Made by a program: the position numbers and the translations under genes. The notes below the pieces were generated by a model. The model made no database searches. It was given only the letters and a program-made list of their open reading frames with translations, and was not told the origin of the DNA. A stretch of DNA of 64,000 bases from Capsulimonadaceae bacterium. GTDB lineage: Bacteria > Armatimonadota > Armatimonadia > Armatimonadales > Capsulimonadaceae. The stretch covers positions 2,048,001 through 2,112,000 of the forward strand of contig OZ244065.1 in assembly GCA_965215505.1 (NCBI GenBank), written 5' to 3'. Numbering within the stretch: the stretch's first letter is position 1; every line of letters begins with the position of its first letter. Shown one piece after another: positions 1-64,000 of this stretch.

Positions 1-2208
1 GACCGCGCCGGAGTCCACGGCGGCCCGCTTCTCCATGCCGGTCTTGCACAGGGGAGCATCAGGCCGCAGGGTCGGGACGGCCTGCCGCTGCATGTTCGCG
101 CCCATCAAGGCACGGTTCGCGTCATCGTTCTCCAGGAACGGGATCATGGCCGTGGCGACCGAGACGATCTGCTGCGGCGAAACGTCCATGTACTCCACCT
201 TGTCGGCGGAGATGACCGGGTACTGGTTGTTGTTGCGGACCTGCACCTGCTTGTCCACGAACGTGTTGTCGTCCTTGAGCAATGTGTTCGCGGGGGCGAT
301 CCGGAAATGGTGCTCGCCGTCGGCGGGCAGCCAGTCCAGGTCGGTCGTCACCTTGCCGCTGATGACCCGGCGGTACGGCGTCTCGATGAAGCCGAACTGG
401 TCCACGCGGGCGTGAACGGCCAGCGACCCGATCAGGCCGATGTTCGGCCCTTCCGGCGTTTCGATCGGGCAGATGCGCCCGTAGTGCGAGTGGTGGACAT
501 CGCGCACTTCCAGTTTGGCCGACTGCCGGCTCAGGCCGCCCGGTCCCAGGGCGGACAGACGCCGCTTGTGGGTCAGTTCCGCCAGCGGGTTCGTCTGGTC
601 CATGAACTGCGAGAGCTGCGAGGACCCGAAGAACGACTTGATGGAGGCCGAAATCGGCTTGACGCTCAGGATGACCTGCGGCAGGATGTTCTCGCTGTCG
701 AGCGACGTCATGCGCTCCTTGGCGACCTTCTCCATCCGCAGGAAGCCCAACCGGAGCTGCGAGTAAAGAAGCTCGCCGACCGACCGGACTCGCTTGTTCT
801 CCAGGTGGTCGATGTCGTCCACGTTGCCGTTGCCCGCCGCCAGCTTGACGACGTAGCGCGCGATGGCGATCACGTCTTCCTTGGTGATGGTCCGGTAGTT
901 CAAAGGCAGCGACAGGCCCAGCTTCTTGTTCATCTTGTGCCGACCGACCTTCGCCAGGTCGTAGCGCCGGGTGTCGAAGAAAATGGAGTTCAGCAGTGAA
1001 CGCGCGGACTCGGGCGTGGCGGGGTCGCCGGGCCGGATCTTCCGGTAGATGTCGATGAGCGCCGTTTCCTTGCTGTAGACGGCCGAGCCTTCCTGATCCA
1101 GCGTGGCGACGATGTAGTTGTTCAGGTAGATGACGTCGAGCGAGTTCAGGCCCAGCGCCTCGATCTTGCGGGCGGTCTCGCGGTCTATCTTGTCGTAGGC
1201 CCGCACCAGCACCTTGCCGGCCGCGTCCTGGATGTCATGAGAGGCATACGGGATGCGCTTGCGCGGCACGGCGTTCTTGAAGGTGTTGTCCGCGTTCATC
1301 GCGGGCGTCCCGTCCTCGTTGAACTCCATGACTTCGACCTCGGCCCGCATCGGGTCGAACAGCGTGGCCCGGCTCGGCGAGGCGATGGTTTCCGGCTCGG
1401 CGAACAGGCGGATGATCTCCGCCGTGGTGTCGCAGGGCGTGGAGGGCAGCTCGACCTGGAACGTCTCGGGCAGGCTGGCCTTCTCGATCCGGCGCAATTC
1501 CGCCGTCCGCATGACGGTCCCGACCTCGACCAGTACCTCGCCCGTAGCCTGGTCCACGACCGGCTCGGCGATTAGCTTGCCTTCCAATTCGCCCCAGGCG
1601 ACCGACTGGACGCCGCTCGGGGAGGCGACCGGGAACAGGTTCAGGGCGCGCAGCAGGGTCGTGATCGGGAACTTACGGGTCTGACCGATCCGCACCGTGA
1701 TGGCGTCGGTGGCGTCGGTCTCAACGTCAACCCAGGCACCTTCGCTCGGGATGATGGTCGCATAAAAAAGCTGGCGGCCAGAGAAGTCCAGGGTGTCCTT
1801 GAAGTAGACACCCGGCGAGCGGGCGAGCTGGGACACGACGACGCGCTCCGCGCCGTTGATGACAAAAGTGCCTTTGTCTGTCATCAGGGGCAGGTCGCCC
1901 AGATACACTTCGCTCTCGATGACCTCCGCGCCCGACGATTGCAGGCGGACGCGGGCCTTGATCGGCGACTCCAGGGTGACGTCGCGCGCACGGCACTCGC
2001 TGATGTCGTACTTCGGCTCGCCGAGGGTGAAGTCAACGAGCGAGATGGAATGATTGCCGGTGAAGTCGGTGATGGGGGAGAAGCTGTCGAACAGTTCGTT
2101 CAGCCCTTCTTCCAGGAACCAGCGGTAGGAATCCAATTGGAGTTCGACGAGGTTGGGGACGTCTACCACATGAGCGGTCTGCTTTGCGGTATGCTGAATC
2201 TCTTTCAA
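1..2208 (-). CDS. rpoB: DNA-directed RNA polymerase subunit beta (5' part; runs off the left edge)
   Basis: Manual translation gives VPNLVELQLDSY, GTFVINGAERVVVSQL and the rifampicin-binding region FFGSSQLSQFMDQTNPLAELTHKRRLSALGPGG. TTG start at 2208 with GGAGG RBS at 2214-2218. Absent from the ORF track because it has no stop in the window. Confidence 0.97.
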   Translation of the reverse strand, partial: MKEIQHTAKQTAHVVDVPNLVELQLDSYRWFLEEGLNELFDSFSPITDFTGNHSISLVDFTLGEPKYDISECRARDVTLESPIKARVRLQSSGAEVIESEVYLGDLPLMTDKGTFVINGAERVVVSQLARSPGVYFKDTLDFSGRQLFYATIIPSEGAWVDVETDATDAITVRIGQTRKFPITTLLRALNLFPVASPSGVQSVAWGELEGKLIAEPVVDQATGEVLVEVGTVMRTAELRRIEKASLPETFQVELPSTPCDTTAEIIRLFAEPETIASPSRATLFDPMRAEVEVMEFNEDGTPAMNADNTFKNAVPRKRIPYASHDIQDAAGKVLVRAYDKIDRETARKIEALGLNSLDVIYLNNYIVATLDQEGSAVYSKETALIDIYRKIRPGDPATPESARSLLNSIFFDTRRYDLAKVGRHKMNKKLGLSLPLNYRTITKEDVIAIARYVVKLAAGNGNVDDIDHLENKRVRSVGELLYSQLRLGFLRMEKVAKERMTSLDSENILPQVILSVKPISASIKSFFGSSQLSQFMDQTNPLAELTHKRRLSALGPGGLSRQSAKLEVRDVHHSHYGRICPIETPEGPNIGLIGSLAVHARVDQFGFIETPYRRVISGKVTTDLDWLPADGEHHFRIAPANTLLKDDNTFVDKQVQVRNNNQYPVISADKVEYMDVSPQQIVSVATAMIPFLENDDANRALMGANMQRQAVPTLRPDAPLCKTGMEKRAAVDSGAV

Positions 2209-2239
2209 ACTAACCTCCTAGGGGAACACACGAACGCTC

Positions 2240-2269
2240 AATGTACCACAGAAAGTGCAGTGTTGTCAA
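2240..2269 (-). promoter_or_regulatory. sigma70-type promoter of rpoB
   Basis: Minus strand TTGACA-N18-TACATT with TG extension, ~30 nt upstream of the start. Confidence 0.7.
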
Positions 2270-2420
2270 GCGGTTCTGACGCAGCTTCGCCCCATACCCG
2301 GTAAGAATGCGGGCCGGGGATGGCGACGGCGACAAAAGAAGCGTCCATTCCCCCTGTCCCATTCGGTGGAATAAACGCTGTACAAGTTATAAACGCGAAA
2401 GTTGAAACATTCGTTCCCGG

Positions 2421-2449
2421 TTGCCAAATCCACACCGACGCGCTATAAT
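2421..2449 (+). promoter_or_regulatory. sigma70-type promoter of gpsA (probably leaderless)
   Basis: TTGCCA-N17-TATAAT with the ATG 6 nt downstream and no SD. Confidence 0.7.
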
Positions 2450-2455
2450 CAGCGC

Positions 2456-3472
2456 ATGGAGCAACAAACGATCGCCATACTCGGCGCGGGGAGTTGGGGC
2501 AGCGCCCTGGCCCACCTCTTGGGGACGAAGGGCTATGTCGTGCGCCTGTGGGACCGGGACACCGAGCTAGTGGAGGACATCAAGGCGCGCGGGCTGAACC
2601 CGAAGTACCTGCCCGACGTCGCCCTGCCCCCGCAGGTGTCGGCGGTTCCGACGATGCAAGGCGCATTGGCCGACGCCGACTGGGTCGTCATCGCCGTCTC
2701 CTCAGGAGGCATCCGGGAGGTCGTGGCCGAGGCTGCCGACTTCCTGACTCCCTCGACCGCCGTCTTGAGCGCGACCAAAGGATTGGAAGCCGAGACGGGC
2801 TTCACCGTTTCCGAGATCATCACCACCCTGCTGCATGACGTTTCCTATCGGGGATTGGCAGTCCTGTCCGGCCCGAACCTTGCGCGCGAGCTGACGCGCG
2901 GTGTTCCCACCGCCTCGGTCGTCGCCAGCCTTGACCCGCAGCAGGCGCGGGCGGCCCAGTCTCTACTGATGACCGAGCGCACCTTCCGCGTCTACACGCA
3001 TACCGACGTCAAGGGGGTCGAACTAGGAGGGGCGCTAAAGAACGTCCTCGCCATCGGCGCGGGCCTGTCGGACGGCCTGGGCTTCGGCGACAACACCAAG
3101 GCCGCCCTGATGACGCGCGGCCTGATCGAGATGACCCAGCTCGGCGTCGCGGCGGGCGGCAAGGCCCTGACCTTCCTGGGCCTCAGCGGCGTCGGCGACC
3201 TGCTGGCGACCGCCTCCTCCAAACTCTCCCGCAACTACCGGGTCGGCCTGGGCCTTGCCGCCGGCAAGACCCTGGAACAGATCCAAACCGAGCTGCACCA
3301 AGCGTCGGAGGGCGTCCCCACCGCCCTCGCCGCCCAGGTCCTCAGCCAGCGCCACGGCGTCCAGACTCCCGTCTTCGCCACCATTAACGCCGTACTGCAT
3401 GAGGGCCTCTCGCCCGCCGTCGCCGTGGAGGAGCTGATGACGCGCGCCGCACGGGAGGAGTTCTCGTCCTGA
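2456..3472 (+). CDS. gpsA: NAD(P)H-dependent glycerol-3-phosphate dehydrogenase
   Basis: GAGSWG Rossmann motif, ATKGLE, SGPNLA, GVELGGALKNVLAI, GLSGVGDL, SRN. Confidence 0.96.
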   Translation: MEQQTIAILGAGSWGSALAHLLGTKGYVVRLWDRDTELVEDIKARGLNPKYLPDVALPPQVSAVPTMQGALADADWVVIAVSSGGIREVVAEAADFLTPSTAVLSATKGLEAETGFTVSEIITTLLHDVSYRGLAVLSGPNLARELTRGVPTASVVASLDPQQARAAQSLLMTERTFRVYTHTDVKGVELGGALKNVLAIGAGLSDGLGFGDNTKAALMTRGLIEMTQLGVAAGGKALTFLGLSGVGDLLATASSKLSRNYRVGLGLAAGKTLEQIQTELHQASEGVPTALAAQVLSQRHGVQTPVFATINAVLHEGLSPAVAVEELMTRAAREEFSS

Positions 3473-3475
3473 TAG

Positions 3476-5158
3476 TCAACGCCCCTGGATCGTCAGAGGC
3501 ACCGTCTGAGTGATCTGCCCGTCGGAGGCCTGGATCGTCACCGCGTTTGTCGTATGACTGCGGTAGGTATTTATCGTGAACGTCGCGCTCGCGCTGCCGG
3601 CGGGAATGACCACCGTTTGCTGGACGCGGATCGTGGCCGGGTTGCTGCTGCTCAACCCGATGACGATGTCCGACGGGGCCGCCCTGTCGAGCGTCACGGT
3701 CGCCGTCACAACGGTTCCGCAGGGCACTGAAGACGGCACAGAGAGCGCGGTCAGCTCCCCGGAGAGGGCATGAAGCGCGTAGATCGCGCCGCCAGCACCG
3801 CCGACACTGTAATCGGCGACCAGGAGACGGTCGACGCCATCGGACAGGACGGCCAGGGGGTGTCCGAATCCGGACGCGACGCGCTGGACTTTGCCGGTCC
3901 CGGTGTCAACGGCGACTAGGTCGGAGTAGTTCAGAGTGTGCTGGACGCTGCCGTTCGGGTCCTCGGTGATGGCATCGTTCCAGCGCGTGATAAAGATGTT
4001 GCCGTAAAGGGCGGCGGGGAGGCGCGCGGAATAGAAAAAGCCGCAGCCGTCGGCTGAACTGCTCGGCCCCAAGCCGTCCGGATTCGCCGGGTCGTGGAGC
4101 GTGTATGGGCCGGGGTTGAAGAGGTTGTCGAAGGTCGTGGACAGGACGCGGTGGTAGCCGGCCAGGCCCGGCGTCAGCATCGGGTTTTTCCCGCGCCAGT
4201 TGACGTCGGCATAGCCATAATCCGCGCCGGGCGAGGCGAGGAACAGTTGATCCTGGATGTCGCGGCTGAGGTCCGGCCCCGCCGCGTCCCTGGGGTGGCC
4301 GGGCCCGACGGTGCCGTCCCCGTTGGTCGGGTTGCGGTTGAAGTTGTTGGTGAACCAGAGACGGCCCGAGAGGTCAAAACAGAGGCCGAACGGGTTGCGG
4401 GCACCTGCGGAGTGGACGACGAGCTTGGCGTCGTCCTGTGTGGTGTAGGGGCTGTCGTCACTCTGAATCAACGCCTGAGTCACGGCGGCGGTGAGATACA
4501 CATTCGCCGCGCCCGGCGTGTCGGGGACAGCATCCAGGTTCTTGATCCAGGCGATGGTGCCGCCGTAGGCGCAGTCGCCCAGGGTGTTGCCTTGACCACC
4601 GAAAGCAAAGCCTGAACCGCCGAAATCATCCAAAAACTGCCCTGTCAGCGCCCCCTTGTAGCCGTTAATCGTCCGGCGTCCGATGCCGACATACAGCGTA
4701 CTGCCCTGGATTTGGAGTTGGTCTACGTCATGGTCCCCGACCGGGATGTCCGTGACGATAGGCACCTTCAACTCACCTGCCGCCGTTTCTCCCCAGATGC
4801 CGTTGCCGTTTTTATCGTCCAGCTTGAGAATGCCGTTGAACGTGGAGACGTACATGTTCCGGCGGTAGAATGCGATGCCGAGGCCGGCGACGCCCGGCGC
4901 GGCGATTTTCGAGTCGCTGATTGTCCCTGCCTTTGCGTCATAGGCATAGCTCAAGACGCCCCCGGACGCCGTCGTGAGGTAAAGCCGACCGTCCGGCCCC
5001 CACGCCATCTGCGTCGGGTTGCCGGTGAGCGTCGCCAACGGCTGGACCTCCATCTGATTTTGGTAGGCAGCCACGACAGTCTGGGCACGGGCTGTTCCAG
5101 CCAGCATGAGTGCGGCGAGTGCGGAAAGGCAGAACGACTTCGCGGAACATCGGTTCAT
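3476..5158 (-). CDS. Secreted PQQ-dependent sugar dehydrogenase-like beta-propeller protein with C-terminal Ig-like domain
   Basis: Signal peptide ending ARA|Q. PTQMAWGPDGRLY, GARNPFGLCFD and GADYGY motifs of the glucose/sorbosone dehydrogenase family. Beta-rich C-terminal module TATVTLDRAAP...IPAGSASATFTI. Confidence 0.7.
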   Translation of the reverse strand: MNRCSAKSFCLSALAALMLAGTARAQTVVAAYQNQMEVQPLATLTGNPTQMAWGPDGRLYLTTASGGVLSYAYDAKAGTISDSKIAAPGVAGLGIAFYRRNMYVSTFNGILKLDDKNGNGIWGETAAGELKVPIVTDIPVGDHDVDQLQIQGSTLYVGIGRRTINGYKGALTGQFLDDFGGSGFAFGGQGNTLGDCAYGGTIAWIKNLDAVPDTPGAANVYLTAAVTQALIQSDDSPYTTQDDAKLVVHSAGARNPFGLCFDLSGRLWFTNNFNRNPTNGDGTVGPGHPRDAAGPDLSRDIQDQLFLASPGADYGYADVNWRGKNPMLTPGLAGYHRVLSTTFDNLFNPGPYTLHDPANPDGLGPSSSADGCGFFYSARLPAALYGNIFITRWNDAITEDPNGSVQHTLNYSDLVAVDTGTGKVQRVASGFGHPLAVLSDGVDRLLVADYSVGGAGGAIYALHALSGELTALSVPSSVPCGTVVTATVTLDRAAPSDIVIGLSSSNPATIRVQQTVVIPAGSASATFTINTYRSHTTNAVTIQASDGQITQTVPLTIQGR

Positions 5159-5203
5159 GGGGTTTCTCCTGAAGTTTCGTGCTGGGATGACTGCCGACTG
5201 AGA

Positions 5204-5542
5204 TCATGGGAAGCGGACGAGCGACATCAGGCCTTGCGGGGGCGGGTCCTGGTAAGGCAGAGTGAGGCCCCGCCGCAGGGTTGTCAGCGCCTCCACATTC
5301 TCCTTCACCAGAGATGCTTTTTCGGCTTCCGTGTAGTCGCGGTCATCGGGATCGCCGGCCCCCTGCCGGCCGGGGCCGTTGGCGAAGTCAACCTTGTGCC
5401 GGTCCTTCTCGGAAGCCGCAGCGGACGCATAGAGATCAAAGGCCGTGGATTGTTTGGGTGGGGGAGGATCAGCGGAGCAGGGTTGCAGACAGAGCAGCGT
5501 CAGAGGAAGGACGACCAAAAGCAGTTGTGGCTTTATCTTCAA
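5204..5542 (-). CDS. Small secreted hypothetical protein, possibly truncated
   Basis: TTG start with GGAG RBS and signal-peptide-like N-terminus; 112 aa. Confidence 0.5.
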   Translation of the reverse strand: MKIKPQLLLVVLPLTLLCLQPCSADPPPPKQSTAFDLYASAAASEKDRHKVDFANGPGRQGAGDPDDRDYTEAEKASLVKENVEALTTLRRGLTLPYQDPPPQGLMSLVRFP

Positions 5543-5620
5543 TACTGTCTCCTGTCTCTGCTAACCTGCCTGTGCGTCAGAGAGGGAAGGAGAGTAAGTA
5601 CGATTTTGCCCCTTCAATAT

Positions 5621-5869
5621 TCAAAGCCGACGCCCTTTGTACAGAGGGTTCCACTTTTTGATGTCGGCAAACGTGTATTCCGGCTCGTCTTCCTCATAAC
5701 CGGCGGCGAAGTTCTGCATCGATAGCCGGAGCCAACCCGCGCGATCCTCGTCGTCCTGTGCGGATTGCACAACCACAATGAGCGGCGTGTTCGGCTCCAA
5801 CTCGTTAGGCCCATCGAGAACGATTGGTTGACCATCAAAATGGGCAGCCAGTGTCACGGGACTCATCAT
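5621..5869 (-). CDS. Small acidic antitoxin-like protein
   Basis: LAAHFDGQPIVLD N-terminus and acidic C-terminus (YEEDEPEY) resemble small antitoxins. Starts 7 nt after the rpoD stop. Confidence 0.55.
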   Translation of the reverse strand: MMSPVTLAAHFDGQPIVLDGPNELEPNTPLIVVVQSAQDDEDRAGWLRLSMQNFAAGYEEDEPEYTFADIKKWNPLYKGRRL

Positions 5870-5876
5870 CGCTCTT

Positions 5877-7015
<1,139 letters not shown>

Positions 7016-7019
<4 letters not shown>

Positions 7020-8866
7020 TTCCCCTCACGAGGCGTCAGGGACTTCGGTGTCCCCTTCAGCTCGGCCAGCAGTTTCCGGAACTGTTCCTGGGTTTCGGCG
7101 TCTGCCGTCCCGGCCATGATGCGCGCCTTCAGACCCAGTAGGGTCTGCTCTTTCGCATGGTCCTTCAAGTAGGCGATCTCGCCGGCCAGCGACTCCGGCG
7201 TCACCGGCTCTTCGCTGCTGTTCATCAGCAGCTCCGCCAGCAGGCCCGCCTTCGGGTCGTCCCCCAAAGAGGCGAGTACGACTTTCGGGTCCAGCGTCCC
7301 CGTCTGTGCGTAATGGTCGTAAAGGTAGCCGGCCAAGGCCCGCGCGCCCTCGGTGACGAACTCGGCGGGCGTCAGCTCCAACAGCGCCAGCCCGGCCAGG
7401 GCGGGATCGTCGCTGACAAGCCCGCAGAGCAGGTGGCGCTCGGCCTTCTCCGTCGCGCCGCCGCCGGAAGGCGGCGGGGGCGCGGGGTAAGACTGGCGGC
7501 GCGGGGCGTAGGCTGCCGGGCCGCTCTGACCGGCCAGGTGGCTCGCGATGTCCTGCCGGATGTGTTCCTCGGCGAAGGCGGCCCCCGAGCTGTAGTACGG
7601 GTGGTACGGCGCGAGCAGCTTGACATACTGCTCACGCTCCAGGATGCTTGAGACGGAAGCCACGATGGGCCGCGCCTTGTTGAACAAGGCCACGCGGTCC
7701 CGCTCGGTCTCGGCCGGCCCCTTGCGGATGAGCCGCCTGATGCGGTACTCGGTCAGCGGCAGGGCGGTTTCCATCGCCTCTTCAAAGACGCGGCGCTTGC
7801 CTGCTTTCAGCAGGCTATCCGGGTCCTCGCCTTCGGGCATGTCCAAGACGCGCACGTCCACTTCCTGCGTTTCAAAGATCTGGGCCGCCCGGCCCGCCGC
7901 CTTCAGCCCCGCCGAGTCGGCGTCGAAGGCTAAAAGCACGACCGAGGCGAGCCGCGCCAGTGTCTGCACATGCTCCTCGGTCAGCGACGTACCAAGGGTC
8001 GCGACGACGTTCTCGAACCCGGCCTGGTGACAGGCGATCACGTCCGTGTAACCCTCGACGACCACGGCCCGCTCCTGGGCGGCGATGGCCTTGCGCGCCC
8101 GCCACAGCCCGTACATCTCCTTGCCCTTGGAGAAGAGCGGCGTCTCGGGCGAGTTCCAGTACTTGGGCTGATTGGGCTTGGCCTCGCCGATCAGCCGCCC
8201 ACCGAAGGCGATGGGGCGCTCATGCACGTCCAGGATTGGGAAGACGAGCCGCCCGCGCATTTTGTCGTAAGCGCCGCGCTCGCCGACCGTCACCAGGCCC
8301 GCCTTCTCCGCATCCGCCAGGCTCACCCCGTTCCGCGTTAGGAAGCGGCAAAGGCCGTCCCATTCGTCGGCGACGAAGCCGAGCTGGAAGCTCTCCTGGG
8401 CGGCGTGGGCCAGGCCACGCTCTTGCAGGTAGTCCCGCGCGACGGGGGACCGCGCGAGGACCTCCCGGTAGAAGCGCAGGGCCAGGCCGTTGATGTACCG
8501 CAGGCGGTCCTTGCTCCCCGCCTCTGAGGGGGCGGCGGCCTCGCCCGTGCCCGCCGGCGATGCGCGCGGTGTGCGGCTGGTGAGCGTCACGCCTGCCTGC
8601 AAGGCCAGCCTCTCCAGGGCCTCGGGGAAGGTCAGGTTCTCGATCTTCTGGACGAACTTGAAGACGTCGCCGCCCTCGCCGCACGACCCGAAGCATTTCC
8701 AGTAGCCGATCTCCGGGCTGACCACGAACGAGGGCGTTTTCTCCTGGTGGAACGGGCACAGCCCTTTGAGCTGCCGCCCGGCCCGCTTCAGTGTCACATA
8801 GCGCTCCACGACCGAGACGAGGTCCGTCCGAGTCCGCACCTCGTCAATGTCGCTGCGGTCCGCCAT
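7016..8866 (-). CDS. dnaG: DNA primase
   Basis: CHC2 zinc finger [11 protein letters not shown]...[13 protein letters not shown], Toprim EGYTDV and FDADSAG. Confidence 0.97.
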
Positions 8867-8879
8867 GGTGGGTCACTTG

Positions 8880-9701
8880 CTAGTCCGGAGCCGAGACGAT
8901 GATCCCAACCAGCTTCTGGTCCAGGAACTGGAAGCCGCAGTGCAGGGTGTCCTTGTAGTCAGCGTTAATGATTGAGCCTGCGATGGAGTGGTGTTCCGGG
9001 GATCCATAGCGCGCGACCACCTGGGAGTAGGTCGTCCCCAGTTTAATCCCGCGCGCCGTCCCGTAGGAGCCGCTGTAGCCCGTCTCGCGGATCTGCACCA
9101 CGCGCTTGTCCGGCGAGATCGTGAACTCCAGGTCGCCGCCCAGGGCGCGGTCGTAGATGTAAGTCACGGTCTCGAGGCCGGGCGTGGCCACGCCCCCAGG
9201 GCCGGCCGCGCCGCCCCCACCGCCGGGATAGCCGCCGCCCCCGCCAGGGTAACCGCCGCCCCCGCCCGGAAAGCCGCCCCCGCCGCCGGGGTAGCCGCCG
9301 CCACCGCCGAAGCCCGGCAGAGCGCCGCCGCCGCCGCCGCTGGAACTTGCCATCGGCCCGCCTGCCGTCCGCGGCCCTCCACCGCCACCGCCGCTACTGT
9401 CAGCCGCGGCACCACCGCCCGCGCCGGGGTAGCCGCCGCCACCCCCGCCGCCACCGGGGTAGCCGCCGCCACCGCCCGCCGCCGCTCCCGTCGTGGCCCC
9501 GGCGGCGGGCGCGACGCCGCCGACCAGGATGCGGCTCGGGTTGCCGAACTTTTTCGTGACCTGGGAGCCCGACGCGAAGATCGGGATGCCCGCCAGGGAG
9601 CGCTCCGGCCCGGACGCGGCCGAGATGGTCCCCGCCGCCGAGACGAACGCGGCCACCGCCGTCGCCGTCAGGCCGACCCGCCAGCCAATATTCTTTGTCA
9701 T
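8880..9701 (-). CDS. Secreted glycine-rich hypothetical protein
   Basis: Signal-peptide-like N-terminus, central GGGGYPG/GGGGFPG repeats, globular C-terminus; GGAG RBS. Confidence 0.8.
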   Translation of the reverse strand: MTKNIGWRVGLTATAVAAFVSAAGTISAASGPERSLAGIPIFASGSQVTKKFGNPSRILVGGVAPAAGATTGAAAGGGGGYPGGGGGGGGYPGAGGGAAADSSGGGGGGPRTAGGPMASSSGGGGGALPGFGGGGGYPGGGGGFPGGGGGYPGGGGGYPGGGGGAAGPGGVATPGLETVTYIYDRALGGDLEFTISPDKRVVQIRETGYSGSYGTARGIKLGTTYSQVVARYGSPEHHSIAGSIINADYKDTLHCGFQFLDQKLVGIIVSAPD

Positions 9702-9940
9702 CGTGATTGTCTCCTCGAAAGATGCGGTCTGCTGAAGAACCAGCGTCAGGGAACGCGGCGCGGAAGACGCGGCGCGTTAAACGGGAGGCCGGGAAAGCAA
9801 TCGGACGCAGACTCACCCGTACACAGCATTATACGGTATTATTGTACTTAATCGGCGCGAATTCCTCCCGGCCCGTCAAAGATGTTTCCGGCAAACTTTT
9901 ACCCGGACCCGTTCGTCGGGTAACTTCCCCGCCGGGAGGG

Positions 9941-9966
9941 TGAACTTTCCGGCGCGGGGCGCGTCT
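9941..9966 (+). promoter_or_regulatory. Putative autoregulatory ECF-sigma promoter
   Basis: TGAAC-N16-CGTCT ~40 nt upstream of the ECF sigma gene; fits the AAC/CGT pattern of ECF promoters. Confidence 0.5.
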
Positions 9967-10005
9967 GCATGGGTATCATACCACCAATCGGCTGAATGGG
10001 AAGCA

Positions 10006-10614
10006 ATGATGATGGGATACGCTCAGGCGATCCGCAGGCCCCTGACCGACACGTTTCTCGTGGAACGATGCCGCACCAACGATGAGGCGGCATTCAACGA
10101 GGTCGTGGCGCGCTACAAGACCAAGATCTACAACTACATCTACCGGATGACCGGGAGCACCGACGACGCGGAGGACTTGACCCAGGAGGTCTTCATCCGC
10201 ATGTATACCTCCATCGAGTCGTTCCGCAGCCAGTCCAGCCTCAACACCTGGCTCTTCCGCATCGCCGGCAACCTGTGCATTGACCGGTTCCGGCGGTCCA
10301 AGAACCGCACGGCGGCGTATTCGCTCGACGACCCCATCGGCGACGGCGAGGGGGAAACGACGCACGAAGTTCCCGACAGCACCTACGAGCCGCAGCGCCT
10401 GCTGGAGAACGAGGAGATGGCCGAGCAGATACAGCGCGCCCTGGCACAGCTCCCCGAGAAGCTGCGCGCGACATTGCTGCTGCATGACATCGAGGGGATG
10501 CCTTATGAGGAGATCGCCCAGGTCGTCGGCTGCCCGCTCGGCACCGTGAAATCGCGCCTGTTTAACGCCCGGATGCAGCTTCGCCAGCGGCTGGCGGGCT
10601 ACATGACTGCATAA
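10006..10614 (+). CDS. ECF RNA polymerase sigma factor (RpoE/SigW-like)
   Basis: DAEDLTQEVF, TWLFRIAGNLCID and YEEIAQVVGCPLGTVKSRLFNAR. Confidence 0.95.
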   Translation: MMMGYAQAIRRPLTDTFLVERCRTNDEAAFNEVVARYKTKIYNYIYRMTGSTDDAEDLTQEVFIRMYTSIESFRSQSSLNTWLFRIAGNLCIDRFRRSKNRTAAYSLDDPIGDGEGETTHEVPDSTYEPQRLLENEEMAEQIQRALAQLPEKLRATLLLHDIEGMPYEEIAQVVGCPLGTVKSRLFNARMQLRQRLAGYMTA

Positions 10615-10632
10615 GAACCCTGACTAAGAACC

Positions 10633-11214
10633 ATGATAATGAACTGCAAGACGGTTAAATGTGTGATGTCGGAGTTCGTGGACGAGCGGCTGGCCGCCGC
10701 CGACGCCTGGCAGGTGCAGACCCACCTCTCGGAGTGTGCCGAGTGCGCCCGGCTCCGCCGCGACTTCGGCGCGCTGCGCCAGTCCCTCCAAGCCCTGCCG
10801 GTGCGGCAGCCCTCGGCGAACTTCGACGCCGCCCTCGCCCAGCGCCTGGCCCTGACGCGGCGGCCCGCGCCGCGCCCGACGTGGCGCGACCGCGTTCGAC
10901 TGCTTCTCCCCCGGCCCGCCCCGCTCCTGCGCCCGGCCCTCGCGTTCGGCGTCGCCATGGCCGCCGTCGGCGGAGTCCTGTTCCTGCCCACGCACTCGCC
11001 CCTCCCCGACCCGAGTGTCACCGTCGCCGCCCACACCGCCGACCACGCCTTCGTCGCCGCCTGCGTCGCCCAGCGCCGCCGGGACGCCGCCGGGGAGCCG
11101 CTGGCGGACCTCGCCGCCCAGAACCTGGCCGGGAACCTTGACAGCCCGGCGCTTGACGGTCCGGCACCGGGGGAACCGTCCCCCGCGCCCGCCCCAGACT
11201 CGGAAGTGTTTTAG
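10633..11214 (+). CDS. Zinc-binding transmembrane anti-sigma factor (zf-HC2)
   Basis: HLSECAEC (HxxxCxxC) motif and one TM helix; follows the ECF sigma gene. Confidence 0.9.
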   Translation: MIMNCKTVKCVMSEFVDERLAAADAWQVQTHLSECAECARLRRDFGALRQSLQALPVRQPSANFDAALAQRLALTRRPAPRPTWRDRVRLLLPRPAPLLRPALAFGVAMAAVGGVLFLPTHSPLPDPSVTVAAHTADHAFVAACVAQRRRDAAGEPLADLAAQNLAGNLDSPALDGPAPGEPSPAPAPDSEVF

Positions 11215-11217
11215 ACC

Positions 11218-12309
11218 ATGCGCTTTCCCGCCGCCCCCATCGGGGCGCTCCTCCTGCTGTCCTCCCTGCCCCTCCAGGCTCGGCAGCCGCTCCGGCCCCG
11301 CGCCCCCCAACGGCCCCGCCTGATCGGGCCTGCCCCGCGTTTGGGCGTACCAGCCCCACGCCTGCCGGTTCGGCCCAGGGCGAGTGCCCCGAGCCAGTCC
11401 GACCAGCCCGCGCAGGACTTGCTGAGGAAGATGCTCCAGGCGGAGAACTCGCTCGCCCTAGCCGGCGATCAGGTCACGACGGTTTCGCAGAACGGCCTGG
11501 ACCTTTCCTCCGAGCAGCAGGTCCAGAGGGACGGTGCCCGCTCGTTGCGGATTGACTATCTGCGCCCGGCGCGTCTCGCCGGGGTGCAGATCATTGACAA
11601 TGGGCGATTTTACTGCCACCTCCTGCCCGCCAAGGACACGCTGGAGCTGAGTCCCTCCAGCATCCAGAGCCTGCGCGTGCGCGTTCCCGAGGTCATGGCC
11701 CAGATCCGCGCGGGCCGTCTCGTCGTGCAGAGCGCGGGGCAGGATGTCGTCGCCGGCCACGCCTGCGGCATCATCCAGGTCGCGGCCCGCAGCAGCGCGC
11801 CCGCCCCCTGGCGTCGCTTCTGGATCGATCCGACGAATGGTGCCCAGCTCCGCATCGAGCAGTATGAAGCCGGCGGGCGGCTCCAGTCTGCCTCTTACTA
11901 CACGCAGATTACTTACGGAGTACGCTTCGATTCGTCCGTCTTCCGTGTGCCGACGGCCGGCAGCAAGGTCGTCACCCGAGATTTCGCTCCCCCTGCGCTG
12001 ACGCTGGACCAGGTCCGGGCGCAGGCCGGCTCGCCCGTGCCCGTGCCGACCTATCTGCCAGAAGGGTTCACCTATCAGGCGGGGTCGGTTTCCCAGAGTC
12101 CACGGGGCCGCGTCGTCGAGCTGCGCTACTTCAACGGAGCCAACACGCTGTCCATCTTTGAGACGCCGGACGGCCCCGGCACCGGTCCCGCCGGAACGCA
12201 GCATCCCCGCCGCGGCGTCCTGTTCGGACGCCAAGCGGGGATGAAGGTGGTCATCATCGGGAACGAGGGGAACGTGGAACTGGAGAAGGTACTGACCTCG
12301 CTGCGGTAG
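11218..12309 (+). CDS. MucB/RseB-like periplasmic regulator (LolA-like fold)
   Basis: Signal peptide, RIDYLRP, RRFWIDP...LRIEQY, PTYLPEGF; third gene of the sigma/anti-sigma operon. Confidence 0.75.
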   Translation: MRFPAAPIGALLLLSSLPLQARQPLRPRAPQRPRLIGPAPRLGVPAPRLPVRPRASAPSQSDQPAQDLLRKMLQAENSLALAGDQVTTVSQNGLDLSSEQQVQRDGARSLRIDYLRPARLAGVQIIDNGRFYCHLLPAKDTLELSPSSIQSLRVRVPEVMAQIRAGRLVVQSAGQDVVAGHACGIIQVAARSSAPAPWRRFWIDPTNGAQLRIEQYEAGGRLQSASYYTQITYGVRFDSSVFRVPTAGSKVVTRDFAPPALTLDQVRAQAGSPVPVPTYLPEGFTYQAGSVSQSPRGRVVELRYFNGANTLSIFETPDGPGTGPAGTQHPRRGVLFGRQAGMKVVIIGNEGNVELEKVLTSLR

Positions 12310-12315
12310 GGCCGC

Positions 12316-12849
12316 CTAGCCGGTCACGGCCGCCACCGGGACGCCCGCCGGAAACAGCGTGTCCCGGCGCTCTTCCGCGTACTCGAAAACGGCCGCCATC
12401 AGCGCGTCCCAGGTGAAATACACGTCGGCCACGTCCTCCCAGGCGGCCAGCACCAGCCCGCGCGACTCGGAGCCGGGGGGGATCGGCTCGAATCCCCACG
12501 CCTCGGCGACAAACACGGGGCAGTACCGCACTTCCCCCACCCCGCCGCGCGTCGTCAGCCGGTAGCAGCCGATCAGCCGCCGCCGGTGGGGGTTCAGACG
12601 CGCCCCTGTTTCTTCCCACGCCTCCCGTTCCGCCGCCGCATCCAGGGTTTCGCCCGACTCGATCTTTCCCGAAGGGATGCACAGCCCGCGCCCCTCGATG
12701 TCCGCCAGAGCGACTTTATCCCCGTAGTACACGAAGGTCAGCACGGCCCAAAGCCGCCCCTCACTCTCCGGCGGTAGCTGCTCGCCGGGGAAGAAGGTGG
12801 CGTCCGACTTCAAAGAAGTCCAGAAGACGGTGGGAAATGGTTCTGGCAT
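12316..12849 (-). CDS. NUDIX hydrolase
   Basis: Nudix box GKIESGETLDAAAEREAWEETG. Start placed at MPEPF; the upstream extension runs through a repeat-like intergenic region. Confidence 0.88.
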   Translation of the reverse strand: MPEPFPTVFWTSLKSDATFFPGEQLPPESEGRLWAVLTFVYYGDKVALADIEGRGLCIPSGKIESGETLDAAAEREAWEETGARLNPHRRRLIGCYRLTTRGGVGEVRYCPVFVAEAWGFEPIPPGSESRGLVLAAWEDVADVYFTWDALMAAVFEYAEERRDTLFPAGVPVAAVTG

Positions 12850-12899
12850 GGTTGGACATTTTGCATGAGTGCAGCAGGAGCAGGCAACATGGCAGGGCA

Positions 12900-13010
12900 G
12901 GAGGGCGCGGCAAGCGGCACCCCTACGGTTCCTGAATGATGCCCTCCGAAGCCCCGGAGGGGCGGCCCACCGGCGGAGCCGGGAACAGACCGGCCATTTA
13001 TGGCCGGGGC
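12900..13010. repeat. Cluster of short GC-rich palindromes (REP-like)
   Basis: gggcgcggcaagcggcacccctac, gccccggaggggc and ccggccatttatggccgg within ~110 bp of intergenic DNA. Confidence 0.45.
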
Positions 13011-13345
13011 TAACTTCCCTCGGCCTCACTCTCCTCAGCCTCACGCGCCGTGTCATACGCTTCCTTGAGCTTGGCGGCCACCCCGATGAGGGGCATCTCC
13101 GGATTGCCACCCACTCCCATACGTTCCACCTCTATTTGTCGGAGATAATCTACCAACTCCTGCTCTGAGGCATCTGAAGAGAGCAGATCGTAAACACCCA
13201 CTGCATAGGAATCGTACTCGTCCATCGCCTGTGGATGACCGAAGACGCCTATCGGGTCCCAATCCACCAACAGGATTAGGCGGATAAAGCCCATCGGGTC
13301 GCCGAAGCGTCCCCAGTCGGGGATTGTTCTATATCTTGTTCGCAT
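13010..13345 (-). CDS. Small hypothetical protein (DUF1871-like)
   Basis: WDPIGV...DEYDSY motif; lower GC than its neighbours. Confidence 0.65.
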   Translation of the reverse strand: MRTRYRTIPDWGRFGDPMGFIRLILLVDWDPIGVFGHPQAMDEYDSYAVGVYDLLSSDASEQELVDYLRQIEVERMGVGGNPEMPLIGVAAKLKEAYDTAREAEESEAEGS

Positions 13346-13379
13346 AGCCTGTGCTGGCTGTGGCGCTACGATTCACTGC

Positions 13380-13934
13380 TCACCCCGGCGTCATCTGCCA
13401 GAAGTCTGCACCCAGGATGTCCCACGGCAGACGCCGCTCGTCGGGGTCGTTCGGGTCGAACTGCTGGCTGACATAGTAGAGGATCGTCGCCGGCTGCCCC
13501 CAGATGTTCGCGCCGCCGTGCCCCACCCCGCGCGGGATGTAGAGGAGCTGCGCCTTGCCGCCGCCCATCACGAGCCGCATGGCCGTGTTGTAGGTCGGCG
13601 AGGCTTTGCGGGCGTCCACCAGCCCGACCAGGAGGCGGTCGGTCGGTGGAACGAACCAGACGTCTTCCTGATTGTAATGCAGGTGGAACGCCTTGATCGC
13701 CCCCGGCAGGACCAGGGAGTACGACGACTGCCGCACCTTGAAGTTGGGGATGGCTTCCAGGTTGCCTGACTCGTCGAAGCGGACCAGCTCGGCGAATGAG
13801 CCGCCATCGTCGGTCAGCAGGCGCAGGTCAAGCAACCGGACGCCCTCGATGCGCGCCCCGCCGCCGTACCCCTGCGTCGTCAGCTTGCCCTGGAAGTCAG
13901 GCCCGAAGTCGTCGGGCGTGAGCCTGGTCGGCAT
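13380..13934 (-). CDS. rfbC: dTDP-4-dehydrorhamnose 3,5-epimerase family protein
   Basis: DDGGSFAE, GAIKAFHLH, LYIPRGVGHG cupin motifs; close to rfbA. Confidence 0.8.
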   Translation of the reverse strand: MPTRLTPDDFGPDFQGKLTTQGYGGGARIEGVRLLDLRLLTDDGGSFAELVRFDESGNLEAIPNFKVRQSSYSLVLPGAIKAFHLHYNQEDVWFVPPTDRLLVGLVDARKASPTYNTAMRLVMGGGKAQLLYIPRGVGHGGANIWGQPATILYYVSQQFDPNDPDERRLPWDILGADFWQMTPG

Positions 13935-13943
13935 CGGACTCGC

Positions 13944-14291
13944 TTACCCCACGCCCAGAAGCTCGACATCGAACAGCAGCGTCGCGTTCGGCGGGATGAC
14001 GCCGCCCGCGCCGCGCGCCCCGTAGCCGAGTTCCGCCGGCACGGTCAGGGTGCGACGCCCGCCCACCTTCATCGTCAGGACGCCCTCGTCCCAGCCCTTG
14101 ATGACCTGCCCCTTGCCGATGGTGAAGACGAACGGGTCGTTACGGTCGCGCGACGAGTCGAACTTGCGCCCGTCCGGGAAGGTCCCCGTGTAATGGACCT
14201 TCACCTTCTGTCCCGGCGTGGGGCTAGGCCCGTCGCCGACAACTTCATCCACATAGAGCAGCCCAGAGGCCGTCTTGATCTGTTCCGCCAT
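13944..14291 (-). CDS. FKBP-type peptidyl-prolyl cis-trans isomerase
   Basis: [37 protein letters not shown]. Confidence 0.96.
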
Positions 14292-14315
14292 TTTCCAGTT
14301 CTCCTTGCGTGTCTT

Positions 14316-15191
14316 TTAGTATGCGAATTCAGGCCGCAGCAGGTTGACCAAATACTCGCCGTAGCCGCTCTTCATCAGCGGCGCGGCCAAGGCCCGCAGG
14401 CCGTCGGCGTCAATGAAGCCCATCCGATAGGCGACCTCTTCGATGCAGCCGATCTTTAATCCCTGACGCTCTTCAATAGCCTGGACGAATGTTCCCGCCT
14501 GCATCAGTGACGCGAACGTCCCCGAGTCCAGCCAGGCGGTGCCCCGGTCCAGGATGCAGACCTTCAGGCGGCCGTTCTGGAGGTACGTCTTGTTCACGTC
14601 CGTGATCTCGTACTCGCCCCGCGCGCTCGGCTCCAGGGTCCGGGCGATCTCAACGACGGCGTTGTCGTAGAAGTACAGGCCGGGGACGGCGTAGGATGAC
14701 TTGGGCCGCGCGGGCTTCTCCTCAATGGAGATCACCTGATGGTCGCGGTCGAACTCCACGATGCCGTACCGGTGCGGGTCCTGCACATGGTAGGCGAAGA
14801 CGACGCCGCCGTCCGGGTCCGTGTTCTGCTGAAGCATCTCCGCCATGCCGGACCCGTAGAAAATGTTATCCCCCAGGACGAGCGCGACTTTGTCCGACCC
14901 GATAAACTCGGCACCGATGACGAACGCCTGTGCCAGCCCATTTGGGAGGGGCTGGGCTGCGTATTCAAACGAACAGCCGAGGCCCGCGCCATCCCCCAGC
15001 AGCGTCCGAAAATTGGGGAGATCATGCGGGGTCGAGATGATCAGGATCTCGCGGATGCCCGCCAGCATCAGGATACTGAGCGGATAGTAGATCATCGGCT
15101 TGTCATAGACCGGCATGAGCTGCTTGCTGACGGCCAAGGTCAGCGGGTGCAGACGGGTCCCGGAGCCGCCCGCCAGGATGATGCCCTTCAT
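14316..15191 (-). CDS. rfbA: Glucose-1-phosphate thymidylyltransferase
   Basis: [53 protein letters not shown]. Confidence 0.97.
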
Positions 15192-15197
15192 GCGCCG

Positions 15198-15245
15198 ATT
15201 ATACCACAAAGCCCGCTTGACACCGCCCGGAACGTATGCTATAGT
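15198..15245. promoter_or_regulatory. Back-to-back divergent promoters, both probably leaderless
   Basis: Minus strand: TGTGGTATAAT 6 nt before the rfbA ATG. Plus strand: TTGACA(15217)-N17-TATAGT 5 nt before ATG 15251. Confidence 0.65.
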
Positions 15246-15250
15246 TCGGC

Positions 15251-16270
15251 ATGCCCCAGACCGTCCCGCCGCCCGATTCCGACGCCCCGCGCCCCCTGCC
15301 GCGCCGCCCGGCCCCGCGCCCGTCGGCGGTGCGCGCGAACCGCCCCCGCTTCGCCCCCCTCGATGCCGCCTGGCTTACCGCCCTGGCGGCGTTAGCCCTG
15401 GCAGTTTCCGCCCGCCTGCACGGCCTCGCGGGTCATGAGGCCGTCGGGTCATGTGCAGCGGCGGGGACGGTCGCCGCCCTGTACCTGCTCGGCTGGCGCG
15501 CGCGCGACCGGGCGGCGGGAGTCTGTGCGGGCCTGCTGGCCGCGACCAGCGTCCCGTTTCTCGTCCAGGCCGGCCACTCACCGTTGAGCGCGGCGTTCAC
15601 GCTGCTGACCGTCGCCGCCCTCTTCGCCTTCGTCGCCGGGTCGTCCCTCGCCGCGCTGGCCCTCGCCGCCGCCGCGACACTGGTCCGCCCGGACGGCCTC
15701 CTGCTGGGCCTGCTCCTGATGGCGCTTGCCCTGGCACAACAGCGGAAGAGGGCGGTTTACGGCGTGGCCGTTTTCCTTGTGCCGCTACTCGCCGCCTGGT
15801 CCGGCCGGATCGCCTCGGGCCACGGCCCGCCGTCCCTGCCGACCTTCGGCACCCATGCCGGGCCGCTGCTCTGGGGCTGGACATCGGCCTCGGCCCTGCT
15901 GCTCTGGCTGCTCCTGCCGTTCTGCGCCGAGATGAGCGAACCGCTGCGCCGGGCGCGCTGGCTGCCCGTCGTCCTGTGGGCGGGCCTCTCGGTCGCGGCG
16001 GCCTCCCTGCTGTCGGATTCCACGCCGTCGGGTATGCTCCTGCCGCTCATGCCGCCGCTGTTCGCCCTGGCCGGAGGCGGACTGTCCCGCCTGCTGCCTA
16101 CATTGGCGGGGGAGTTCCCCAATCCATTGGCCCGCTACACTCTGGCGACACTGGCCGTCGTCGGCCTGGTGGGGCTGCACATCCGCTTGGAAGCCCACCC
16201 AATTCCGCCCTTCGTCAGTATCTCAGCGCTGATTAATACGTCAGCAGCGAGTGAACATCATAGCCGCTAA
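15251..16270 (+). CDS. Polytopic membrane protein, GT-C glycosyltransferase-like
   Basis: Many TM segments and a TLVRPDG motif; good promoter. The 3' end overlaps the apt 3' end. Confidence 0.6.
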
Positions 16271-16754
16271 GGGCCTCGCGCCCGGACAAGAAAGCTAGCT
16301 CAACCAGGAAGCTGAACCCGACCACTCTCCCGCCCAGTTTTTCCACCAGTTTCGCCGCCGCCGCCGCCGTGCCGCCGGTCGCCAGCAGGTCATCCACAAT
16401 CAGGACGCGCTGCCCCGGCAGGATGGCGTCCCGGTGTACCTCCACGGTCGCCGTCCCATATTCCAGAGCGTACTCCTCCTGGATCGTCTGCGCGGGCAGC
16501 TTTCCGATCTTACGCACGGGGACGAAGCCGATACCCAGGGCGAGTGCAACGGGTGCGCCGAAGAGGAAGCCGCGCGACTCGATCCCGACGACAAGGTCAG
16601 GACTCCAGCCCTGGGCCTGGGAAACGAAGCAGTCCACGACCTCCTGGAAGGCGGCGGCGTCACCCAGAACGGGCGTGATGTCTTTGAACAAAATCCCGGA
16701 CTTTGGAAAGTCCGGGATGTCTCGTATTAGCTTGGAAGCGAGTAATTGTGTCAT
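16233..16754 (-). CDS. apt: Adenine phosphoribosyltransferase
   Basis: [40 protein letters not shown]. Confidence 0.97.
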
Positions 16755-16763
16755 GGCTTGGGG

Positions 16764-17801
16764 TCAGTATCCACCCACCACTCCACCGCTCCCGATGATC
16801 GGAAAGTCCGGCAGGATCGTGGTGCTGTTGCTCGGCGTCGTCGTCACGGTCGAACCAGGCGGCAGGAAGCCGGGCGCGTTTCCACCGGGGACGACCGGGG
16901 CGGTCCCGCCGCCGGGCGTGACGACGGTTCCTGGGATGGCGCTGCCGCCGTTAGGAGCCGGGTAGCCGAAGCCACCATAAGGGTTGCCGTAGTCGAAACC
17001 ATAGGGCGAGAAGCCAGGAAAGCCGTAGGGCGAGAAGTTGAAGTCGTTGTTGACGTCCGGCACCGAGGTCACCGAAGTGCCGAAAGTCGGCGTCGGCAGA
17101 TCCCCGCTCACCTGCACCTCGGAGAGCGGCGCGGTGGTGGAGATTATGTTGCGGTAGGTCACCAGGGGCGACGCCGTGACCGGATTGCCGTTGATATCCG
17201 TGTCCACCACATCCCCCTGCAAGCGGACCGGCTCCTCCCCATGCTTGTAGAAGCCGTAGTAGGCCCGCCAGACGGTGTGCGTCTGTTTAGCGACTACAGC
17301 GGCAGCGGCCGCCGCCGTCATCCGCCGACTGGGGAAGACGACATTTCCCTCGACTGCTCGGCCGATCTGGGCCAAAGCACCGTCCACGCCGGCGATGGCC
17401 TTGATCGCATCCCGCGCGGGGACCCGGTTCGTCGGGAAGACGAGGGAGCCGCCGCTGTCCACCTTGACCTCCGGGACGGTCGTACCGGGGTCTATCTTGC
17501 TGACGATGAAGACCTTCTGGAAGTCCATACCGAGCGCGTTCCCCAGATCGTTCATCGCCTGGACGCGGCCATCCGGCGTGTCGGCGTTGTCCACGTCAAA
17601 GGTTACAGGCTGGGCGCTGTTGACCGTGCCCCGGAAGACGATGCTGACGCCGTAGCGCTTGCTCATCTGCGCCACGGCGTTGCTCGCCGGTGTACTGGTG
17701 AAGGTCAGCGAATCGGCACGGGCCACGGAAAGCGGGAATAGGCTTGTTCCGGCGGCCAATAAAACCAGGAAAGCCTTTCGGGTTGTGCGTTTGGTATCCA
17801 T
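16764..17801 (-). CDS. Secreted hypothetical protein with two secretin-N0/STN-like domains and a Pro/Gly-rich tail
   Basis: Signal peptide ending ARA|D; two similar helix-strand units; low-complexity PYGF/PG tail; GAGG RBS. Confidence 0.6.
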   Translation of the reverse strand: MDTKRTTRKAFLVLLAAGTSLFPLSVARADSLTFTSTPASNAVAQMSKRYGVSIVFRGTVNSAQPVTFDVDNADTPDGRVQAMNDLGNALGMDFQKVFIVSKIDPGTTVPEVKVDSGGSLVFPTNRVPARDAIKAIAGVDGALAQIGRAVEGNVVFPSRRMTAAAAAAVVAKQTHTVWRAYYGFYKHGEEPVRLQGDVVDTDINGNPVTASPLVTYRNIISTTAPLSEVQVSGDLPTPTFGTSVTSVPDVNNDFNFSPYGFPGFSPYGFDYGNPYGGFGYPAPNGGSAIPGTVVTPGGGTAPVVPGGNAPGFLPPGSTVTTTPSNSTTILPDFPIIGSGGVVGGY

Positions 17802-17855
17802 TGCGAGTCACCTCATGGAAAAGAAATCTTCTTCCCTAGTCTCCCCGCTTCACCA

Positions 17856-17886
17856 GCAAAACAAACGCCCCGGCATTGGCACCGGG
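17856..17886 (-). terminator. Probable intrinsic terminator after tpiA
   Basis: Minus strand CCCGGT-gccaat-GCCGGG hairpin followed by gcgtttgttttg. Confidence 0.5.
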
Positions 17887-17888
17887 AT

Positions 17889-18692
17889 CTAGCCGGCTGC
17901 GGCGACGATGGCCGCGAAGTCCTTTGCTTTCAGGCTGGCCCCGCCGATCAGGCCGCCGTCAATGTTCAGTCGCGCCAGCAGGTCGGCGGCGTTGTCCGGC
18001 TTCATCGAGCCGCCGTACTGGATTCGAACGGCCTCGGCCGCCGCATCCCCGAAGTTCTCACGGACGGCAGCCCGGACCACCCCGCAGACGCGGTCCGCCT
18101 CGTCCGGGGCACACGTCTCGCCCGTGCCGATGGCCCAGACCGGCTCATAGGCGAGGACGACGCCGGCCCCCACCTGCTCGCCCCCGATGCCTGCCAAAGC
18201 TCCCACGACCTGTGCCCGGACGACGGCGTCGGTGTCCCCGGCCTGCCGCTCTGCCAGGGTTTCGCCGATGCAGACGATCGGCGTCAGCCCCGCCGCCAGC
18301 ACGGCCTTCGCCTTGATGTTGACGGCCGCGTCCGTCTCGCCCAATGTCTTCAGCAGGTCCGGCGTCATGTCCGGCTCGGCCACGCCGAACCGCCCGCGCG
18401 TCTCCGAGTGGCCCAGGATGACATAGGCCACGCCCACGTCTTGCAGCATCGGCAGCGACACCTGCGAGGTGTACGCCCCGCTCGCCTTCCAGAACGCATC
18501 CTGCGCCCCCAGGTCGATGCCTGTGCCTTGCAGCGCCCCCTGCACCGCGTGCAGGGCCGTGTACGGCGGGCAGACGACGACGTCCGCCCCAGCCTGCCCC
18601 GCGAGGAGCGGCTTCAGCTCTTCGACGAGGGCCAGGGCCTCGGCGACCGTCTTGTTCATCTTCCAGTTGCCCGCGATGATCTTCTTACGCAT
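17889..18692 (-). CDS. tpiA: Triosephosphate isomerase
   Basis: [37 protein letters not shown]. Confidence 0.97.
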
Positions 18693-18741
18693 ACATTATC
18701 CTTATCCTCGTCCGCAGGACGCTTTTTCTAGCGAGTGGTTT

Positions 18742-19065
18742 TCAACCACTCGGCTCCATCCACTCGGCCACCTGCCGCATATGGTAGGCGTCGTGGGCCA
18801 CGATCTGCACGATCCACGCCTCGATGCTGACCGGGCCGATGATCGGGGGATGGCCGGGCAGAAATCCGATGCGCTCCCACTGTTCCGGGGCAAGTGCCCG
18901 CAGGATCGGCATCATCTGGGCGCGGCCCGCATGGAAGCGGGCCAGGGAGACATCCGGCGCGGCACCGAACGACCCGCTCGCCCGTGCGACCTCATCTGGG
19001 GTGCGGAACGTCAGGTCGTCCAGGAACGTCGGCGTCCGCAACGTCTTCTCGGCCAGCACGGCCAT
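18742..19065 (-). CDS. DinB-family-like protein, apparently only the C-terminal half
   Basis: LARFHAGRAQ...LRALAPEQWERIG...HDAYHMRQV pattern; 107 aa; starts 4 nt after the purA stop. Confidence 0.55.
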   Translation of the reverse strand: MAVLAEKTLRTPTFLDDLTFRTPDEVARASGSFGAAPDVSLARFHAGRAQMMPILRALAPEQWERIGFLPGHPPIIGPVSIEAWIVQIVAHDAYHMRQVAEWMEPSG

Positions 19066-19069
19066 CGGA

Positions 19070-20362
19070 TCACGCCTCCCGGAACAGGGTCTGGTCGCGA
19101 CGCCGCCCCACCGAGACGGTCGTGATCGGCACCTCGACGTGCTTCTCGACGGCCTCGACGAACCGACGCGCCGCTTCCGGCAGCTTGCCGAACTCGCGAA
19201 TCTCACTGACATCTTCGGACCAGCCCGCGAACGTCTCGTAGATCGGCTCGCAGCGGCACAGGCGACCCTGGTCGCTCGGGAAGTCCACGATCTCGTTCCC
19301 GTCCAACTTGTAGGCGATCGCCATCTTGACCTCGTCGAAGCCCGTCAGCACGTCCAGGTGGCCGAGGTACAGGTCGGTCAGGCCGTTCACCAGGGCCGAG
19401 TAGCGCAGGGCCACCCCGTCCAGCCAGCCGCACCGGCGCGGGCGGCCCGTCGTCGTGCCGTACTCCGCCCCCCGGTCCCGGATTAGGTCGCCCGTCGCGT
19501 TGTTCAGCTCCGTCGGGAACGCGCCCGCCCCGACGCGGGTCGTGTAGGACTTGGAGACGGCGATGATCTGGTCTATCTGCGTCGGCCCCAGCCCCGTCCC
19601 GATGCACGCGCCGCCCGCCGAGGGGTGCGACGAGGTCACATACGGATACGTCCCCAGGTCAATGTCAAGCAGTGTGGCCTGCGCGCCTTCGAACAGGACC
19701 TTCTTGCCGGACCGGGCCGCATAGGCGACGCGCAGAGCCGTGTCGTCCACATAGGGCCGCAGAGCCTCGGCGTGGGGCAGGAGGTCATTCAAAATCTGTT
19801 CGGCGGACAGCGGCGCGACCCCGTACACCTTGGTCAGCAGCTCGTTCTTGAACTCCAGAGCCTCGGAAAGCCGCTCGGCGAACAGGGCCGGGTCCACGAA
19901 CTCGCGCATCCGAATCCCGACTCGCGCCGCCTTGTCCTGATAGGCCGGCCCGATGCCGCGCCCCGTCGTCCCCAGGGCGCGGCTCCCCTTGCGCTTCTCT
20001 TCCAGCTCGTCCAGCAATTTGTGGTAGGGCAGGACGACGTGGGCGTTGCCGCTGATCTTCAGGTTCTCGCAGGAGACGCCGCGCCCCTTCAGATGGGTCA
20101 GCTCGCCCACGAACGAGGCGGGGTCCAGCACGACGCCGTCGGCGACCACGCAGAGCGTGTCCGGGTGCAGGATACCGGCGGGGACCAGATGCAGCTTGTA
20201 CTCGTCCTCGCCGCCCGCGTCGTTCGGGACGACCACGGTATGCCCGGCGTTCGAGCCGCCGCCCCAGCGCACGACGACATCTTTGTCGTGCGCCAGGAAG
20301 TCAATCAGCTTTCCCTTACTCTCGTCCCCCCACATCGCCCCGACGACCACGGTGTTTGCCAT
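19070..20362 (-). CDS. purA: Adenylosuccinate synthetase
   Basis: WGDESKGK, GGSNAGHT, GTTGRGIGPAY, EGAQ, GTYPYVTSS, TTTGRPRRCGW. Confidence 0.97.
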   Translation of the reverse strand: MANTVVVGAMWGDESKGKLIDFLAHDKDVVVRWGGGSNAGHTVVVPNDAGGEDEYKLHLVPAGILHPDTLCVVADGVVLDPASFVGELTHLKGRGVSCENLKISGNAHVVLPYHKLLDELEEKRKGSRALGTTGRGIGPAYQDKAARVGIRMREFVDPALFAERLSEALEFKNELLTKVYGVAPLSAEQILNDLLPHAEALRPYVDDTALRVAYAARSGKKVLFEGAQATLLDIDLGTYPYVTSSHPSAGGACIGTGLGPTQIDQIIAVSKSYTTRVGAGAFPTELNNATGDLIRDRGAEYGTTTGRPRRCGWLDGVALRYSALVNGLTDLYLGHLDVLTGFDEVKMAIAYKLDGNEIVDFPSDQGRLCRCEPIYETFAGWSEDVSEIREFGKLPEAARRFVEAVEKHVEVPITTVSVGRRRDQTLFREA

Positions 20363-20422
20363 AACTTGCAGTGTCCTTTGTCGCAGCCTCGCCTGAGTTT
20401 TATGGCGGCAGCCGAACGCCGA

Positions 20423-20452
20423 ATTATAGCACCGCCGGGTGCTCCAAGTCAA
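20423..20452 (-). promoter_or_regulatory. sigma70-type promoter of purA
   Basis: Minus strand TTGACT-N18-TATAAT with TG extension. Confidence 0.6.
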
Positions 20453-20488
20453 TCAGGCGGGTACAATACGGCAAAAGGAGCAACCCCA

Positions 20489-21637
20489 ATGAAGCCCGCC
20501 CCTCCGATTGCCGCACTGTCATTCCTGGCCGCCCTCAGCCTCACCGGCTGCCATCCATCCCAGACCCAGATGCTGCCGCTGCCAGGTTTGGCGCGTCCTT
20601 CTTACACCATCATTGACCTCGGCCCCGGAACACCCCAGGACATCAACAACCCAGGGCAGGTCGTCGGCGACTTCCCTGTGGGCGTTCTCCCAAAGGTTCA
20701 GGGCTCCCCCTACTTCCACGGCTGCCTCTGGGACAAAGGCAAGCGGATCGAGATGCCCACGCTCGGCGGCTGGTACAGCAGTGCCATCAGAGTTAGCGAC
20801 CACGGCCTGATTCTGGGCACGGCGGCGGTCGCCGGCCAGGGGATTCCAGCCAACTCACTGACCCGCTCCTGCCTTTGGGATGGCGTAAAACTGACCGACC
20901 TGGACGCCGATCCCCGTTTCCATGGGACCAGTGCGATCCATATCACGAAGTCAGGTGCGGTCTATGCCGCCTCTCCGCCGCAGGGACCACAAAGGCAGTT
21001 CCACCTCTGGCTTTACCCGGCAGGATTCGGCCCCGGCGTCCGGCGCGACCTCGGCGTCATTGGCGGTCCCAAGATAAAGCCACTGTTTATCAATGACAGC
21101 GGCATGGTCGCCGGCACCTGGAATACGGGATATGTGCGTAACCAGAGGTCCTTCCATCACGCCTTTGTGTGGCACCAGGGGGATAAGAAGTGGCAGGACC
21201 TCGGGACATTCGGGGGTGTTGAGAGCGAACCGACCGGCCTCAACGACGCCGATCAAGTCATCGGCGAAGCGTGGCTGCCGGAAGTCCCCGACCTGCGCGT
21301 CCATGCGTTCCTCTGGGACAAAGGCTCCATGCGGGACCTCGGAACACTGCCGGGTGGAAACTATAGCTGCCCCTATGCCCTCAATAACAAAGGGCAGGTC
21401 GTGGGCGTCTCGAACTTCAACGGCGGGAACGTGGACAACCGGCCCGTCCTATGGGAACACGGGCAGATCAAAGATCTGACCCAGTTCATCCCGAGCGGAA
21501 CCCGTTGGTGTAACATGAGCGGTGCGACGGGCATCAACGACAGAGGCCAGATCGTGGGCGGTGGTGCGGTAACAGACGACCAGCCGAAGAAGGGCACTTA
21601 TGAGGGCCATGCCTACCTGCTGACACCACGGCCTTAG
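20489..21637 (+). CDS. HAF-repeat extracellular lipoprotein
   Basis: Lipobox LTGC; repeated HAF(L/V)W...DLGT...INDxGQVVG units; AGGAG RBS. Confidence 0.85.
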   Translation: MKPAPPIAALSFLAALSLTGCHPSQTQMLPLPGLARPSYTIIDLGPGTPQDINNPGQVVGDFPVGVLPKVQGSPYFHGCLWDKGKRIEMPTLGGWYSSAIRVSDHGLILGTAAVAGQGIPANSLTRSCLWDGVKLTDLDADPRFHGTSAIHITKSGAVYAASPPQGPQRQFHLWLYPAGFGPGVRRDLGVIGGPKIKPLFINDSGMVAGTWNTGYVRNQRSFHHAFVWHQGDKKWQDLGTFGGVESEPTGLNDADQVIGEAWLPEVPDLRVHAFLWDKGSMRDLGTLPGGNYSCPYALNNKGQVVGVSNFNGGNVDNRPVLWEHGQIKDLTQFIPSGTRWCNMSGATGINDRGQIVGGGAVTDDQPKKGTYEGHAYLLTPRP

Positions 21638-21712
21638 CCCATCGGGTGCCAGGAACCTCCATCCCACACCGGGCATTACTGAGACATCAACCGTCAGGAA
21701 AGGACCACACAC

Positions 21713-22645
21713 ATGGCGACGATGAAAGCCGTCCGGCTGCACGAGTTCGGCGGGCCCGATGTTCTGAGGTATGAGGACGCGCCGCGCCCTGAAATCGGGC
21801 CGGGGGATGTCCTCATCCGGGTGCGGGCGTCGAGCGTCAACCCGCTCGACTGGAAAATCCGCGAGGGCCGGATGGAGGCGATGATGCCGCACACGCTGCC
21901 GCTGATCCTGGGCCTGAACGCTGGGGGCATCGTCGAAGCCGTCGGCAGCGGCGTCACCGGGTTCAAGCCGGGCGATGAAGTCTTCGCCGGCACGGGGATG
22001 ACGCGAGACGGCTCTTACGCCGAGTTCGTGGCGGCCGACGCCGGGGCGGTGGCCCGTAAGCCGTCGGCGGTTGACTTCGGAACGATAGTCTCGGCCCAAA
22101 CGGCGCTCACGGCTTTGCAGGCGCTCTTCGATGTCTCGCACCTGTCGGCGGGCCAGACGGTGCTGGTCCACGGCGCGGGCGGGGCGGTCGGAGCGGCCGG
22201 CGTGCAGTTCGCCCATAACATCGGGGCGACCGTCGTGGCGACGGCTTCCGGCGAAGACCGCGACTATGTCCGGGGCCTGGGGGCGGACGTCGTGGTGGAT
22301 TACAGAACTGAGCGGTTCGAGGACGCCGCGCACGACGTAGACGTCGTGTTGGACACGGTCGGCGGCGAGACACAGGCGCGGTCGTTCACGACGATGAAGC
22401 CGGGCGGCATCCTGGTCACGACGACGGCCCCGCCCGACATGGACGCGGCCGGAAAGGCAGGGGTCACGGCCAAGATGATCCAGGTCAGCCCGAACACCGC
22501 CCAACTCAGCGAGATCGCGGAGATGATCGCCGCCGGCAAGTTCAAGGTCCGCATCGGGCTTGTCCTGCCGCTGTCGGAGGCACAGCAGGCACATGAGAAG
22601 GCGCAGGCCGGGCAGGTGCGCGGCAAGATCGTCCTGCAAGTGTAG
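21713..22645 (+). CDS. NADP-dependent oxidoreductase (MDR/quinone reductase family)
   Basis: MKAVRLHEFGGPDVL, SVNPLDWK, VLVHGAGGAVG, GKIVL. Confidence 0.92.
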   Translation: MATMKAVRLHEFGGPDVLRYEDAPRPEIGPGDVLIRVRASSVNPLDWKIREGRMEAMMPHTLPLILGLNAGGIVEAVGSGVTGFKPGDEVFAGTGMTRDGSYAEFVAADAGAVARKPSAVDFGTIVSAQTALTALQALFDVSHLSAGQTVLVHGAGGAVGAAGVQFAHNIGATVVATASGEDRDYVRGLGADVVVDYRTERFEDAAHDVDVVLDTVGGETQARSFTTMKPGGILVTTTAPPDMDAAGKAGVTAKMIQVSPNTAQLSEIAEMIAAGKFKVRIGLVLPLSEAQQAHEKAQAGQVRGKIVLQV

Positions 22646-22661
22646 GCCGACTGATTGCTCT

Positions 22662-23210
22662 CTACCGGGCGGGTGCAGGCTGGGCGGGTATCCCAGCCTT
22701 CGCCCGCACCCGGACGGCCTCGCGCAGACGGCCCCAGCGCGGGTCGAAGCCGTCCTGACGCATCTCGGCGTAGGCGCGCGGGAAGGGCCAGCCCTGCCGC
22801 GTCACGCGGTAGATGCCCAGCATGCAGCCGGTCCGGTCCGCCCCGTGCTGGCAATGCACGAAAACCGGCTCATTCGGCGCGCGGTTCAAAGTCGCCAGCA
22901 GAGTGGAAACCTGCTTGGGCGTCGGTGGGTCAGAACCCATCGGCAGGTTGATCCAATTAAAGCCCAGCGACCGGGCGTAGATGCCCTCCTTGCGGACGGT
23001 CTTGGGCGCGATCCGCAGATCAATGACGGTCTTCACCCCCATGGCTTTCAAGTGCCGCAGGCCCGCCTCGCTCGGCGCGGCCCCGCGCCAGATGCCCGGT
23101 GCGACCGCGTGGAAGTTCGGCAGGTCCTCCGCCGCCGCCGGGAGGGCGCACAGGGCGAAAAGGCCCAGCAGGCCGAAGGCGAGCGGGCTAAAGATACGGG
23201 TTGGCTTCAT
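22662..23210 (-). CDS. Secreted protein-tyrosine/dual-specificity phosphatase family protein
   Basis: CX5R motif HCQHGADRTG; signal peptide; NFHAV...VIDLR. Confidence 0.88.
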   Translation of the reverse strand: MKPTRIFSPLAFGLLGLFALCALPAAAEDLPNFHAVAPGIWRGAAPSEAGLRHLKAMGVKTVIDLRIAPKTVRKEGIYARSLGFNWINLPMGSDPPTPKQVSTLLATLNRAPNEPVFVHCQHGADRTGCMLGIYRVTRQGWPFPRAYAEMRQDGFDPRWGRLREAVRVRAKAGIPAQPAPAR

Positions 23211-24162
23211 TCTGCAAGTAGTTCCCCACATAGTCGCTGATCGCCTCCTCCAAGGGTGTGAACGGGACGTCGCAGCCTGCCGCGCGCAGCCGGGTCAGGT
23301 CCGCCTCCGTGTGGTACTGGTAGGACGCCCGGATCTTCTCGGGCGTCGGGATGTAGGTGACGTTCGGCGTCTTGTCCAGGGCGCGGAAGATGGCGGCGGC
23401 CAGGTCGTTGAAGGTCCGCGCCTTCCCCGTGCCGACGTTGTAGATGCCGCTGACTTCGGGGTGGTCCAGGAACCACAGGACGACCGCGCAGACGTCCTTG
23501 ACGTACACGAAGTCGCGCTCCTGCTCGCCGTCCGCGTAGCCCTCTTTGTGCGACTGGAACAGGTTGATCTGCCCCGTCTCGCGGATCTGGTTGGTGGAAT
23601 GGAAGGGGACGGAGGCCCCGAAGCCCTTGTGGTACTCGTTCGGTCCGAACACGTTGAAGAAGCGCAGGCCGGCGACTTTGTCGGTCCAGCCCTCGCGGAT
23701 GGCCTCCATGTCGCAGAGCCACTTGGAGAACGCATAGGCGTTCATGGGCAGGAAATCCGGCGTCAGGGCGTCGTCGTCGGAGAAGCCCGAGGACCCGTCG
23801 CCGTAGACGCTGGCGCTGGAGGCGTACACCAGGCGGGCGTCATTGGCGAGCGCCCATTGGGCCAGCATCCGCGTGTAGCGGACGTTGCGGGCGTACAGCT
23901 CGTCCACGTCCCGGAACGAGGTGTCCGAGATCGCCCCCATGTGCAGGATGCCCTCGATCCTGCCCGTGTAGGCCCCCGCCGCCAGGTCACGCGCAAACGC
24001 CTCAGGTGCGACGGCATCCAGGAACCGCCGGCCGCGCAGGTTCTTCCACTTCGGGCCGTCCCCGAAATCGTCCACCACGAGGATGTCGCCGCGCCCCCGC
24101 GCATTCAGAGCCGCCACGAGCGCGCTGCCGATGAAGCCCGTCCCGCCTGTCACTACCAGCAT
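23188..24162 (-). CDS. hldD: ADP-L-glycero-D-manno-heptose 6-epimerase
   Basis: VTGGTGFIGS, HMGAISDT, YASSASVYG, YAFSK, FNVFGPNEYHKG, YQYHTEAD; GGAGG RBS and TATAAT upstream of 24162. Confidence 0.93.
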   Translation of the reverse strand: MLVVTGGTGFIGSALVAALNARGRGDILVVDDFGDGPKWKNLRGRRFLDAVAPEAFARDLAAGAYTGRIEGILHMGAISDTSFRDVDELYARNVRYTRMLAQWALANDARLVYASSASVYGDGSSGFSDDDALTPDFLPMNAYAFSKWLCDMEAIREGWTDKVAGLRFFNVFGPNEYHKGFGASVPFHSTNQIRETGQINLFQSHKEGYADGEQERDFVYVKDVCAVVLWFLDHPEVSGIYNVGTGKARTFNDLAAAIFRALDKTPNVTYIPTPEKIRASYQYHTEADLTRLRAAGCDVPFTPLEEAISDYVGNYLQNEANPYL

Positions 24163-24444
24163 TCTTGAAGTCCTCCGAGCGTCATTATACCTGCCCGCCG
24201 CCTGATTCTTCCGCCGCATCACTTCCAGAGCCAGCGACCCGAAGCGCGGGACCAGCCGCCGGGGCGGCCTCCGCCGCCGGTGCAGCGCACGGCGTGCCCA
24301 CAGCCAGGCGACGATGCCGCCGCCGATCAGCCCCGCCTGCCAGCCGTTCATGCCGCTCTGCCTCCCCCGCGACAAAAAGCGTGTCAGTTTCCGCCCGCGC
24401 GGGTATCTCTCCCTGACACACTCGCGACAAAGGAGAACTTTTCT

Positions 24445-24693
24445 ATGGCACTCGGTTTCCTGCTAGATCAGGTGAAAAACGCCGTCTCGAATCACGGGGA
24501 CCAGCCCGGCAACAACTTCGACACGGGCGGCCTGATGAACACCATCGAAGGTCTGTTCGGCCAGCATGCCCAGAACACCGGCCAGCCCCTCTCGTCATCC
24601 CAGGACCCTTACGGCGACCCCGCCGACCAGCAGGGCGGGCAGGTGTTGTCTTCCTCCCAAGACCCCTACGGCGACCCTGCCGACCAGCGTTAG
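24445..24693 (+). CDS. Small acidic protein with a duplicated SSSQDPYGDPADQ motif
   Basis: AGGAG RBS, 82 aa, followed by a terminator. Confidence 0.8.
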   Translation: MALGFLLDQVKNAVSNHGDQPGNNFDTGGLMNTIEGLFGQHAQNTGQPLSSSQDPYGDPADQQGGQVLSSSQDPYGDPADQR

Positions 24694-24704
24694 CGCGAAC
24701 CACT

Positions 24705-24734
24705 GCCCGGCCTGCGGTCAGGCCGGGCGTTTTC
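24705..24734 (+). terminator. Intrinsic terminator
   Basis: GCCCGGCCTG-cggt-CAGGCCGGGC perfect stem followed by gtttt. Confidence 0.8.
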
Positions 24735-24750
24735 TTGTCCCCTCTGGACC

Positions 24751-26295
24751 TCAAAGCGCCCCCGCCTCCACCCGATCTTTCTGCCCGTCCGGCACGTCAC
24801 CGGTCTGACGGACGCGCAGGTCAGTGACGTTTGCAAGCGCGAGCGTCGGCGCACCGGGCGCATGCACCGCCTTCACCCGGTCCAGATCGGCACCCGCGAC
24901 GTCATCCAGGACGAAGGCGGGCCGCTGGTCCTCGGTCAGCGTGTGCAGGCTGATGTTTTCCAGAGTGATCCCCTTGACGTGCCGCAGGAAGAAGCCGTAA
25001 GCGGGTGTCGCCCCAAACATGGACGGCTCAGGGTAAGAAGCCTCCTGTTCCGGCGGCTTGATGGCCGCCTGTGCCTTCGTGCCGCCGCCCCGGACCCAGA
25101 TCTGGATGTTGCTCAGTGTGACGTCTTCAATCGGGTGGCCGGGGATGCCGCTGAGAGTCGCGGCATCGCGCGCGTCGGCGTTGTAGACGATCACGTCGCT
25201 GATGTTCACGCGCCGCAGCGCGCCGACGACCGTGCCGGCCGGGCCGCGCAGGCGGCTCCCGAGCCGCAGGAAGATGGGGGCGGTGACGATGTCGCGCATG
25301 GTGATGTTCGAGATCGAGACGTCTTCCAGCAGCCCGCCGTCCACGGTTTCAAGCGCCAGCCCGTTGCAGAAGTTGAAAGTGCAGTTGGAAACCGTGACGT
25401 TCTTGAAGCCGCCGTTGGACTCGGTCCCGAACTTGATCCGCCCCGTCCCGCCGCCGTTTCTGCGCCCCAACGTGCCGTCCAGCAGTGTCCCCTCTTCGAA
25501 GCCGCTCACGCCGCAGTTCGTGATCGTGACGTTCTCCGTCGCCCGCGCGAATCCCAGTCCGAACGAGCTTTTCAGGCAGATGCCATCGTCCTGGGGGGAG
25601 TTGACGCTGCAATTCGAGACGTGGACGTTCCGGCAGCAGTCAATGTCCATGCCGTCCCGGTTGGTGTCGATCTTCAGGTTGTCGATTGTCAGGTTGTCCA
25701 CGCCGGTCGCCAGGATGCCGAACCACCCGCCGTGCTGGATGGTCACGTCGCGGATCGTGACGTTGCGGCAGAGCTTCAGGCTGATCGTCTTGTTGCCGCG
25801 CCCGTCCGGCCCGCCGTCGTTCCGCACCAGGCCCCGGCCCCACAGGCGACCCGGCCCGAGGATAGAGACGTTTTCTAAGCCCTCCCCCCAGATCAGGCTG
25901 TTGTGCCAGTGGGTGTGCCCGAAGTCTTGATATTTGCCTGCGGCGGGGTTCTCCTCCGGCGGGTCGTATTGCCCATCCTGCCCCGGCGCAGCGGCGACCA
26001 GCGTTGCCCCTGCATCGAGATACAGCGTGATGTTGCTCCGCAAGTGGACCGAGCCAGACAGGTACGTCCCCGCCCCAAACCGCACTGTGCCGCCCCCGGC
26101 GGCGGATGCCGCGCCGATGGCCTTCTCGATGGCCGCCCCGTCCCCCGTGATCCCGTCACCCTTCGCGCCATAGGCGCGGACATCGTAGCTTCCGGCGGCG
26201 GGCGTGGGGTCCGCCGCAGCCATGCGGCAGAGGCCGGCCAGCAGGAAGGCCGCCAGAAGGAGTGGACGGCGCGTTGAAGCGGCAATGGATTTCAT
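24751..26295 (-). CDS. Secreted glycoside hydrolase family 28 (polygalacturonase-like)
   Basis: Signal peptide, YDVRAYGAKGDG, NRDGMD, DDGICLKS, RIKFGTES; beta-helix repeats. Confidence 0.9.
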   Translation of the reverse strand: MKSIAASTRRPLLLAAFLLAGLCRMAAADPTPAAGSYDVRAYGAKGDGITGDGAAIEKAIGAASAAGGGTVRFGAGTYLSGSVHLRSNITLYLDAGATLVAAAPGQDGQYDPPEENPAAGKYQDFGHTHWHNSLIWGEGLENVSILGPGRLWGRGLVRNDGGPDGRGNKTISLKLCRNVTIRDVTIQHGGWFGILATGVDNLTIDNLKIDTNRDGMDIDCCRNVHVSNCSVNSPQDDGICLKSSFGLGFARATENVTITNCGVSGFEEGTLLDGTLGRRNGGGTGRIKFGTESNGGFKNVTVSNCTFNFCNGLALETVDGGLLEDVSISNITMRDIVTAPIFLRLGSRLRGPAGTVVGALRRVNISDVIVYNADARDAATLSGIPGHPIEDVTLSNIQIWVRGGGTKAQAAIKPPEQEASYPEPSMFGATPAYGFFLRHVKGITLENISLHTLTEDQRPAFVLDDVAGADLDRVKAVHAPGAPTLALANVTDLRVRQTGDVPDGQKDRVEAGAL

Positions 26296-26340
26296 GGTCT
26301 GGGAACCCTTTCGTGACCTGTACACAGGTACAATCACCGT

Positions 26341-27858
26341 ATGGACGTCATCATCATCGGCGCGGGCGTCGGCGGTCTGGCCGCCGCCATCGGGCTGGCC
26401 GCACGCGGGGCGCGCGTCACACTGCTGGAACAAAACGGAAGCGTCGGCGGCAAGCTGAACATTTGGGAGCGGGACGGGTTCACCTTCGACACCGGCCCGC
26501 ACGTCCTGACGATGCTCTGGGCACTGGAAGAGGTCTTCGCGTCGGCGGGCCGGCGGCTGGAAGACGTTCTGGACCTCGTTCGTTTGGACACCGTCTGCCG
26601 CTACCACTTTGAGGGCGGCGACACGCTGGACGCCCCCGGCGATCCCGGCGAGGCCGCCCGCGCCATCGCGGACTTCGCGCCCGGCGAGGAGGCCGGCTTC
26701 TGCCGCTTCCTCGCCTACGCCCGGCAGGTGTCGGAGGCCACCACGGACCCGTTTCTGCGCCAGGACTTCGGGGCACAGGTGCGCGGCATCCCGACGCCCG
26801 CCCAGTGGAGCCAGCTCGGCGACTTCCTCGCCCTGAAGCCGTGGCGGACCCTGCGCGACGTCGTCCGCGCCCACTTCAATGACCCGCGCCTGCGCCAAGT
26901 CTTCGAGCTGTATGCGCTCTATAGCGGCTCTCACCCCGCACGCGCGTCGGGCATCTTCGCGACAGTCGCCGACGTGCAGTGGCGGCAGGGGACATTCTAT
27001 GTGCGCGGCGGACTGTACCAATTAGCCGAGGCACTGCGCGCGGCGGCGGAGCGCCTGGGCGTCGTCATCCGGACGGACACGGCCGCCGGGGAGATCATCG
27101 TCAGGAACCAAAGGGCGCGCGGCGTCGCCACCAGACAAGGCGAGCGCCTGTTTGCCGACGCCGTGGTCTGCAACGCCGACTGCCTGAGCGCCCTGACGTC
27201 GCTCGTCCCCGCTGAGGCCCGGCGCGCGTGGACCCGGCAGCGCGTCGAGAAGATCGAGCCGAGTACGTCCGCCTTTCTGCTCCTGCTGGGCGTCCGGGGG
27301 ACCTATCCGCAGCTCGCGCACCACAACTCGTTTCTCGCCCAGGACGGTGAAGCCGAATTCGCGGACATCTTTGACCACGCCCGGCCCGCCGAGGACCCGA
27401 CCGTCGGCGTCGCCTGTCAGTCCGTTTCCGACCCGACGAAAGCGCCGCCCGGCTGCACCAACCTCTTCGTGATGACCAACCCGCCCTCCCTCGGGGACTC
27501 GTTCGACTGGCATTCCGAAGCGCCGCGCTACCGTGACCTCGTCCTCGCCAAGCTGGAACGCATGGGGCTGGCCGACCTGCGTGACCGCATTCTCGTGGAA
27601 CAGATGTGGACGCCGCTCGGCCTTCAGCAACGCTACGCCGCCCACCGGGGCGCGATCTACGGGTTAAGCTCCAACGGCTGGCGGCAGGGCTTCCTACGCC
27701 CGCCCCAGGTTTCGCCCGACGTGCGCGGCCTGTACTTCGTCGGCGGCAGCACCCACCCCGGCGGGGGCGTCCCGCTGTGCGCTCTTTCTGGGACCAACGT
27801 CGCCCGGCGAATCGCGGGAGAGGCAGTCAATGAATGTTCGGGCGGGCCAGAGTGCTGA
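26341..27858 (+). CDS. crtI: Phytoene desaturase (CrtI) family FAD oxidoreductase
   Basis: IIGAGVGGL, GFTFDTGP, GLYFVGGSTHPGGGVP. The exact subfamily (CrtI/CrtN/CrtP) cannot be resolved by eye. Confidence 0.8.
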   Translation: MDVIIIGAGVGGLAAAIGLAARGARVTLLEQNGSVGGKLNIWERDGFTFDTGPHVLTMLWALEEVFASAGRRLEDVLDLVRLDTVCRYHFEGGDTLDAPGDPGEAARAIADFAPGEEAGFCRFLAYARQVSEATTDPFLRQDFGAQVRGIPTPAQWSQLGDFLALKPWRTLRDVVRAHFNDPRLRQVFELYALYSGSHPARASGIFATVADVQWRQGTFYVRGGLYQLAEALRAAAERLGVVIRTDTAAGEIIVRNQRARGVATRQGERLFADAVVCNADCLSALTSLVPAEARRAWTRQRVEKIEPSTSAFLLLLGVRGTYPQLAHHNSFLAQDGEAEFADIFDHARPAEDPTVGVACQSVSDPTKAPPGCTNLFVMTNPPSLGDSFDWHSEAPRYRDLVLAKLERMGLADLRDRILVEQMWTPLGLQQRYAAHRGAIYGLSSNGWRQGFLRPPQVSPDVRGLYFVGGSTHPGGGVPLCALSGTNVARRIAGEAVNECSGGPEC

Positions 27859-28285
27859 CCACAACGAAGATCAAACTGATGATGTTGAGCAGCACGAACA
27901 GCCCGCCGGCGATAATGCCCACCAGGGCGTGTGTCCGGCCGCGCACTTCGGGCTGCTCTTTCACCAGACGCAGCCCTTTCATGCCCAGCACCACGGCGGC
28001 GACGCCCATCGGGATCGCCAGGCATGGGATGATCGAGAAGATGCCGAGATAATACGCCGTCAGGGCGGAGGGGTTCTTGTCGGGGATCATCCCGCCGAAC
28101 CCGCCGATGGTCGCCTGCGGCGCGTAAGCCTGCGGCGGCACATAGCCGCCCGGCGGCGGGGGCCAGGATGCCACGAGGCTCTGCCCGCAGCGCGCGCACT
28201 GCATCAGGCCGCCCTGGTTCGGCGCTCCGCAGCGCGGACACGTTGGGGCAACGGGCGGCGGGTTGTTCGGCGGGGGGACGCTCAT
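27827..28285 (-). CDS. Zinc-ribbon plus DUF4190-like membrane protein
   Basis: CPRCG...CARCG, Pro-rich linker, two TM helices with a GRTHALVGII motif. Confidence 0.8.
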   Translation of the reverse strand: MSVPPPNNPPPVAPTCPRCGAPNQGGLMQCARCGQSLVASWPPPPGGYVPPQAYAPQATIGGFGGMIPDKNPSALTAYYLGIFSIIPCLAIPMGVAAVVLGMKGLRLVKEQPEVRGRTHALVGIIAGGLFVLLNIISLIFVVVSTLARPNIH

Positions 28286-28965
28286 GCGGTCTCCTTTCGC
28301 GAGATGAGAACGATCTGCCGCAATGTCGGCTCCTCGGCCCCCGGCAAGGCGAAGGCGGCGGGCAGGGCCAGGGTCAGACCCAGCCGCTTGGCGACGGGCC
28401 GGGCCGCCGCCACCTCCTCCGGCACTCCCGCTCCCTTGAATGCGGCGGCTACCCCTCGAGGCGCGAGGAACGGGGCCAGCCACGGCAGCAGGCGCGCAAG
28501 CGGCGCGACCGCGCGGGCCGTCACCAGATCAAACCGGCCCGTCAAGTCATTCTGCCGCGCCGCCTCTTCCGCCCGCGCGTGGAGCGTCTCGACGCCCGCC
28601 AGGCCTAGGTCGTCGGCCACGGCCCGGCAGAATTGCAGCTTTTTCGCCGTGCCGTCCATCAGGGTCAGGTGCAGGTCAGGCCGCGCGATCTTCAGCGCAA
28701 GGCCGGGCAGGCCCGCGCCCGTCCCGACGTCCAGCGCCCGCGCACCGGGCAGCGGCGTCAGCACCGTCAGCAGGGCCAGCGAGTCCAGGAAATGCTTCAC
28801 GGCGACATCGCGCGGCGACGTCAGCCGGGTCAGATTCATCCGCGTCGCGTTCCACTCGGTCAGCAGGTCCGCGTAGCGCGCGAACTGTGCAAGCTGATCC
28901 TCCGACAGACCCAGCCCCCATTCGCCCGCCCCGCGCCGCATGATCTCCGTCAGCGATTCTTCCAC
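28282..28965 (-). CDS. rsmG: 16S rRNA (guanine(527)-N7)-methyltransferase
   Basis: NLT, HFLDSL, DVGTGAGLPG, RAEE, ARAVA. Confidence 0.95.
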   Translation of the reverse strand: MEESLTEIMRRGAGEWGLGLSEDQLAQFARYADLLTEWNATRMNLTRLTSPRDVAVKHFLDSLALLTVLTPLPGARALDVGTGAGLPGLALKIARPDLHLTLMDGTAKKLQFCRAVADDLGLAGVETLHARAEEAARQNDLTGRFDLVTARAVAPLARLLPWLAPFLAPRGVAAAFKGAGVPEEVAAARPVAKRLGLTLALPAAFALPGAEEPTLRQIVLISRKETA

Positions 28966-29127
28966 GGTAGCTTAGTTGGCCGTCGCCGGCCCGGTTTCCT
29001 GCGCGCCTTCGCCCGCGACCGGGACGGAACTTTCGCGCGCTCTCGGCGGTTGAACAGCCCAACAGCCGGGTAAACACGCCTCACCAGCCGGGCAGCACGG
29101 GCTGGATTAGAAATCCGAGGACCTTTC

Positions 29128-30390
29128 ATGCCGATCTCCCCGTCGCTGCTCGACCGATACCAGGCCGTCCGCGCCTTCAGCGAAAAGATCTGCGAGCCTC
29201 TTGTTCCCGAGGACTACGTCGTCCAGTCCATGCCCGACGTCAGCCCGGCCAAGTGGCACCTCGCCCATACGAGTTGGTTCTTTGAAACATTCCTGCTCAA
29301 GCCGCACCTCTTAGGTTACAAATCCATCCACCCACAGTACGATTTCCTGTTTAACTCCTACTACAATGCCATCGGCGAGCGACACTGCCGCGTCAGTCGC
29401 GGCCTCTTGTCCCGGCCCACCGTGGACGAAACCTACGCCTACCGCGCCTATGTGGACGCGCACATGGCCTGGCTGCTGACCGAGGCGGACGGGGAGAAAG
29501 TGGCGATTTTGGAGCCGCTGCTGACACTGGGCCTGCATCACGAGCAACAGCACCAGGAGCTGATGGTGACGGACATCAAGAACGTCTTCTTTGAGAACCC
29601 GCTCTGCCCCGTCTACCGCCCGCGCCGTGACGCACCACCGGCGGCAGTTCCGGCTTTGGAGTGGATCGGGTTCGAAGAGGGGGTACGGGAGATTGGCTGG
29701 GACGGGACTGGCTTCGCGTTCGACAATGAGGGACCGCGCCACAAGGAGTATGTCCCAGGCTTCGCCCTCGGCTCACGACTGGTCACAAACGGCGAGTATC
29801 AGGAGTTCATGGAGGACGGCGGGTATGCCAAGCCTGAGTTCTGGCTGTCGGAGGGATGGGGGGTGGTTCAGAAGCAGGGGTGGTCCGCCCCGCTCTGCTG
29901 GTGGAATAAGAACGGCGAGTGGAAAGAGTTCACGCTGGCCGGCATGGGGGCGCTGAACCTGGACGCGCCAGTCTGCCACGTCTCGCTGTTTGAGGCGGAC
30001 GCTTACGCCCGCTGGGCCGGTGCCCGGCTGGCGACTGAGGCCGAGTGGGAGGTCGCGTCGGAAACCGCCCCTCTCTGCGGCAACTTCGCCGAGGGTGGCC
30101 GCTTCCACCCCGCCCCGCTCGGCCCCGCCGATGCGGAGCCGGGAAGACTGCACCAGATGTTCGGCGATGTCTGGGAGTGGACCCGCAGCCAGTACACCCC
30201 CTACCCCGGCTACGCGCCCGCGCCGGGCGCTTTGGGCGAGTACAACGGCAAGTTCATGTGCAACCAGTTCGTCCTGCGCGGCGGCTCCTGCGCCACGTCC
30301 CATCCGCACATGCGCCCCACTTACCGCAACTTCTTCCCGCCGGATGCCCGCTGGCAGTTCACCGGCATTCGGCTAGCAAAGGACCTGTAA
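29128..30390 (+). CDS. egtB: Ergothioneine biosynthesis sulfoxide synthase
   Basis: QSMPDVSPAKWHLAHT, FNSYY, HHEQQHQE iron motif, FGE-sulfatase domain, GEYNGKFM. Confidence 0.95.
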   Translation: MPISPSLLDRYQAVRAFSEKICEPLVPEDYVVQSMPDVSPAKWHLAHTSWFFETFLLKPHLLGYKSIHPQYDFLFNSYYNAIGERHCRVSRGLLSRPTVDETYAYRAYVDAHMAWLLTEADGEKVAILEPLLTLGLHHEQQHQELMVTDIKNVFFENPLCPVYRPRRDAPPAAVPALEWIGFEEGVREIGWDGTGFAFDNEGPRHKEYVPGFALGSRLVTNGEYQEFMEDGGYAKPEFWLSEGWGVVQKQGWSAPLCWWNKNGEWKEFTLAGMGALNLDAPVCHVSLFEADAYARWAGARLATEAEWEVASETAPLCGNFAEGGRFHPAPLGPADAEPGRLHQMFGDVWEWTRSQYTPYPGYAPAPGALGEYNGKFMCNQFVLRGGSCATSHPHMRPTYRNFFPPDARWQFTGIRLAKDL

Positions 30391-30395
30391 GACCC

Positions 30396-31361
30396 ATGGC
30401 AACGATGCCCCCCGCACTGATCAATCGTGCGCCCGATCTCGCGACTTTCCGTGCGGAGGTCCTGATGGGCCTCCAGTCATTCGAGAAGACCCTGCCCTGC
30501 AAGTATTTTTATGACCAGCGCGGCTCGCAGCTCTTCGACCGGATATGCGACCTGCCCGAGTATTACCCGACCCGCACCGAGGCGGGCATCATGCGGGACC
30601 ATGTGGGGGAGATGGCCGCCCTCTTCGGCCCCGATTGCCTGCTGATCGAGTACGGCAGCGGCAGCAGCACCAAGACGCGCATCCTGCTGGATCACCTGCC
30701 GCACCTCGCGGGCTATGTCCCCATGGACATCTCGCGCGAACACCTGCACCGGACGGCGGTGGGCCTCGCCGACGCTTATCCGCACCTGGACATCCTGCCG
30801 CTCTGCGCCGACTATACCGCCGAATTCGATCTGCCCGCCGCCGGCCGTCCCGTCCGCTCCCGCGCCGTCTACTTCCCCGGCTCCACCATCGGCAACTTCC
30901 ACCGGGACCAGGCCGAGACGTTCCTCAGCCGGATCGCCCAGGTCTGCCGGTCCGGCGGCGGCCTCCTAATCGGGGTGGATCTGAAGAAGCCCGCGCACAT
31001 CCTGGAACCCGCCTACGACGACGCCCAGGGCGTGACGGCCGCCTTTAACCTGAACCTGCTCCGGCGCATCAACGACGAGTTGGGTGCCGATTTCGACCTC
31101 GAACAGTTCTCCCACCGCGCTTTCTATAACGCCCTCGCCGGCCGCATCGAGATGCACCTGATGAGCCGGTGCCCCCAAACCGTTCATCTGGGCGGTACGA
31201 CCATCGCGTTCGAGGAGGAAGAAACCATTCTGACCGAGTGTTCCTACAAGTACAGCCTGCCCGAGTTCGCCGCATTGGCCTCGGCGGCGGGCTTTGCCGT
31301 CCGCAAGATATGGACCGACCCGGAACAGAGATTCAGCGTTCAGTACCTGACTGTCTGCTAG
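30396..31361 (+). CDS. egtD: L-histidine N-alpha-methyltransferase
   Basis: PCKYFYD, PEYYPTRTE, EYGSGSSTKT, GSTIGNF, AYDDAQGVTAAFN, TECSYKY. Confidence 0.95.
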   Translation: MATMPPALINRAPDLATFRAEVLMGLQSFEKTLPCKYFYDQRGSQLFDRICDLPEYYPTRTEAGIMRDHVGEMAALFGPDCLLIEYGSGSSTKTRILLDHLPHLAGYVPMDISREHLHRTAVGLADAYPHLDILPLCADYTAEFDLPAAGRPVRSRAVYFPGSTIGNFHRDQAETFLSRIAQVCRSGGGLLIGVDLKKPAHILEPAYDDAQGVTAAFNLNLLRRINDELGADFDLEQFSHRAFYNALAGRIEMHLMSRCPQTVHLGGTTIAFEEEETILTECSYKYSLPEFAALASAAGFAVRKIWTDPEQRFSVQYLTVC

Positions 31362-31570
31362 TTGCGGGCGTTCGAGTCCTGCTCCAGCAGCACCCACTCA
31401 CGCGGCTCGGCATCCCGCCGGTAGATCGTGAACGTGCGGTCGTCCTGGACGGGCCGGTAGCCCTGCCCGCTCGCCCAGTGTCCCACCTCCTGCCGCGCCT
31501 GCTCTTTGTTCTCAGCACTGCTCGCCGCGAACAGGCGCGCTTTGCTGGCACAAGGCATTTGTAAGACCAT
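31358..31570 (-). CDS. Small hypothetical protein
   Basis: 70 aa, purine-rich GAAAGG RBS; function unknown. Confidence 0.45.
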   Translation of the reverse strand: MVLQMPCASKARLFAASSAENKEQARQEVGHWASGQGYRPVQDDRTFTIYRRDAEPREWVLLEQDSNARN

Positions 31571-31665
31571 CACCTTTCTCTCTTTCTGTAAAGCGCTTCC
31601 CGCCCAAGGGCGGCCACCCGCCAGCGCACGTCATCGGGCGCTCGGGCGGCCGCGGGGGGACCGGG

Positions 31666-31715
31666 ACTACAAGGACCTGGCGGCCTCGGCACTATGAGGA
31701 CCTGGCGGCCTCGGC
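31666..31715. repeat. Tandem 25-bp direct repeat (2 copies)
   Basis: actacaaggacctggcggcctcggc / actatgaggacctggcggcctcggc. Confidence 0.85.
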
Positions 31716-31898
31716 ACAGAGCCGCAGTGAACCCTCCACGCGGGGGAGAATTCACTCTGCGGGGCGGCTCCGGTAGGTCATCTCGCCTACATTCTGTATT
31801 ATGCCGCCCGCGCGTTTTCCGCTCACTGCGCGGTTTGCGGGTTTTGCTGCTGGCCGCCTGCGGCCCAAGATTAAGCCCGGAAATGCCACGATCAGGTG

Positions 31899-32828
31899 TC
31901 AGGGGACCGGGAAGATTTTGACGGCGAGAGTGTCCGTCGGCGAGTTGTCGCCGTAGCCGCCTTTGACGTCGTAGAAAAAGAAGTGGATGGGATTGCTCGT
32001 GCCGGCGAAGAGCATATAATATGTATGATCTTTGCGCCACGCCCCCCACTTGTGGAGGCGCGGGGAACGGCTCTGGTCGGCCTCGTCCACGCCTAGCCCG
32101 TAGTCGGTGTGTGCGTCGCCGATGTCCACCGCGCCCGCGCCGTCGGCCTTGTAGTCCATGTATTCGGCGTCGCCCTGTCCCAGCCCCCCGCCGCCCACAC
32201 GGCCCGAGCCGGAGGCCTGGAGCAGATAGACCGTGGAGGGGCGCGTCGCCATAGACGTCGCCACGGTTCGCTCCAGGACCGGGACCTGGAGGGCTTCCAG
32301 CGGCTGCGAGAGCATGGCCGGGGTCGGGGACAGGCGGAACATAGAAACTGTGATTGCGCCAGGCCCCGCCCGGCCACCGCCGGTGATGAGGCGGAGCGTC
32401 AGCGGCCGGCCCGCACCGCTGACGATCATGTAGTAGGTGTGGTCCGCGCGGTGGCCTCCGAACCAGTGGCTCCGTGGGGGCGCGGCCTCTGACAGAGTAT
32501 CTTGCGCCGGGGCGCCCACATCCACACCCATATCACCGCCGTACTCCGCATCCACGCTGTCGGCACCGGCCCTGATGGTTCCGGTGGCTTTAAGCAGGAA
32601 TAACTCTCCCGCGTCGAGTGGGGTCTTGAAGCTGACTGCGCGTTGGCCCGCAGTCACGCGCACCGACTCCAGTGCCGCTGCACGGGCCTGTGAACGGCCC
32701 TGAGCAGAGGCAGGTGAGGGGATGACAGCGAAGGTGAGGAGGACTGCTGCACCTGCAAGCAGTCCCTCGGGGGTGGATGCGGAGCGCGAGCGGTTTGGGA
32801 ACGATAAAGCCTGGAAGACAGAGTACAT
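31899..32828 (-). CDS. Secreted hypothetical protein with an internal domain duplication
   Basis: Signal ending ASA|Q; DAEY...GVD...W(F)G...DHTYYM occurs twice; AGGAG RBS. Confidence 0.75.
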   Translation of the reverse strand: MYSVFQALSFPNRSRSASTPEGLLAGAAVLLTFAVIPSPASAQGRSQARAAALESVRVTAGQRAVSFKTPLDAGELFLLKATGTIRAGADSVDAEYGGDMGVDVGAPAQDTLSEAAPPRSHWFGGHRADHTYYMIVSGAGRPLTLRLITGGGRAGPGAITVSMFRLSPTPAMLSQPLEALQVPVLERTVATSMATRPSTVYLLQASGSGRVGGGGLGQGDAEYMDYKADGAGAVDIGDAHTDYGLGVDEADQSRSPRLHKWGAWRKDHTYYMLFAGTSNPIHFFFYDVKGGYGDNSPTDTLAVKIFPVP

Positions 32829-32941
32829 TGAGTTCTCCTTTGGGAGAGGCGAGGCTGCGAGTTGATTGTCAGTACGGTCCTAGTTTACCACACAGGGCGG
32901 CGGCAGAACTGAGTACAATGTTTTTGCCGAAGCTACTGCCA

Positions 32942-32970
32942 TTGACAACGCCCAACCCGCCCGGTATACT
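32942..32970 (+). promoter_or_regulatory. sigma70 promoter of the ubiD operon
   Basis: TTGACA-N17-TATACT. Confidence 0.75.
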
Positions 32971-33028
32971 GACACAGACATCGTGAAAAATTGCACGGAG
33001 TCGGACGATTTAGAACGGACCGTTAGAA

Positions 33029-34495
33029 ATGGCCTACTCTTCCCTGGGGGAGTTCATCGAGCGGCTGGACCGGGCGGGTGAGCTGAGACGCATCACCACG
33101 CCGGTCAGCCCCATCCTGGAGATCACCGAGATCGCCGACCGCGTGATGAAGATGCCCGGCGGCGGACCCGCCCTGCTGTTCGAGAACGTGAAGGGGTCCA
33201 AGTTCCCGCTCGCCATCAACCTCATGGGGTCCCGCAAGCGCATGTCTTGGGCCTTGGGCGCGGACGACCTCGAAGACATCGCTGCCGAGATCGCCGCGCT
33301 GACGCGGCTGCCTTCGGACGTTCCCGCCTCGCTGATGGGCAAGCTCCAGCTCCTGCCGCAGCTCGCCTCACTCGGCAAGATCAGCCCTAAGCTGGTTTCC
33401 TCCTCGTTCGCGCCCTGTCAGGAAGTGGTCAAGACCGGCGCGGACGCCAACTTGGACGACCTGCCCATCCTCACCTGCTGGCCCGAAGACGGCGGCCCGT
33501 ACATCACTCTGCCGCTCGTCTTTACCAAGGACGAGGGGACCGGCAAGCGCAACGTCGGCATGTACCGTATTCAGAAGCAGGGGCCGCACGAAACCGGGAT
33601 GCACTGGCAGCGGCACAAAGTCGGCTCCCGGCACTTCGCAAACTTTGAAGCCAAGGGCCGGGACATCCCCGTCGCCATCGTCCTGGGCGGCGACCCGGCC
33701 ATCATCTACTCGGCCACCGCGCCCCTGCCGGACGAGATTGATGAGATGGTGTTTGCCGGCTTCCTCCGCAAGAAGCCGGTCGAGCTGGTCAAGTGCAAGA
33801 CCATTGACATGGAGGTCCCCGCCGACGCTGAGTTCGTCATCGAGGGCGTCGTCCCCGCCGGTGTCCGCAAGCGCGAAGGCCCGTTCGGCGACCACACGGG
33901 CTACTACAGTCTGGCCGACGACTATCCCGTCTTCAAAGTCACCGCCATCACGCACCGGCGCAACGCCGTCTACCCCTGCACCATCGTCGGCCCGCCGCCG
34001 ATGGAGGACAAGTACATCGGGCTTGCCACCGAGCGGCTGTTCCTCCCGCTCGCGCGGCTGTTCGTGCCCGAGATGATTGACTACCACCTGCCCGCCGAGG
34101 GGGCATTCCACAACCTGGCCCTGGTCCGCATCAAGAAGCGCTATCCGGGCCACGCCTTCAAGGTCATGCACGCCCTCTGGGGCTTGGGCCAGATGATGTT
34201 CACCAAGTGCATCGTCGTCGTGGACGAGGACGTGGATGTCCAGAACCCCGGCGAGGTCGTCTGGCGCGCGCTCGCCAACATTGACCCCGAGCGGGACATC
34301 ACCTTCGTCAAAGGCCCGATTGATGTCCTCGACCACGCCTCTCCCTTGCCCGCCTTCGGCTCCAAGATGGGCGTGGATGCCACCCGCAAGTGGCCCGACG
34401 AGGGTTTCCGGCGCGAATGGCCGGACGTGCTAACCATGCCCGCTCCGATTAAGGCGAGGGTGGATGCGCTCTGGAAAGATCTGGGCCTTGGCTGA
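33029..34495 (+). CDS. ubiD: UbiD-family prenyl-FMN decarboxylase (menaquinone biosynthesis type)
   Basis: LEITEIADR, RNVGMYR, EGPFGDHTGYY, GSKMGVDAT. Confidence 0.9.
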   Translation: MAYSSLGEFIERLDRAGELRRITTPVSPILEITEIADRVMKMPGGGPALLFENVKGSKFPLAINLMGSRKRMSWALGADDLEDIAAEIAALTRLPSDVPASLMGKLQLLPQLASLGKISPKLVSSSFAPCQEVVKTGADANLDDLPILTCWPEDGGPYITLPLVFTKDEGTGKRNVGMYRIQKQGPHETGMHWQRHKVGSRHFANFEAKGRDIPVAIVLGGDPAIIYSATAPLPDEIDEMVFAGFLRKKPVELVKCKTIDMEVPADAEFVIEGVVPAGVRKREGPFGDHTGYYSLADDYPVFKVTAITHRRNAVYPCTIVGPPPMEDKYIGLATERLFLPLARLFVPEMIDYHLPAEGAFHNLALVRIKKRYPGHAFKVMHALWGLGQMMFTKCIVVVDEDVDVQNPGEVVWRALANIDPERDITFVKGPIDVLDHASPLPAFGSKMGVDATRKWPDEGFRREWPDVLTMPAPIKARVDALWKDLGLG

Positions 34496-34919
34496 CCCCT
34501 GGCGCGTCTACAAGCCCTGGTTCTGGGCGGCGACGGTTTATAACATCGTCTGGGGCACGCTGGTCGGCCTGGACCCAAGCCTGATGCTGGGGTGGATGGG
34601 GATGACGGCCGCCCAGCAGGCCGGGGCGGGGCCGCTGCCGCTCATCCTGTCGGCCTGCATCGGCATGTTCGTCGGCGTCTACGCCATCGGCTACGCCTGC
34701 GTCGCCCTGGACCCCCGGCGCTTCTGGCCCTTCGCCTTCCTGGGCCTGTGCGGCAAGGTACTCGGCCCGGCGGGATGGGTATTACACCATGTACTCGGGC
34801 ACCTGCCCTGGCGCTCGCTGTGGGTGAACGTCTTCAACGACCTGATTTGGTGGCCCGCGTTCTTCGGGCTGCTGCTGACCGTGTGGCGCGAGTACCGCGC
34901 CGGGAGGATACGACTTTGA
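34488..34919 (+). CDS. Four-TM membrane protein of unknown function
   Basis: YNIVWG, IGMFVGVYAIGY, GKVLGP, NDLIWWP; TTG start overlaps the ubiD end. Confidence 0.75.
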   Translation: MADPWRVYKPWFWAATVYNIVWGTLVGLDPSLMLGWMGMTAAQQAGAGPLPLILSACIGMFVGVYAIGYACVALDPRRFWPFAFLGLCGKVLGPAGWVLHHVLGHLPWRSLWVNVFNDLIWWPAFFGLLLTVWREYRAGRIRL

Positions 34920-35005
34920 CACCCTACTTCCTGAAATCGTTCGCGCTGGGCATCGTCCTGACCGCCCTACTCGCCTATGTGCTAATCAAGCTCGGCTGGG
35001 AGTGA
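34916..35005 (+). CDS. 29-aa single-TM small protein
   Basis: TTG start overlaps the upstream TGA (TTGA); GGAGG RBS at ~34903; sequence MTPYFLKSFALGIVLTALLAYVLIKLGWE. Confidence 0.6.
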   Translation: MTPYFLKSFALGIVLTALLAYVLIKLGWE

Positions 35006-35113
35006 CCAGGGCGGGAACATCTCGGCGCGCTCCACGGTCGGACATGCAGGCTTGACGCGGGAACGCCCCGTGTGCCATGATAGCCTTAGCAGTCTCTCGG
35101 AACAGGAACGCCT

Positions 35114-35509
35114 TTGATCCCCCCCGCCAAATCCCAGGCCGATTTTCCCGGCCGCATCCTCGCCCTGCTGGTCTTCTTGGTCGGCGTCGGCATGCTCGTC
35201 TTCGTCTTCGTCACCGCCCTGCACCTCTTCCAGTCGCCCGTGCCGGGCCTGGAGCCGCTGCAAAAGGCGGGGGCAGCGCCCCCACCCGCCGCCAACATCG
35301 GCACGGCCCTGGCGGACTTTGCCCGCCGCCTCCTGCTCCTGATGGTGATGACATTGGCCGGCTCCATCCTGGCAAGTAAAGGCGCACATCTTTACTTCGG
35401 CACGGTCCATCCCGCTTCGGCACCGGAAGCCGCGCCGGCCGTTCGGGGCGGGCAGAGCATTCAGACGCCTCCGATTGAATCGGCCCCGGCGGAGAAGCTG
35501 CCTTCCTAG
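35114..35509 (+). CDS. Two-TM membrane protein
   Basis: Two hydrophobic helices; AGGA RBS before TTG. Confidence 0.7.
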   Translation: MIPPAKSQADFPGRILALLVFLVGVGMLVFVFVTALHLFQSPVPGLEPLQKAGAAPPPAANIGTALADFARRLLLLMVMTLAGSILASKGAHLYFGTVHPASAPEAAPAVRGGQSIQTPPIESAPAEKLPS

Positions 35510-36180
35510 AAGTCGGCGACGAGGGGAAGATGGTCCGAAGCCTGGCTGTTGATGGGAGTGATAGCGCGGAGCATCAGCTCCGGCGAGTAGAGGACGTAAT
35601 CAATCCGGGCGGCGGGCGTGTCGGCGGGATAAGTCAGGCGGTTCAAGTCGGCGTCAGCGTCGGCGAGGTCGGCCCGCGCCCGCAGGGCCGAGATGCCCGC
35701 CGCTTTGGGTCCCTCATTGAAGTCGCCGCAGACGAGGACCGGACCGACTGCATCGGCCACTAGTTTCGCCAGATGCGCCCCCTGTCGCTCCCGCTCGGCC
35801 CCGTTCAGCCCCCAGTGCGTACAGAAGACGGTCAAAAGCCCCATCGGCGTCGTCAGGTTCACTTCCAGTGCCCCACGCTGCTCCCGGGCGCTCGGGAGCA
35901 GATGGTTCTGCACCAAGTTGACTGGGTAGCGCGAGACGAGGGCGAGGCCATAAGCGCCGACACCCAGCCGCAGGTTGGCCTGGAAGACGACCGGCAGCCC
36001 CAGGGCCTTTTGCAGCCGCCCCGGCTGGTCCACGAACCGGCTCTGCGGCAAGCGCTGATGCACTTCCTGCAAGCACAAGATGTCTGGGTCCTGTTCCAGA
36101 ACGACCTCGGCGATCCTTTCCGTGGACCACTGCCCGTCCATACCCCACCCGCCCCGGATGTTATAGGTCATCACGCGCAT
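35506..36180 (-). CDS. Endonuclease/exonuclease/phosphatase family protein
   Basis: MTYNI, LQEV, GDFN, RIDY, SDHLP. Confidence 0.93.
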   Translation of the reverse strand: MRVMTYNIRGGWGMDGQWSTERIAEVVLEQDPDILCLQEVHQRLPQSRFVDQPGRLQKALGLPVVFQANLRLGVGAYGLALVSRYPVNLVQNHLLPSAREQRGALEVNLTTPMGLLTVFCTHWGLNGAERERQGAHLAKLVADAVGPVLVCGDFNEGPKAAGISALRARADLADADADLNRLTYPADTPAARIDYVLYSPELMLRAITPINSQASDHLPLVADF

Positions 36181-36182
36181 CG

Positions 36183-37622
36183 CTAGACCTTCCTCGGCTC
36201 ACCGCCTAGACGGAGCGCCGGGCCGGCAGGCATCAGCCCGCGCACCCAGGCCCGCACCACGCCGGGCCGCTTCGCCCGCATGATTTCCCACGCCAGCAGT
36301 AAATAGAACGGCACATACTCGGCGATGGGCGTCCACCAGTAGGGCATGAAAGAGATGTAGAAGGTGTAGAGCAGCACGGACAGGCCGGACAGCAGGACGA
36401 ACGAGTACAGAGGCCGCCGCCCCAGCAGCGGCACGAAGGCTAGGGTCCAAAGCAGATACCAGGGGAACAGCGTTGGGATCACAAGCAGGGTCACGGCCAG
36501 CACGGCGAACGACCGCCGCAGCAGGTCGGCATACGAGGCCACAGGCCGCCACACGGACCAGGCCACGACCCCCAGGATGGCGGCATCGGACAGTTTCTCC
36601 GTGACGGCATAGTGCGAACGGCGCGTGACGTGGGCGAGGCCCATATTCACCCAGTTGAACAGGCCCGCGTTGACGTGGACCGTCTCCAGATACTGGTGCA
36701 TCCCGTGGAGGAACTGCGGCAGGTATACCCACAGCGGCATCCCCAGGTAGACCAGGCCGAAGACCGCCCAGAAGGCAAAACGCCGACCGTGGACGCGGGC
36801 AAACAGCGGCAGCAGCAGCAGCGCAAAGCCCTTCGTCAGCGCGGCGGCGACCAGGGCCAGCGCGGCCCAGCCGGCCAGCTTCTCCGACCGCATGACCAGG
36901 GTGAACGCGAGCAGCAGGAAGAAGACGCCGACGATGTCCTGGTGCCCGGCCATCGCCACTTCGGTGATCGGCAGCGGGCACCAGGCGTACCAGATCACCT
37001 GGGTCAAGGGCCGCCCCTGCCGCTTCAGGAGTTGGAGCAGCAGGGCGATGACGCCGAAGTCGAACAGCGTGTAAAGAACCTTGTAGCCGATGGCATTACT
37101 ACCGAACAAGGTGTTGGCAGCGGCGAAAATTCCCTGCGAAACCGGCATGTAGATGGACTGGTAGCTCTTATACTCCATCGCGTTCCAGCCCGCATCCCGC
37201 AGGAAACGCAGCGGCTGAGCATTAGGTGCCCAGTGGTAGGGGTTGATGCCGTGGTTGATCAGCCGCCCGTCCCAGATGTAGAGCAGGATGTCGGTGGAAA
37301 GCTGGGCCGGGGCGAAGACGACCGCCAGGCGGAACAGGAACGCACCGCCGAGGATGACAGGGAGGGCATAGCGGGAGAGAGAGCGCGGGACGGAAGGCAG
37401 GAGGCAGCCCGCGCCGAAGACGTACAGCCCGAAGCAGAGGCCGTAGGCACCGAGATAGACCCAGACCGGGTTGAGGGGATAAAGCAGGCGACCCAGGAAG
37501 AAGTAGAGGCTCGCCAGGTCGGCGGCCACCAGGACCAGCCAGAACAGCGGCAGCGCGGCCCGGCGGCGCGGAGTGGCCTTCTTTGGGGCGTGTGCGGCCT
37601 TCTGAGGAATGGCGTCAATCAT
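36183..37622 (-). CDS. GT-C membrane glycosyltransferase (GT87/DUF2029-like)
   Basis: STDILLYIWDG...GINPY, IYMPVSQ, YAWCPL...E...GHQD, PWY; multiple TM helices. Confidence 0.8.
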   Translation of the reverse strand: MIDAIPQKAAHAPKKATPRRRAALPLFWLVLVAADLASLYFFLGRLLYPLNPVWVYLGAYGLCFGLYVFGAGCLLPSVPRSLSRYALPVILGGAFLFRLAVVFAPAQLSTDILLYIWDGRLINHGINPYHWAPNAQPLRFLRDAGWNAMEYKSYQSIYMPVSQGIFAAANTLFGSNAIGYKVLYTLFDFGVIALLLQLLKRQGRPLTQVIWYAWCPLPITEVAMAGHQDIVGVFFLLLAFTLVMRSEKLAGWAALALVAAALTKGFALLLLPLFARVHGRRFAFWAVFGLVYLGMPLWVYLPQFLHGMHQYLETVHVNAGLFNWVNMGLAHVTRRSHYAVTEKLSDAAILGVVAWSVWRPVASYADLLRRSFAVLAVTLLVIPTLFPWYLLWTLAFVPLLGRRPLYSFVLLSGLSVLLYTFYISFMPYWWTPIAEYVPFYLLLAWEIMRAKRPGVVRAWVRGLMPAGPALRLGGEPRKV

Positions 37623-37638
37623 TTCTGGTTGCAGGGTG

Positions 37639-38139
37639 TCAGCGTGTGCGGGCCGGGCGCTTCAGGTAGGGCGCAATGGCTGCCGCCAAACTCTGCGCCG
37701 TCTGCTCGCCGGTCAGCGTCTTCACCCGGCGGCCCTGCCGGTCGTAGATGAATGTCCGGGGCAGGTCGCCCTGCCAGGTCGGGTCGAGCGCGTTAATGAA
37801 GTCTTCCGGGTCCGCGCTCTTTTCCAGGTAGGCCGGGAACGCCGCCCCCTGCTTTGCCAGGAACGGCTCCACTTTCGTGTGCAGGTCCTTGGCCGAGTCG
37901 GCGGAGACGGCGATGACGGACAAACCCTGCGCCTTATACAGCCGGCTGGCCTTGACGATGGCCGGGAACTCGGCGACACATGGCCCGCACCAGGTCGCCC
38001 AGAAATTGACCAAGACGACGTGGCCCTTTTGGGCGGCGATGGCAGCTTTGAGCGCGGGCGCGTCGGCGGGCGTGACGGCGGCATGGGCCGCCGTCACGGT
38101 CAGCAGGAGGCCGAGGATGGTAGGAACGCTGGTCCTCAT
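37639..38139 (-). CDS. TlpA-family thiol-disulfide oxidoreductase
   Basis: Signal peptide, VNFWATWCGPCVAEFP, LPRTFIYD. Confidence 0.92.
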   Translation of the reverse strand: MRTSVPTILGLLLTVTAAHAAVTPADAPALKAAIAAQKGHVVLVNFWATWCGPCVAEFPAIVKASRLYKAQGLSVIAVSADSAKDLHTKVEPFLAKQGAAFPAYLEKSADPEDFINALDPTWQGDLPRTFIYDRQGRRVKTLTGEQTAQSLAAAIAPYLKRPARTR

Positions 38140-38140
38140 C

Positions 38141-39322
38141 TTAGCCCCGCTTAATCGAGCAGCCGAACGCCTTGGTCTGCGATTTGGCGATGGGCTGACC
38201 GGCCAGAGTCGCGTCCAGCGCATCGGCCAGCTCATGCGTTTTGGCGTTTGAGATGTCCACGTCGTTGTCAATGCGGCCGTGGTAGACCAGGACGCCCTTG
38301 GCATTAATCACATAAGTTTCCGGCGTCACATGGGCGCTGTAGGCGTCCGAAACCTTGTTGCCGGGGTCCACCAGGACGGGGAACGGGAAGCTCTGCTGCT
38401 TGGTGAACGAGGCGACTTCCGCCTTCGGCTCGTTCTGGTCCGAATCAATGCCGACGAACGACACGCCCTGCGCGCCGTACCTTTTTGCCAGCGTCGTCAT
38501 GCGCTCGTTGTAGGCATTGGAGATGGGGCAGCGCGTGGAGATGAACATGACTACGGTGGCCTTCTTGCCCTGCGCCAGCGCAGGCAGCGACTTGGCCTGT
38601 CCGGTCACGGCGTCGGACAGGGAGAAGGCGGGCGCGGCGTAGCCGACCGTCGCAGTCGCCGTCTTCTTGAGGCCCACAGTCATGAAACTCGGCTCCACAA
38701 TGGGAATGCCAGGGACTTCAACACCCACCTCGTTCGTGTCGCTGAACGAAACATGGCTCGTCTTGGCGACCGCCGGGTGCGCCTTGATCCAGTTGACCCA
38801 GTCCGCGCCGCAGGTGTTCAGGTGGCCGTTGACGTTCTTGTCCACGAAGGCGACCTTGCCGTCCGCGCCGATGATGTAGGTCACGCGGTTTGCGAAGCCC
38901 GCGCCGGGGATCAGGTCGCCGTAGGCGGTCGTCATCGTCTTCCCCGTGTCGGCCAGCAGGGTGTACGGGATGCCCGCCGAGGTGCAGAACGACTTGTGCG
39001 ACTTGGCATCCTGGACGCTGACGCCGTAAACGGTCACGCCCTCTGCCTTCAGGGCCGGATAGGCCGCCGAGAGGGAGTGCGCCTCGATGGTGCAGCCGCC
39101 CGTAAAGTCGGCGGGGTAGAAGGCCACCAAGACGACCTTGCCCTTGTCGGCGGCCAGCGTGTGCGTCTTGCCGTCCTGATCGGGGAGCGAGTAGGCCGGG
39201 GCCGCCGCGCCGACGGTCGGTGCGCTGGCGTCCATCGCGTGCTGTGCCTGCCCGAAGGCGATGGCGGCCACGGCGACGGAGGCCGAGGCGGCGAGGAAAA
39301 TGGTCTGCTTGATTCGTGTCAT
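38141..39322 (-). CDS. Exported fusion of a BCP-type peroxiredoxin and a second AhpC/TSA-like thioredoxin-fold domain
   Basis: Signal peptide; domain 1 FYPADFTGGCTIE (PxxxTxxC); domain 2 TRCPIS...YHGRID...GCSIKR. Confidence 0.85.
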   Translation of the reverse strand: MTRIKQTIFLAASASVAVAAIAFGQAQHAMDASAPTVGAAAPAYSLPDQDGKTHTLAADKGKVVLVAFYPADFTGGCTIEAHSLSAAYPALKAEGVTVYGVSVQDAKSHKSFCTSAGIPYTLLADTGKTMTTAYGDLIPGAGFANRVTYIIGADGKVAFVDKNVNGHLNTCGADWVNWIKAHPAVAKTSHVSFSDTNEVGVEVPGIPIVEPSFMTVGLKKTATATVGYAAPAFSLSDAVTGQAKSLPALAQGKKATVVMFISTRCPISNAYNERMTTLAKRYGAQGVSFVGIDSDQNEPKAEVASFTKQQSFPFPVLVDPGNKVSDAYSAHVTPETYVINAKGVLVYHGRIDNDVDISNAKTHELADALDATLAGQPIAKSQTKAFGCSIKRG

Positions 39323-39435
39323 CGGTGTCTGCTTTCTAGAAACTCGTCCCGGCATCAGCCAAGAGAAGGTAGCCCTACGACTCAGATAGGTTCTTATACC
39401 CCGTGCGCCGTTAAACCGTTCCCGCGCGCCGTGTC

Positions 39436-41043
39436 CTATTCAGACGGGACGGCCTGCACGCGGACTTCGAGGGGCAGGTCGAACGTCTTCTCAAAGTTTG
39501 GGGCCTGCCCCTCGGCGGCCCACACCTCGAGCTGGGCATCTGCATTGGCGAGGAGCGTCATCCGCACGCGGCTGGGTCCGGTGAGCTTCTCGCAGGCGAT
39601 GTCCCGGACGAGCATCAGGTGGCTGCGGTCGAGGGCTTCGGCCAGCCGCAGGGCGCAGGAGAGGACGCGGATGGCGCGCTGCGCTTCGGGGTCCAGGCGC
39701 GCGTAGTGCGCGTGTTTGCGGCGCGGCCCGCCTTTGCGGTGGTACAGGGCCAGGCTCGCCATGATCTCGATCTCGCGGTCGTTGAAGCCCAGAAGCTCGG
39801 AGTGGCGGATGAGGTAGTAGGAGTGCTGCTGGTGGTCCGTGTGCGAGACGAAAAAGCCCGCGTCGTGCAGCAGAGCGGCGTATTCCAATAGCTCGCGGGC
39901 GGGGCCGTAGTCGTGCAGGCCCAGGGTCTTCCACTGGTCGAACAGCGAGAGCGAGAGGTGGACGATGTGGGCGGAGTGCGCCTCGTCCACGCCGGTCGCC
40001 GCCATGAGTTGGCGGATGGACCGGCGGCGGGCGCTGTCCCCCTCTTCGGGGACGGGGGCGTCCCGCCGGAGCCGGTCCACGATGATGCCTTCGCGCAGGC
40101 CCCGGTCGCTGATGCGGATTGCGTCCGCCCCGACCGTCTCCATGACGGTCTGCAAGATGGCGCTGCCGCCGATGATGATGTCGGCCCGCTCCGGGTTGAT
40201 GCCGGGCACGCGCCGCCGCTGCTCCAGGGTCATCGCGCAGAGCCGCTTGGTGGTCGCCTGCACATCCGCCAGGGACAGCTCGTAGTTGCGGAAGGAGGTC
40301 GGGACGGGCAGGGCGGCGGCATTCGCGATGATCTCGGCGAGGTTCTGGGCGGTCCCCGAGGACCCGTACATGACCGAGAAACCGGCCCGGTTGATGGAGC
40401 GGGCTGCCGGGGCCAGGAGGGAGCGGACGCGGCGCTGCAAGTCGGCCCAGGCGGCGGGGGTGACGGGCTTCGTGGGGTCGGGAACGCCCTCCGCCGTCAG
40501 GCGGATGGCCCCCATTTTGAGGCTGTCCAGGAAAGCATGGCTCTGGCTGTCGCCGACGATCAGCTCAGTCGAGCCGCCGCCGATGTCCATAAACAGGGCG
40601 CGCTCTCCGGCGGGAAGATCTATCCCGGTGACGACGCCCAGGTAGATCAGCCGCGCCTCTTCCTGCCCCGAGATGATGCGGACATCCAGATCGGCCAGGT
40701 TGCGGACGCGCTTGACGAACTCATCCCCGTTGTCTGCCTCCCGGACGGCGGCGGTGGCGAGCGCGACGATCTCATCGGCTCCGAAGCCGTGCGCCACCTC
40801 AGCGAACCGGGCGCAGACCAAAGCGCCCCGCGCGATGGCCGCCTCGGTCAGCGAGTGGCCGCCGCTTTCCGGCTCGTCCTTGCCCGCCCTAGTCCTCGCC
40901 GGGACCTGGTCGAATTCGCCTTCGCCGAGACGGACGACCTGCTTCTGGGAGGCCAGCGTCGTCCAGGTCTGGTTGGGCTTGACCTCGACCACGGCAAGCC
41001 GGACGGAGTTTGTCCCGATGTCCATCGCGGCAAAGGTTCGCAT
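39436..41043 (-). CDS. ppx: Ppx/GppA exopolyphosphatase with C-terminal HD domain
   Basis: DIGTNS, ATAAVREA, GQEEARL, DIGGGSTE, GLREG, LLHDAG. Promoter TTGACC-N18-TATGCT lies 7 nt before the ATG. Confidence 0.93.
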   Translation of the reverse strand: MRTFAAMDIGTNSVRLAVVEVKPNQTWTTLASQKQVVRLGEGEFDQVPARTRAGKDEPESGGHSLTEAAIARGALVCARFAEVAHGFGADEIVALATAAVREADNGDEFVKRVRNLADLDVRIISGQEEARLIYLGVVTGIDLPAGERALFMDIGGGSTELIVGDSQSHAFLDSLKMGAIRLTAEGVPDPTKPVTPAAWADLQRRVRSLLAPAARSINRAGFSVMYGSSGTAQNLAEIIANAAALPVPTSFRNYELSLADVQATTKRLCAMTLEQRRRVPGINPERADIIIGGSAILQTVMETVGADAIRISDRGLREGIIVDRLRRDAPVPEEGDSARRRSIRQLMAATGVDEAHSAHIVHLSLSLFDQWKTLGLHDYGPARELLEYAALLHDAGFFVSHTDHQQHSYYLIRHSELLGFNDREIEIMASLALYHRKGGPRRKHAHYARLDPEAQRAIRVLSCALRLAEALDRSHLMLVRDIACEKLTGPSRVRMTLLANADAQLEVWAAEGQAPNFEKTFDLPLEVRVQAVPSE

Positions 41044-41084
41044 AGACCCTAGCATACCCGATGCGGGGGGGCGGGGTCAAGGAG

Positions 41085-41235
41085 CCTGCCCCCGGCACAA
41101 GTGCCGCCCCCTCCCTGTTAGGGAAGGGTGAGGATACCGACAATAAATGACCCCCGCTTCTCTATCAAGAGGCAGGGGCCAATTCTCTTTACCCTACCCT
41201 GGCAGGGAGGGGGCGGCACTTGTGCCGGGGGTAGG
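41085..41235. repeat. ~150-bp REPIN/MITE-like element with ~45-bp inverted arms
   Basis: Left arm cctgcccccggcacaagtgccgccccctccctgttagggaagggt; right arm (revcomp) cctacccccggcacaagtgccgccccctccctgccagggtagggt. Confidence 0.85.
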
Positions 41236-41239
41236 TCTC

Positions 41240-44200
41240 TTACAGCGCCGTGAACAGCGGGTTGATGGTCTCGTAGTACAGGTCCGCCGTGCCGTTCCGG
41301 GTGCTGTTCCAGAACAGCCAGACCTTGTGTTCTGTGTTCAGGCCGGCGAACGGGTCCAGGAACGCCGCGACGTTGTTCTCGTTGACAGGCCCGGCGATAG
41401 GCAGGAGAGTGTCAGCCGGGGAATTGAGACCATTTGCGGTGCTGATCGGCGATACGGTTCCGCTGCTGGTATGCTCCTCATCCTGCCACTGGATTGTGTC
41501 CGAAACCGGCGGACTCACGGTGCCGTTCGGGTTGCCTGTCGTGACCGTGTTTGCCGGGGCATAGGTCGCGGTCGCGGTCATGCCTTCAGGGTACGTCCCG
41601 TTCGTGTTGATCGGGAAGTAGATCCGGCCGCGCGCATAATCCACATCCACATACTTCGTGACATCGGTGCCGTTGATCGTGACCGAGTTCAGCAGCAGTG
41701 TCGAGGCTCCGCCTGCCGTTGCGGGAATGCTGTAGCCAATGGGCGACGGCAGGAACAGTGTCAGCCGCTGTGTCTTGTAGTAGATGCTGGCCGGCAGGGC
41801 CGCCCCGCTGGCACCCGACTTGCGCCAGATGTACCAGCGGCGGTCAGCGCGGATGCTGTTCTGGCCTGGGGCATCGTTGGGTTTTGGTGACCCATCCAGG
41901 AACGTCACGGGGCCGGTGTCCGCCTGCGAAGCACCTGGCCCCGGCGTGTAGGTGATGCGCCGGGCGAGCGGGCTGAAGAGGGCCGTAAGCGTTGCCGTTG
42001 TATGAGGCGCACTCGTGAAGCGGACACGCCCGGTCGCCAGGTCAACATAGGCCGTGACGGTCCCATTCGCGGCTATGGCGGGGAATGCCAGAGTCCCCGC
42101 ACTGTTGATGGTTTGGTTCTTCACACCAGTCAGCACCAGGAGACCGCTGGCCTTGTCGAAGACGGCTCGGCTGAACAGAGGCGCATTGTTATTCGCCGTG
42201 TCGTACAGGATCGCGGTTCCGTTCACGAACATGTTGAACTGGCTCGTCCGCGACCAGGCCGCGTCCCGCGCCTGATACCAGCCGTCCGCCTGGCCCGTCG
42301 CCGCCAGTATCTCGGTGACGGCAGGGTACGGGACCAGGTCAAGCTGGTACGGTTTGGGATTGCCCGGAGTGCCGTCCGGCTGATAGCGGCTCTGGTACAG
42401 ATTCACTCTGCCATCCGGCGCGGTGCCACTGTAGGTGACTTCAATGGTTTCCTCGCCCTGATAGCCGTTGGCGGTCAGGACGTTTCCGAAGGTCAGCATC
42501 GGGGCAGCGTCGGCCACGCCCGTCAGCCCCGCCGGGATCGGCAGCAGGCCCGTGGTGGAGGGTCCGGTCGCCGGTATCCAGCTCGTGCCGCCGGGGGCCT
42601 GCGAGTTGTAGTAGATGGCGGAGCGCCCGCGCGTCGTCGCCGTCCAGAACGCCCACAGGTTCGGCGTGGTGTTGGCGAAGGCATTGTCCGTGAACAGGCC
42701 TTTGACGCCGTACTTCACCTGTGTCGGGTCGTTCGTGATCGGCACGGCCGAGCCGAGCGCCCCCGTACCCGCCGTCACCGGATAGTACAGCAGGGTATTC
42801 TGATACGATGCCGTGAGCGGCGGCGATTGGACGTTCACCGAGAACGCCGCGATGCTGCTCAGGTTCAGCGAGTCCTGCGCGATGGTCAGGCCGCTGTTGG
42901 TCCCAGCGTTCGCCGCTAGGACGGGGATGAGTGTGCCGTTTGAGTTGTAGCCCGCCGACTCACTGCCGAGCGAGGTCCACCACTGCGGGACGTAGGTAGT
43001 CGGTGCGGTCGGGTCTACCGGGAGGAACGCGAAGTTGCCGTTCGTGTCCTTGACATACGGCACGAGCGCCTGGTAGATGTTGAACTGCGCGCTGGCGCTC
43101 GTCCCCGCCCCACGCCCACTCGTCCAGTAGAGCGAGAGGTTGCGGGTGTTCGGGTCGCGGTAGGCGGCTGGCGCGAAGTCCGGCACCGGCTTTGCGGCCG
43201 TGTTGTTCGTGGCGGGAATGGCCGGCCCCTGGTCTATTTGCGAAACCGAGCCGTAGGTCAGGCCGTCGGTCATGCGGTCTTCCAAGACTTTGACGTTCAG
43301 CACCGCCGTGTTGGAACTATTAGGCATCAGGCTGACGGGGCTGCCGCCGTTGGACCCGATTTGGATGGTGTCCTGTGGCAGCCCATTGGGCTGTGCCGAG
43401 TAGTTGGGCGTTCCGATGCCGCCGATCGCGCTGCCGTACTGCGGCGGGTAGATCTGAGCCGTCAGCCCGGTGTAGTACCCCTGCAAGTTAGCCGGGGTCG
43501 TAGTAACGACCTTAGGGTAACCGCCCGCATCCAAGCCCTCGAAGAGCTGGATTGCCCCATGGTAGCTGCCGACGGGCATCCCGAACGGAGCGGCGACGCT
43601 GACGAACGGCGCGGTCTTGAAGGGCAGGTTCCCGTTATTGCCGTCCGTGACGTGCGTCGGGTGGTTCGTCGTCGGGACGTCCAGGGTCGCCCCCGGCGTG
43701 TACCCTTCCGGCGAGTCCGGGACGTACAGCGTGGTCGGCTGGCCGCTCCCGACCTGGGCCTTGTGGAAGGTCGCGCCGGGGTAGATGCTGATGAGCGAGG
43801 TGCCCGCAGCATTCGTGCCGGTCGCGATGGCCGGGTTGTGGCCAAAAGCCGCCACCAGGTCACTGTCCAGGGACGACCGGATGAGGTACGGCTCTTCGGG
43901 GACATTGCCGAAGGTGCCCGAGCGCGGCCCCGTCACGGCGTTGTAGTCATAGCCGGGGATGAACGAGGTGACGTCCAGCGCGTCGGAGACGAGCGACAGC
44001 GCCTGCTGGGCGTTGGTCGGCGTACTCTGCTTCTGGTCCAGGTGGACGTTCAGCAGGTTGACGTTGCCGGTGTTATAGATCTTCAGCGGCTTGTAGTAAT
44101 CCTGGAAGGCAAGGTTGAACGGGTCGAAGGTCGTCGTGTTATTGACGCTGTCAGACAGTGCCGCGAACTTGCTGGTCTGGATGCCGAAGCCGCTGGGCAC

Positions 44201-47200
44201 GGAACCCACGTCCACCGTCGAGTCGCCCATCTGGGTGCTGTAGTCCGGCGGGACGCCCGTATAGATGCGGACGTCGCGGTAGGCGGCACCGGGCCGGTAG
44301 AAGCCGGTCTGGTCCGGGATGTAGATGCGCCGGGTGGTCACATACCCCATCGGGAACGTGTAGTTAGCGTTCGAGGTCAGGCTGGTCGGCGGGATCTCCC
44401 CCAGCCCATTGTAGTTGCTCAGGCCGAGCGCATTTGTCTGGCCGGACGAGATGTAGAGCTGCTGGTTGGCAGGCTGGTAGTGCGGGATGCTGACATGGAA
44501 CTGGACCGGGTTGGTGTAGACCTGCCGGCCCGACGGCTCAGTCCCGTTGAGCGTTGCCGGCTTCGCGACGGCGTTGCCCAGGGTCAGGTCCGCGCTGCCT
44601 CCCAGGTAGGGATACAGCGTGGCGGTGACGTCCGAGGTGCCGATGTTCGGGTAGTCTATGCTGGAGTTGATGCTGCCATTCTCGTAGCGGCCCGCCGGCG
44701 GCGGCGTCTCCCACGGCAGGTAGTTCACGACCGAGTCGTGGTCGTGGCCGGGCGTCGCGATGGCGTTCGGCAGGCCCGAGTTGTAGGGAGAGTTATCGTT
44801 CCAGTACAGGCCCGCTCCGCCGCCGGAAACCGTACCAGTCTTGACCCGGAGGCGGTTCAGGCGCTCACCGAGAGCGCTGCGGTCCGCGATGTCCATGGCG
44901 AAGGGAGCATTGAGCCTGCCGAAGTACTCCGCCCCATTCAGGCCGTCGTTGTTGACCCCGAAACCCATCGGGGAAAGGGCCTGTCCCGTCACATCGGAGT
45001 TGTCGCCGCTGCTGTTGTGCGGAACCAGGCTTGTAGACGTGACCACGACATGGGGGCTAGTGGGCGGGTTGGTCAGAGCCAGATTCCGCTTCGTCGGGTC
45101 AATGCCGCCGCCGCCGGAGGTGGAGTCCGGCGGGGTGACCAGGACATCGTTGCCGTTCGACAGCGCCTCCAGATCGAGCTTGTCGTTGCCCGCGACCAGC
45201 GGCGAGGTGACGGCCCGGAAGGGACCCAGCTCATCCGCGATTGGGACGGCATAGGTCTTCGTCGTCGGAGTAAGCGGGAGCGGGATGCCTCCCGCGCGGA
45301 TGGCCAGCGGGTTCAGGATGCCGAAGACTGGCTCATCCACCGGCTGAACAATGGTCTGCTGCGGCTGGTAGCCGGTGATCACCCCATTCGCGCCATAGAT
45401 CGGCTTAGGAATCTCGTTGCCGTTGGTCGTCTGGACGGCAATGACTGCCGTGCCGGTCTTCGTGAAGTTTTGGCCGTCGTAGTTGTAGACCGTGACCGTT
45501 TGCTTCGCGTTGGTAATGTGGCGACGCGCGCCGGGCGTGTTGCGCCGAGCCGTCCCGTCACTGATGGCATATGTGTACGCACCGATGTACCCCGCTTTGG
45601 AGGGGTTAGCGGTGGTCGGCACGTTCACCAGAACGCCGTCCGCATTGGTGACCGGGTCGCCCCGCTGGTAGAAGCCGTTGTTGAGCGGCGTGTTCGTCGT
45701 CGTCAGCAGAACGGCCGGCACGGTGCCATGGTCGGCGGCCGTCAGGGTGGCAGCCGCTGCGGCTGCCCCGGTGGCCGTTGTGGGGGTGTCTATGGTCGTG
45801 TCGGAAAGGTCGAACTCGATGGGTCCGCCGTTTCCGTAGACCTGCACCGGATTTGCCGGGCTGGGGGTTGTGGTGTTGCCGCTGTCCATCACATAAACGG
45901 GATTGCCCTTAGCATCAGCCGGCGGGACGACGTTCTTGAAGCGGATGTAGACGCTCTGGCCCCAGTCGTAGACCGGCAGGGGGGCACCCGCCCCGACCTT
46001 AAGCGCAGGCGGGATGGCGGCGCTGGTGCTGCTAGCACTCGCGGGGTCGTCGTTGACCAGGTAAACCTGCATGATTGCTTGTAGGTCCACCGCACCGGGG
46101 GCGTCCGGGTTAGCGGGTACGATGCTGCCGAGCGCGATGGGAATGCCCGTGTCGGTCAGGTCATAGGGCGTGATGCCCCGGCAGAAGCCGGTGCCGCTGT
46201 CGCCGACATAAATCCAGTCGGTGGTATTGGTGGGGTAAGTATAGCCCACCGGCACGCCCGTGCCAGGCGGGGTCGTGAACAGGTCGTAGGTGTCCGCCGA
46301 AGAGAGCGCGGGCGAGGAGATCGGGCCGAAGCCGGTGTACGCTTTGTTCTCCCGGATGAGCGGGAATTCCTGACCGGTGATCGGGTTGGAGATCGGCGTG
46401 GCACTGAAGTCGTACAGCGTGTTGCCGCCGACGACGTAGATCGCGCCGCCGTTTCCGCCGCTGGTGGATGTGTTGGTGATCAGAGCGGGCGAGGACTGGA
46501 AGATGCTGCCGTCCGGCGAGATCTGGCGGTAGATCAGGTTGCTGGCATCATCGGTGCCATGAACGTCAACCGCATACAAGGCGGTGTCGTTGACGCCGCG
46601 CGTCGCGACGTAGAGCATGGGAACGAACCCACCCTTGACGTCTCCTGCCACGGAGTCGCCGTGAGTGTAGGCGGTGCCGTCGGCATACTGAATTGTCGTG
46701 GGGAACTGGACGAAGCCCATGGCCGGGGTCGCCCGCAGGAACGCGCCAATGGGCGGCCCCGGCTCCGGGGTGCGGTCGAGGGCGGCGTTGTTCGGGTCGT
46801 TCGCCAGCGGGTAGGACCAGACCGCGCTTCCCGACACGGGCACGCCGGTGCCATCCAGGTTGACGGCCCAGATGCGGCCCGTTTCGGTCTCATCAGGCCG
46901 GGCGGAGGCCACCGTGCCGGCGGCAGCGGTGTAAGGCACTTCCAGGCCGGAGTTTGCCGCGAAGTAGATGCGGGTCCGGGTGGGCGCGGTCGCCGACTGG
47001 TGCGGCGAGTCGGTGAAGACGACGGGCGAGCCGGTGATATTCCCCAGCGCGGGCCGGGGCAGCTTGTTGGAGCTGGTGTTACGACCGCCTTTAGTCGTGT
47101 CGTAGGCGTCCGGGAAGGACCAGTCGAATGTATCGGTCACGCTGGTCTGCGGGCGCTGGCCGATGTTATAGTTGGACGAGCCTGGGCCGGTATAGTTCGC

Positions 47201-50065
47201 GGCGGTCGGGTCGGGTTGCTTGCTTGGGAAGCTCGTGCCGTTGTTCCCGGACGGCCCCAGAAGTCCGTCCAGGGCATAGACGCGGCCGATGTTGGACGTG
47301 GCCTCCATCTCATGCGCCGAGCCGATGTAGACGGTCGGCGCGTAGGAGTAGGTGTTGGTCGAACCCGTGCCTGACCCGCCCGTGGTGGACGTCACCTTCC
47401 GGGTGAGGAAGATGGCCGGCGCGGATTCGATGTCTGCGCTGGATGTGTTCGTGGTCGAGTTGGGGTCCGCGCCACGCAGCGTAAACCACCACAGCGGCTG
47501 GGGCGTCGGGATCGGAAGTTCCCCTGTGGCGCGCGGCAGGTCATAGCTGCCATTGAACCTATCGCCGGTGTTCTCAAAGGTGGTCACCGAGGTCGGGTCA
47601 ATGGGGACGCCGACGGCGTCCAGGGCATATAAGACGCCGTTGCTGTTGCCGACGTACACCTTGGCGTTTGACGGAGCGGTGCCATCCGCATTGAGCGGGA
47701 TAGAGCCGGTCGCGTCCGCCAAGGTGTTGATGTTGGGGTCCACGAAGACGTTAGGCGAGGCCGTGCCGAAGGCGGCGGGGACGGGTAGGTCGTTGTTGGG
47801 GTCGAGGATAACATCGCTCCCATTTCGCCTGACCGTGCCGATGCCGGCTCCCGTCACGATCTTGGGCTTGTTCGGGTCCGGCCGGTAGATCCAGTAGGCC
47901 CCGGTCGTGCCGACGTGCGGGGTGTACCCGGCCGCATCCACCTGGACCGGGGCCGTCTGGTAGCCAGGCTGTGGGAGGTAGATGGGCAGGCCCGAGATCG
48001 GGTCAATCGCGTTAGCGTTGCTGGTCCCGTCCCCGTTGCCGATGGCGTCCAGGCAGTAGACCATGCCGTTCTCGTCGCCGACGATCACGACGAGTTTGTT
48101 CAGATAAACGGCGGGGGTCGCCGCCGTCGGCGGCTTGACCATGACATTGATCTTCGTGATGACGGGCGAGGAGAAGACGGCCGCGGAGGGTCCGTTCAGC
48201 CCGCCGGGCGTCTCGAAGCGCCACACGATATTGCCGTTGAAACCGTCCACGCAGTAGATCGCGCCGGTGCCGTTACCGCTCGTCGCGATCCGCACCGAGT
48301 CGGCCACGACTTGATACTTGTTCGCGTTATTTTGGGCAGTGGCCGCTTTCAGCGTGATCGCAACCGTGTCGCCCTTGTTCAACGGAATTGCCCCGGTCGG
48401 CAAGGTCACGTCGCCCGTCTGTGCTTGACTGATCTGGAACCCATTAGCAGGTAGGGGCTGGTTCGCGAGGGCCACGCCGTTGACGGTAATGGAGTAGGTA
48501 GCATCAGGGATTCGGAGCAGCGTTCCCTGCGTCGCCGGGAGGTGGACCGTCACATAGTAGCCGCCGCCGTTGGGTGCGCTGAAGGTCCAAGTCGCCCCCG
48601 GCGCGACGCCGTTTGAAACCGGAGTGGCGGTGCTGTACTCGTTGTTGGTCGAGGTGCTGGTCGTGTCAGCGACGTTCCGCTGGAAGCCGGTCGCGGTGAA
48701 CGCGGCGTCGCGGTCGTCCACCGTGACGCCGTTAGAGAAAGTAGGGTCCTGTCGCCCGAAGTAGACGAGCTGACGGATGCGGCGGAGGCCGTCCACCGTG
48801 GTGCCGTCGGGCTGCTTCGCGGTGGGATCACCGTAGAAGATGAAGGGCTTCGCCCCCACATTAGGGGGACCGCTGGGCGGGTTAGAATTGGCGGGGCCAT
48901 AGTCGGGCAGGGCGTTCGCGGTCAGCGCCGTCCCGGCCACAGCCTGCGCGTTGTTCGTACCCGGCGTGTTGAAGATGCCCCAATACTTCGCCTTCGCGAA
49001 ATCAGCAGGGAAGGACGTATAGTTGATCGCCGTGGGCGCACTGCGGACATCGCCGATGGCGGTTTGCAGGGTCATCGAGTCGGCGATCAGGTAGTCCTGG
49101 ACCACGTTGCCGTTGCCGTCACGGTCGTTGTTCGTGTTCCGGTTGTGAGTCGGGTCGCGCTGGAGCGTCACCGTCACGCTCTGACCGACGGCCAGCAGGA
49201 ACGGGCCGGCCAGGAACTGCGAGGAGTTCGCCTCGGTCTGGCTGACCGTCGCCGTGACCGGCGGGGAGTTCGGAACGCTGGTCGTAATCTGGTATGTCAC
49301 CTGTGTGCTGCGCGGCTCAACTACACCATTGGCATCCTCAACCTGATCGGGGATGTGGTAGTAGATCGAGAAGCTGCCGGCGGTCGTCGCCGAGAGTGTC
49401 CAGACCGCCGTCCCGTCGAGACCCTGCCCCAAGCGCAGATATTCCCCGCCCGTCGCCGTCCCTGCCGCCGGGCCTGTCGCCTGCTGCGTCCAGTTCCCGG
49501 CGTTCACGGTGAGCGCGAAGCCGCTCGCCCCCGCCGCAGGTACGGTAGTCGGGGCCGGGAAAACGTCGTCCACCTGGATCTGTCCGGCCGCGAGCGGGAC
49601 GTAGTTGAACGGTGCCGCCCAGGAGTAAATGCCTCCGTCTGCAAGGTGGCTGGGGAAGTACAGGCCCGGCCCCTGGCTCGGACCCTGGCTGGGGGCATAA
49701 GCGCCCAGATTGAAGGAGGGAATCTGGACCGGAAAGCCGGGCGTCGTGGCGGTTCCCCCGACCGTCTCGGTCGGCGTTCCCTGAAGCTGGCCGTACAACG
49801 GGTTCAGGAACGGCGGCGTCAGATCGAGGACCGGGTCGGAACCGCCCGCGTGGAAGAAGGGTGACTGATAGGGCGTTGGGATGCCCGGCGAGCCAGCCTG
49901 CGGTATATTCTGTGCCGCCGCGCCGCGCGCGAGACCCAGGCCGGCGAGGGCGGCGCACAGTAGCGCCGCCATGCGCCGTGTCCGCCGGGGGAGAGTCGAG
50001 TTGGTGCTGTTATTTTTCACGGTTTTTGTTACGCTGTTAGTGTTCACGGTATGTCTGAGGTCCAT
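41240..50065 (-). CDS. Giant (~2940 aa) secreted adhesin-like protein: two golvesin-like beta-sandwich domains, PQQ-like beta-propeller repeats and a C-terminal propeller; PilY1 position
   Basis: Uninterrupted ORF; signal peptide ending AAA|Q; VDD...W...IADS/VADS domains; repeated SSP/SAP...VYVG...G.(V/L)YALD blades. The start codon is uncertain, and the 50209 start in the ORF track lies inside a repeat. Confidence 0.8.
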   Translation of the reverse strand: MDLRHTVNTNSVTKTVKNNSTNSTLPRRTRRMAALLCAALAGLGLARGAAAQNIPQAGSPGIPTPYQSPFFHAGGSDPVLDLTPPFLNPLYGQLQGTPTETVGGTATTPGFPVQIPSFNLGAYAPSQGPSQGPGLYFPSHLADGGIYSWAAPFNYVPLAAGQIQVDDVFPAPTTVPAAGASGFALTVNAGNWTQQATGPAAGTATGGEYLRLGQGLDGTAVWTLSATTAGSFSIYYHIPDQVEDANGVVEPRSTQVTYQITTSVPNSPPVTATVSQTEANSSQFLAGPFLLAVGQSVTVTLQRDPTHNRNTNNDRDGNGNVVQDYLIADSMTLQTAIGDVRSAPTAINYTSFPADFAKAKYWGIFNTPGTNNAQAVAGTALTANALPDYGPANSNPPSGPPNVGAKPFIFYGDPTAKQPDGTTVDGLRRIRQLVYFGRQDPTFSNGVTVDDRDAAFTATGFQRNVADTTSTSTNNEYSTATPVSNGVAPGATWTFSAPNGGGYYVTVHLPATQGTLLRIPDATYSITVNGVALANQPLPANGFQISQAQTGDVTLPTGAIPLNKGDTVAITLKAATAQNNANKYQVVADSVRIATSGNGTGAIYCVDGFNGNIVWRFETPGGLNGPSAAVFSSPVITKINVMVKPPTAATPAVYLNKLVVIVGDENGMVYCLDAIGNGDGTSNANAIDPISGLPIYLPQPGYQTAPVQVDAAGYTPHVGTTGAYWIYRPDPNKPKIVTGAGIGTVRRNGSDVILDPNNDLPVPAAFGTASPNVFVDPNINTLADATGSIPLNADGTAPSNAKVYVGNSNGVLYALDAVGVPIDPTSVTTFENTGDRFNGSYDLPRATGELPIPTPQPLWWFTLRGADPNSTTNTSSADIESAPAIFLTRKVTSTTGGSGTGSTNTYSYAPTVYIGSAHEMEATSNIGRVYALDGLLGPSGNNGTSFPSKQPDPTAANYTGPGSSNYNIGQRPQTSVTDTFDWSFPDAYDTTKGGRNTSSNKLPRPALGNITGSPVVFTDSPHQSATAPTRTRIYFAANSGLEVPYTAAAGTVASARPDETETGRIWAVNLDGTGVPVSGSAVWSYPLANDPNNAALDRTPEPGPPIGAFLRATPAMGFVQFPTTIQYADGTAYTHGDSVAGDVKGGFVPMLYVATRGVNDTALYAVDVHGTDDASNLIYRQISPDGSIFQSSPALITNTSTSGGNGGAIYVVGGNTLYDFSATPISNPITGQEFPLIRENKAYTGFGPISSPALSSADTYDLFTTPPGTGVPVGYTYPTNTTDWIYVGDSGTGFCRGITPYDLTDTGIPIALGSIVPANPDAPGAVDLQAIMQVYLVNDDPASASSTSAAIPPALKVGAGAPLPVYDWGQSVYIRFKNVVPPADAKGNPVYVMDSGNTTTPSPANPVQVYGNGGPIEFDLSDTTIDTPTTATGAAAAAATLTAADHGTVPAVLLTTTNTPLNNGFYQRGDPVTNADGVLVNVPTTANPSKAGYIGAYTYAISDGTARRNTPGARRHITNAKQTVTVYNYDGQNFTKTGTAVIAVQTTNGNEIPKPIYGANGVITGYQPQQTIVQPVDEPVFGILNPLAIRAGGIPLPLTPTTKTYAVPIADELGPFRAVTSPLVAGNDKLDLEALSNGNDVLVTPPDSTSGGGGIDPTKRNLALTNPPTSPHVVVTSTSLVPHNSSGDNSDVTGQALSPMGFGVNNDGLNGAEYFGRLNAPFAMDIADRSALGERLNRLRVKTGTVSGGGAGLYWNDNSPYNSGLPNAIATPGHDHDSVVNYLPWETPPPAGRYENGSINSSIDYPNIGTSDVTATLYPYLGGSADLTLGNAVAKPATLNGTEPSGRQVYTNPVQFHVSIPHYQPANQQLYISSGQTNALGLSNYNGLGEIPPTSLTSNANYTFPMGYVTTRRIYIPDQTGFYRPGAAYRDVRIYTGVPPDYSTQMGDSTVDVGSVPSGFGIQTSKFAALSDSVNNTTTFDPFNLAFQDYYKPLKIYNTGNVNLLNVHLDQKQSTPTNAQQALSLVSDALDVTSFIPGYDYNAVTGPRSGTFGNVPEEPYLIRSSLDSDLVAAFGHNPAIATGTNAAGTSLISIYPGATFHKAQVGSGQPTTLYVPDSPEGYTPGATLDVPTTNHPTHVTDGNNGNLPFKTAPFVSVAAPFGMPVGSYHGAIQLFEGLDAGGYPKVVTTTPANLQGYYTGLTAQIYPPQYGSAIGGIGTPNYSAQPNGLPQDTIQIGSNGGSPVSLMPNSSNTAVLNVKVLEDRMTDGLTYGSVSQIDQGPAIPATNNTAAKPVPDFAPAAYRDPNTRNLSLYWTSGRGAGTSASAQFNIYQALVPYVKDTNGNFAFLPVDPTAPTTYVPQWWTSLGSESAGYNSNGTLIPVLAANAGTNSGLTIAQDSLNLSSIAAFSVNVQSPPLTASYQNTLLYYPVTAGTGALGSAVPITNDPTQVKYGVKGLFTDNAFANTTPNLWAFWTATTRGRSAIYYNSQAPGGTSWIPATGPSTTGLLPIPAGLTGVADAAPMLTFGNVLTANGYQGEETIEVTYSGTAPDGRVNLYQSRYQPDGTPGNPKPYQLDLVPYPAVTEILAATGQADGWYQARDAAWSRTSQFNMFVNGTAILYDTANNNAPLFSRAVFDKASGLLVLTGVKNQTINSAGTLAFPAIAANGTVTAYVDLATGRVRFTSAPHTTATLTALFSPLARRITYTPGPGASQADTGPVTFLDGSPKPNDAPGQNSIRADRRWYIWRKSGASGAALPASIYYKTQRLTLFLPSPIGYSIPATAGGASTLLLNSVTINGTDVTKYVDVDYARGRIYFPINTNGTYPEGMTATATYAPANTVTTGNPNGTVSPPVSDTIQWQDEEHTSSGTVSPISTANGLNSPADTLLPIAGPVNENNVAAFLDPFAGLNTEHKVWLFWNSTRNGTADLYYETINPLFTAL

Positions 50066-50085
50066 AGGCGGGGGTCCCTGGAAGT

Positions 50086-50253
50086 GGGACCCACCCCGCC
50101 GCGAGCGGCTTCCCCTCCCGAAACGGGTGGGGGCAGAGGGGCGATATCTGGGAGGCTCTTGCTGACCGAAGAGACGCTGCTTAAAGATGTTCCTAAACTC
50201 CTCCCCCACCCGATCCGGGAAGGGGGGGCGACTTGTCGCGGGGCGGGGGTCCC
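50086..50253. repeat. Second REPIN/MITE-like inverted-repeat element
   Basis: Arms gggacccaccccgccgcgagcggcttcccctcccgaaacgggtggggg and (revcomp) gggacccccgccccgcgacaagtcgcccccccttcccggatcgggtggggg; architecture shared with 41085-41235. Confidence 0.7.
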
Positions 50254-53200
50254 TACTGCGTCGTCCGGACGGCGGACGTTGGCTGGGTCAGAGGGCTGGC
50301 CCCGACGGGGTGGCTCAGGGTCACGGCCCCGGCGAAGCCGCCGACGGCGTCCTGGGTGGGGTTGCCGGTCGCCGGGGTGCTGACGTCCACCTCGAAGACC
50401 TCGCCGCCGAGGCGGGTCGGGGCGGTCGAGCCGGGCGCGCGGGCCAATTCGCCCTGGCTGTACGACTGCGTGATGAGATACCGCTCGATGTGGCTGGAGC
50501 CAGGCTTGTTCGTCTCGTCGTCGTTGAGCCGCTGTACGCAGGTCGGCACGAAAGGGATGGGCGGAATCGCCGGGATGTTCCCGTTCGCCACGGCCCCGTT
50601 GCGGAGCGGCAGGTTCCCCTGGAAGTCGGCGGAGACGGCGTTTGCGCCCACGCTCATATTCCGGTAGTCGGCCTGCGTGAAAGCGAGGCCATAGGAAACC
50701 GGGGTCGTCGTGCCCGTGTAGACCAAGTCGAACGCGCCGTTGCTGTCGGCATACAGGAAGCTGTAGGCGTAGTTCGCGGCCGTCGCGGGCACCCCCTGCG
50801 GCGGCGCGTAGATGTGCAGGAAGCGCGGGTTGCGGACGGGCAATGTCTGCGACCCGGCCGTCGTGTTGGCGGTGTACGAGGTCGCCACATAGATGAGGTC
50901 GTTGGTCGCCGCGCTGTAAGGTGTGGGCGAAGTCGGGCGGTTGAAGGCCACGATGCTGCCGCCCGGCGCGTCCGCGCTGGCGGCGGCGAGCTGGCCGCCG
51001 ACGGGCTGGGCGAGGCGCGTGTTGGTGACCAGAGCGAACACTCTAATGATGTCCGCCGTGTTCGCCGAGCCACTCGGGATGTCCAGGTAGGACGCGCCCG
51101 AGTACTGGTAGCGGCGGCCGGACACGTCGCCGGTGTGCGTCACCCAGGTCAGCAGGTGGTCGTGGGTGACGGAGCCGGGCGAGCCGGGTGCGACGACAAC
51201 TGCGGGGGTGGCAGTGTTGAAGTACAGAAGGTTGCCGGCGGCGTCCAGCGCGTCCGTGACCTCCACGATGCGGTTGTTGCCGGTGTCGGCGACGAGGTAA
51301 TGCACGAGTTGGCCGGTGAGCGGCTGCTGGTTGCCGGGGTTCGTTACGGTGCCGGGGTCCGCGTACTGGAAGAACTCCCGGCGGACTTCGACGCTGGTCG
51401 GCTGGCTCAGGGAGTAGGGCTGCCCAGGGGCCATCAGGCCGCTGGGGTCGTAGAAGCGGGTTAGCTCCCAGATGACGTTGGCCCCCCGGTCGAAGCGGAC
51501 GCAGCGGTTATTGCCGGTGTCGGCGACGAGGTAGTCGTTCGGGGCGAACTGGGCCAGGCCGGACGGGTGGGCGAAATCCACCTTCGTACTGGAGCCGTTC
51601 GCGCCCAGGCGCGTGGTGGCGTCGGCGGACCAGACGGCGTTGCCGTCGGCGTCCGCCTCCAGGATGCGGTTGTTGTCGGCGATCAAGGTGAGCTGCTGGT
51701 TGAAGGCGGCCACGCCCGTCGAGCCGTTGACCACCATCGCGCCGCCGCCCGCGCTGGGCGCGGCGGCGACGGTCCCGACGTTCAGATAGGTCCCGCCCGG
51801 CCCCGTCCCCAGGGGGGACTTCCGTATCGTCAGTGCGGCCACTTTGCCCGCCCCGATGGTGGGAGTGGCGGGCAGCTTGTAGAGCGTGTTGTACGCGACA
51901 CTGCCGCCCCCACTGTCGCACAGGAGGAGGGTGCTGCCGGCCTTGCTCACGCCGGAGATCGAGCCGTTGACCAGGAACGTCGTGTACCAAGAAAGGTTGG
52001 TGTGGAAGTACATCCACGTCGCCGTCCCGCCGTTCGGCCCGGAGGGGGTGGCGGTGAAGGGCTGCGGCTCGCACAGGTTTCCGGCGATCTGCCGGCTGCC
52101 GCCGCTGCCGCGCCCGAAGTTGAAGACGCTCGCGAGGTTCCCCGCCGTCGTGATCTGCCCGTAGCGGCCCGCGCCGCGTCCGGGGTTCGGGATGGCGACC
52201 AGCGGGTTCTGCGGGTTCCCCGTGGACTCGTCAAGCTGGAAGTAGCGCGACTGGGTCGCGTCGAAGTTGACGGGATTGCCCGGCGGGTTCGCCGTGACCT
52301 CCTGATCGCCGCTGAAGGCCAGTATGGCGGCAGTAGTGCCGTTCTGGGCGGCGACGTAGACGTTGCCCTGGCCGTCCACGACGGGAGCGCCGACGAAGTG
52401 ATAGCCGGTCAGGCTGTTGAGCGTACCGTCGGCCTTCGTGGAAGGGTCATTGTAGTTGACGTTGTCGGCATCGAATGCATTCCCAGGGGTCCCCCAGTTT
52501 GGCCCGCTCCCTGTCGGGTTGACGGTGCTTGAATCGTTAGGCTGCGGGAGCCGGAAGCGGAACTTGATGCGGACGTTGCGCTGCGCGATGTCGTCATGGA
52601 CGCCGAACAGGTAGCTGTCCGCGCCCGCGTTGACGACGTAGTAATAGTCACCGTGCCGGTCAATCGCCGGGGCGGAGAGGATGGACCCGCCCCCCTGCGT
52701 GTTGGACAGGCTCAGAGCCTTGATCTCGTGCAGGGTCAGCCCCGCCTGCGGGTTGCCGCCCTGGGTGGTACTCTGGAGGAAATCGGCGTCCCAGTCCCCG
52801 AAGTAGTCGTCCACGTTCGCGGGCAGGTTGTTGGAGGCGAAGACGGGGTCTCGGCTGCCACTGACGGCCACCACATTGTTACCGTTGCTGTCGTAGGCCC
52901 GGCCCACCGGGACGGAGGCTATGTCTATGAACAGGTTGAACAGGCTGTACCGGGCGAGCCGGTTGACGTTGAAGCCCGAGAACTGGCCGTTCGGCGAGTA
53001 CAGGCTCAGGGGGTCGTTGCGCGCGCCCAGCAGGACCGTGTTCATGTTCAGGGTCGTCGGCACCAGGGCGATGATGCTGTTGGAAACCGGGCCGCTGTCC
53101 AGAACGCTGACGGCGGGCGAGGCGGTGGCGGACGCGGTGCTGTTCTGGCCCCCCGCCGTCGGGTCAACGGGGACGATCACGCCGCCGCTGGCACTGCCGC

Positions 53201-54755
53201 CGCCCAGGCCGATGACAAACATCGTTCCATCCGGCTGACCGGCGTAGATGCGGCCACCGTAGTAGGTCGGTGCCGGGGCATGGCCACTGAAGAGGGTCGT
53301 TCCAGGGGCGGTGTACGTCTTCACAGGTGCCGCATTGGCAGTCGAGTTGAGGTTGCTGAACTGCTGGACACTGCCGTTGGCCGTTTCCACGAAGACGTAG
53401 GTCGCACCGCCGTAGGTCGCCACCGTCGGCGCGGAGGCACCCGCAGTTGCACCGGTACTCCAGATTTCGTCGTAGGGCGTCGGCGCTGCACTGCCGAAGT
53501 CTGCGATGCCGTCATCGGCAGAGGGCAGGGGGACAGGATAGCCCGTCAGTGCTTCGCCGGGGATGGCATCGAAGGCATGCAGGATGCCGGTCGAGTCCGT
53601 GACATAGATGTAGTTGCCGTAGATAGCCGCGGCGGGCGGGGCCAGTGAGGAAGCCGTGGCATTGGTCGGCTGGTACGACCAGGCCGAAGTGAAGGACGCC
53701 GAACTCGGGCCGGCGGCGTTCTGGTGGCTGGTCTTGTTCTCCGACGGGTGCGTGTCCTCCCACGAGATCACGTTGGACAGGAACTTGAGGTCCGCCGGGG
53801 ACGCGGCGGCGAAGCCGGGGGTGCCCGGCGCGGCCCCGAAGGTCGCCGCCCCGCCCGCGAGGTTCACATGCGGCCCGACATCCAGGGCGCTGACGACGAT
53901 CTGGCCCGCCCCGACCTGTGCGGCGGAGACGGCCGGATTGCTGGGCGCTGCTTGGGCCGCTCCCGTCGTCGCGGTGCGGTACAGGGCGGCACCGAACAGG
54001 TTGGCGTAGTCGCCGGTGCCGGTAATTGTCCCGTAGACGCTGCCATTTGCGTCGTTGTAGGTCCCCAAAGCAAACGGGTAGTTCGGGTTTGAGGGCCACA
54101 GGGGGAACGGCTGGGAGACGACGGGATGCTCGAAGAGCAGGGAGGCACTCGGGAGGACCAGCGTCACGTTCGGGTCGGCGGCGGTCGTCCAGCTCGCACC
54201 CCCGAACAGGGGCAGAGTACCCACCGGGCCGCCGTACTCGACGATGAGCTGGCCGCCGCCGTCCACGAACCGGCGAAGCTTCTCATTGTCGGCGGGCAGG
54301 AATCCCGCCGCATAGTTGGTTGAGGAGGCGTGCAGGTACAGCACGTCGAACTGCTGGAGGTCATCGGCGGACACATCCCGCAGCGCCACTTCCCAGTAGG
54401 AGGCCATTGAGGGGGTGAGACTGGCACCCGCCGCATACGCCCCGGCCTGCCCGTTCCACCGGTCGCTCATGGCGGCGCTGACCGTACTCTGGGCGAGCGG
54501 GTTGACGAAGGTCCAGCCGACCGGTTTGACGTCCTGACGCTGGTTCAGGACATAGAACACGAACGGCGCGGGGTCAACGGCGGTCCGGTCAGACGCGGAG
54601 CCGACGAACAGCACGCCCGCATTGATGGTGCGCTGCCGGGCGTTGTAGGTGTAGGCGGCGGCCCGGACGGTGCGGGCGGGCATGAGCCAGAGCAAAGCCG
54701 CCGTCAGCGCCGACAGCAGGAGGAGACACCGCTTGTTGTTCGAGAGGCGAAACAT
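50253..54755 (-). CDS. 1500-aa secreted protein: DUF4159/GATase-like N-terminal domain, PQQ-like propeller and NHL repeats
   Basis: Signal ending VRA|A; DLQQFDVLYLH...EKLRRFVDGGGQLIVE; YVTDSTGILHAFD; YLVADTGNNR twice. Confidence 0.8.
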   Translation of the reverse strand: MFRLSNNKRCLLLLSALTAALLWLMPARTVRAAAYTYNARQRTINAGVLFVGSASDRTAVDPAPFVFYVLNQRQDVKPVGWTFVNPLAQSTVSAAMSDRWNGQAGAYAAGASLTPSMASYWEVALRDVSADDLQQFDVLYLHASSTNYAAGFLPADNEKLRRFVDGGGQLIVEYGGPVGTLPLFGGASWTTAADPNVTLVLPSASLLFEHPVVSQPFPLWPSNPNYPFALGTYNDANGSVYGTITGTGDYANLFGAALYRTATTGAAQAAPSNPAVSAAQVGAGQIVVSALDVGPHVNLAGGAATFGAAPGTPGFAAASPADLKFLSNVISWEDTHPSENKTSHQNAAGPSSASFTSAWSYQPTNATASSLAPPAAAIYGNYIYVTDSTGILHAFDAIPGEALTGYPVPLPSADDGIADFGSAAPTPYDEIWSTGATAGASAPTVATYGGATYVFVETANGSVQQFSNLNSTANAAPVKTYTAPGTTLFSGHAPAPTYYGGRIYAGQPDGTMFVIGLGGGSASGGVIVPVDPTAGGQNSTASATASPAVSVLDSGPVSNSIIALVPTTLNMNTVLLGARNDPLSLYSPNGQFSGFNVNRLARYSLFNLFIDIASVPVGRAYDSNGNNVVAVSGSRDPVFASNNLPANVDDYFGDWDADFLQSTTQGGNPQAGLTLHEIKALSLSNTQGGGSILSAPAIDRHGDYYYVVNAGADSYLFGVHDDIAQRNVRIKFRFRLPQPNDSSTVNPTGSGPNWGTPGNAFDADNVNYNDPSTKADGTLNSLTGYHFVGAPVVDGQGNVYVAAQNGTTAAILAFSGDQEVTANPPGNPVNFDATQSRYFQLDESTGNPQNPLVAIPNPGRGAGRYGQITTAGNLASVFNFGRGSGGSRQIAGNLCEPQPFTATPSGPNGGTATWMYFHTNLSWYTTFLVNGSISGVSKAGSTLLLCDSGGGSVAYNTLYKLPATPTIGAGKVAALTIRKSPLGTGPGGTYLNVGTVAAAPSAGGGAMVVNGSTGVAAFNQQLTLIADNNRILEADADGNAVWSADATTRLGANGSSTKVDFAHPSGLAQFAPNDYLVADTGNNRCVRFDRGANVIWELTRFYDPSGLMAPGQPYSLSQPTSVEVRREFFQYADPGTVTNPGNQQPLTGQLVHYLVADTGNNRIVEVTDALDAAGNLLYFNTATPAVVVAPGSPGSVTHDHLLTWVTHTGDVSGRRYQYSGASYLDIPSGSANTADIIRVFALVTNTRLAQPVGGQLAAASADAPGGSIVAFNRPTSPTPYSAATNDLIYVATSYTANTTAGSQTLPVRNPRFLHIYAPPQGVPATAANYAYSFLYADSNGAFDLVYTGTTTPVSYGLAFTQADYRNMSVGANAVSADFQGNLPLRNGAVANGNIPAIPPIPFVPTCVQRLNDDETNKPGSSHIERYLITQSYSQGELARAPGSTAPTRLGGEVFEVDVSTPATGNPTQDAVGGFAGAVTLSHPVGASPLTQPTSAVRTTQ

Positions 54756-54765
54756 AAGAAGAACC

Positions 54766-54793
54766 CCCTAGCCCCCATTTCTGGGGGGATAGG
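54766..54793. repeat. Short REP-like palindrome overlapping the RBS region
   Basis: cctagcccccatttctggggggatagg. Confidence 0.45.
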
Positions 54794-54860
54794 AAACGAA
54801 AAGCCGAGAAGAAGTGATGACAGGTGGGACGCGCCCGCGCCGGGCGGCTGCCAGACCGGG

Positions 54861-57800
54861 CTACTGCAAGAGCGGCGGCTCGCTGCTCTGGCCCGCGAAC
54901 AGCAGGGCAGTCGAGACGGGCAGTTTGGGCGAGAACGGCAGGGGCCGGCCATACGGGTCGCTCCGCAGATAGTGGGCCTGGGTGGTGACCGAGCCGACCG
55001 TGGTCTGCGGGGCATACGGGTAGCCCGCCTGCGGGTTATAGATGATCTGGAGGCCGATGCCCGGCTTGCCGCCGGGGTTGCCGTTAGCGTCCCGGAGCAG
55101 GTGCCCCGCCGACTCCAGAGACGTACCGCCTCCGGCCGACGCCAGCGCGTGGTAGCCGTGGAACTGCGGTATCCAGCCCCACTTGAGCATCCACGCGGTC
55201 TGGTCGGCCACGTCCACCGGCTGCGCCTCGGAAACGGCCCCGTCAATGATGATCTTCATGTCAATCGGCTGCCCGTAGAACGGGAAGTGCGAGTCGGCGT
55301 AGTTCGCCCGCTGCCCGCCCGGATTGGCAGTTGTCACGGTCGGCGCGAACAGGTCCAGGCCGTCCGAGGTGTCGTTGTTAAACCAGTTGCCGGGGATGAC
55401 GAAGAACGAGCCGGTCTGGGCGTACAGGACCGCCTCGATCCGGACGTCCATCGGCAGGATCGCCACCCGCCTCAGATTCAGGTCCTGGGCGGCGGTCGGG
55501 TCGAGGCGCGTCACCAGCAGGCGCGTGTCGCTCCCCACGAGGGAGTTCAGGGCGGTGGACGTCGGGATGCTGTAGTCCACGACGCCGGGATTGGTGAGGT
55601 CGAGGAACTGGAGGCCCGGCAGGGGCGCGAGCGGCGGGCTGCCCGTGAGGCTGCCGGCATCGAAGGACGGGGTATAGACCGCCGTGTTGCCCGCTCCGTC
55701 CAAGGCAAAGGGAAGGACGCCCGCACCGCTCACCGGCGGGCGGATGCTGTAGCCGGTCACCGGGTTCACGATGTCGAAGTCGGCCAGGGTCAGGCCGGTG
55801 TCCCCCGGCTCGGCGCTGACATACAGGCCCAGCGAGTTGCCGCCATAGGCGTTGCTGGGAGTGACCCCGCTGGGCAGGCCGAAGTTGATCTCCTGGATGA
55901 GCTGCCGCTCGTCCTGGCCCAGGGTCACATGGTCCCCGGTGGCGGTCGGCGCGGACGTGCCGAGCGGGTTGTCGTCGGACTTCGGCCCGGCCAGGAACTG
56001 CGTCGTGTTGACGCACACATAGTCGTGGGCCAGGACGGTGATGGTCGTGTCCGGGTTGCCTTTCAGCAGGCTGCCGTCAATGTACGCCGTCCCGTTCGTC
56101 ACGATGGTGATGTGGCGCGGGTACTTGTCCCCGGCCAGCAGCGTCGTGTCCTGGCTGGTCGGGTCAGCGCTGCCGACGCCGTGGATGCGCGCGTTGCCTT
56201 CGGCGTGGATCAAGACGTCATTGTCCGGGTTCAGCCCCTTGTAGTTCGTCGTCTCGGTCGCCGGGTCATTGCTGGCGTTGATGTCGTCATAGAGTACCGT
56301 TTGGCTCCCGGCGCTGCCCGCCGTGCCGTCCGGGTTGGGGAACTTGTCGTCGGTCAGGGTCATCCGAATGCCGTAGGTAGAAGCGTATTTGTGCTTCGTC
56401 TGGTCTACGTTCATGCGCCCCAGGGTGATGTTGACGCCCGGCGGGTCGTAGAACTGGCCGTTCCAGCCGCCCTTGCCGTTCCCCTTGTCCGCGTTCTCGG
56501 GCGTGTCGTTAAGCCACTGGTCCACCAGGGTGCTGCCGCCGCCGATGGAGACGCTGTTGGGCTGGATGTCGTTCGGGTTGTTGATATAAATGCTCTGACC
56601 ATAGCCAAACTTGCCCGACCCGGCGGGATATGTCTGGGTCGCGCCCGCGCTGTCCACATAGGTGCGCGGCGGCGAGGTCATGGCGATGGCCTTGTAGCGC
56701 GGGAGCTGCGAGGACGACTCGACGGTGTCCATGCGCGGCGGCTCCAGCCGCCCGATGCTGCGCGGCTGGCCAGCGGCATCGGTCTGCGAGGAGCCGTCCC
56801 GGACGAGGCCGTTTACGGTGCTGAAGCCGCCGTTGCTGCCCGCGCCGCCCGTGTCGTTACTGGGCACCACGAACAGGTTGAAAGTCGGCGTGGCCGGAGC
56901 CGTCGGCGCAGGGTTTGCCGTCAGCTTGGTTAGGTCAACCGGGTTGATCTCCACCGAGGCCCGCTGGCCCTGCGTGGCACCAGTGTTGGTCGTGAAGAGG
57001 GGCTGACCCTGCGTGTAGCCGTTCAACAACAGATCGCCCGCGACTTCAAGGCCGTCCTGATAGAGCGGCGCATCCACACCCGCATTGTTCAGGTAAAACA
57101 GGTTCTTGCCGAAGAAGCGTACCGGCATGTTCGCGTGGAACGAGCCGCCGCCCGCGATAAACTTGGGCGTGGAGGACGTATCAATAAATGTCCTGGCCCC
57201 CGCCTGCGGGTTAGGAATGACCTGGCCGCTGCCGGGAACGACCTGATACGCATCCGCCGCCCCGTAGGTGGTGAAGATCGGGTAGATGTGAGGTAGCGGG
57301 AAGCCATTCGCAACAGGATTGCCGCTCCCATCCACCAGGATGGGGGTATTCGGGTTGGCCGGGTCTACGAAGAAGTCATACGCGCCCGCCGTGGCGATCC
57401 CGCCGTCAGTGTCCTGGGCGTAGAACCGGCTGGTGACGCCCATGTCCGCCGTCGTCGAGCGGTTGTCCGGGTTGGTTTCAAACCGGGCATAGTCGGTGAT
57501 GCCGATGGGCTGGTAGGCCACCTGATACGACTGCAAGCGGTCCGAGCTGCGGTTGTTGCCGTAGGTGGTGGGGTCGCGCGGGTCGATCACGCCTTCGCGG
57601 CCGATGGACTCGATCTTGATGTACTTGCCCGGCGGGATGGCGACGGGGGCACCGCTGCCGAACACGGGGTCATAGTAAGGGCTGGTCGCCGAGGTCCGGA
57701 CGAGAACCGGGGTGTAGGTGAGACGCAGCAGGAAGCGGCCCGCGCCGGTGTTGTAGCGCGCGAACCCTGCCTCCAGATATTTGGCATCCGGGTCGGTTGG

Positions 57801-58178
57801 GTCGGGTGCGGACAGTCCGTTGGCGGCCACGGCGTTGGTATAGCGGGCCAGTTCGCGCTGCTCGGTCGGCGGGGTCAGCAGGGTGTTCTGGAGCGGCGGA
57901 CGCCAGTCCGCGCCGTCCATGCTGTTGGTGAGCTGGGCGTCGGCGAACGTGATCCCCGCCTTGGCGTACTGGTCGGCGGTGACGGTGCGGGCGGAATGAC
58001 GGGCGTTCAGCAGGTTGCGGGCGACGATGGTGACGAACAGCGCCCCGGCCAGCCCCAGCAGCAGCAGCACCAGCAGGGCGATGACGATGGACTGGCCGCG
58101 CCGCAGGGCGCGGCGTCGGGCGGGGCCGCGCCGGCGGGTGGGTTTTGCAGGGAACATCGTTGTTTGTGCTTGATGCAT
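54861..58178 (-). CDS. Giant PilX/GspK-like minor pilin (1105 aa)
   Basis: Class III signal RRG|QSIVIALLVLLLLGL lacking Glu5, as in PilX/GspK; A...AKAGI helix; YIKIESIG strand; beta-solenoid-like C-terminal motifs. Confidence 0.75.
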   Translation of the reverse strand: MHQAQTTMFPAKPTRRRGPARRRALRRGQSIVIALLVLLLLGLAGALFVTIVARNLLNARHSARTVTADQYAKAGITFADAQLTNSMDGADWRPPLQNTLLTPPTEQRELARYTNAVAANGLSAPDPTDPDAKYLEAGFARYNTGAGRFLLRLTYTPVLVRTSATSPYYDPVFGSGAPVAIPPGKYIKIESIGREGVIDPRDPTTYGNNRSSDRLQSYQVAYQPIGITDYARFETNPDNRSTTADMGVTSRFYAQDTDGGIATAGAYDFFVDPANPNTPILVDGSGNPVANGFPLPHIYPIFTTYGAADAYQVVPGSGQVIPNPQAGARTFIDTSSTPKFIAGGGSFHANMPVRFFGKNLFYLNNAGVDAPLYQDGLEVAGDLLLNGYTQGQPLFTTNTGATQGQRASVEINPVDLTKLTANPAPTAPATPTFNLFVVPSNDTGGAGSNGGFSTVNGLVRDGSSQTDAAGQPRSIGRLEPPRMDTVESSSQLPRYKAIAMTSPPRTYVDSAGATQTYPAGSGKFGYGQSIYINNPNDIQPNSVSIGGGSTLVDQWLNDTPENADKGNGKGGWNGQFYDPPGVNITLGRMNVDQTKHKYASTYGIRMTLTDDKFPNPDGTAGSAGSQTVLYDDINASNDPATETTNYKGLNPDNDVLIHAEGNARIHGVGSADPTSQDTTLLAGDKYPRHITIVTNGTAYIDGSLLKGNPDTTITVLAHDYVCVNTTQFLAGPKSDDNPLGTSAPTATGDHVTLGQDERQLIQEINFGLPSGVTPSNAYGGNSLGLYVSAEPGDTGLTLADFDIVNPVTGYSIRPPVSGAGVLPFALDGAGNTAVYTPSFDAGSLTGSPPLAPLPGLQFLDLTNPGVVDYSIPTSTALNSLVGSDTRLLVTRLDPTAAQDLNLRRVAILPMDVRIEAVLYAQTGSFFVIPGNWFNNDTSDGLDLFAPTVTTANPGGQRANYADSHFPFYGQPIDMKIIIDGAVSEAQPVDVADQTAWMLKWGWIPQFHGYHALASAGGGTSLESAGHLLRDANGNPGGKPGIGLQIIYNPQAGYPYAPQTTVGSVTTQAHYLRSDPYGRPLPFSPKLPVSTALLFAGQSSEPPLLQ

Positions 58179-58196
58179 GGTGTGCTTGGAGGGGCC

Positions 58197-60398
58197 TTAC
58201 CCCCGGTTGCTGTTGCCGATCTTGATCTTGGTCTCGCTCGGGATGACCTGCGCCCGGTTGTTGGAGATGTCGTAGATGCGGACGCCGATGCTCACATCAA
58301 TCAGGTCGCGCGTCTGATAATCCACCTTCACCTGCATCGGCAGGTAGGTATTGTCGGCAACGGGGGGACTTGCGTTGGTCTGGCCGTAGGAATACGGCTT
58401 CGTCGGGTCCATCAGCGCCATATTAGATTGGTAGTCGTAAACGACCACGATCTGCTTGGTGGCGCTCGTTGAGGCCGGCTGTATCAGTGCCAAGGCTTCC
58501 GGGGAGACTTTAATCGTGTTGGCGGAGTAATCCACATAGTACTGGTTGCCCGTGACGTCCGCGACCGAGTTCACCGGCGTGTAGGGCACGACCTGTCCGT
58601 TGCCCGGCCCCGATGTCGTGTCCGGCCCGGTCACGCGAATGCCGCCGGGGATGATGTGCGCGTTCCTGACGCCCGTTTGGCCGGTGGCACCGGGGGCAAA
58701 TTGCAAGTTCGTCAGCGGCGAGTCCGTGAGCTGAACAGGGTTCGACGCGGGCTTTGTCAGGTCAATCAGGCCGGTCGGGTCTACGCCGCCCAGGTTAGGG
58801 TTGGCGGGGTCCAGGACCGGATAGGGCCAGTTACGGTTGTTCCGACTGGTCGGCCCGCTGGGGAAGGACGGCGTGCCGAAGATCAGCGTGCCGGTGTCGG
58901 GGTTGACCGTCAGCGGGACGAAGTCGGTGCCGCCCAGTTTGTAAGCGCCGGAGCCAGCATCTTGCAGCGGGTAGCCTTTCGAGATGTTGTAGACCAGCGT
59001 GGTCGTCGCGCCGCCGCTCGTGTGGCTGAACTCCAGGAGGTCGCCGGCCGAGTAGAGCGGCGGGCTGTTGACCGTATCGTTGATGGACGAGATCTGCGTG
59101 TCGTAATACTCCTGGGTCCCGTTGTAGTTGCCGGGGTACAGGCTGACATGGTACGGCAAAGCCCAGGACTTGCCGGCCGACGTGTAGGTGGTCGGGACAT
59201 AGCCATAGCCCGTGGTGCCGTCGAGCGTCGGCAAGGCCTGATTATTAGCGTCCGCGGTCGTCCCCGGCGTGGCGTCGCCGCTGACGGTCCCCGCGCGGAA
59301 CGTCACGCTGGTATTGACGATGGGATAATCCTTGTTGCCGACGGGATCATGGGCCGAGCCGCTGTGGGCGATGCCGGGGAACGCCTGGGTCGCGGTGTCA
59401 TAGACCAGCGTGTTGTTCGCGTTGTGCGGCAGCAGGATCAGATCAATGTTCGGGCCGGGGATGACGGGCTTTGCGATAGAGCGCCACATCTCGACCCGAT
59501 TGTTGTGCTGGGCGGCGGAGCCAGGTGTTCCTGTCGTGCCAATGGCATCTTGTGCGCCGAAAGCACCATGAGCATCGTCCAGCCAGTTTACGTCAGTAGG
59601 CTTCACATAGCGAAAAAAGTCAGGGTCGTCCAACTCAGGAACCTTATTGCCGTTCGCATCGACCTTCGTTCCCGTCGCAAACAGTTGGGTGTTCGCTTGC
59701 TGAGTCACTTTTCCAGTAACTGGGTCTGTCACGCTTTTGTAAGGCTGGAACTGTGCGCGGTACAGAATATATGTATTGTCATTGCCGTTGGACTTCGCCT
59801 CGCGCACGTTGTTGTATGGTACGGAAGGATCTTTGAGGCCGACCCAGTAGCGCGTCACGGTCGTACCGGCGGCAAGGGGAAAGACGAAAGCGGGGTCGCT
59901 GATGATCGCCGAGCCGTTCTGCGACTGCCGGTAGGTGATCGGCTCCCCTGTGGTCGGATCAATCTGCGTCGCCGAAGAGGAAACCGACTTCGGCTGGGCG
60001 AAGTCCAGCTTGCAGGCATAGGCGTGGGCGATGGTGGACGTGTAGGCCCCGGTGGCAGGGACGATGCCCGGTATCTCCAGGTCCAGGAAGTTCGTATAGC
60101 GGTCGTCGCCGGGCTGGGGCTGGTTCGCGGTGACGAACGGGTGGGAGGTGCCGTCGAAGACGAACAGGGCGCTGCCCAGCTCGCGCGTCAGCCGCTCCCG
60201 CGTGGACCGGGCTGCGTCCTGGGCGGCCGTGATGATCTGGGCCTGCTGCGTGTAGCGGATGGCACTGACGAGCGGGACCAGGAGCAGGGCGAACAGGACG
60301 GCGGTCAGGCCGATGACGATCAGCAGCTCGATGAGCGTGAAGGCCCGTTCCATGGACGCTTTCGGCTGCGGACGAACGGTTGTGTTCATAGCGTTCAT
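58197..60398 (-). CDS. Giant PilW/GspJ-like minor pilin (733 aa)
   Basis: RA|FTLIELLIVIGL prepilin motif; QDAARSTRERLTRELGSA helix typical of PilW/GspJ; C-terminal IDVSIGVRIY...TKIKIGN strands. Confidence 0.8.
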   Translation of the reverse strand: MNAMNTTVRPQPKASMERAFTLIELLIVIGLTAVLFALLLVPLVSAIRYTQQAQIITAAQDAARSTRERLTRELGSALFVFDGTSHPFVTANQPQPGDDRYTNFLDLEIPGIVPATGAYTSTIAHAYACKLDFAQPKSVSSSATQIDPTTGEPITYRQSQNGSAIISDPAFVFPLAAGTTVTRYWVGLKDPSVPYNNVREAKSNGNDNTYILYRAQFQPYKSVTDPVTGKVTQQANTQLFATGTKVDANGNKVPELDDPDFFRYVKPTDVNWLDDAHGAFGAQDAIGTTGTPGSAAQHNNRVEMWRSIAKPVIPGPNIDLILLPHNANNTLVYDTATQAFPGIAHSGSAHDPVGNKDYPIVNTSVTFRAGTVSGDATPGTTADANNQALPTLDGTTGYGYVPTTYTSAGKSWALPYHVSLYPGNYNGTQEYYDTQISSINDTVNSPPLYSAGDLLEFSHTSGGATTTLVYNISKGYPLQDAGSGAYKLGGTDFVPLTVNPDTGTLIFGTPSFPSGPTSRNNRNWPYPVLDPANPNLGGVDPTGLIDLTKPASNPVQLTDSPLTNLQFAPGATGQTGVRNAHIIPGGIRVTGPDTTSGPGNGQVVPYTPVNSVADVTGNQYYVDYSANTIKVSPEALALIQPASTSATKQIVVVYDYQSNMALMDPTKPYSYGQTNASPPVADNTYLPMQVKVDYQTRDLIDVSIGVRIYDISNNRAQVIPSETKIKIGNSNRG

Positions 60399-60399
60399 G

Positions 60400-62382
60400 T
60401 TACTGCGCCCGGTTCAAGACGGTGTCCACGCTGTGGACTTTGAAGCGGTCGCGCTCTTTCCAGGCGACGACGGACCGGACGGACAGCCCGCGCACGGCGG
60501 TGACGGTGACCTGAGAGACGGTCGGCCCGCCCGTGGAGGTCGTCGGCAGGCCGCCGGTGAGCGTTGGGTCGGTCAGGTTGACGGTGACGTAGTTCGTGGC
60601 TCCCAAGGTCGTCACGACGGGCGAGATGGCGATGGTGCCGGCGAAGGTCTTGAGCTGCGACGCACTCCCAGTGGTGAGAAGGTAGGTGCCGTCGATCTCG
60701 ACGGACTTCTCGGCGTCGGAGCGCGGGAAGTAAAGGTTCTGCGTCCCGCTGTTCGACTGATCCACAGCGTACTGTCCGGGCTGTAGCATCGGGTCGTTTG
60801 CCCCCGTCACGATGGTCGGACTCTGGGTGTAGTAGCCCGGTGCCTTCTGCACGGCCACGGTCCAGTCTTCGTCGCCCACATAGAAGAGGCGGATGCGATG
60901 AGTCTTCGGCGTTTTGTCGTTTGGGTTATCACCGAATGCGTTGGAACCAATTGTCACGCGACCCGTCGAGAAGCTAACACTTATGTACGTCTTCGGGTCT
61001 GGGCTTGGCCCTTGTACATCTTCATCCCAGATGTTGCCTTGCGTGGCTGTCGGGTCCACGACGGGAGTAGCGGGGCCGGCCACCTTCCCAGTGTCCAAGT
61101 CCAGGGCAATCATGCTCAGAAAGCTGTTCGGGATCAAACCCGTGTAAATGGAGTTGTCCGGATTGTTATCACCCGCCCGCTTCAAGTTTTTGAGCGTCAG
61201 GCGCGTCGCCGTCGTGTCCGTACCGCTTAGAGCGGGAATGTCCCGGTCCTCATGCAGCACCTTCCAGCTATAAGTCAGGTATGAAATCCGGGCTTTGAGC
61301 GCGTTGCTGCCGGAACCACCCGCCCCGAGAGGGTTGAACACGATTCCACCGACGTTCGCCAATGAGTTTCCTGACCCATCCATGATGTTGGGCGAGGTCA
61401 AGGTGAACTCGTAAGGGTCCGCGTCGAAGCCGTAGGGGTTGGCGGCAGTGACGGCCCCTGTGGGGGCCTTGAAGGCCCGGTACAGCGTCACGGCCTTCCA
61501 CGGGAGCGGCGGTGTGCCGGGGGAGGCACTCGTGTTGTATTTGTATGTAGTGCCCGAAGCGGCCGTGTTCGTACCGGCGGGGTCAAACCAGCCGCCGTTG
61601 TAGTAGGTTTGCGAGTCCGCGAAGTAGGGCGGGTGCGCGCCGTAGCTATAATCGTGCGGGTCGGTGGTCGCAGGGGACCCGCCATTGCCGGAGGCCGGCA
61701 CGGTAAAGTTCAGCGTGTACACCCGATCCGTCTTCGTTGTGGGGTCGGTGGCGACGACCAGCAGCACGAAGGGCTGGCTGTAGGTCTGTGCGTAAGGCAC
61801 GGCGACTTTGCCGTCGGTGTAGTCCACCAGGAGCCGCTGCTGCCCTGGGAAGATCGTCGCCTGCGGGTAGTCCGGGGTCGCCGACAGGGCATCATTGAAG
61901 TTGCCGGGCGAAGCCTGCCAGTAGGTGCTGTTGATCGAAAGGTAGCTCGCCAGGTTGGTGGCGGTCATGGCGACCGGCATCACGATGGGACCGTAGTTGA
62001 CGACATAGATGGACTGGCGGGTCGCACCCGTCGCCGCCGGGACGGTGATTGTCTCGTTGTTGATGACGCGGGCGTTGTCCAGCAGCGTCGGGTCATCGGG
62101 GTCATAGTTTGCATCGGCGGCGGAGGCCAATGTCAGGTCCTTCGTGGACGAGTTGATCGGCAGGATGGACTCGGGCAGGTTCGCCGTGTTCTGCGTCTGG
62201 GTCTGCACGGCGGCCTGACCGAGACTATCGGCCAGGGCGGAGTTGCCGACGCTGGTGATGGAGAAAAAGCCGCTGGGGTACAGGCGCACGATGATGAGGA
62301 TGCCCAGCACCAGGAGTACCAGGACGACCAGGACCTCGATCAGCGAGACGCCGCGCCGCGTTCGTTTTCGCATTTTTCCCAT
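60400..62382 (-). CDS. Giant PilV/GspI-like minor pilin (660 aa)
   Basis: RRG|VSLIEVLVVLVLLVLGIL prepilin motif; directly upstream of the PilW-like gene; C-terminal VRSVVAW strand. Confidence 0.78.
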   Translation of the reverse strand: MGKMRKRTRRGVSLIEVLVVLVLLVLGILIIVRLYPSGFFSITSVGNSALADSLGQAAVQTQTQNTANLPESILPINSSTKDLTLASAADANYDPDDPTLLDNARVINNETITVPAATGATRQSIYVVNYGPIVMPVAMTATNLASYLSINSTYWQASPGNFNDALSATPDYPQATIFPGQQRLLVDYTDGKVAVPYAQTYSQPFVLLVVATDPTTKTDRVYTLNFTVPASGNGGSPATTDPHDYSYGAHPPYFADSQTYYNGGWFDPAGTNTAASGTTYKYNTSASPGTPPLPWKAVTLYRAFKAPTGAVTAANPYGFDADPYEFTLTSPNIMDGSGNSLANVGGIVFNPLGAGGSGSNALKARISYLTYSWKVLHEDRDIPALSGTDTTATRLTLKNLKRAGDNNPDNSIYTGLIPNSFLSMIALDLDTGKVAGPATPVVDPTATQGNIWDEDVQGPSPDPKTYISVSFSTGRVTIGSNAFGDNPNDKTPKTHRIRLFYVGDEDWTVAVQKAPGYYTQSPTIVTGANDPMLQPGQYAVDQSNSGTQNLYFPRSDAEKSVEIDGTYLLTTGSASQLKTFAGTIAISPVVTTLGATNYVTVNLTDPTLTGGLPTTSTGGPTVSQVTVTAVRGLSVRSVVAWKERDRFKVHSVDTVLNRAQ

Positions 62383-62440
62383 ACCGCTCTTGCTGTCTTT
62401 CGTGTACCGAATGACTGAAACCTCGGAGCCTGAACGGCGA

Positions 62441-63394
62441 CTACTGCTGCAACGGGAAGCGCCAGAAGGTGTTCACACCCTCTTGGACTTGGAAGTCTTC
62501 GGCCTTCAATTTCCGAACCGCCCCACTCTGGAACATGACCAGCACCTTGTCTGCATTGTGGACATGGTACGAAGTCAGCATGATGACTGTGTCAGCGGGT
62601 GGATTCTGCCACCGCAGTTGCCGCCTGTAGTCGGCTTTCATCTGATCGGTACTGAGTACAAGACTCGGATCGCAGTACTTCGGAGGGTAATTGGCAGAGG
62701 GATTTGCCGGCGGTGGTGGGCAGACTGTTCCCTCATGGGCAAGTTGGTATCGGGGCAGAAACGTAGCCCCTACCTGATTGCCTGCCGTGACGACGGGGCC
62801 ACTGTCGTAGGCATCCAGCTTGAAAAAAGTGCGGTTCGTCGCCACGACTTGTCCCGCATCGGCAGTACTACAGGCGCTGGTAACATTGCCATTAAGTGCC
62901 TGATCGTTACTGGAGTTGCAGGGCGCAATCATGTTTACCGTCAGGGCAGAAGTAACCTGCGGCGTCGCATTCACGTCTAGATCGTTGTTGGGATCGGTGA
63001 ACTCGTTCGGGTCCTTGATGTAGGCGGGATACAGGCCGGGGAAGGCAATCTGGGTCTGCGTAGTGCCATTCTTGGCGTCATAAGCCTGCGCCTTTGCCAA
63101 AGCGTTCCCCAAGTTCGTGCTTGAGTCCGTGTAGCCGCCGGGGATGGCATAGCCGAACAGCACGTCCGGGTATCGGTGGTTGTCCAGCTTGTACTGCTCC
63201 ATCTTCTGCTGGATGTCCTTCATGTTGGAGATGGCGACGCTCTGGCGCGAGCCTTCCCGGACGGAGGCGAAAACGGGCAGCAGGATCGCCGTGAGAATCG
63301 CTATGATGGCGATGACGACGAGCAGTTCGATCAGCGTGAAGCCGATGGTAAAGCCGGGGGTGAAACCACGGGGACGGCGGCGCGAGGGTGCCAT
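62441..63394 (-). CDS. Type IV pilin/pseudopilin with N-terminal methylation motif (317 aa)
   Basis: G|FTLIELLVVIAIIAILTAILLPVF, then SNMKDIQQKMEQYKLDNHRYP; four Cys in the variable part; AGGAG RBS. Confidence 0.9.
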   Translation of the reverse strand: MAPSRRRPRGFTPGFTIGFTLIELLVVIAIIAILTAILLPVFASVREGSRQSVAISNMKDIQQKMEQYKLDNHRYPDVLFGYAIPGGYTDSSTNLGNALAKAQAYDAKNGTTQTQIAFPGLYPAYIKDPNEFTDPNNDLDVNATPQVTSALTVNMIAPCNSSNDQALNGNVTSACSTADAGQVVATNRTFFKLDAYDSGPVVTAGNQVGATFLPRYQLAHEGTVCPPPPANPSANYPPKYCDPSLVLSTDQMKADYRRQLRWQNPPADTVIMLTSYHVHNADKVLVMFQSGAVRKLKAEDFQVQEGVNTFWRFPLQQ

Positions 63395-63470
63395 GATGAT
63401 GCTCCTGGATCGAGTGAAAGGGCAGGCGATGTGTGCCTCCCGCAGCCACGGACAAGTGTAACTGCTGGTT

Positions 63471-63496
63471 GACGACGTGAAAACCAGGAATGTTCC
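63471..63496 (-). promoter_or_regulatory. Putative ECF-sigma promoter of the pilin operon
   Basis: Minus strand GGAAC-N17-CGTC, ~77 nt upstream of the pilin ATG. Confidence 0.45.
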
Positions 63497-63540
63497 CGGC
63501 TCACGGAAAAAGTTTCAGGTATTTTTGGCTGTGAAACGGC

Positions 63541-64000
63541 TTAGAAGCCGAAGAGGCCCGCCGGGGCGGCACCGGTCGTGTCCAGGCCGCCAAGGAACCG
63601 TCCGACATACCAGGCGGCGACGGCGTGGCCGTAGAACAGAGCGAGCAGCGCCCCGATCGCCATGGAGGGGCCAAAGGGCATGGCGACGCGTTCGCCCAGC
63701 CGCCGCCGCTGGCGGACCAGGATCACCATCCCGGCCAGCCCGCCCGCGCCGATGGCGAAGAGGAGGGAGCCGAAGGCCAGGCTCAGGCCGATGTTGGCCC
63801 CGATAAGGGCGGCAAGCTTGCCGTCGCCGCTGCCCATGCCGCCCGCGTCCTCGTCCTCCTCGATCTCCTCGCCGGTGAAGCCCTCCAGGGCCGGCTTCGC
63901 GCCCCAGCGCGCCTCGACCCAGCGGCGCACGGGGGGGATGAGTGTCCCCAGATAGTACAGGCTGTTGTAGGCCCAGTCCTCGGCATTGTCGCGCAGGTAG
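63541..64000 (-). CDS. pilD: Prepilin peptidase (A24 family), 3' part
   Basis: GMGSGDGKLAALIG (second catalytic Asp motif) and MPFGPSMAIGA; the frame stays open to the window edge. Confidence 0.9.
   Translation of the reverse strand, partial: YLRDNAEDWAYNSLYYLGTLIPPVRRWVEARWGAKPALEGFTGEEIEEDEDAGGMGSGDGKLAALIGANIGLSLAFGSLLFAIGAGGLAGMVILVRQRRRLGERVAMPFGPSMAIGALLALFYGHAVAAWYVGRFLGGLDTTGAAPAGLFGF

Follow-up and report, generated by a model that had tools for sequence, protein, structure and literature searches.

An uncharacterised, enlarged version of the type IV pilus tip design in Armatimonadota

The window analysed here, a 64,000-nucleotide stretch of contig OZ244065.1 from a Capsulimonadaceae bacterium of the phylum Armatimonadota, ends in a run of seven genes read from the minus strand (Table 1). 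An earlier note on this DNA had described these genes as co-oriented, with only 1-58 bp between the pilin genes, and the gaps computed from the ORF coordinates show that it was right: taken in order from pilD to the 2989-aa gene they measure 146, 58, 1, 18, 105 and 43 bp, of which the 58-, 1- and 18-bp gaps separate the pilin genes. The same note had read four class III prepilin signals, the fourth without Glu5, followed by exported proteins of 1500 and ~2940 aa. Indeed, we found leaders in all four proteins, with Glu5 missing from the 1105-aa one, and the two exported proteins are 1500 and 2941-2989 aa long, the shorter value for the giant last gene corresponding to an alternative start at Met49 (position 50065).

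Table 1. Genes of the pilin locus, listed from pilD onwards (positions are those of the window)
Feature	Position	Strand	Basis or remark
Prepilin peptidase gene pilD, 3' part, 152 aa within the window	63541..>64000	-	gene runs on past the window
Type IV pilin, 317 aa, G|FTLIELLVV	62441-63394	-	ORF + N_methyl
Minor pilin with Glu5, 660 aa, G|VSLIEVLVV, PilV/GspI position	60400-62382	-	ORF + TIGR02532
GspJ/PilW-class minor pilin (from model), 733 aa, A|FTLIELLIV	58197-60398	-	ORF + AF2 model
GspK/PilX/ComZ-class cap pilin (from model), 1105 aa, G|QSIVIALLV, without Glu5	54861-58178	-	ORF + AF2 model
Exported protein, 1500 aa, PilY1 position	50253-54755	-	ORF + PQQ_2
Exported giant protein, 2989 aa from GTG	41240-50209	-	ORF + Golvesin_C

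The fragment of pilD that lies within the window gave no Pfam match by itself; the whole frame (L004:541-2157, minus strand) matched A24_N_bact with an E value of 4.4e-32 and Peptidase_A24 with 26.0 bits against a cut-off of 26.5. Directly upstream and on the same strand, the genome encodes a T2SSE+MshEN protein (E 4.7e-140), a second T2SSE ATPase, a T2SSF protein (E 2.7e-66) and this A24 peptidase, such that pilB, pilT and pilC lie immediately outside the window. A pilM-pilN-pilO-(386 aa)-secretin cluster is located at 6.09 Mb of the same genome, and all of the type IVa pilus machine parts PilB, PilT, PilC, PilD, PilM/N/O and secretin were found. The PilB/PilC machinery presupposed by the earlier note is therefore present, both genes being upstream, together with PilT, PilD and the pilM-N-O-secretin cluster. 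Other loci of the genome hold small GspG/H/I-like pilins beside a platform protein and a secretin at 4.84 Mb, and further small pilin genes lie at 5.396-5.399 Mb. By tblastn (E<1e-6), each of the five large genes is present only once. A promoter and terminator scan of positions 40800-55000 returned 8 terminator-like sites against a shuffled expectation of 8.0, and the scan thus does not inform the operon ends. Long plus-strand ORFs contained in the giant genes, such as that of 948 aa at 43238-46084, were rejected as genes because they are antisense to conserved frames in DNA of 65% G+C. Pfam annotates next to nothing in any of the five large proteins.

The locus recurs across the phylum. Of 10 genomes representing 10 families, 9 retain the order and sizes of the six genes that follow pilD, the tenth (G173) being without a match for the last gene; this synteny within Armatimonadota fits the earlier proposal of a lineage-specific set. 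Homologues of the cap pilin, in frames of about 900-1150 aa, were found in 38 of 41 relatives and, across a phylum-wide sample, in 147 of 151 genomes; all five genomes examined from divergent families have one too, in frames of 841-1410 aa. The 1500-aa protein was matched in 39 of 61 genomes, adjoining the cap gene wherever both places were listed, and the C-terminal part of the 2989-aa protein in 21 of 61. Both counts come from single-protein queries and are lower bounds, since G061 was missed by the 2989-aa query although blastp found the protein there. Orthologues of the 2989-aa protein, present in 9 of the 10 genomes, range from 2170 to 3590 aa. The giant proteins are much more divergent than the pilins, with 24-35% identity and patchy matches. 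In every stretch that reaches the relevant position (8/8), a PilT-type second ATPase lies between pilB and pilC.

The 317-, 660- and 733-aa proteins each have a short basic leader and a hydrophobic α1N containing Glu5, and the leaders of the pilins are predicted from sequence to be substrates of PilD, the gene for which adjoins. The 317-aa pilin passed Pfam N_methyl (22.6 bits, cut-off 21.2), and both it and the 660-aa protein passed TIGR02532, the latter with 16.6 bits against a cut-off of 16.3. The first 60 aa of the 317-aa pilin are GspG-like (E 9.3e-13, below cut-off), and a scan of 10 orthologous proteins, drawn from 9 of the 10 genomes, gave a GspG-like N terminus in each, again below cut-off. 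All 10 genomes have a pilin at this position, 242-343 aa long. The protein could be the major pilin or hold the GspH/FimU position, and it may belong to the core minor pilins, as a fourth, rather than being the major one. The 660-aa protein scored 20.9 bits with N_methyl, slightly below the cut-off of 21.2, and 9 of its 10 orthologues matched at E<0.01. Its N and C termini are its best-conserved parts, its family profile matched only pilin α1N segments among PDB sequences (E 0.05-0.6), and it is assigned to the PilV/GspI position by gene order only.

The 733-aa protein also fell slightly below the N_methyl cut-off (19.0 bits against 21.2); N_methyl was found in 9 of its 10 orthologues, and the classical Glu5 motif is carried by 117 of 120 homologues. 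Among gspJ/PulJ sequence models it matched only PRK08808 (E 0.043, 12.9 bits against a cut-off of 295), and NCBIfam gave a weak match to HpsC (E 0.045). One homologue carries the source name "PulJ/GspJ family protein". The AF2 model (pLDDT 75.6) contains a helix at residues 22-75 and core strands at 79-254 and 685-726, with an inserted region of ~430 aa. In a wide search with VIA-align, the five best of 48,161 chains were all pilins: TTHA1219 (Z 9.9, 139 aligned residues, rmsd 4.6), XcpW (Z 8.9), EpsJ (Z 8.0), Streptococcus sanguinis PilB (Z 7.8) and GspJ (Z 7.2). Four of these, TTHA1219, XcpW, EpsJ and GspJ, are J-type. The pilins were found only by VIA-align, the Foldseek rows for this model against the PDB being noise. 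As modelled, the pilin core of the 733-aa protein is of GspJ/PilW type.

Glu5 is absent from the mature N terminus of the 1105-aa protein itself and of all 10 orthologues. Among 265 homologues, 241 have the pattern G/A-Q-(S/T/A)-hydrophobic and none has the Glu5 motif. The protein gave no match in Pfam, N_methyl included, or in NCBIfam at E<=0.1; T2SSK and PilX_N are absent from it and its 10 orthologues, and the cap-family profile retrieved nothing from PDB sequences at E<=10. The AF2 model (pLDDT 79, pTM 0.85) has a helix at residues 26-85 and a last strand at 1094-1097 and, like the 733-aa model, displays the pilin fold, in which a long N-terminal helix lies against an antiparallel sheet. 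ComZ was the top Foldseek row (E 2.2e-3), neither model having a row against the PDB at E<=0.001. By structural alignment the model resembled ice-binding proteins (Z 9.8-7.9 over model residues 224..1057) and CBM36 (Z 7.4-7.8), with a jelly roll at about residues 729-909. Matches to ComZ had middling Z values, 7.7 (302 aligned residues) and 7.2, and the match to GspK had a likewise middling Z of 7.0 (95 aligned, model 60..1100).

These comparisons suggest that the 1105-aa protein is a Glu5-less cap pilin in a GspK/ComZ-like frame, in which an ice-binding-type β-solenoid and a CBM-like jelly roll appear to be inserted before the last strand of the pilin core. The GspK and ComZ alignments extend to model residues 1093-1102, and the last strand seems to be supplied in cis; a PilY1-type strand in trans is thus not obviously needed. 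An LPV..LLY.G-like C-terminal motif is present in 214 of 253 full-length homologues of the cap pilin. The earlier note had proposed that the enlarged proteins retain a pilin core, with large domains inserted between the helix and the C-terminal strands, and a pilin core is present in both models, that of the 733-aa (J/PilW) and that of the 1105-aa (K/ComZ) protein.

The Sec signals of the two giant exported proteins were read by eye from the sequence. The 1500-aa protein comprises, in order, a DUF4159/ThuA-like N-domain, a PQQ-like propeller, an NHL-like region and a conserved C-terminal tail. Pfam returned PQQ_2 (E 2.9e-10, residues 356-426) and a weak match to NHL, the ESM-Atlas neighbours were PQQ/BamB-like propellers (0.90-0.91), and 7 of 10 orthologues matched DUF4159 at E<0.01. 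The tail motif L.QP.(F/Y)ADR occurs in all 11 family members, its Pro being invariant. For the 2989-aa protein, Golvesin_C (E 1.6e-10, residues 495-642) was the sole Pfam match above cut-off; hhalign revealed PQQ-like blades and, in the C-terminal part, successive blade-like repeats that extend to the very end of the protein. Internal repeats lie at 706-731/849-875 (97%) and at 2509, 2719, 2789, 2853 and 2961 (up to 72%), and the final 40 aa form the best-conserved window (0.43 identity). This conserved C terminus was considered as an outer-membrane β-signal and rejected, because the aromatic residue is not terminal in orthologues. Searches of PDB sequences yielded only a weak NHL match for the 1500-aa protein (E 0.043) and nothing at E<=1 for the 2989-aa protein, the last 1190 aa of which gave an uninformative best score of 0.77 in the ESM Atlas. 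Compared by hhalign, the two families have nothing in common beyond a PQQ-like blade motif of 21 residues (probability 48%), and no shared order of domains emerged.

The description of both as β-propeller proteins, made in the earlier note, accords with the PQQ_2, NHL and ESM-Atlas signals of the first and the blade motifs of the second. These propeller signals are PQQ_2 and NHL, not PilY1-type: PF05567 (PilY1/PilC) is absent from both giant proteins at E<=0.1 and from 10 orthologues of the 1500-aa protein at E<=0.01. The first giant gene lies directly downstream of the K-class pilin gene in the locus itself and in 10/10 genomes, and the observation that two proteins rather than one stand at the PilY1 position holds beyond this genome, the first being kept in all 10 genomes and the second in 9.

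No close sequence match to any characterised system emerged from the Pfam, NCBIfam and PDB sequence searches, and no description of the enlarged Armatimonadota tip gene set was found in the literature searched. The earlier statement that no characterised system with this architecture is known needs qualifying, as ComZ, PilX/HpsA, MshQ and CpaL are precedents for parts of it. The closest known systems are those of Thermus and of cyanobacteria. In Thermus, PilA1-PilA3 include the best match of the J-class pilin, TTHA1219 (5G23), and where the cap gene is last among the pilin-like genes, in a locus whose order we take to be pilA1-pilA2-pilA3-comZ-pilA4. Giant cap pilins with an inserted solenoid have precedents in Thermus thermophilus ComZ (PDB 6QVI), which combines a GspK-like core with an ice-binding-type β-solenoid before the last strand (PMC6561018, available in part), and in the enlarged cyanobacterial PilX/HpsA family (PMC13759059, available in part). 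However, the solved ComZ chain has 518 residues, compared to ~1100 aa here, and shows no sequence similarity; in addition, the locus differs from that of Thermus in having extra nested β-sandwich domains in the modelled cap, giant pilins at the I and J positions and two giant exported proteins after them. Cyanobacterial core minor pilins likewise include a PilW with a long α-β loop, but, according to the accessible part of PMC13759059, cyanobacteria generally lack a PilY1-position protein, whereas two conserved giant ones are present here. Unlike the cyanobacterial sets, the Armatimonadota pilins sit in a pilBTCD operon.

With the type IVa tip complexes FimU-PilV-PilW-PilX-PilY1, PilHIJK-PilC and MshDOP-MshQ, the locus shares the order I, J, Glu5-less K and then a large non-pilin protein, as well as the conserved C-terminal end of that protein and T4aP-type motor genes. 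It differs in the size of the pilins, which is 3-6 times greater, in having two large proteins where those complexes have one, in the absence of PF05567 and in a K subunit that probably supplies its last strand in cis. The final ~10 residues of PilC/PilY1 extend the PilK-class pilin by one strand, the same being predicted for MshQ, and MshQ and CpaL are precedents for large non-PilY1 tip partners (PMC13533445, available in part). CpaL/TadG (Tad) and S. sanguinis PilB/PilC resemble the proteins described here in that large functional domains are attached to a pilin module or inserted in it, the C-terminal strand returning to the pilin domain (same source, in the part available), but they belong to Tad and monoderm T4P machines, contain other inserted folds and are smaller. 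The locus is thus an uncharacterised, enlarged version of a known type IV pilus tip design.

We consider it likely that the region constitutes the distal two thirds of a type IVa operon, pilB-pilT-pilC-pilD-pilin-660-733-1105-1500-2989, encoding an enlarged priming and tip module. By analogy with the GspIJK/PilVWX model, PilD would cleave the leaders of the three large pilins, which would then come together through their N-terminal helices, seated on the PilC platform and topped by the Glu5-less subunit. This complex would prime polymerisation of a major pilin by PilB, pass out through the secretin at the pilus tip and be pulled back by PilT. The two giant propeller proteins would stand in for PilY1 and MshQ and bind the cap by their conserved C-terminal ends. 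The large outer domains would serve adhesion, perhaps to polysaccharide, as the CBM-like and Golvesin_C folds hint. Counted against the tip module are the middling fold matches (Z 7-10), the lack of a PilY1/PilC family match in either giant protein and the passage of 150-300 kDa proteins through the secretin that it would require. A bolder form of the proposal, which we put forward tentatively and would sooner doubt than accept, is that both giant proteins are true tip subunits docked by their C-terminal ends on an already complete ComZ-type cap, rather than by a PilY1-type strand in trans, and that together with the three giant pilins they form a ~7,000-residue polysaccharide-binding assembly that is the standard tip of the whole phylum.

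The pilins could instead form a priming and tip module without the giant proteins, the latter being co-transcribed secreted or surface proteins such as adhesins, polymer binders or exported cargo. Such a role would suit proteins that lack a PilY1 domain, have diverged far more than the pilins and contain DUF4159/ThuA-like, PQQ, NHL and Golvesin_C parts, all common in free surface proteins, and the cap pilin, on its model, appears to complete its sheet in cis. We nevertheless regard this as rather unlikely, because the positions of both after the cap pilin are kept in all or all but one of the 10 genomes and because conserved C-terminal ends on variable bodies are the pattern of PilC/PilY1 tails (PMC13533445 and PMC13711793, each available in part). 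More doubtful still is a short pseudopilus like that of the T2SS or the cyanobacterial Hps (EPS) system, serving to export protein or polysaccharide, in place of a long adhesive retractile pilus. The PilT-type ATPase between pilB and pilC argues against this, and the genome has the other small-pilin loci with platform and secretin at 4.84 Mb. The fold matches do include the T2SS pseudopilins XcpW, EpsJ and GspJ for the 733-aa protein and GspK for the 1105-aa protein, the first 60 residues of the 317-aa pilin resemble GspG, and T2SS has been assigned to Armatimonadetes by Denise et al. (PMC6668835, available in part); the weak matches to HpsC and to Verru_Chthon cassette proteins, however, cover only the N-terminal helix and fall far below cut-off.

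A competence pilus for DNA uptake, with the 1105-aa protein as DNA receptor as proposed for ComZ, has in its favor that ComZ is the closest solved whole-protein match of the 1105-aa model and that ComZ binds DNA (PMC6561018, available in part). This likeness is at the level of fold only, and the extra jelly roll of the 1105-aa protein resembles carbohydrate-binding modules. Moreover, of the two kinds of cyanobacterial PilX distinguished in the accessible part of PMC13759059, a compact Com-type and an enlarged EPS-type, the 1105-aa protein is of the enlarged kind. A competence pilus therefore seems very unlikely to us, and an enlarged priming and tip module remains the preferred reading.

Minor pilins and PilY1 determine the adhesion target of the type IV pilus and whether the pilus can be built at all. 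Armatimonadota appear to take the enlarged-tip design furthest, as their J-class, K-class and I-position pilins are all enlarged and the adhesin position is held by two giant non-PilY1 proteins. Because this poorly studied phylum, which has cultured members in the genera Capsulimonas, Fimbriimonas and Chthonomonas (PMC4072686), keeps the layout over most of its breadth, it offers a natural test of three questions: what limits of mass apply to a pilus tip and its secretin, how general strand addition is, and to which targets these saccharolytic bacteria attach.

The pilus genes in the window form the distal part of a single ten-gene operon, as the rest of pilD, pilC, a PilT-type ATPase gene and pilB are found on the same strand immediately outside the window. 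The intergenic gaps from pilD to the gene for the 2989-aa protein are, in order, 146, 58, 1, 18, 105, and 43 bp. The genome is a single contig of 6.18 Mb, which also carries a second machinery cluster. The earlier note had held that its proposal of an enlarged filament tip would fall if the genome lacked PilB/PilC machinery; in fact, pilB, the PilT-type gene, pilC and pilD adjoin the locus, with a pilM-N-O-secretin cluster at 6.09 Mb, and the machine encoded is a type IVa pilus. From its first start, the pilD frame (L004:541-2157 of a fetched stretch, minus strand) encodes 538 aa and overlaps pilC (L004:1581-2837) by 577 bp. Because pilD orthologues are only 282 to 493 aa long and align from about residue 192 to 208 of this frame, the true start is probably ∼200 codons downstream. 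Elsewhere in the window (29128-31361, plus strand), an FGE-sulfatase/DinB_2 protein is encoded beside a histidine-specific methyltransferase (Methyltransf_33, E 9.7e-114), a pair that resembles the EgtB–EgtD ergothioneine pair.

Features of the pilus operon, its flanking genes and the second machinery cluster (window positions unless stated otherwise)
Feature	Position	Strand	Orthologues in synteny sample	Remarks
shikimate dehydrogenase gene				next after pilB
pilB	just outside window	same strand		T2SSE E 4.7e-140, MshEN
PilT-type ATPase	just outside window	same strand		460 aa
pilC	just outside window	same strand		T2SSF E 2.7e-66
pilD, remainder	just outside window	same strand		A24_N_bact E 4.4e-32
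pilD, last 152 codons	63541..>64000	minus		ORF reading
317-aa pilin	62441-63394	minus	242-343 aa	
660-aa protein (first large pilin)	60400-62382	minus	540-764 aa	
733-aa protein (second large pilin)	58197-60398	minus	571-724 aa	
1105-aa protein (cap pilin)	54861-58178	minus	906-1109 aa	
1500-aa protein (first giant protein)	50253-54755	minus	1437-1872 aa	
2989-aa protein (second giant protein)	41240-50209	minus	2170-3590 aa	from GTG; 2941 aa if Met49 (50065) is the start
ppx	39436-41055			next gene after 2989-aa gene
pilM-pilN-pilO-(386 aa)-secretin-second pilB cluster	6.09 Mb of genome			
second PilB-type ATPase, 621 aa	L118:2015-3880 (fetched stretch)	minus		T2SSE and MshEN; directly after secretin of pilMNO cluster, HDOD protein next

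Read from the translations, the prepilin leaders are G↓FTLIELLVV (317 aa), G↓VSLIEVLVV (660 aa), A↓FTLIELLIV (733 aa), and G↓QSIVIALLV (1105 aa), the last with Ile at the Glu5 position. Against the Pfam N_methyl cut-off of 21.2 bits, the 317-aa protein scored above, the 660-aa and 733-aa proteins slightly under (20.9 and 19.0 bits, respectively), and the Pfam scan gave no match in the 1105-aa protein; TIGR02532 placed both the 317-aa and 660-aa proteins above cut-off. At the sequence level, the relatives make this pattern, Glu5 in the 660-aa and 733-aa proteins and none in the 1105-aa protein, firm: N_methyl matched at E<0.01 in 9/10 orthologues of each of the former and 0/10 of the latter, and the classical Glu5 motif is present in 117 of the 120 homologues of the 733-aa protein in the database. 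Among 265 homologues of the 1105-aa protein, 241 carry a G/A-Q-(S/T/A)-hydrophobic motif and none the Glu5 motif, bearing out the earlier reading of a fourth pilin-like product without Glu5.

The predicted structure of the 733-aa protein (36 sequences; pLDDT 75.6) has a helix at residues 22 to 75 and core strands at 79 to 254 and 685 to 726. Foldseek found nothing for this model, and a wide VIA-align search of 48,161 chains ranked five pilins first, four of them of the J class (TTHA1219, Z 9.9; XcpW, 8.9; EpsJ, 8.0; Streptococcus sanguinis PilB, 7.8; GspJ, 7.2). The model of the 1105-aa protein (37-sequence alignment; pLDDT 79, pTM 0.85) contains a 60-residue N-terminal helix (26 to 85), a sheet (140 to 224) and a final strand (1094 to 1097). 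In Foldseek, no row reached E≤0.001; the first was Thermus ComZ (E 2.2e-3). With VIA-align, ice-binding-protein solenoids ranked first (Z 9.8, 9.4, 9.1, and 7.9; model 224 to 1057), with matches also to CBM36-type jelly rolls (Z 7.4; residues 729 to 908), ComZ (Z 7.2, 264 aligned) and GspK (Z 7.0, 95 aligned, model 60 to 1100); Foldseek's own matches re-scored at Z 7.7 for ComZ (302 aligned) and 7.8 for CBM36. In ComZ itself, an ice-binding-type solenoid sits ahead of the final strand of a GspK-like core (PMC6561018). Since the Z values are all middling, we regard the model-based assignments, the 733-aa protein to the J class and the 1105-aa protein to the K class on the ComZ plan, as well supported, not proven. 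Both models gave pilin-type matches, where lack of a pilin core had been named as counting against the proposal.

In profile searches against PDB sequences, the cap family had no match at E≤10, J-family matches were confined to α1N of full-length pilins, and neither class was linked to known families at this level. From gene order alone, the 660-aa protein is assigned a putative PilV/GspI role. A C-terminal motif is conserved in 214 of 253 full-length cap-pilin homologues; this terminus seems to lead back into the pilin core, and the cap probably completes its own sheet in cis, like GspK, ComZ, and CpaL.

Neither giant exported protein matched the PilY1 family. The 1500-aa protein contains a PQQ_2 propeller stretch (E 2.9e-10) and an NHL-like region, and its N-domain is DUF4159/ThuA-like (7/10 orthologues at E<0.01, two of these above cut-off). 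A variable-length linker precedes its C-terminal tail, L.QP.(F/Y)ADR, present in 11/11 family members with the Pro invariant. In the 2989-aa protein, a Golvesin_C domain is accompanied by PQQ-like blades at 706 to 731 and 849 to 875 (hhalign 97%) and blade-like repeats at ∼2509, 2719, 2789, 2853, and 2961 (hhalign, up to 72%); because this run reaches the C-terminus, the protein ends in a propeller with its last blade at the terminus, resembling PilY1 in outline. Its best-conserved window is the last 40 residues (0.43 identity). Both proteins are Cys-poor, with T/S/N/G/A/P making up 55 to 56%. They share conserved ends on variable bodies with PilC/PilY1 tails (PMC13533445, PMC13711793) and with the prediction for MshQ (PMC13533445). 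A complication is that the cap pilin's own C-terminus is conserved and its sheet probably already complete in cis; should the giant proteins dock on this subunit, their mode of docking may not be that of PilY1. Plus-strand ORFs inside the giant genes (e.g., 43238-46084, up to 948 aa) were rejected as genes, being antisense to conserved frames; their translations are rich in Arg/Gly/Val, and they are likely an artefact of 65% G+C.

Homologues of the 1105-aa protein occur in 38 of 41 relatives, and a sample across the phylum gave them in 147 of 151 genomes, in frames mostly of 900 to 1150 aa; in the families with the weakest matches (five genomes), frames were still 841 to 1410 aa. Among 1.84 billion cluster representatives, 872 matched the profile at E≤0.001, of which 502 did so at E≤1e-30. 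By title, the 80 best genome loci belong almost entirely to Armatimonadota (Capsulimonadaceae, Armatimonadales, Fimbriimonadales, Chthonomonadales), three being oddly labelled MAGs; where a source names the protein, it uses "hypothetical protein" or a generic prepilin name. Cap-pilin contigs L057, L100, L107, and P0186 are filed as Janthinobacterium lividum, Sedimentisphaerales, and Propionibacteriaceae MAGs, and such labels on contigs with an Armatimonadota-type cap pilin probably reflect mis-binning or mislabelling. One genome, G083, has two separate giant cap-pilin-like frames (C1:2762076-2763554 and 2946133-2947323; 1281 and 1410 aa).

Synteny across Armatimonadota, a check proposed in the earlier note, was compared by blastp over 40 kb around the cap gene in 10 genomes from as many families, or over 26 kb in G086, where the contig ends. 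Gene order from pilD onward was the same in 10/10 genomes, the last gene being without a match in one (G173), and the upstream motor genes were present wherever the stretch extended to them (pilC in 8/10). In G061, two tandem pilin genes (L023:14680-16653) occupy the place of the single 317-aa-type gene. Single-protein searches placed the 1500-aa protein in at least 39 of 61 genomes; with the last 1190 aa of the 2989-aa protein as query, at least 21 of 61 matched. Both counts are lower bounds because G061 was missed although blastp had found the gene there. In the Capsulimonadaceae genome, each of the five large genes is present only once.

A regex scan of this genome gave 89 prepilin-like ORFs, some false, of which 68 encode 200 to 399 aa; the 660-aa and 733-aa proteins are the only ones longer than 600 aa. 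Resemblance of the 317-aa protein to GspG is confined to its first 60 residues, and this protein may be the major subunit or a fourth core pilin in the GspH/FimU position. Small classical pilins of 143 to 197 aa at 0.05, 4.84, and 5.40 Mb (e.g., C1:52609, 4841654-4842431, and 5396011-5399139) could include the true major pilin. N-methyl-coding DNA occurs in at least 40 places, and another prepilin peptidase is encoded at 2.935 Mb. Twelve T2SSF matches, representing six platform genes, together with six secretin matches (sites at 0.69, 2.007, 2.113, 2.65, 2.94, and 4.84 Mb) indicate several type IV filament systems.

Full-text literature searches on Armatimonadota with PilY1 or minor pilins, and broader ones, turned up no description of the system, nor did passages of PMC4072686, PMC11071339, PMC11696919, and PMC6668835; the Fimbriimonas genome paper reports fimbriae and 79 PulG-like genes without mentioning the large pilins or giant proteins. 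By fold, the module is closest to ComZ and TTHA1219 of Thermus and to the set with enlarged PilX (HpsA) of cyanobacteria (PMC13759059). Compared with ComZ, the 1105-aa protein is twice the size, with sandwich domains nested inside. Four features set the present locus apart: the J- and K-class subunits are enlarged, as is the I-position pilin of 660 aa; the cap holds nested CBM-like domains; the adhesin slot is taken by two giant non-PilY1 proteins; and the whole is fixed in the pilBTCD operon across the phylum. By analogy, we infer that the large-pilin module would work like the GspIJK/PilVWX–PilY1 priming and tip complex.
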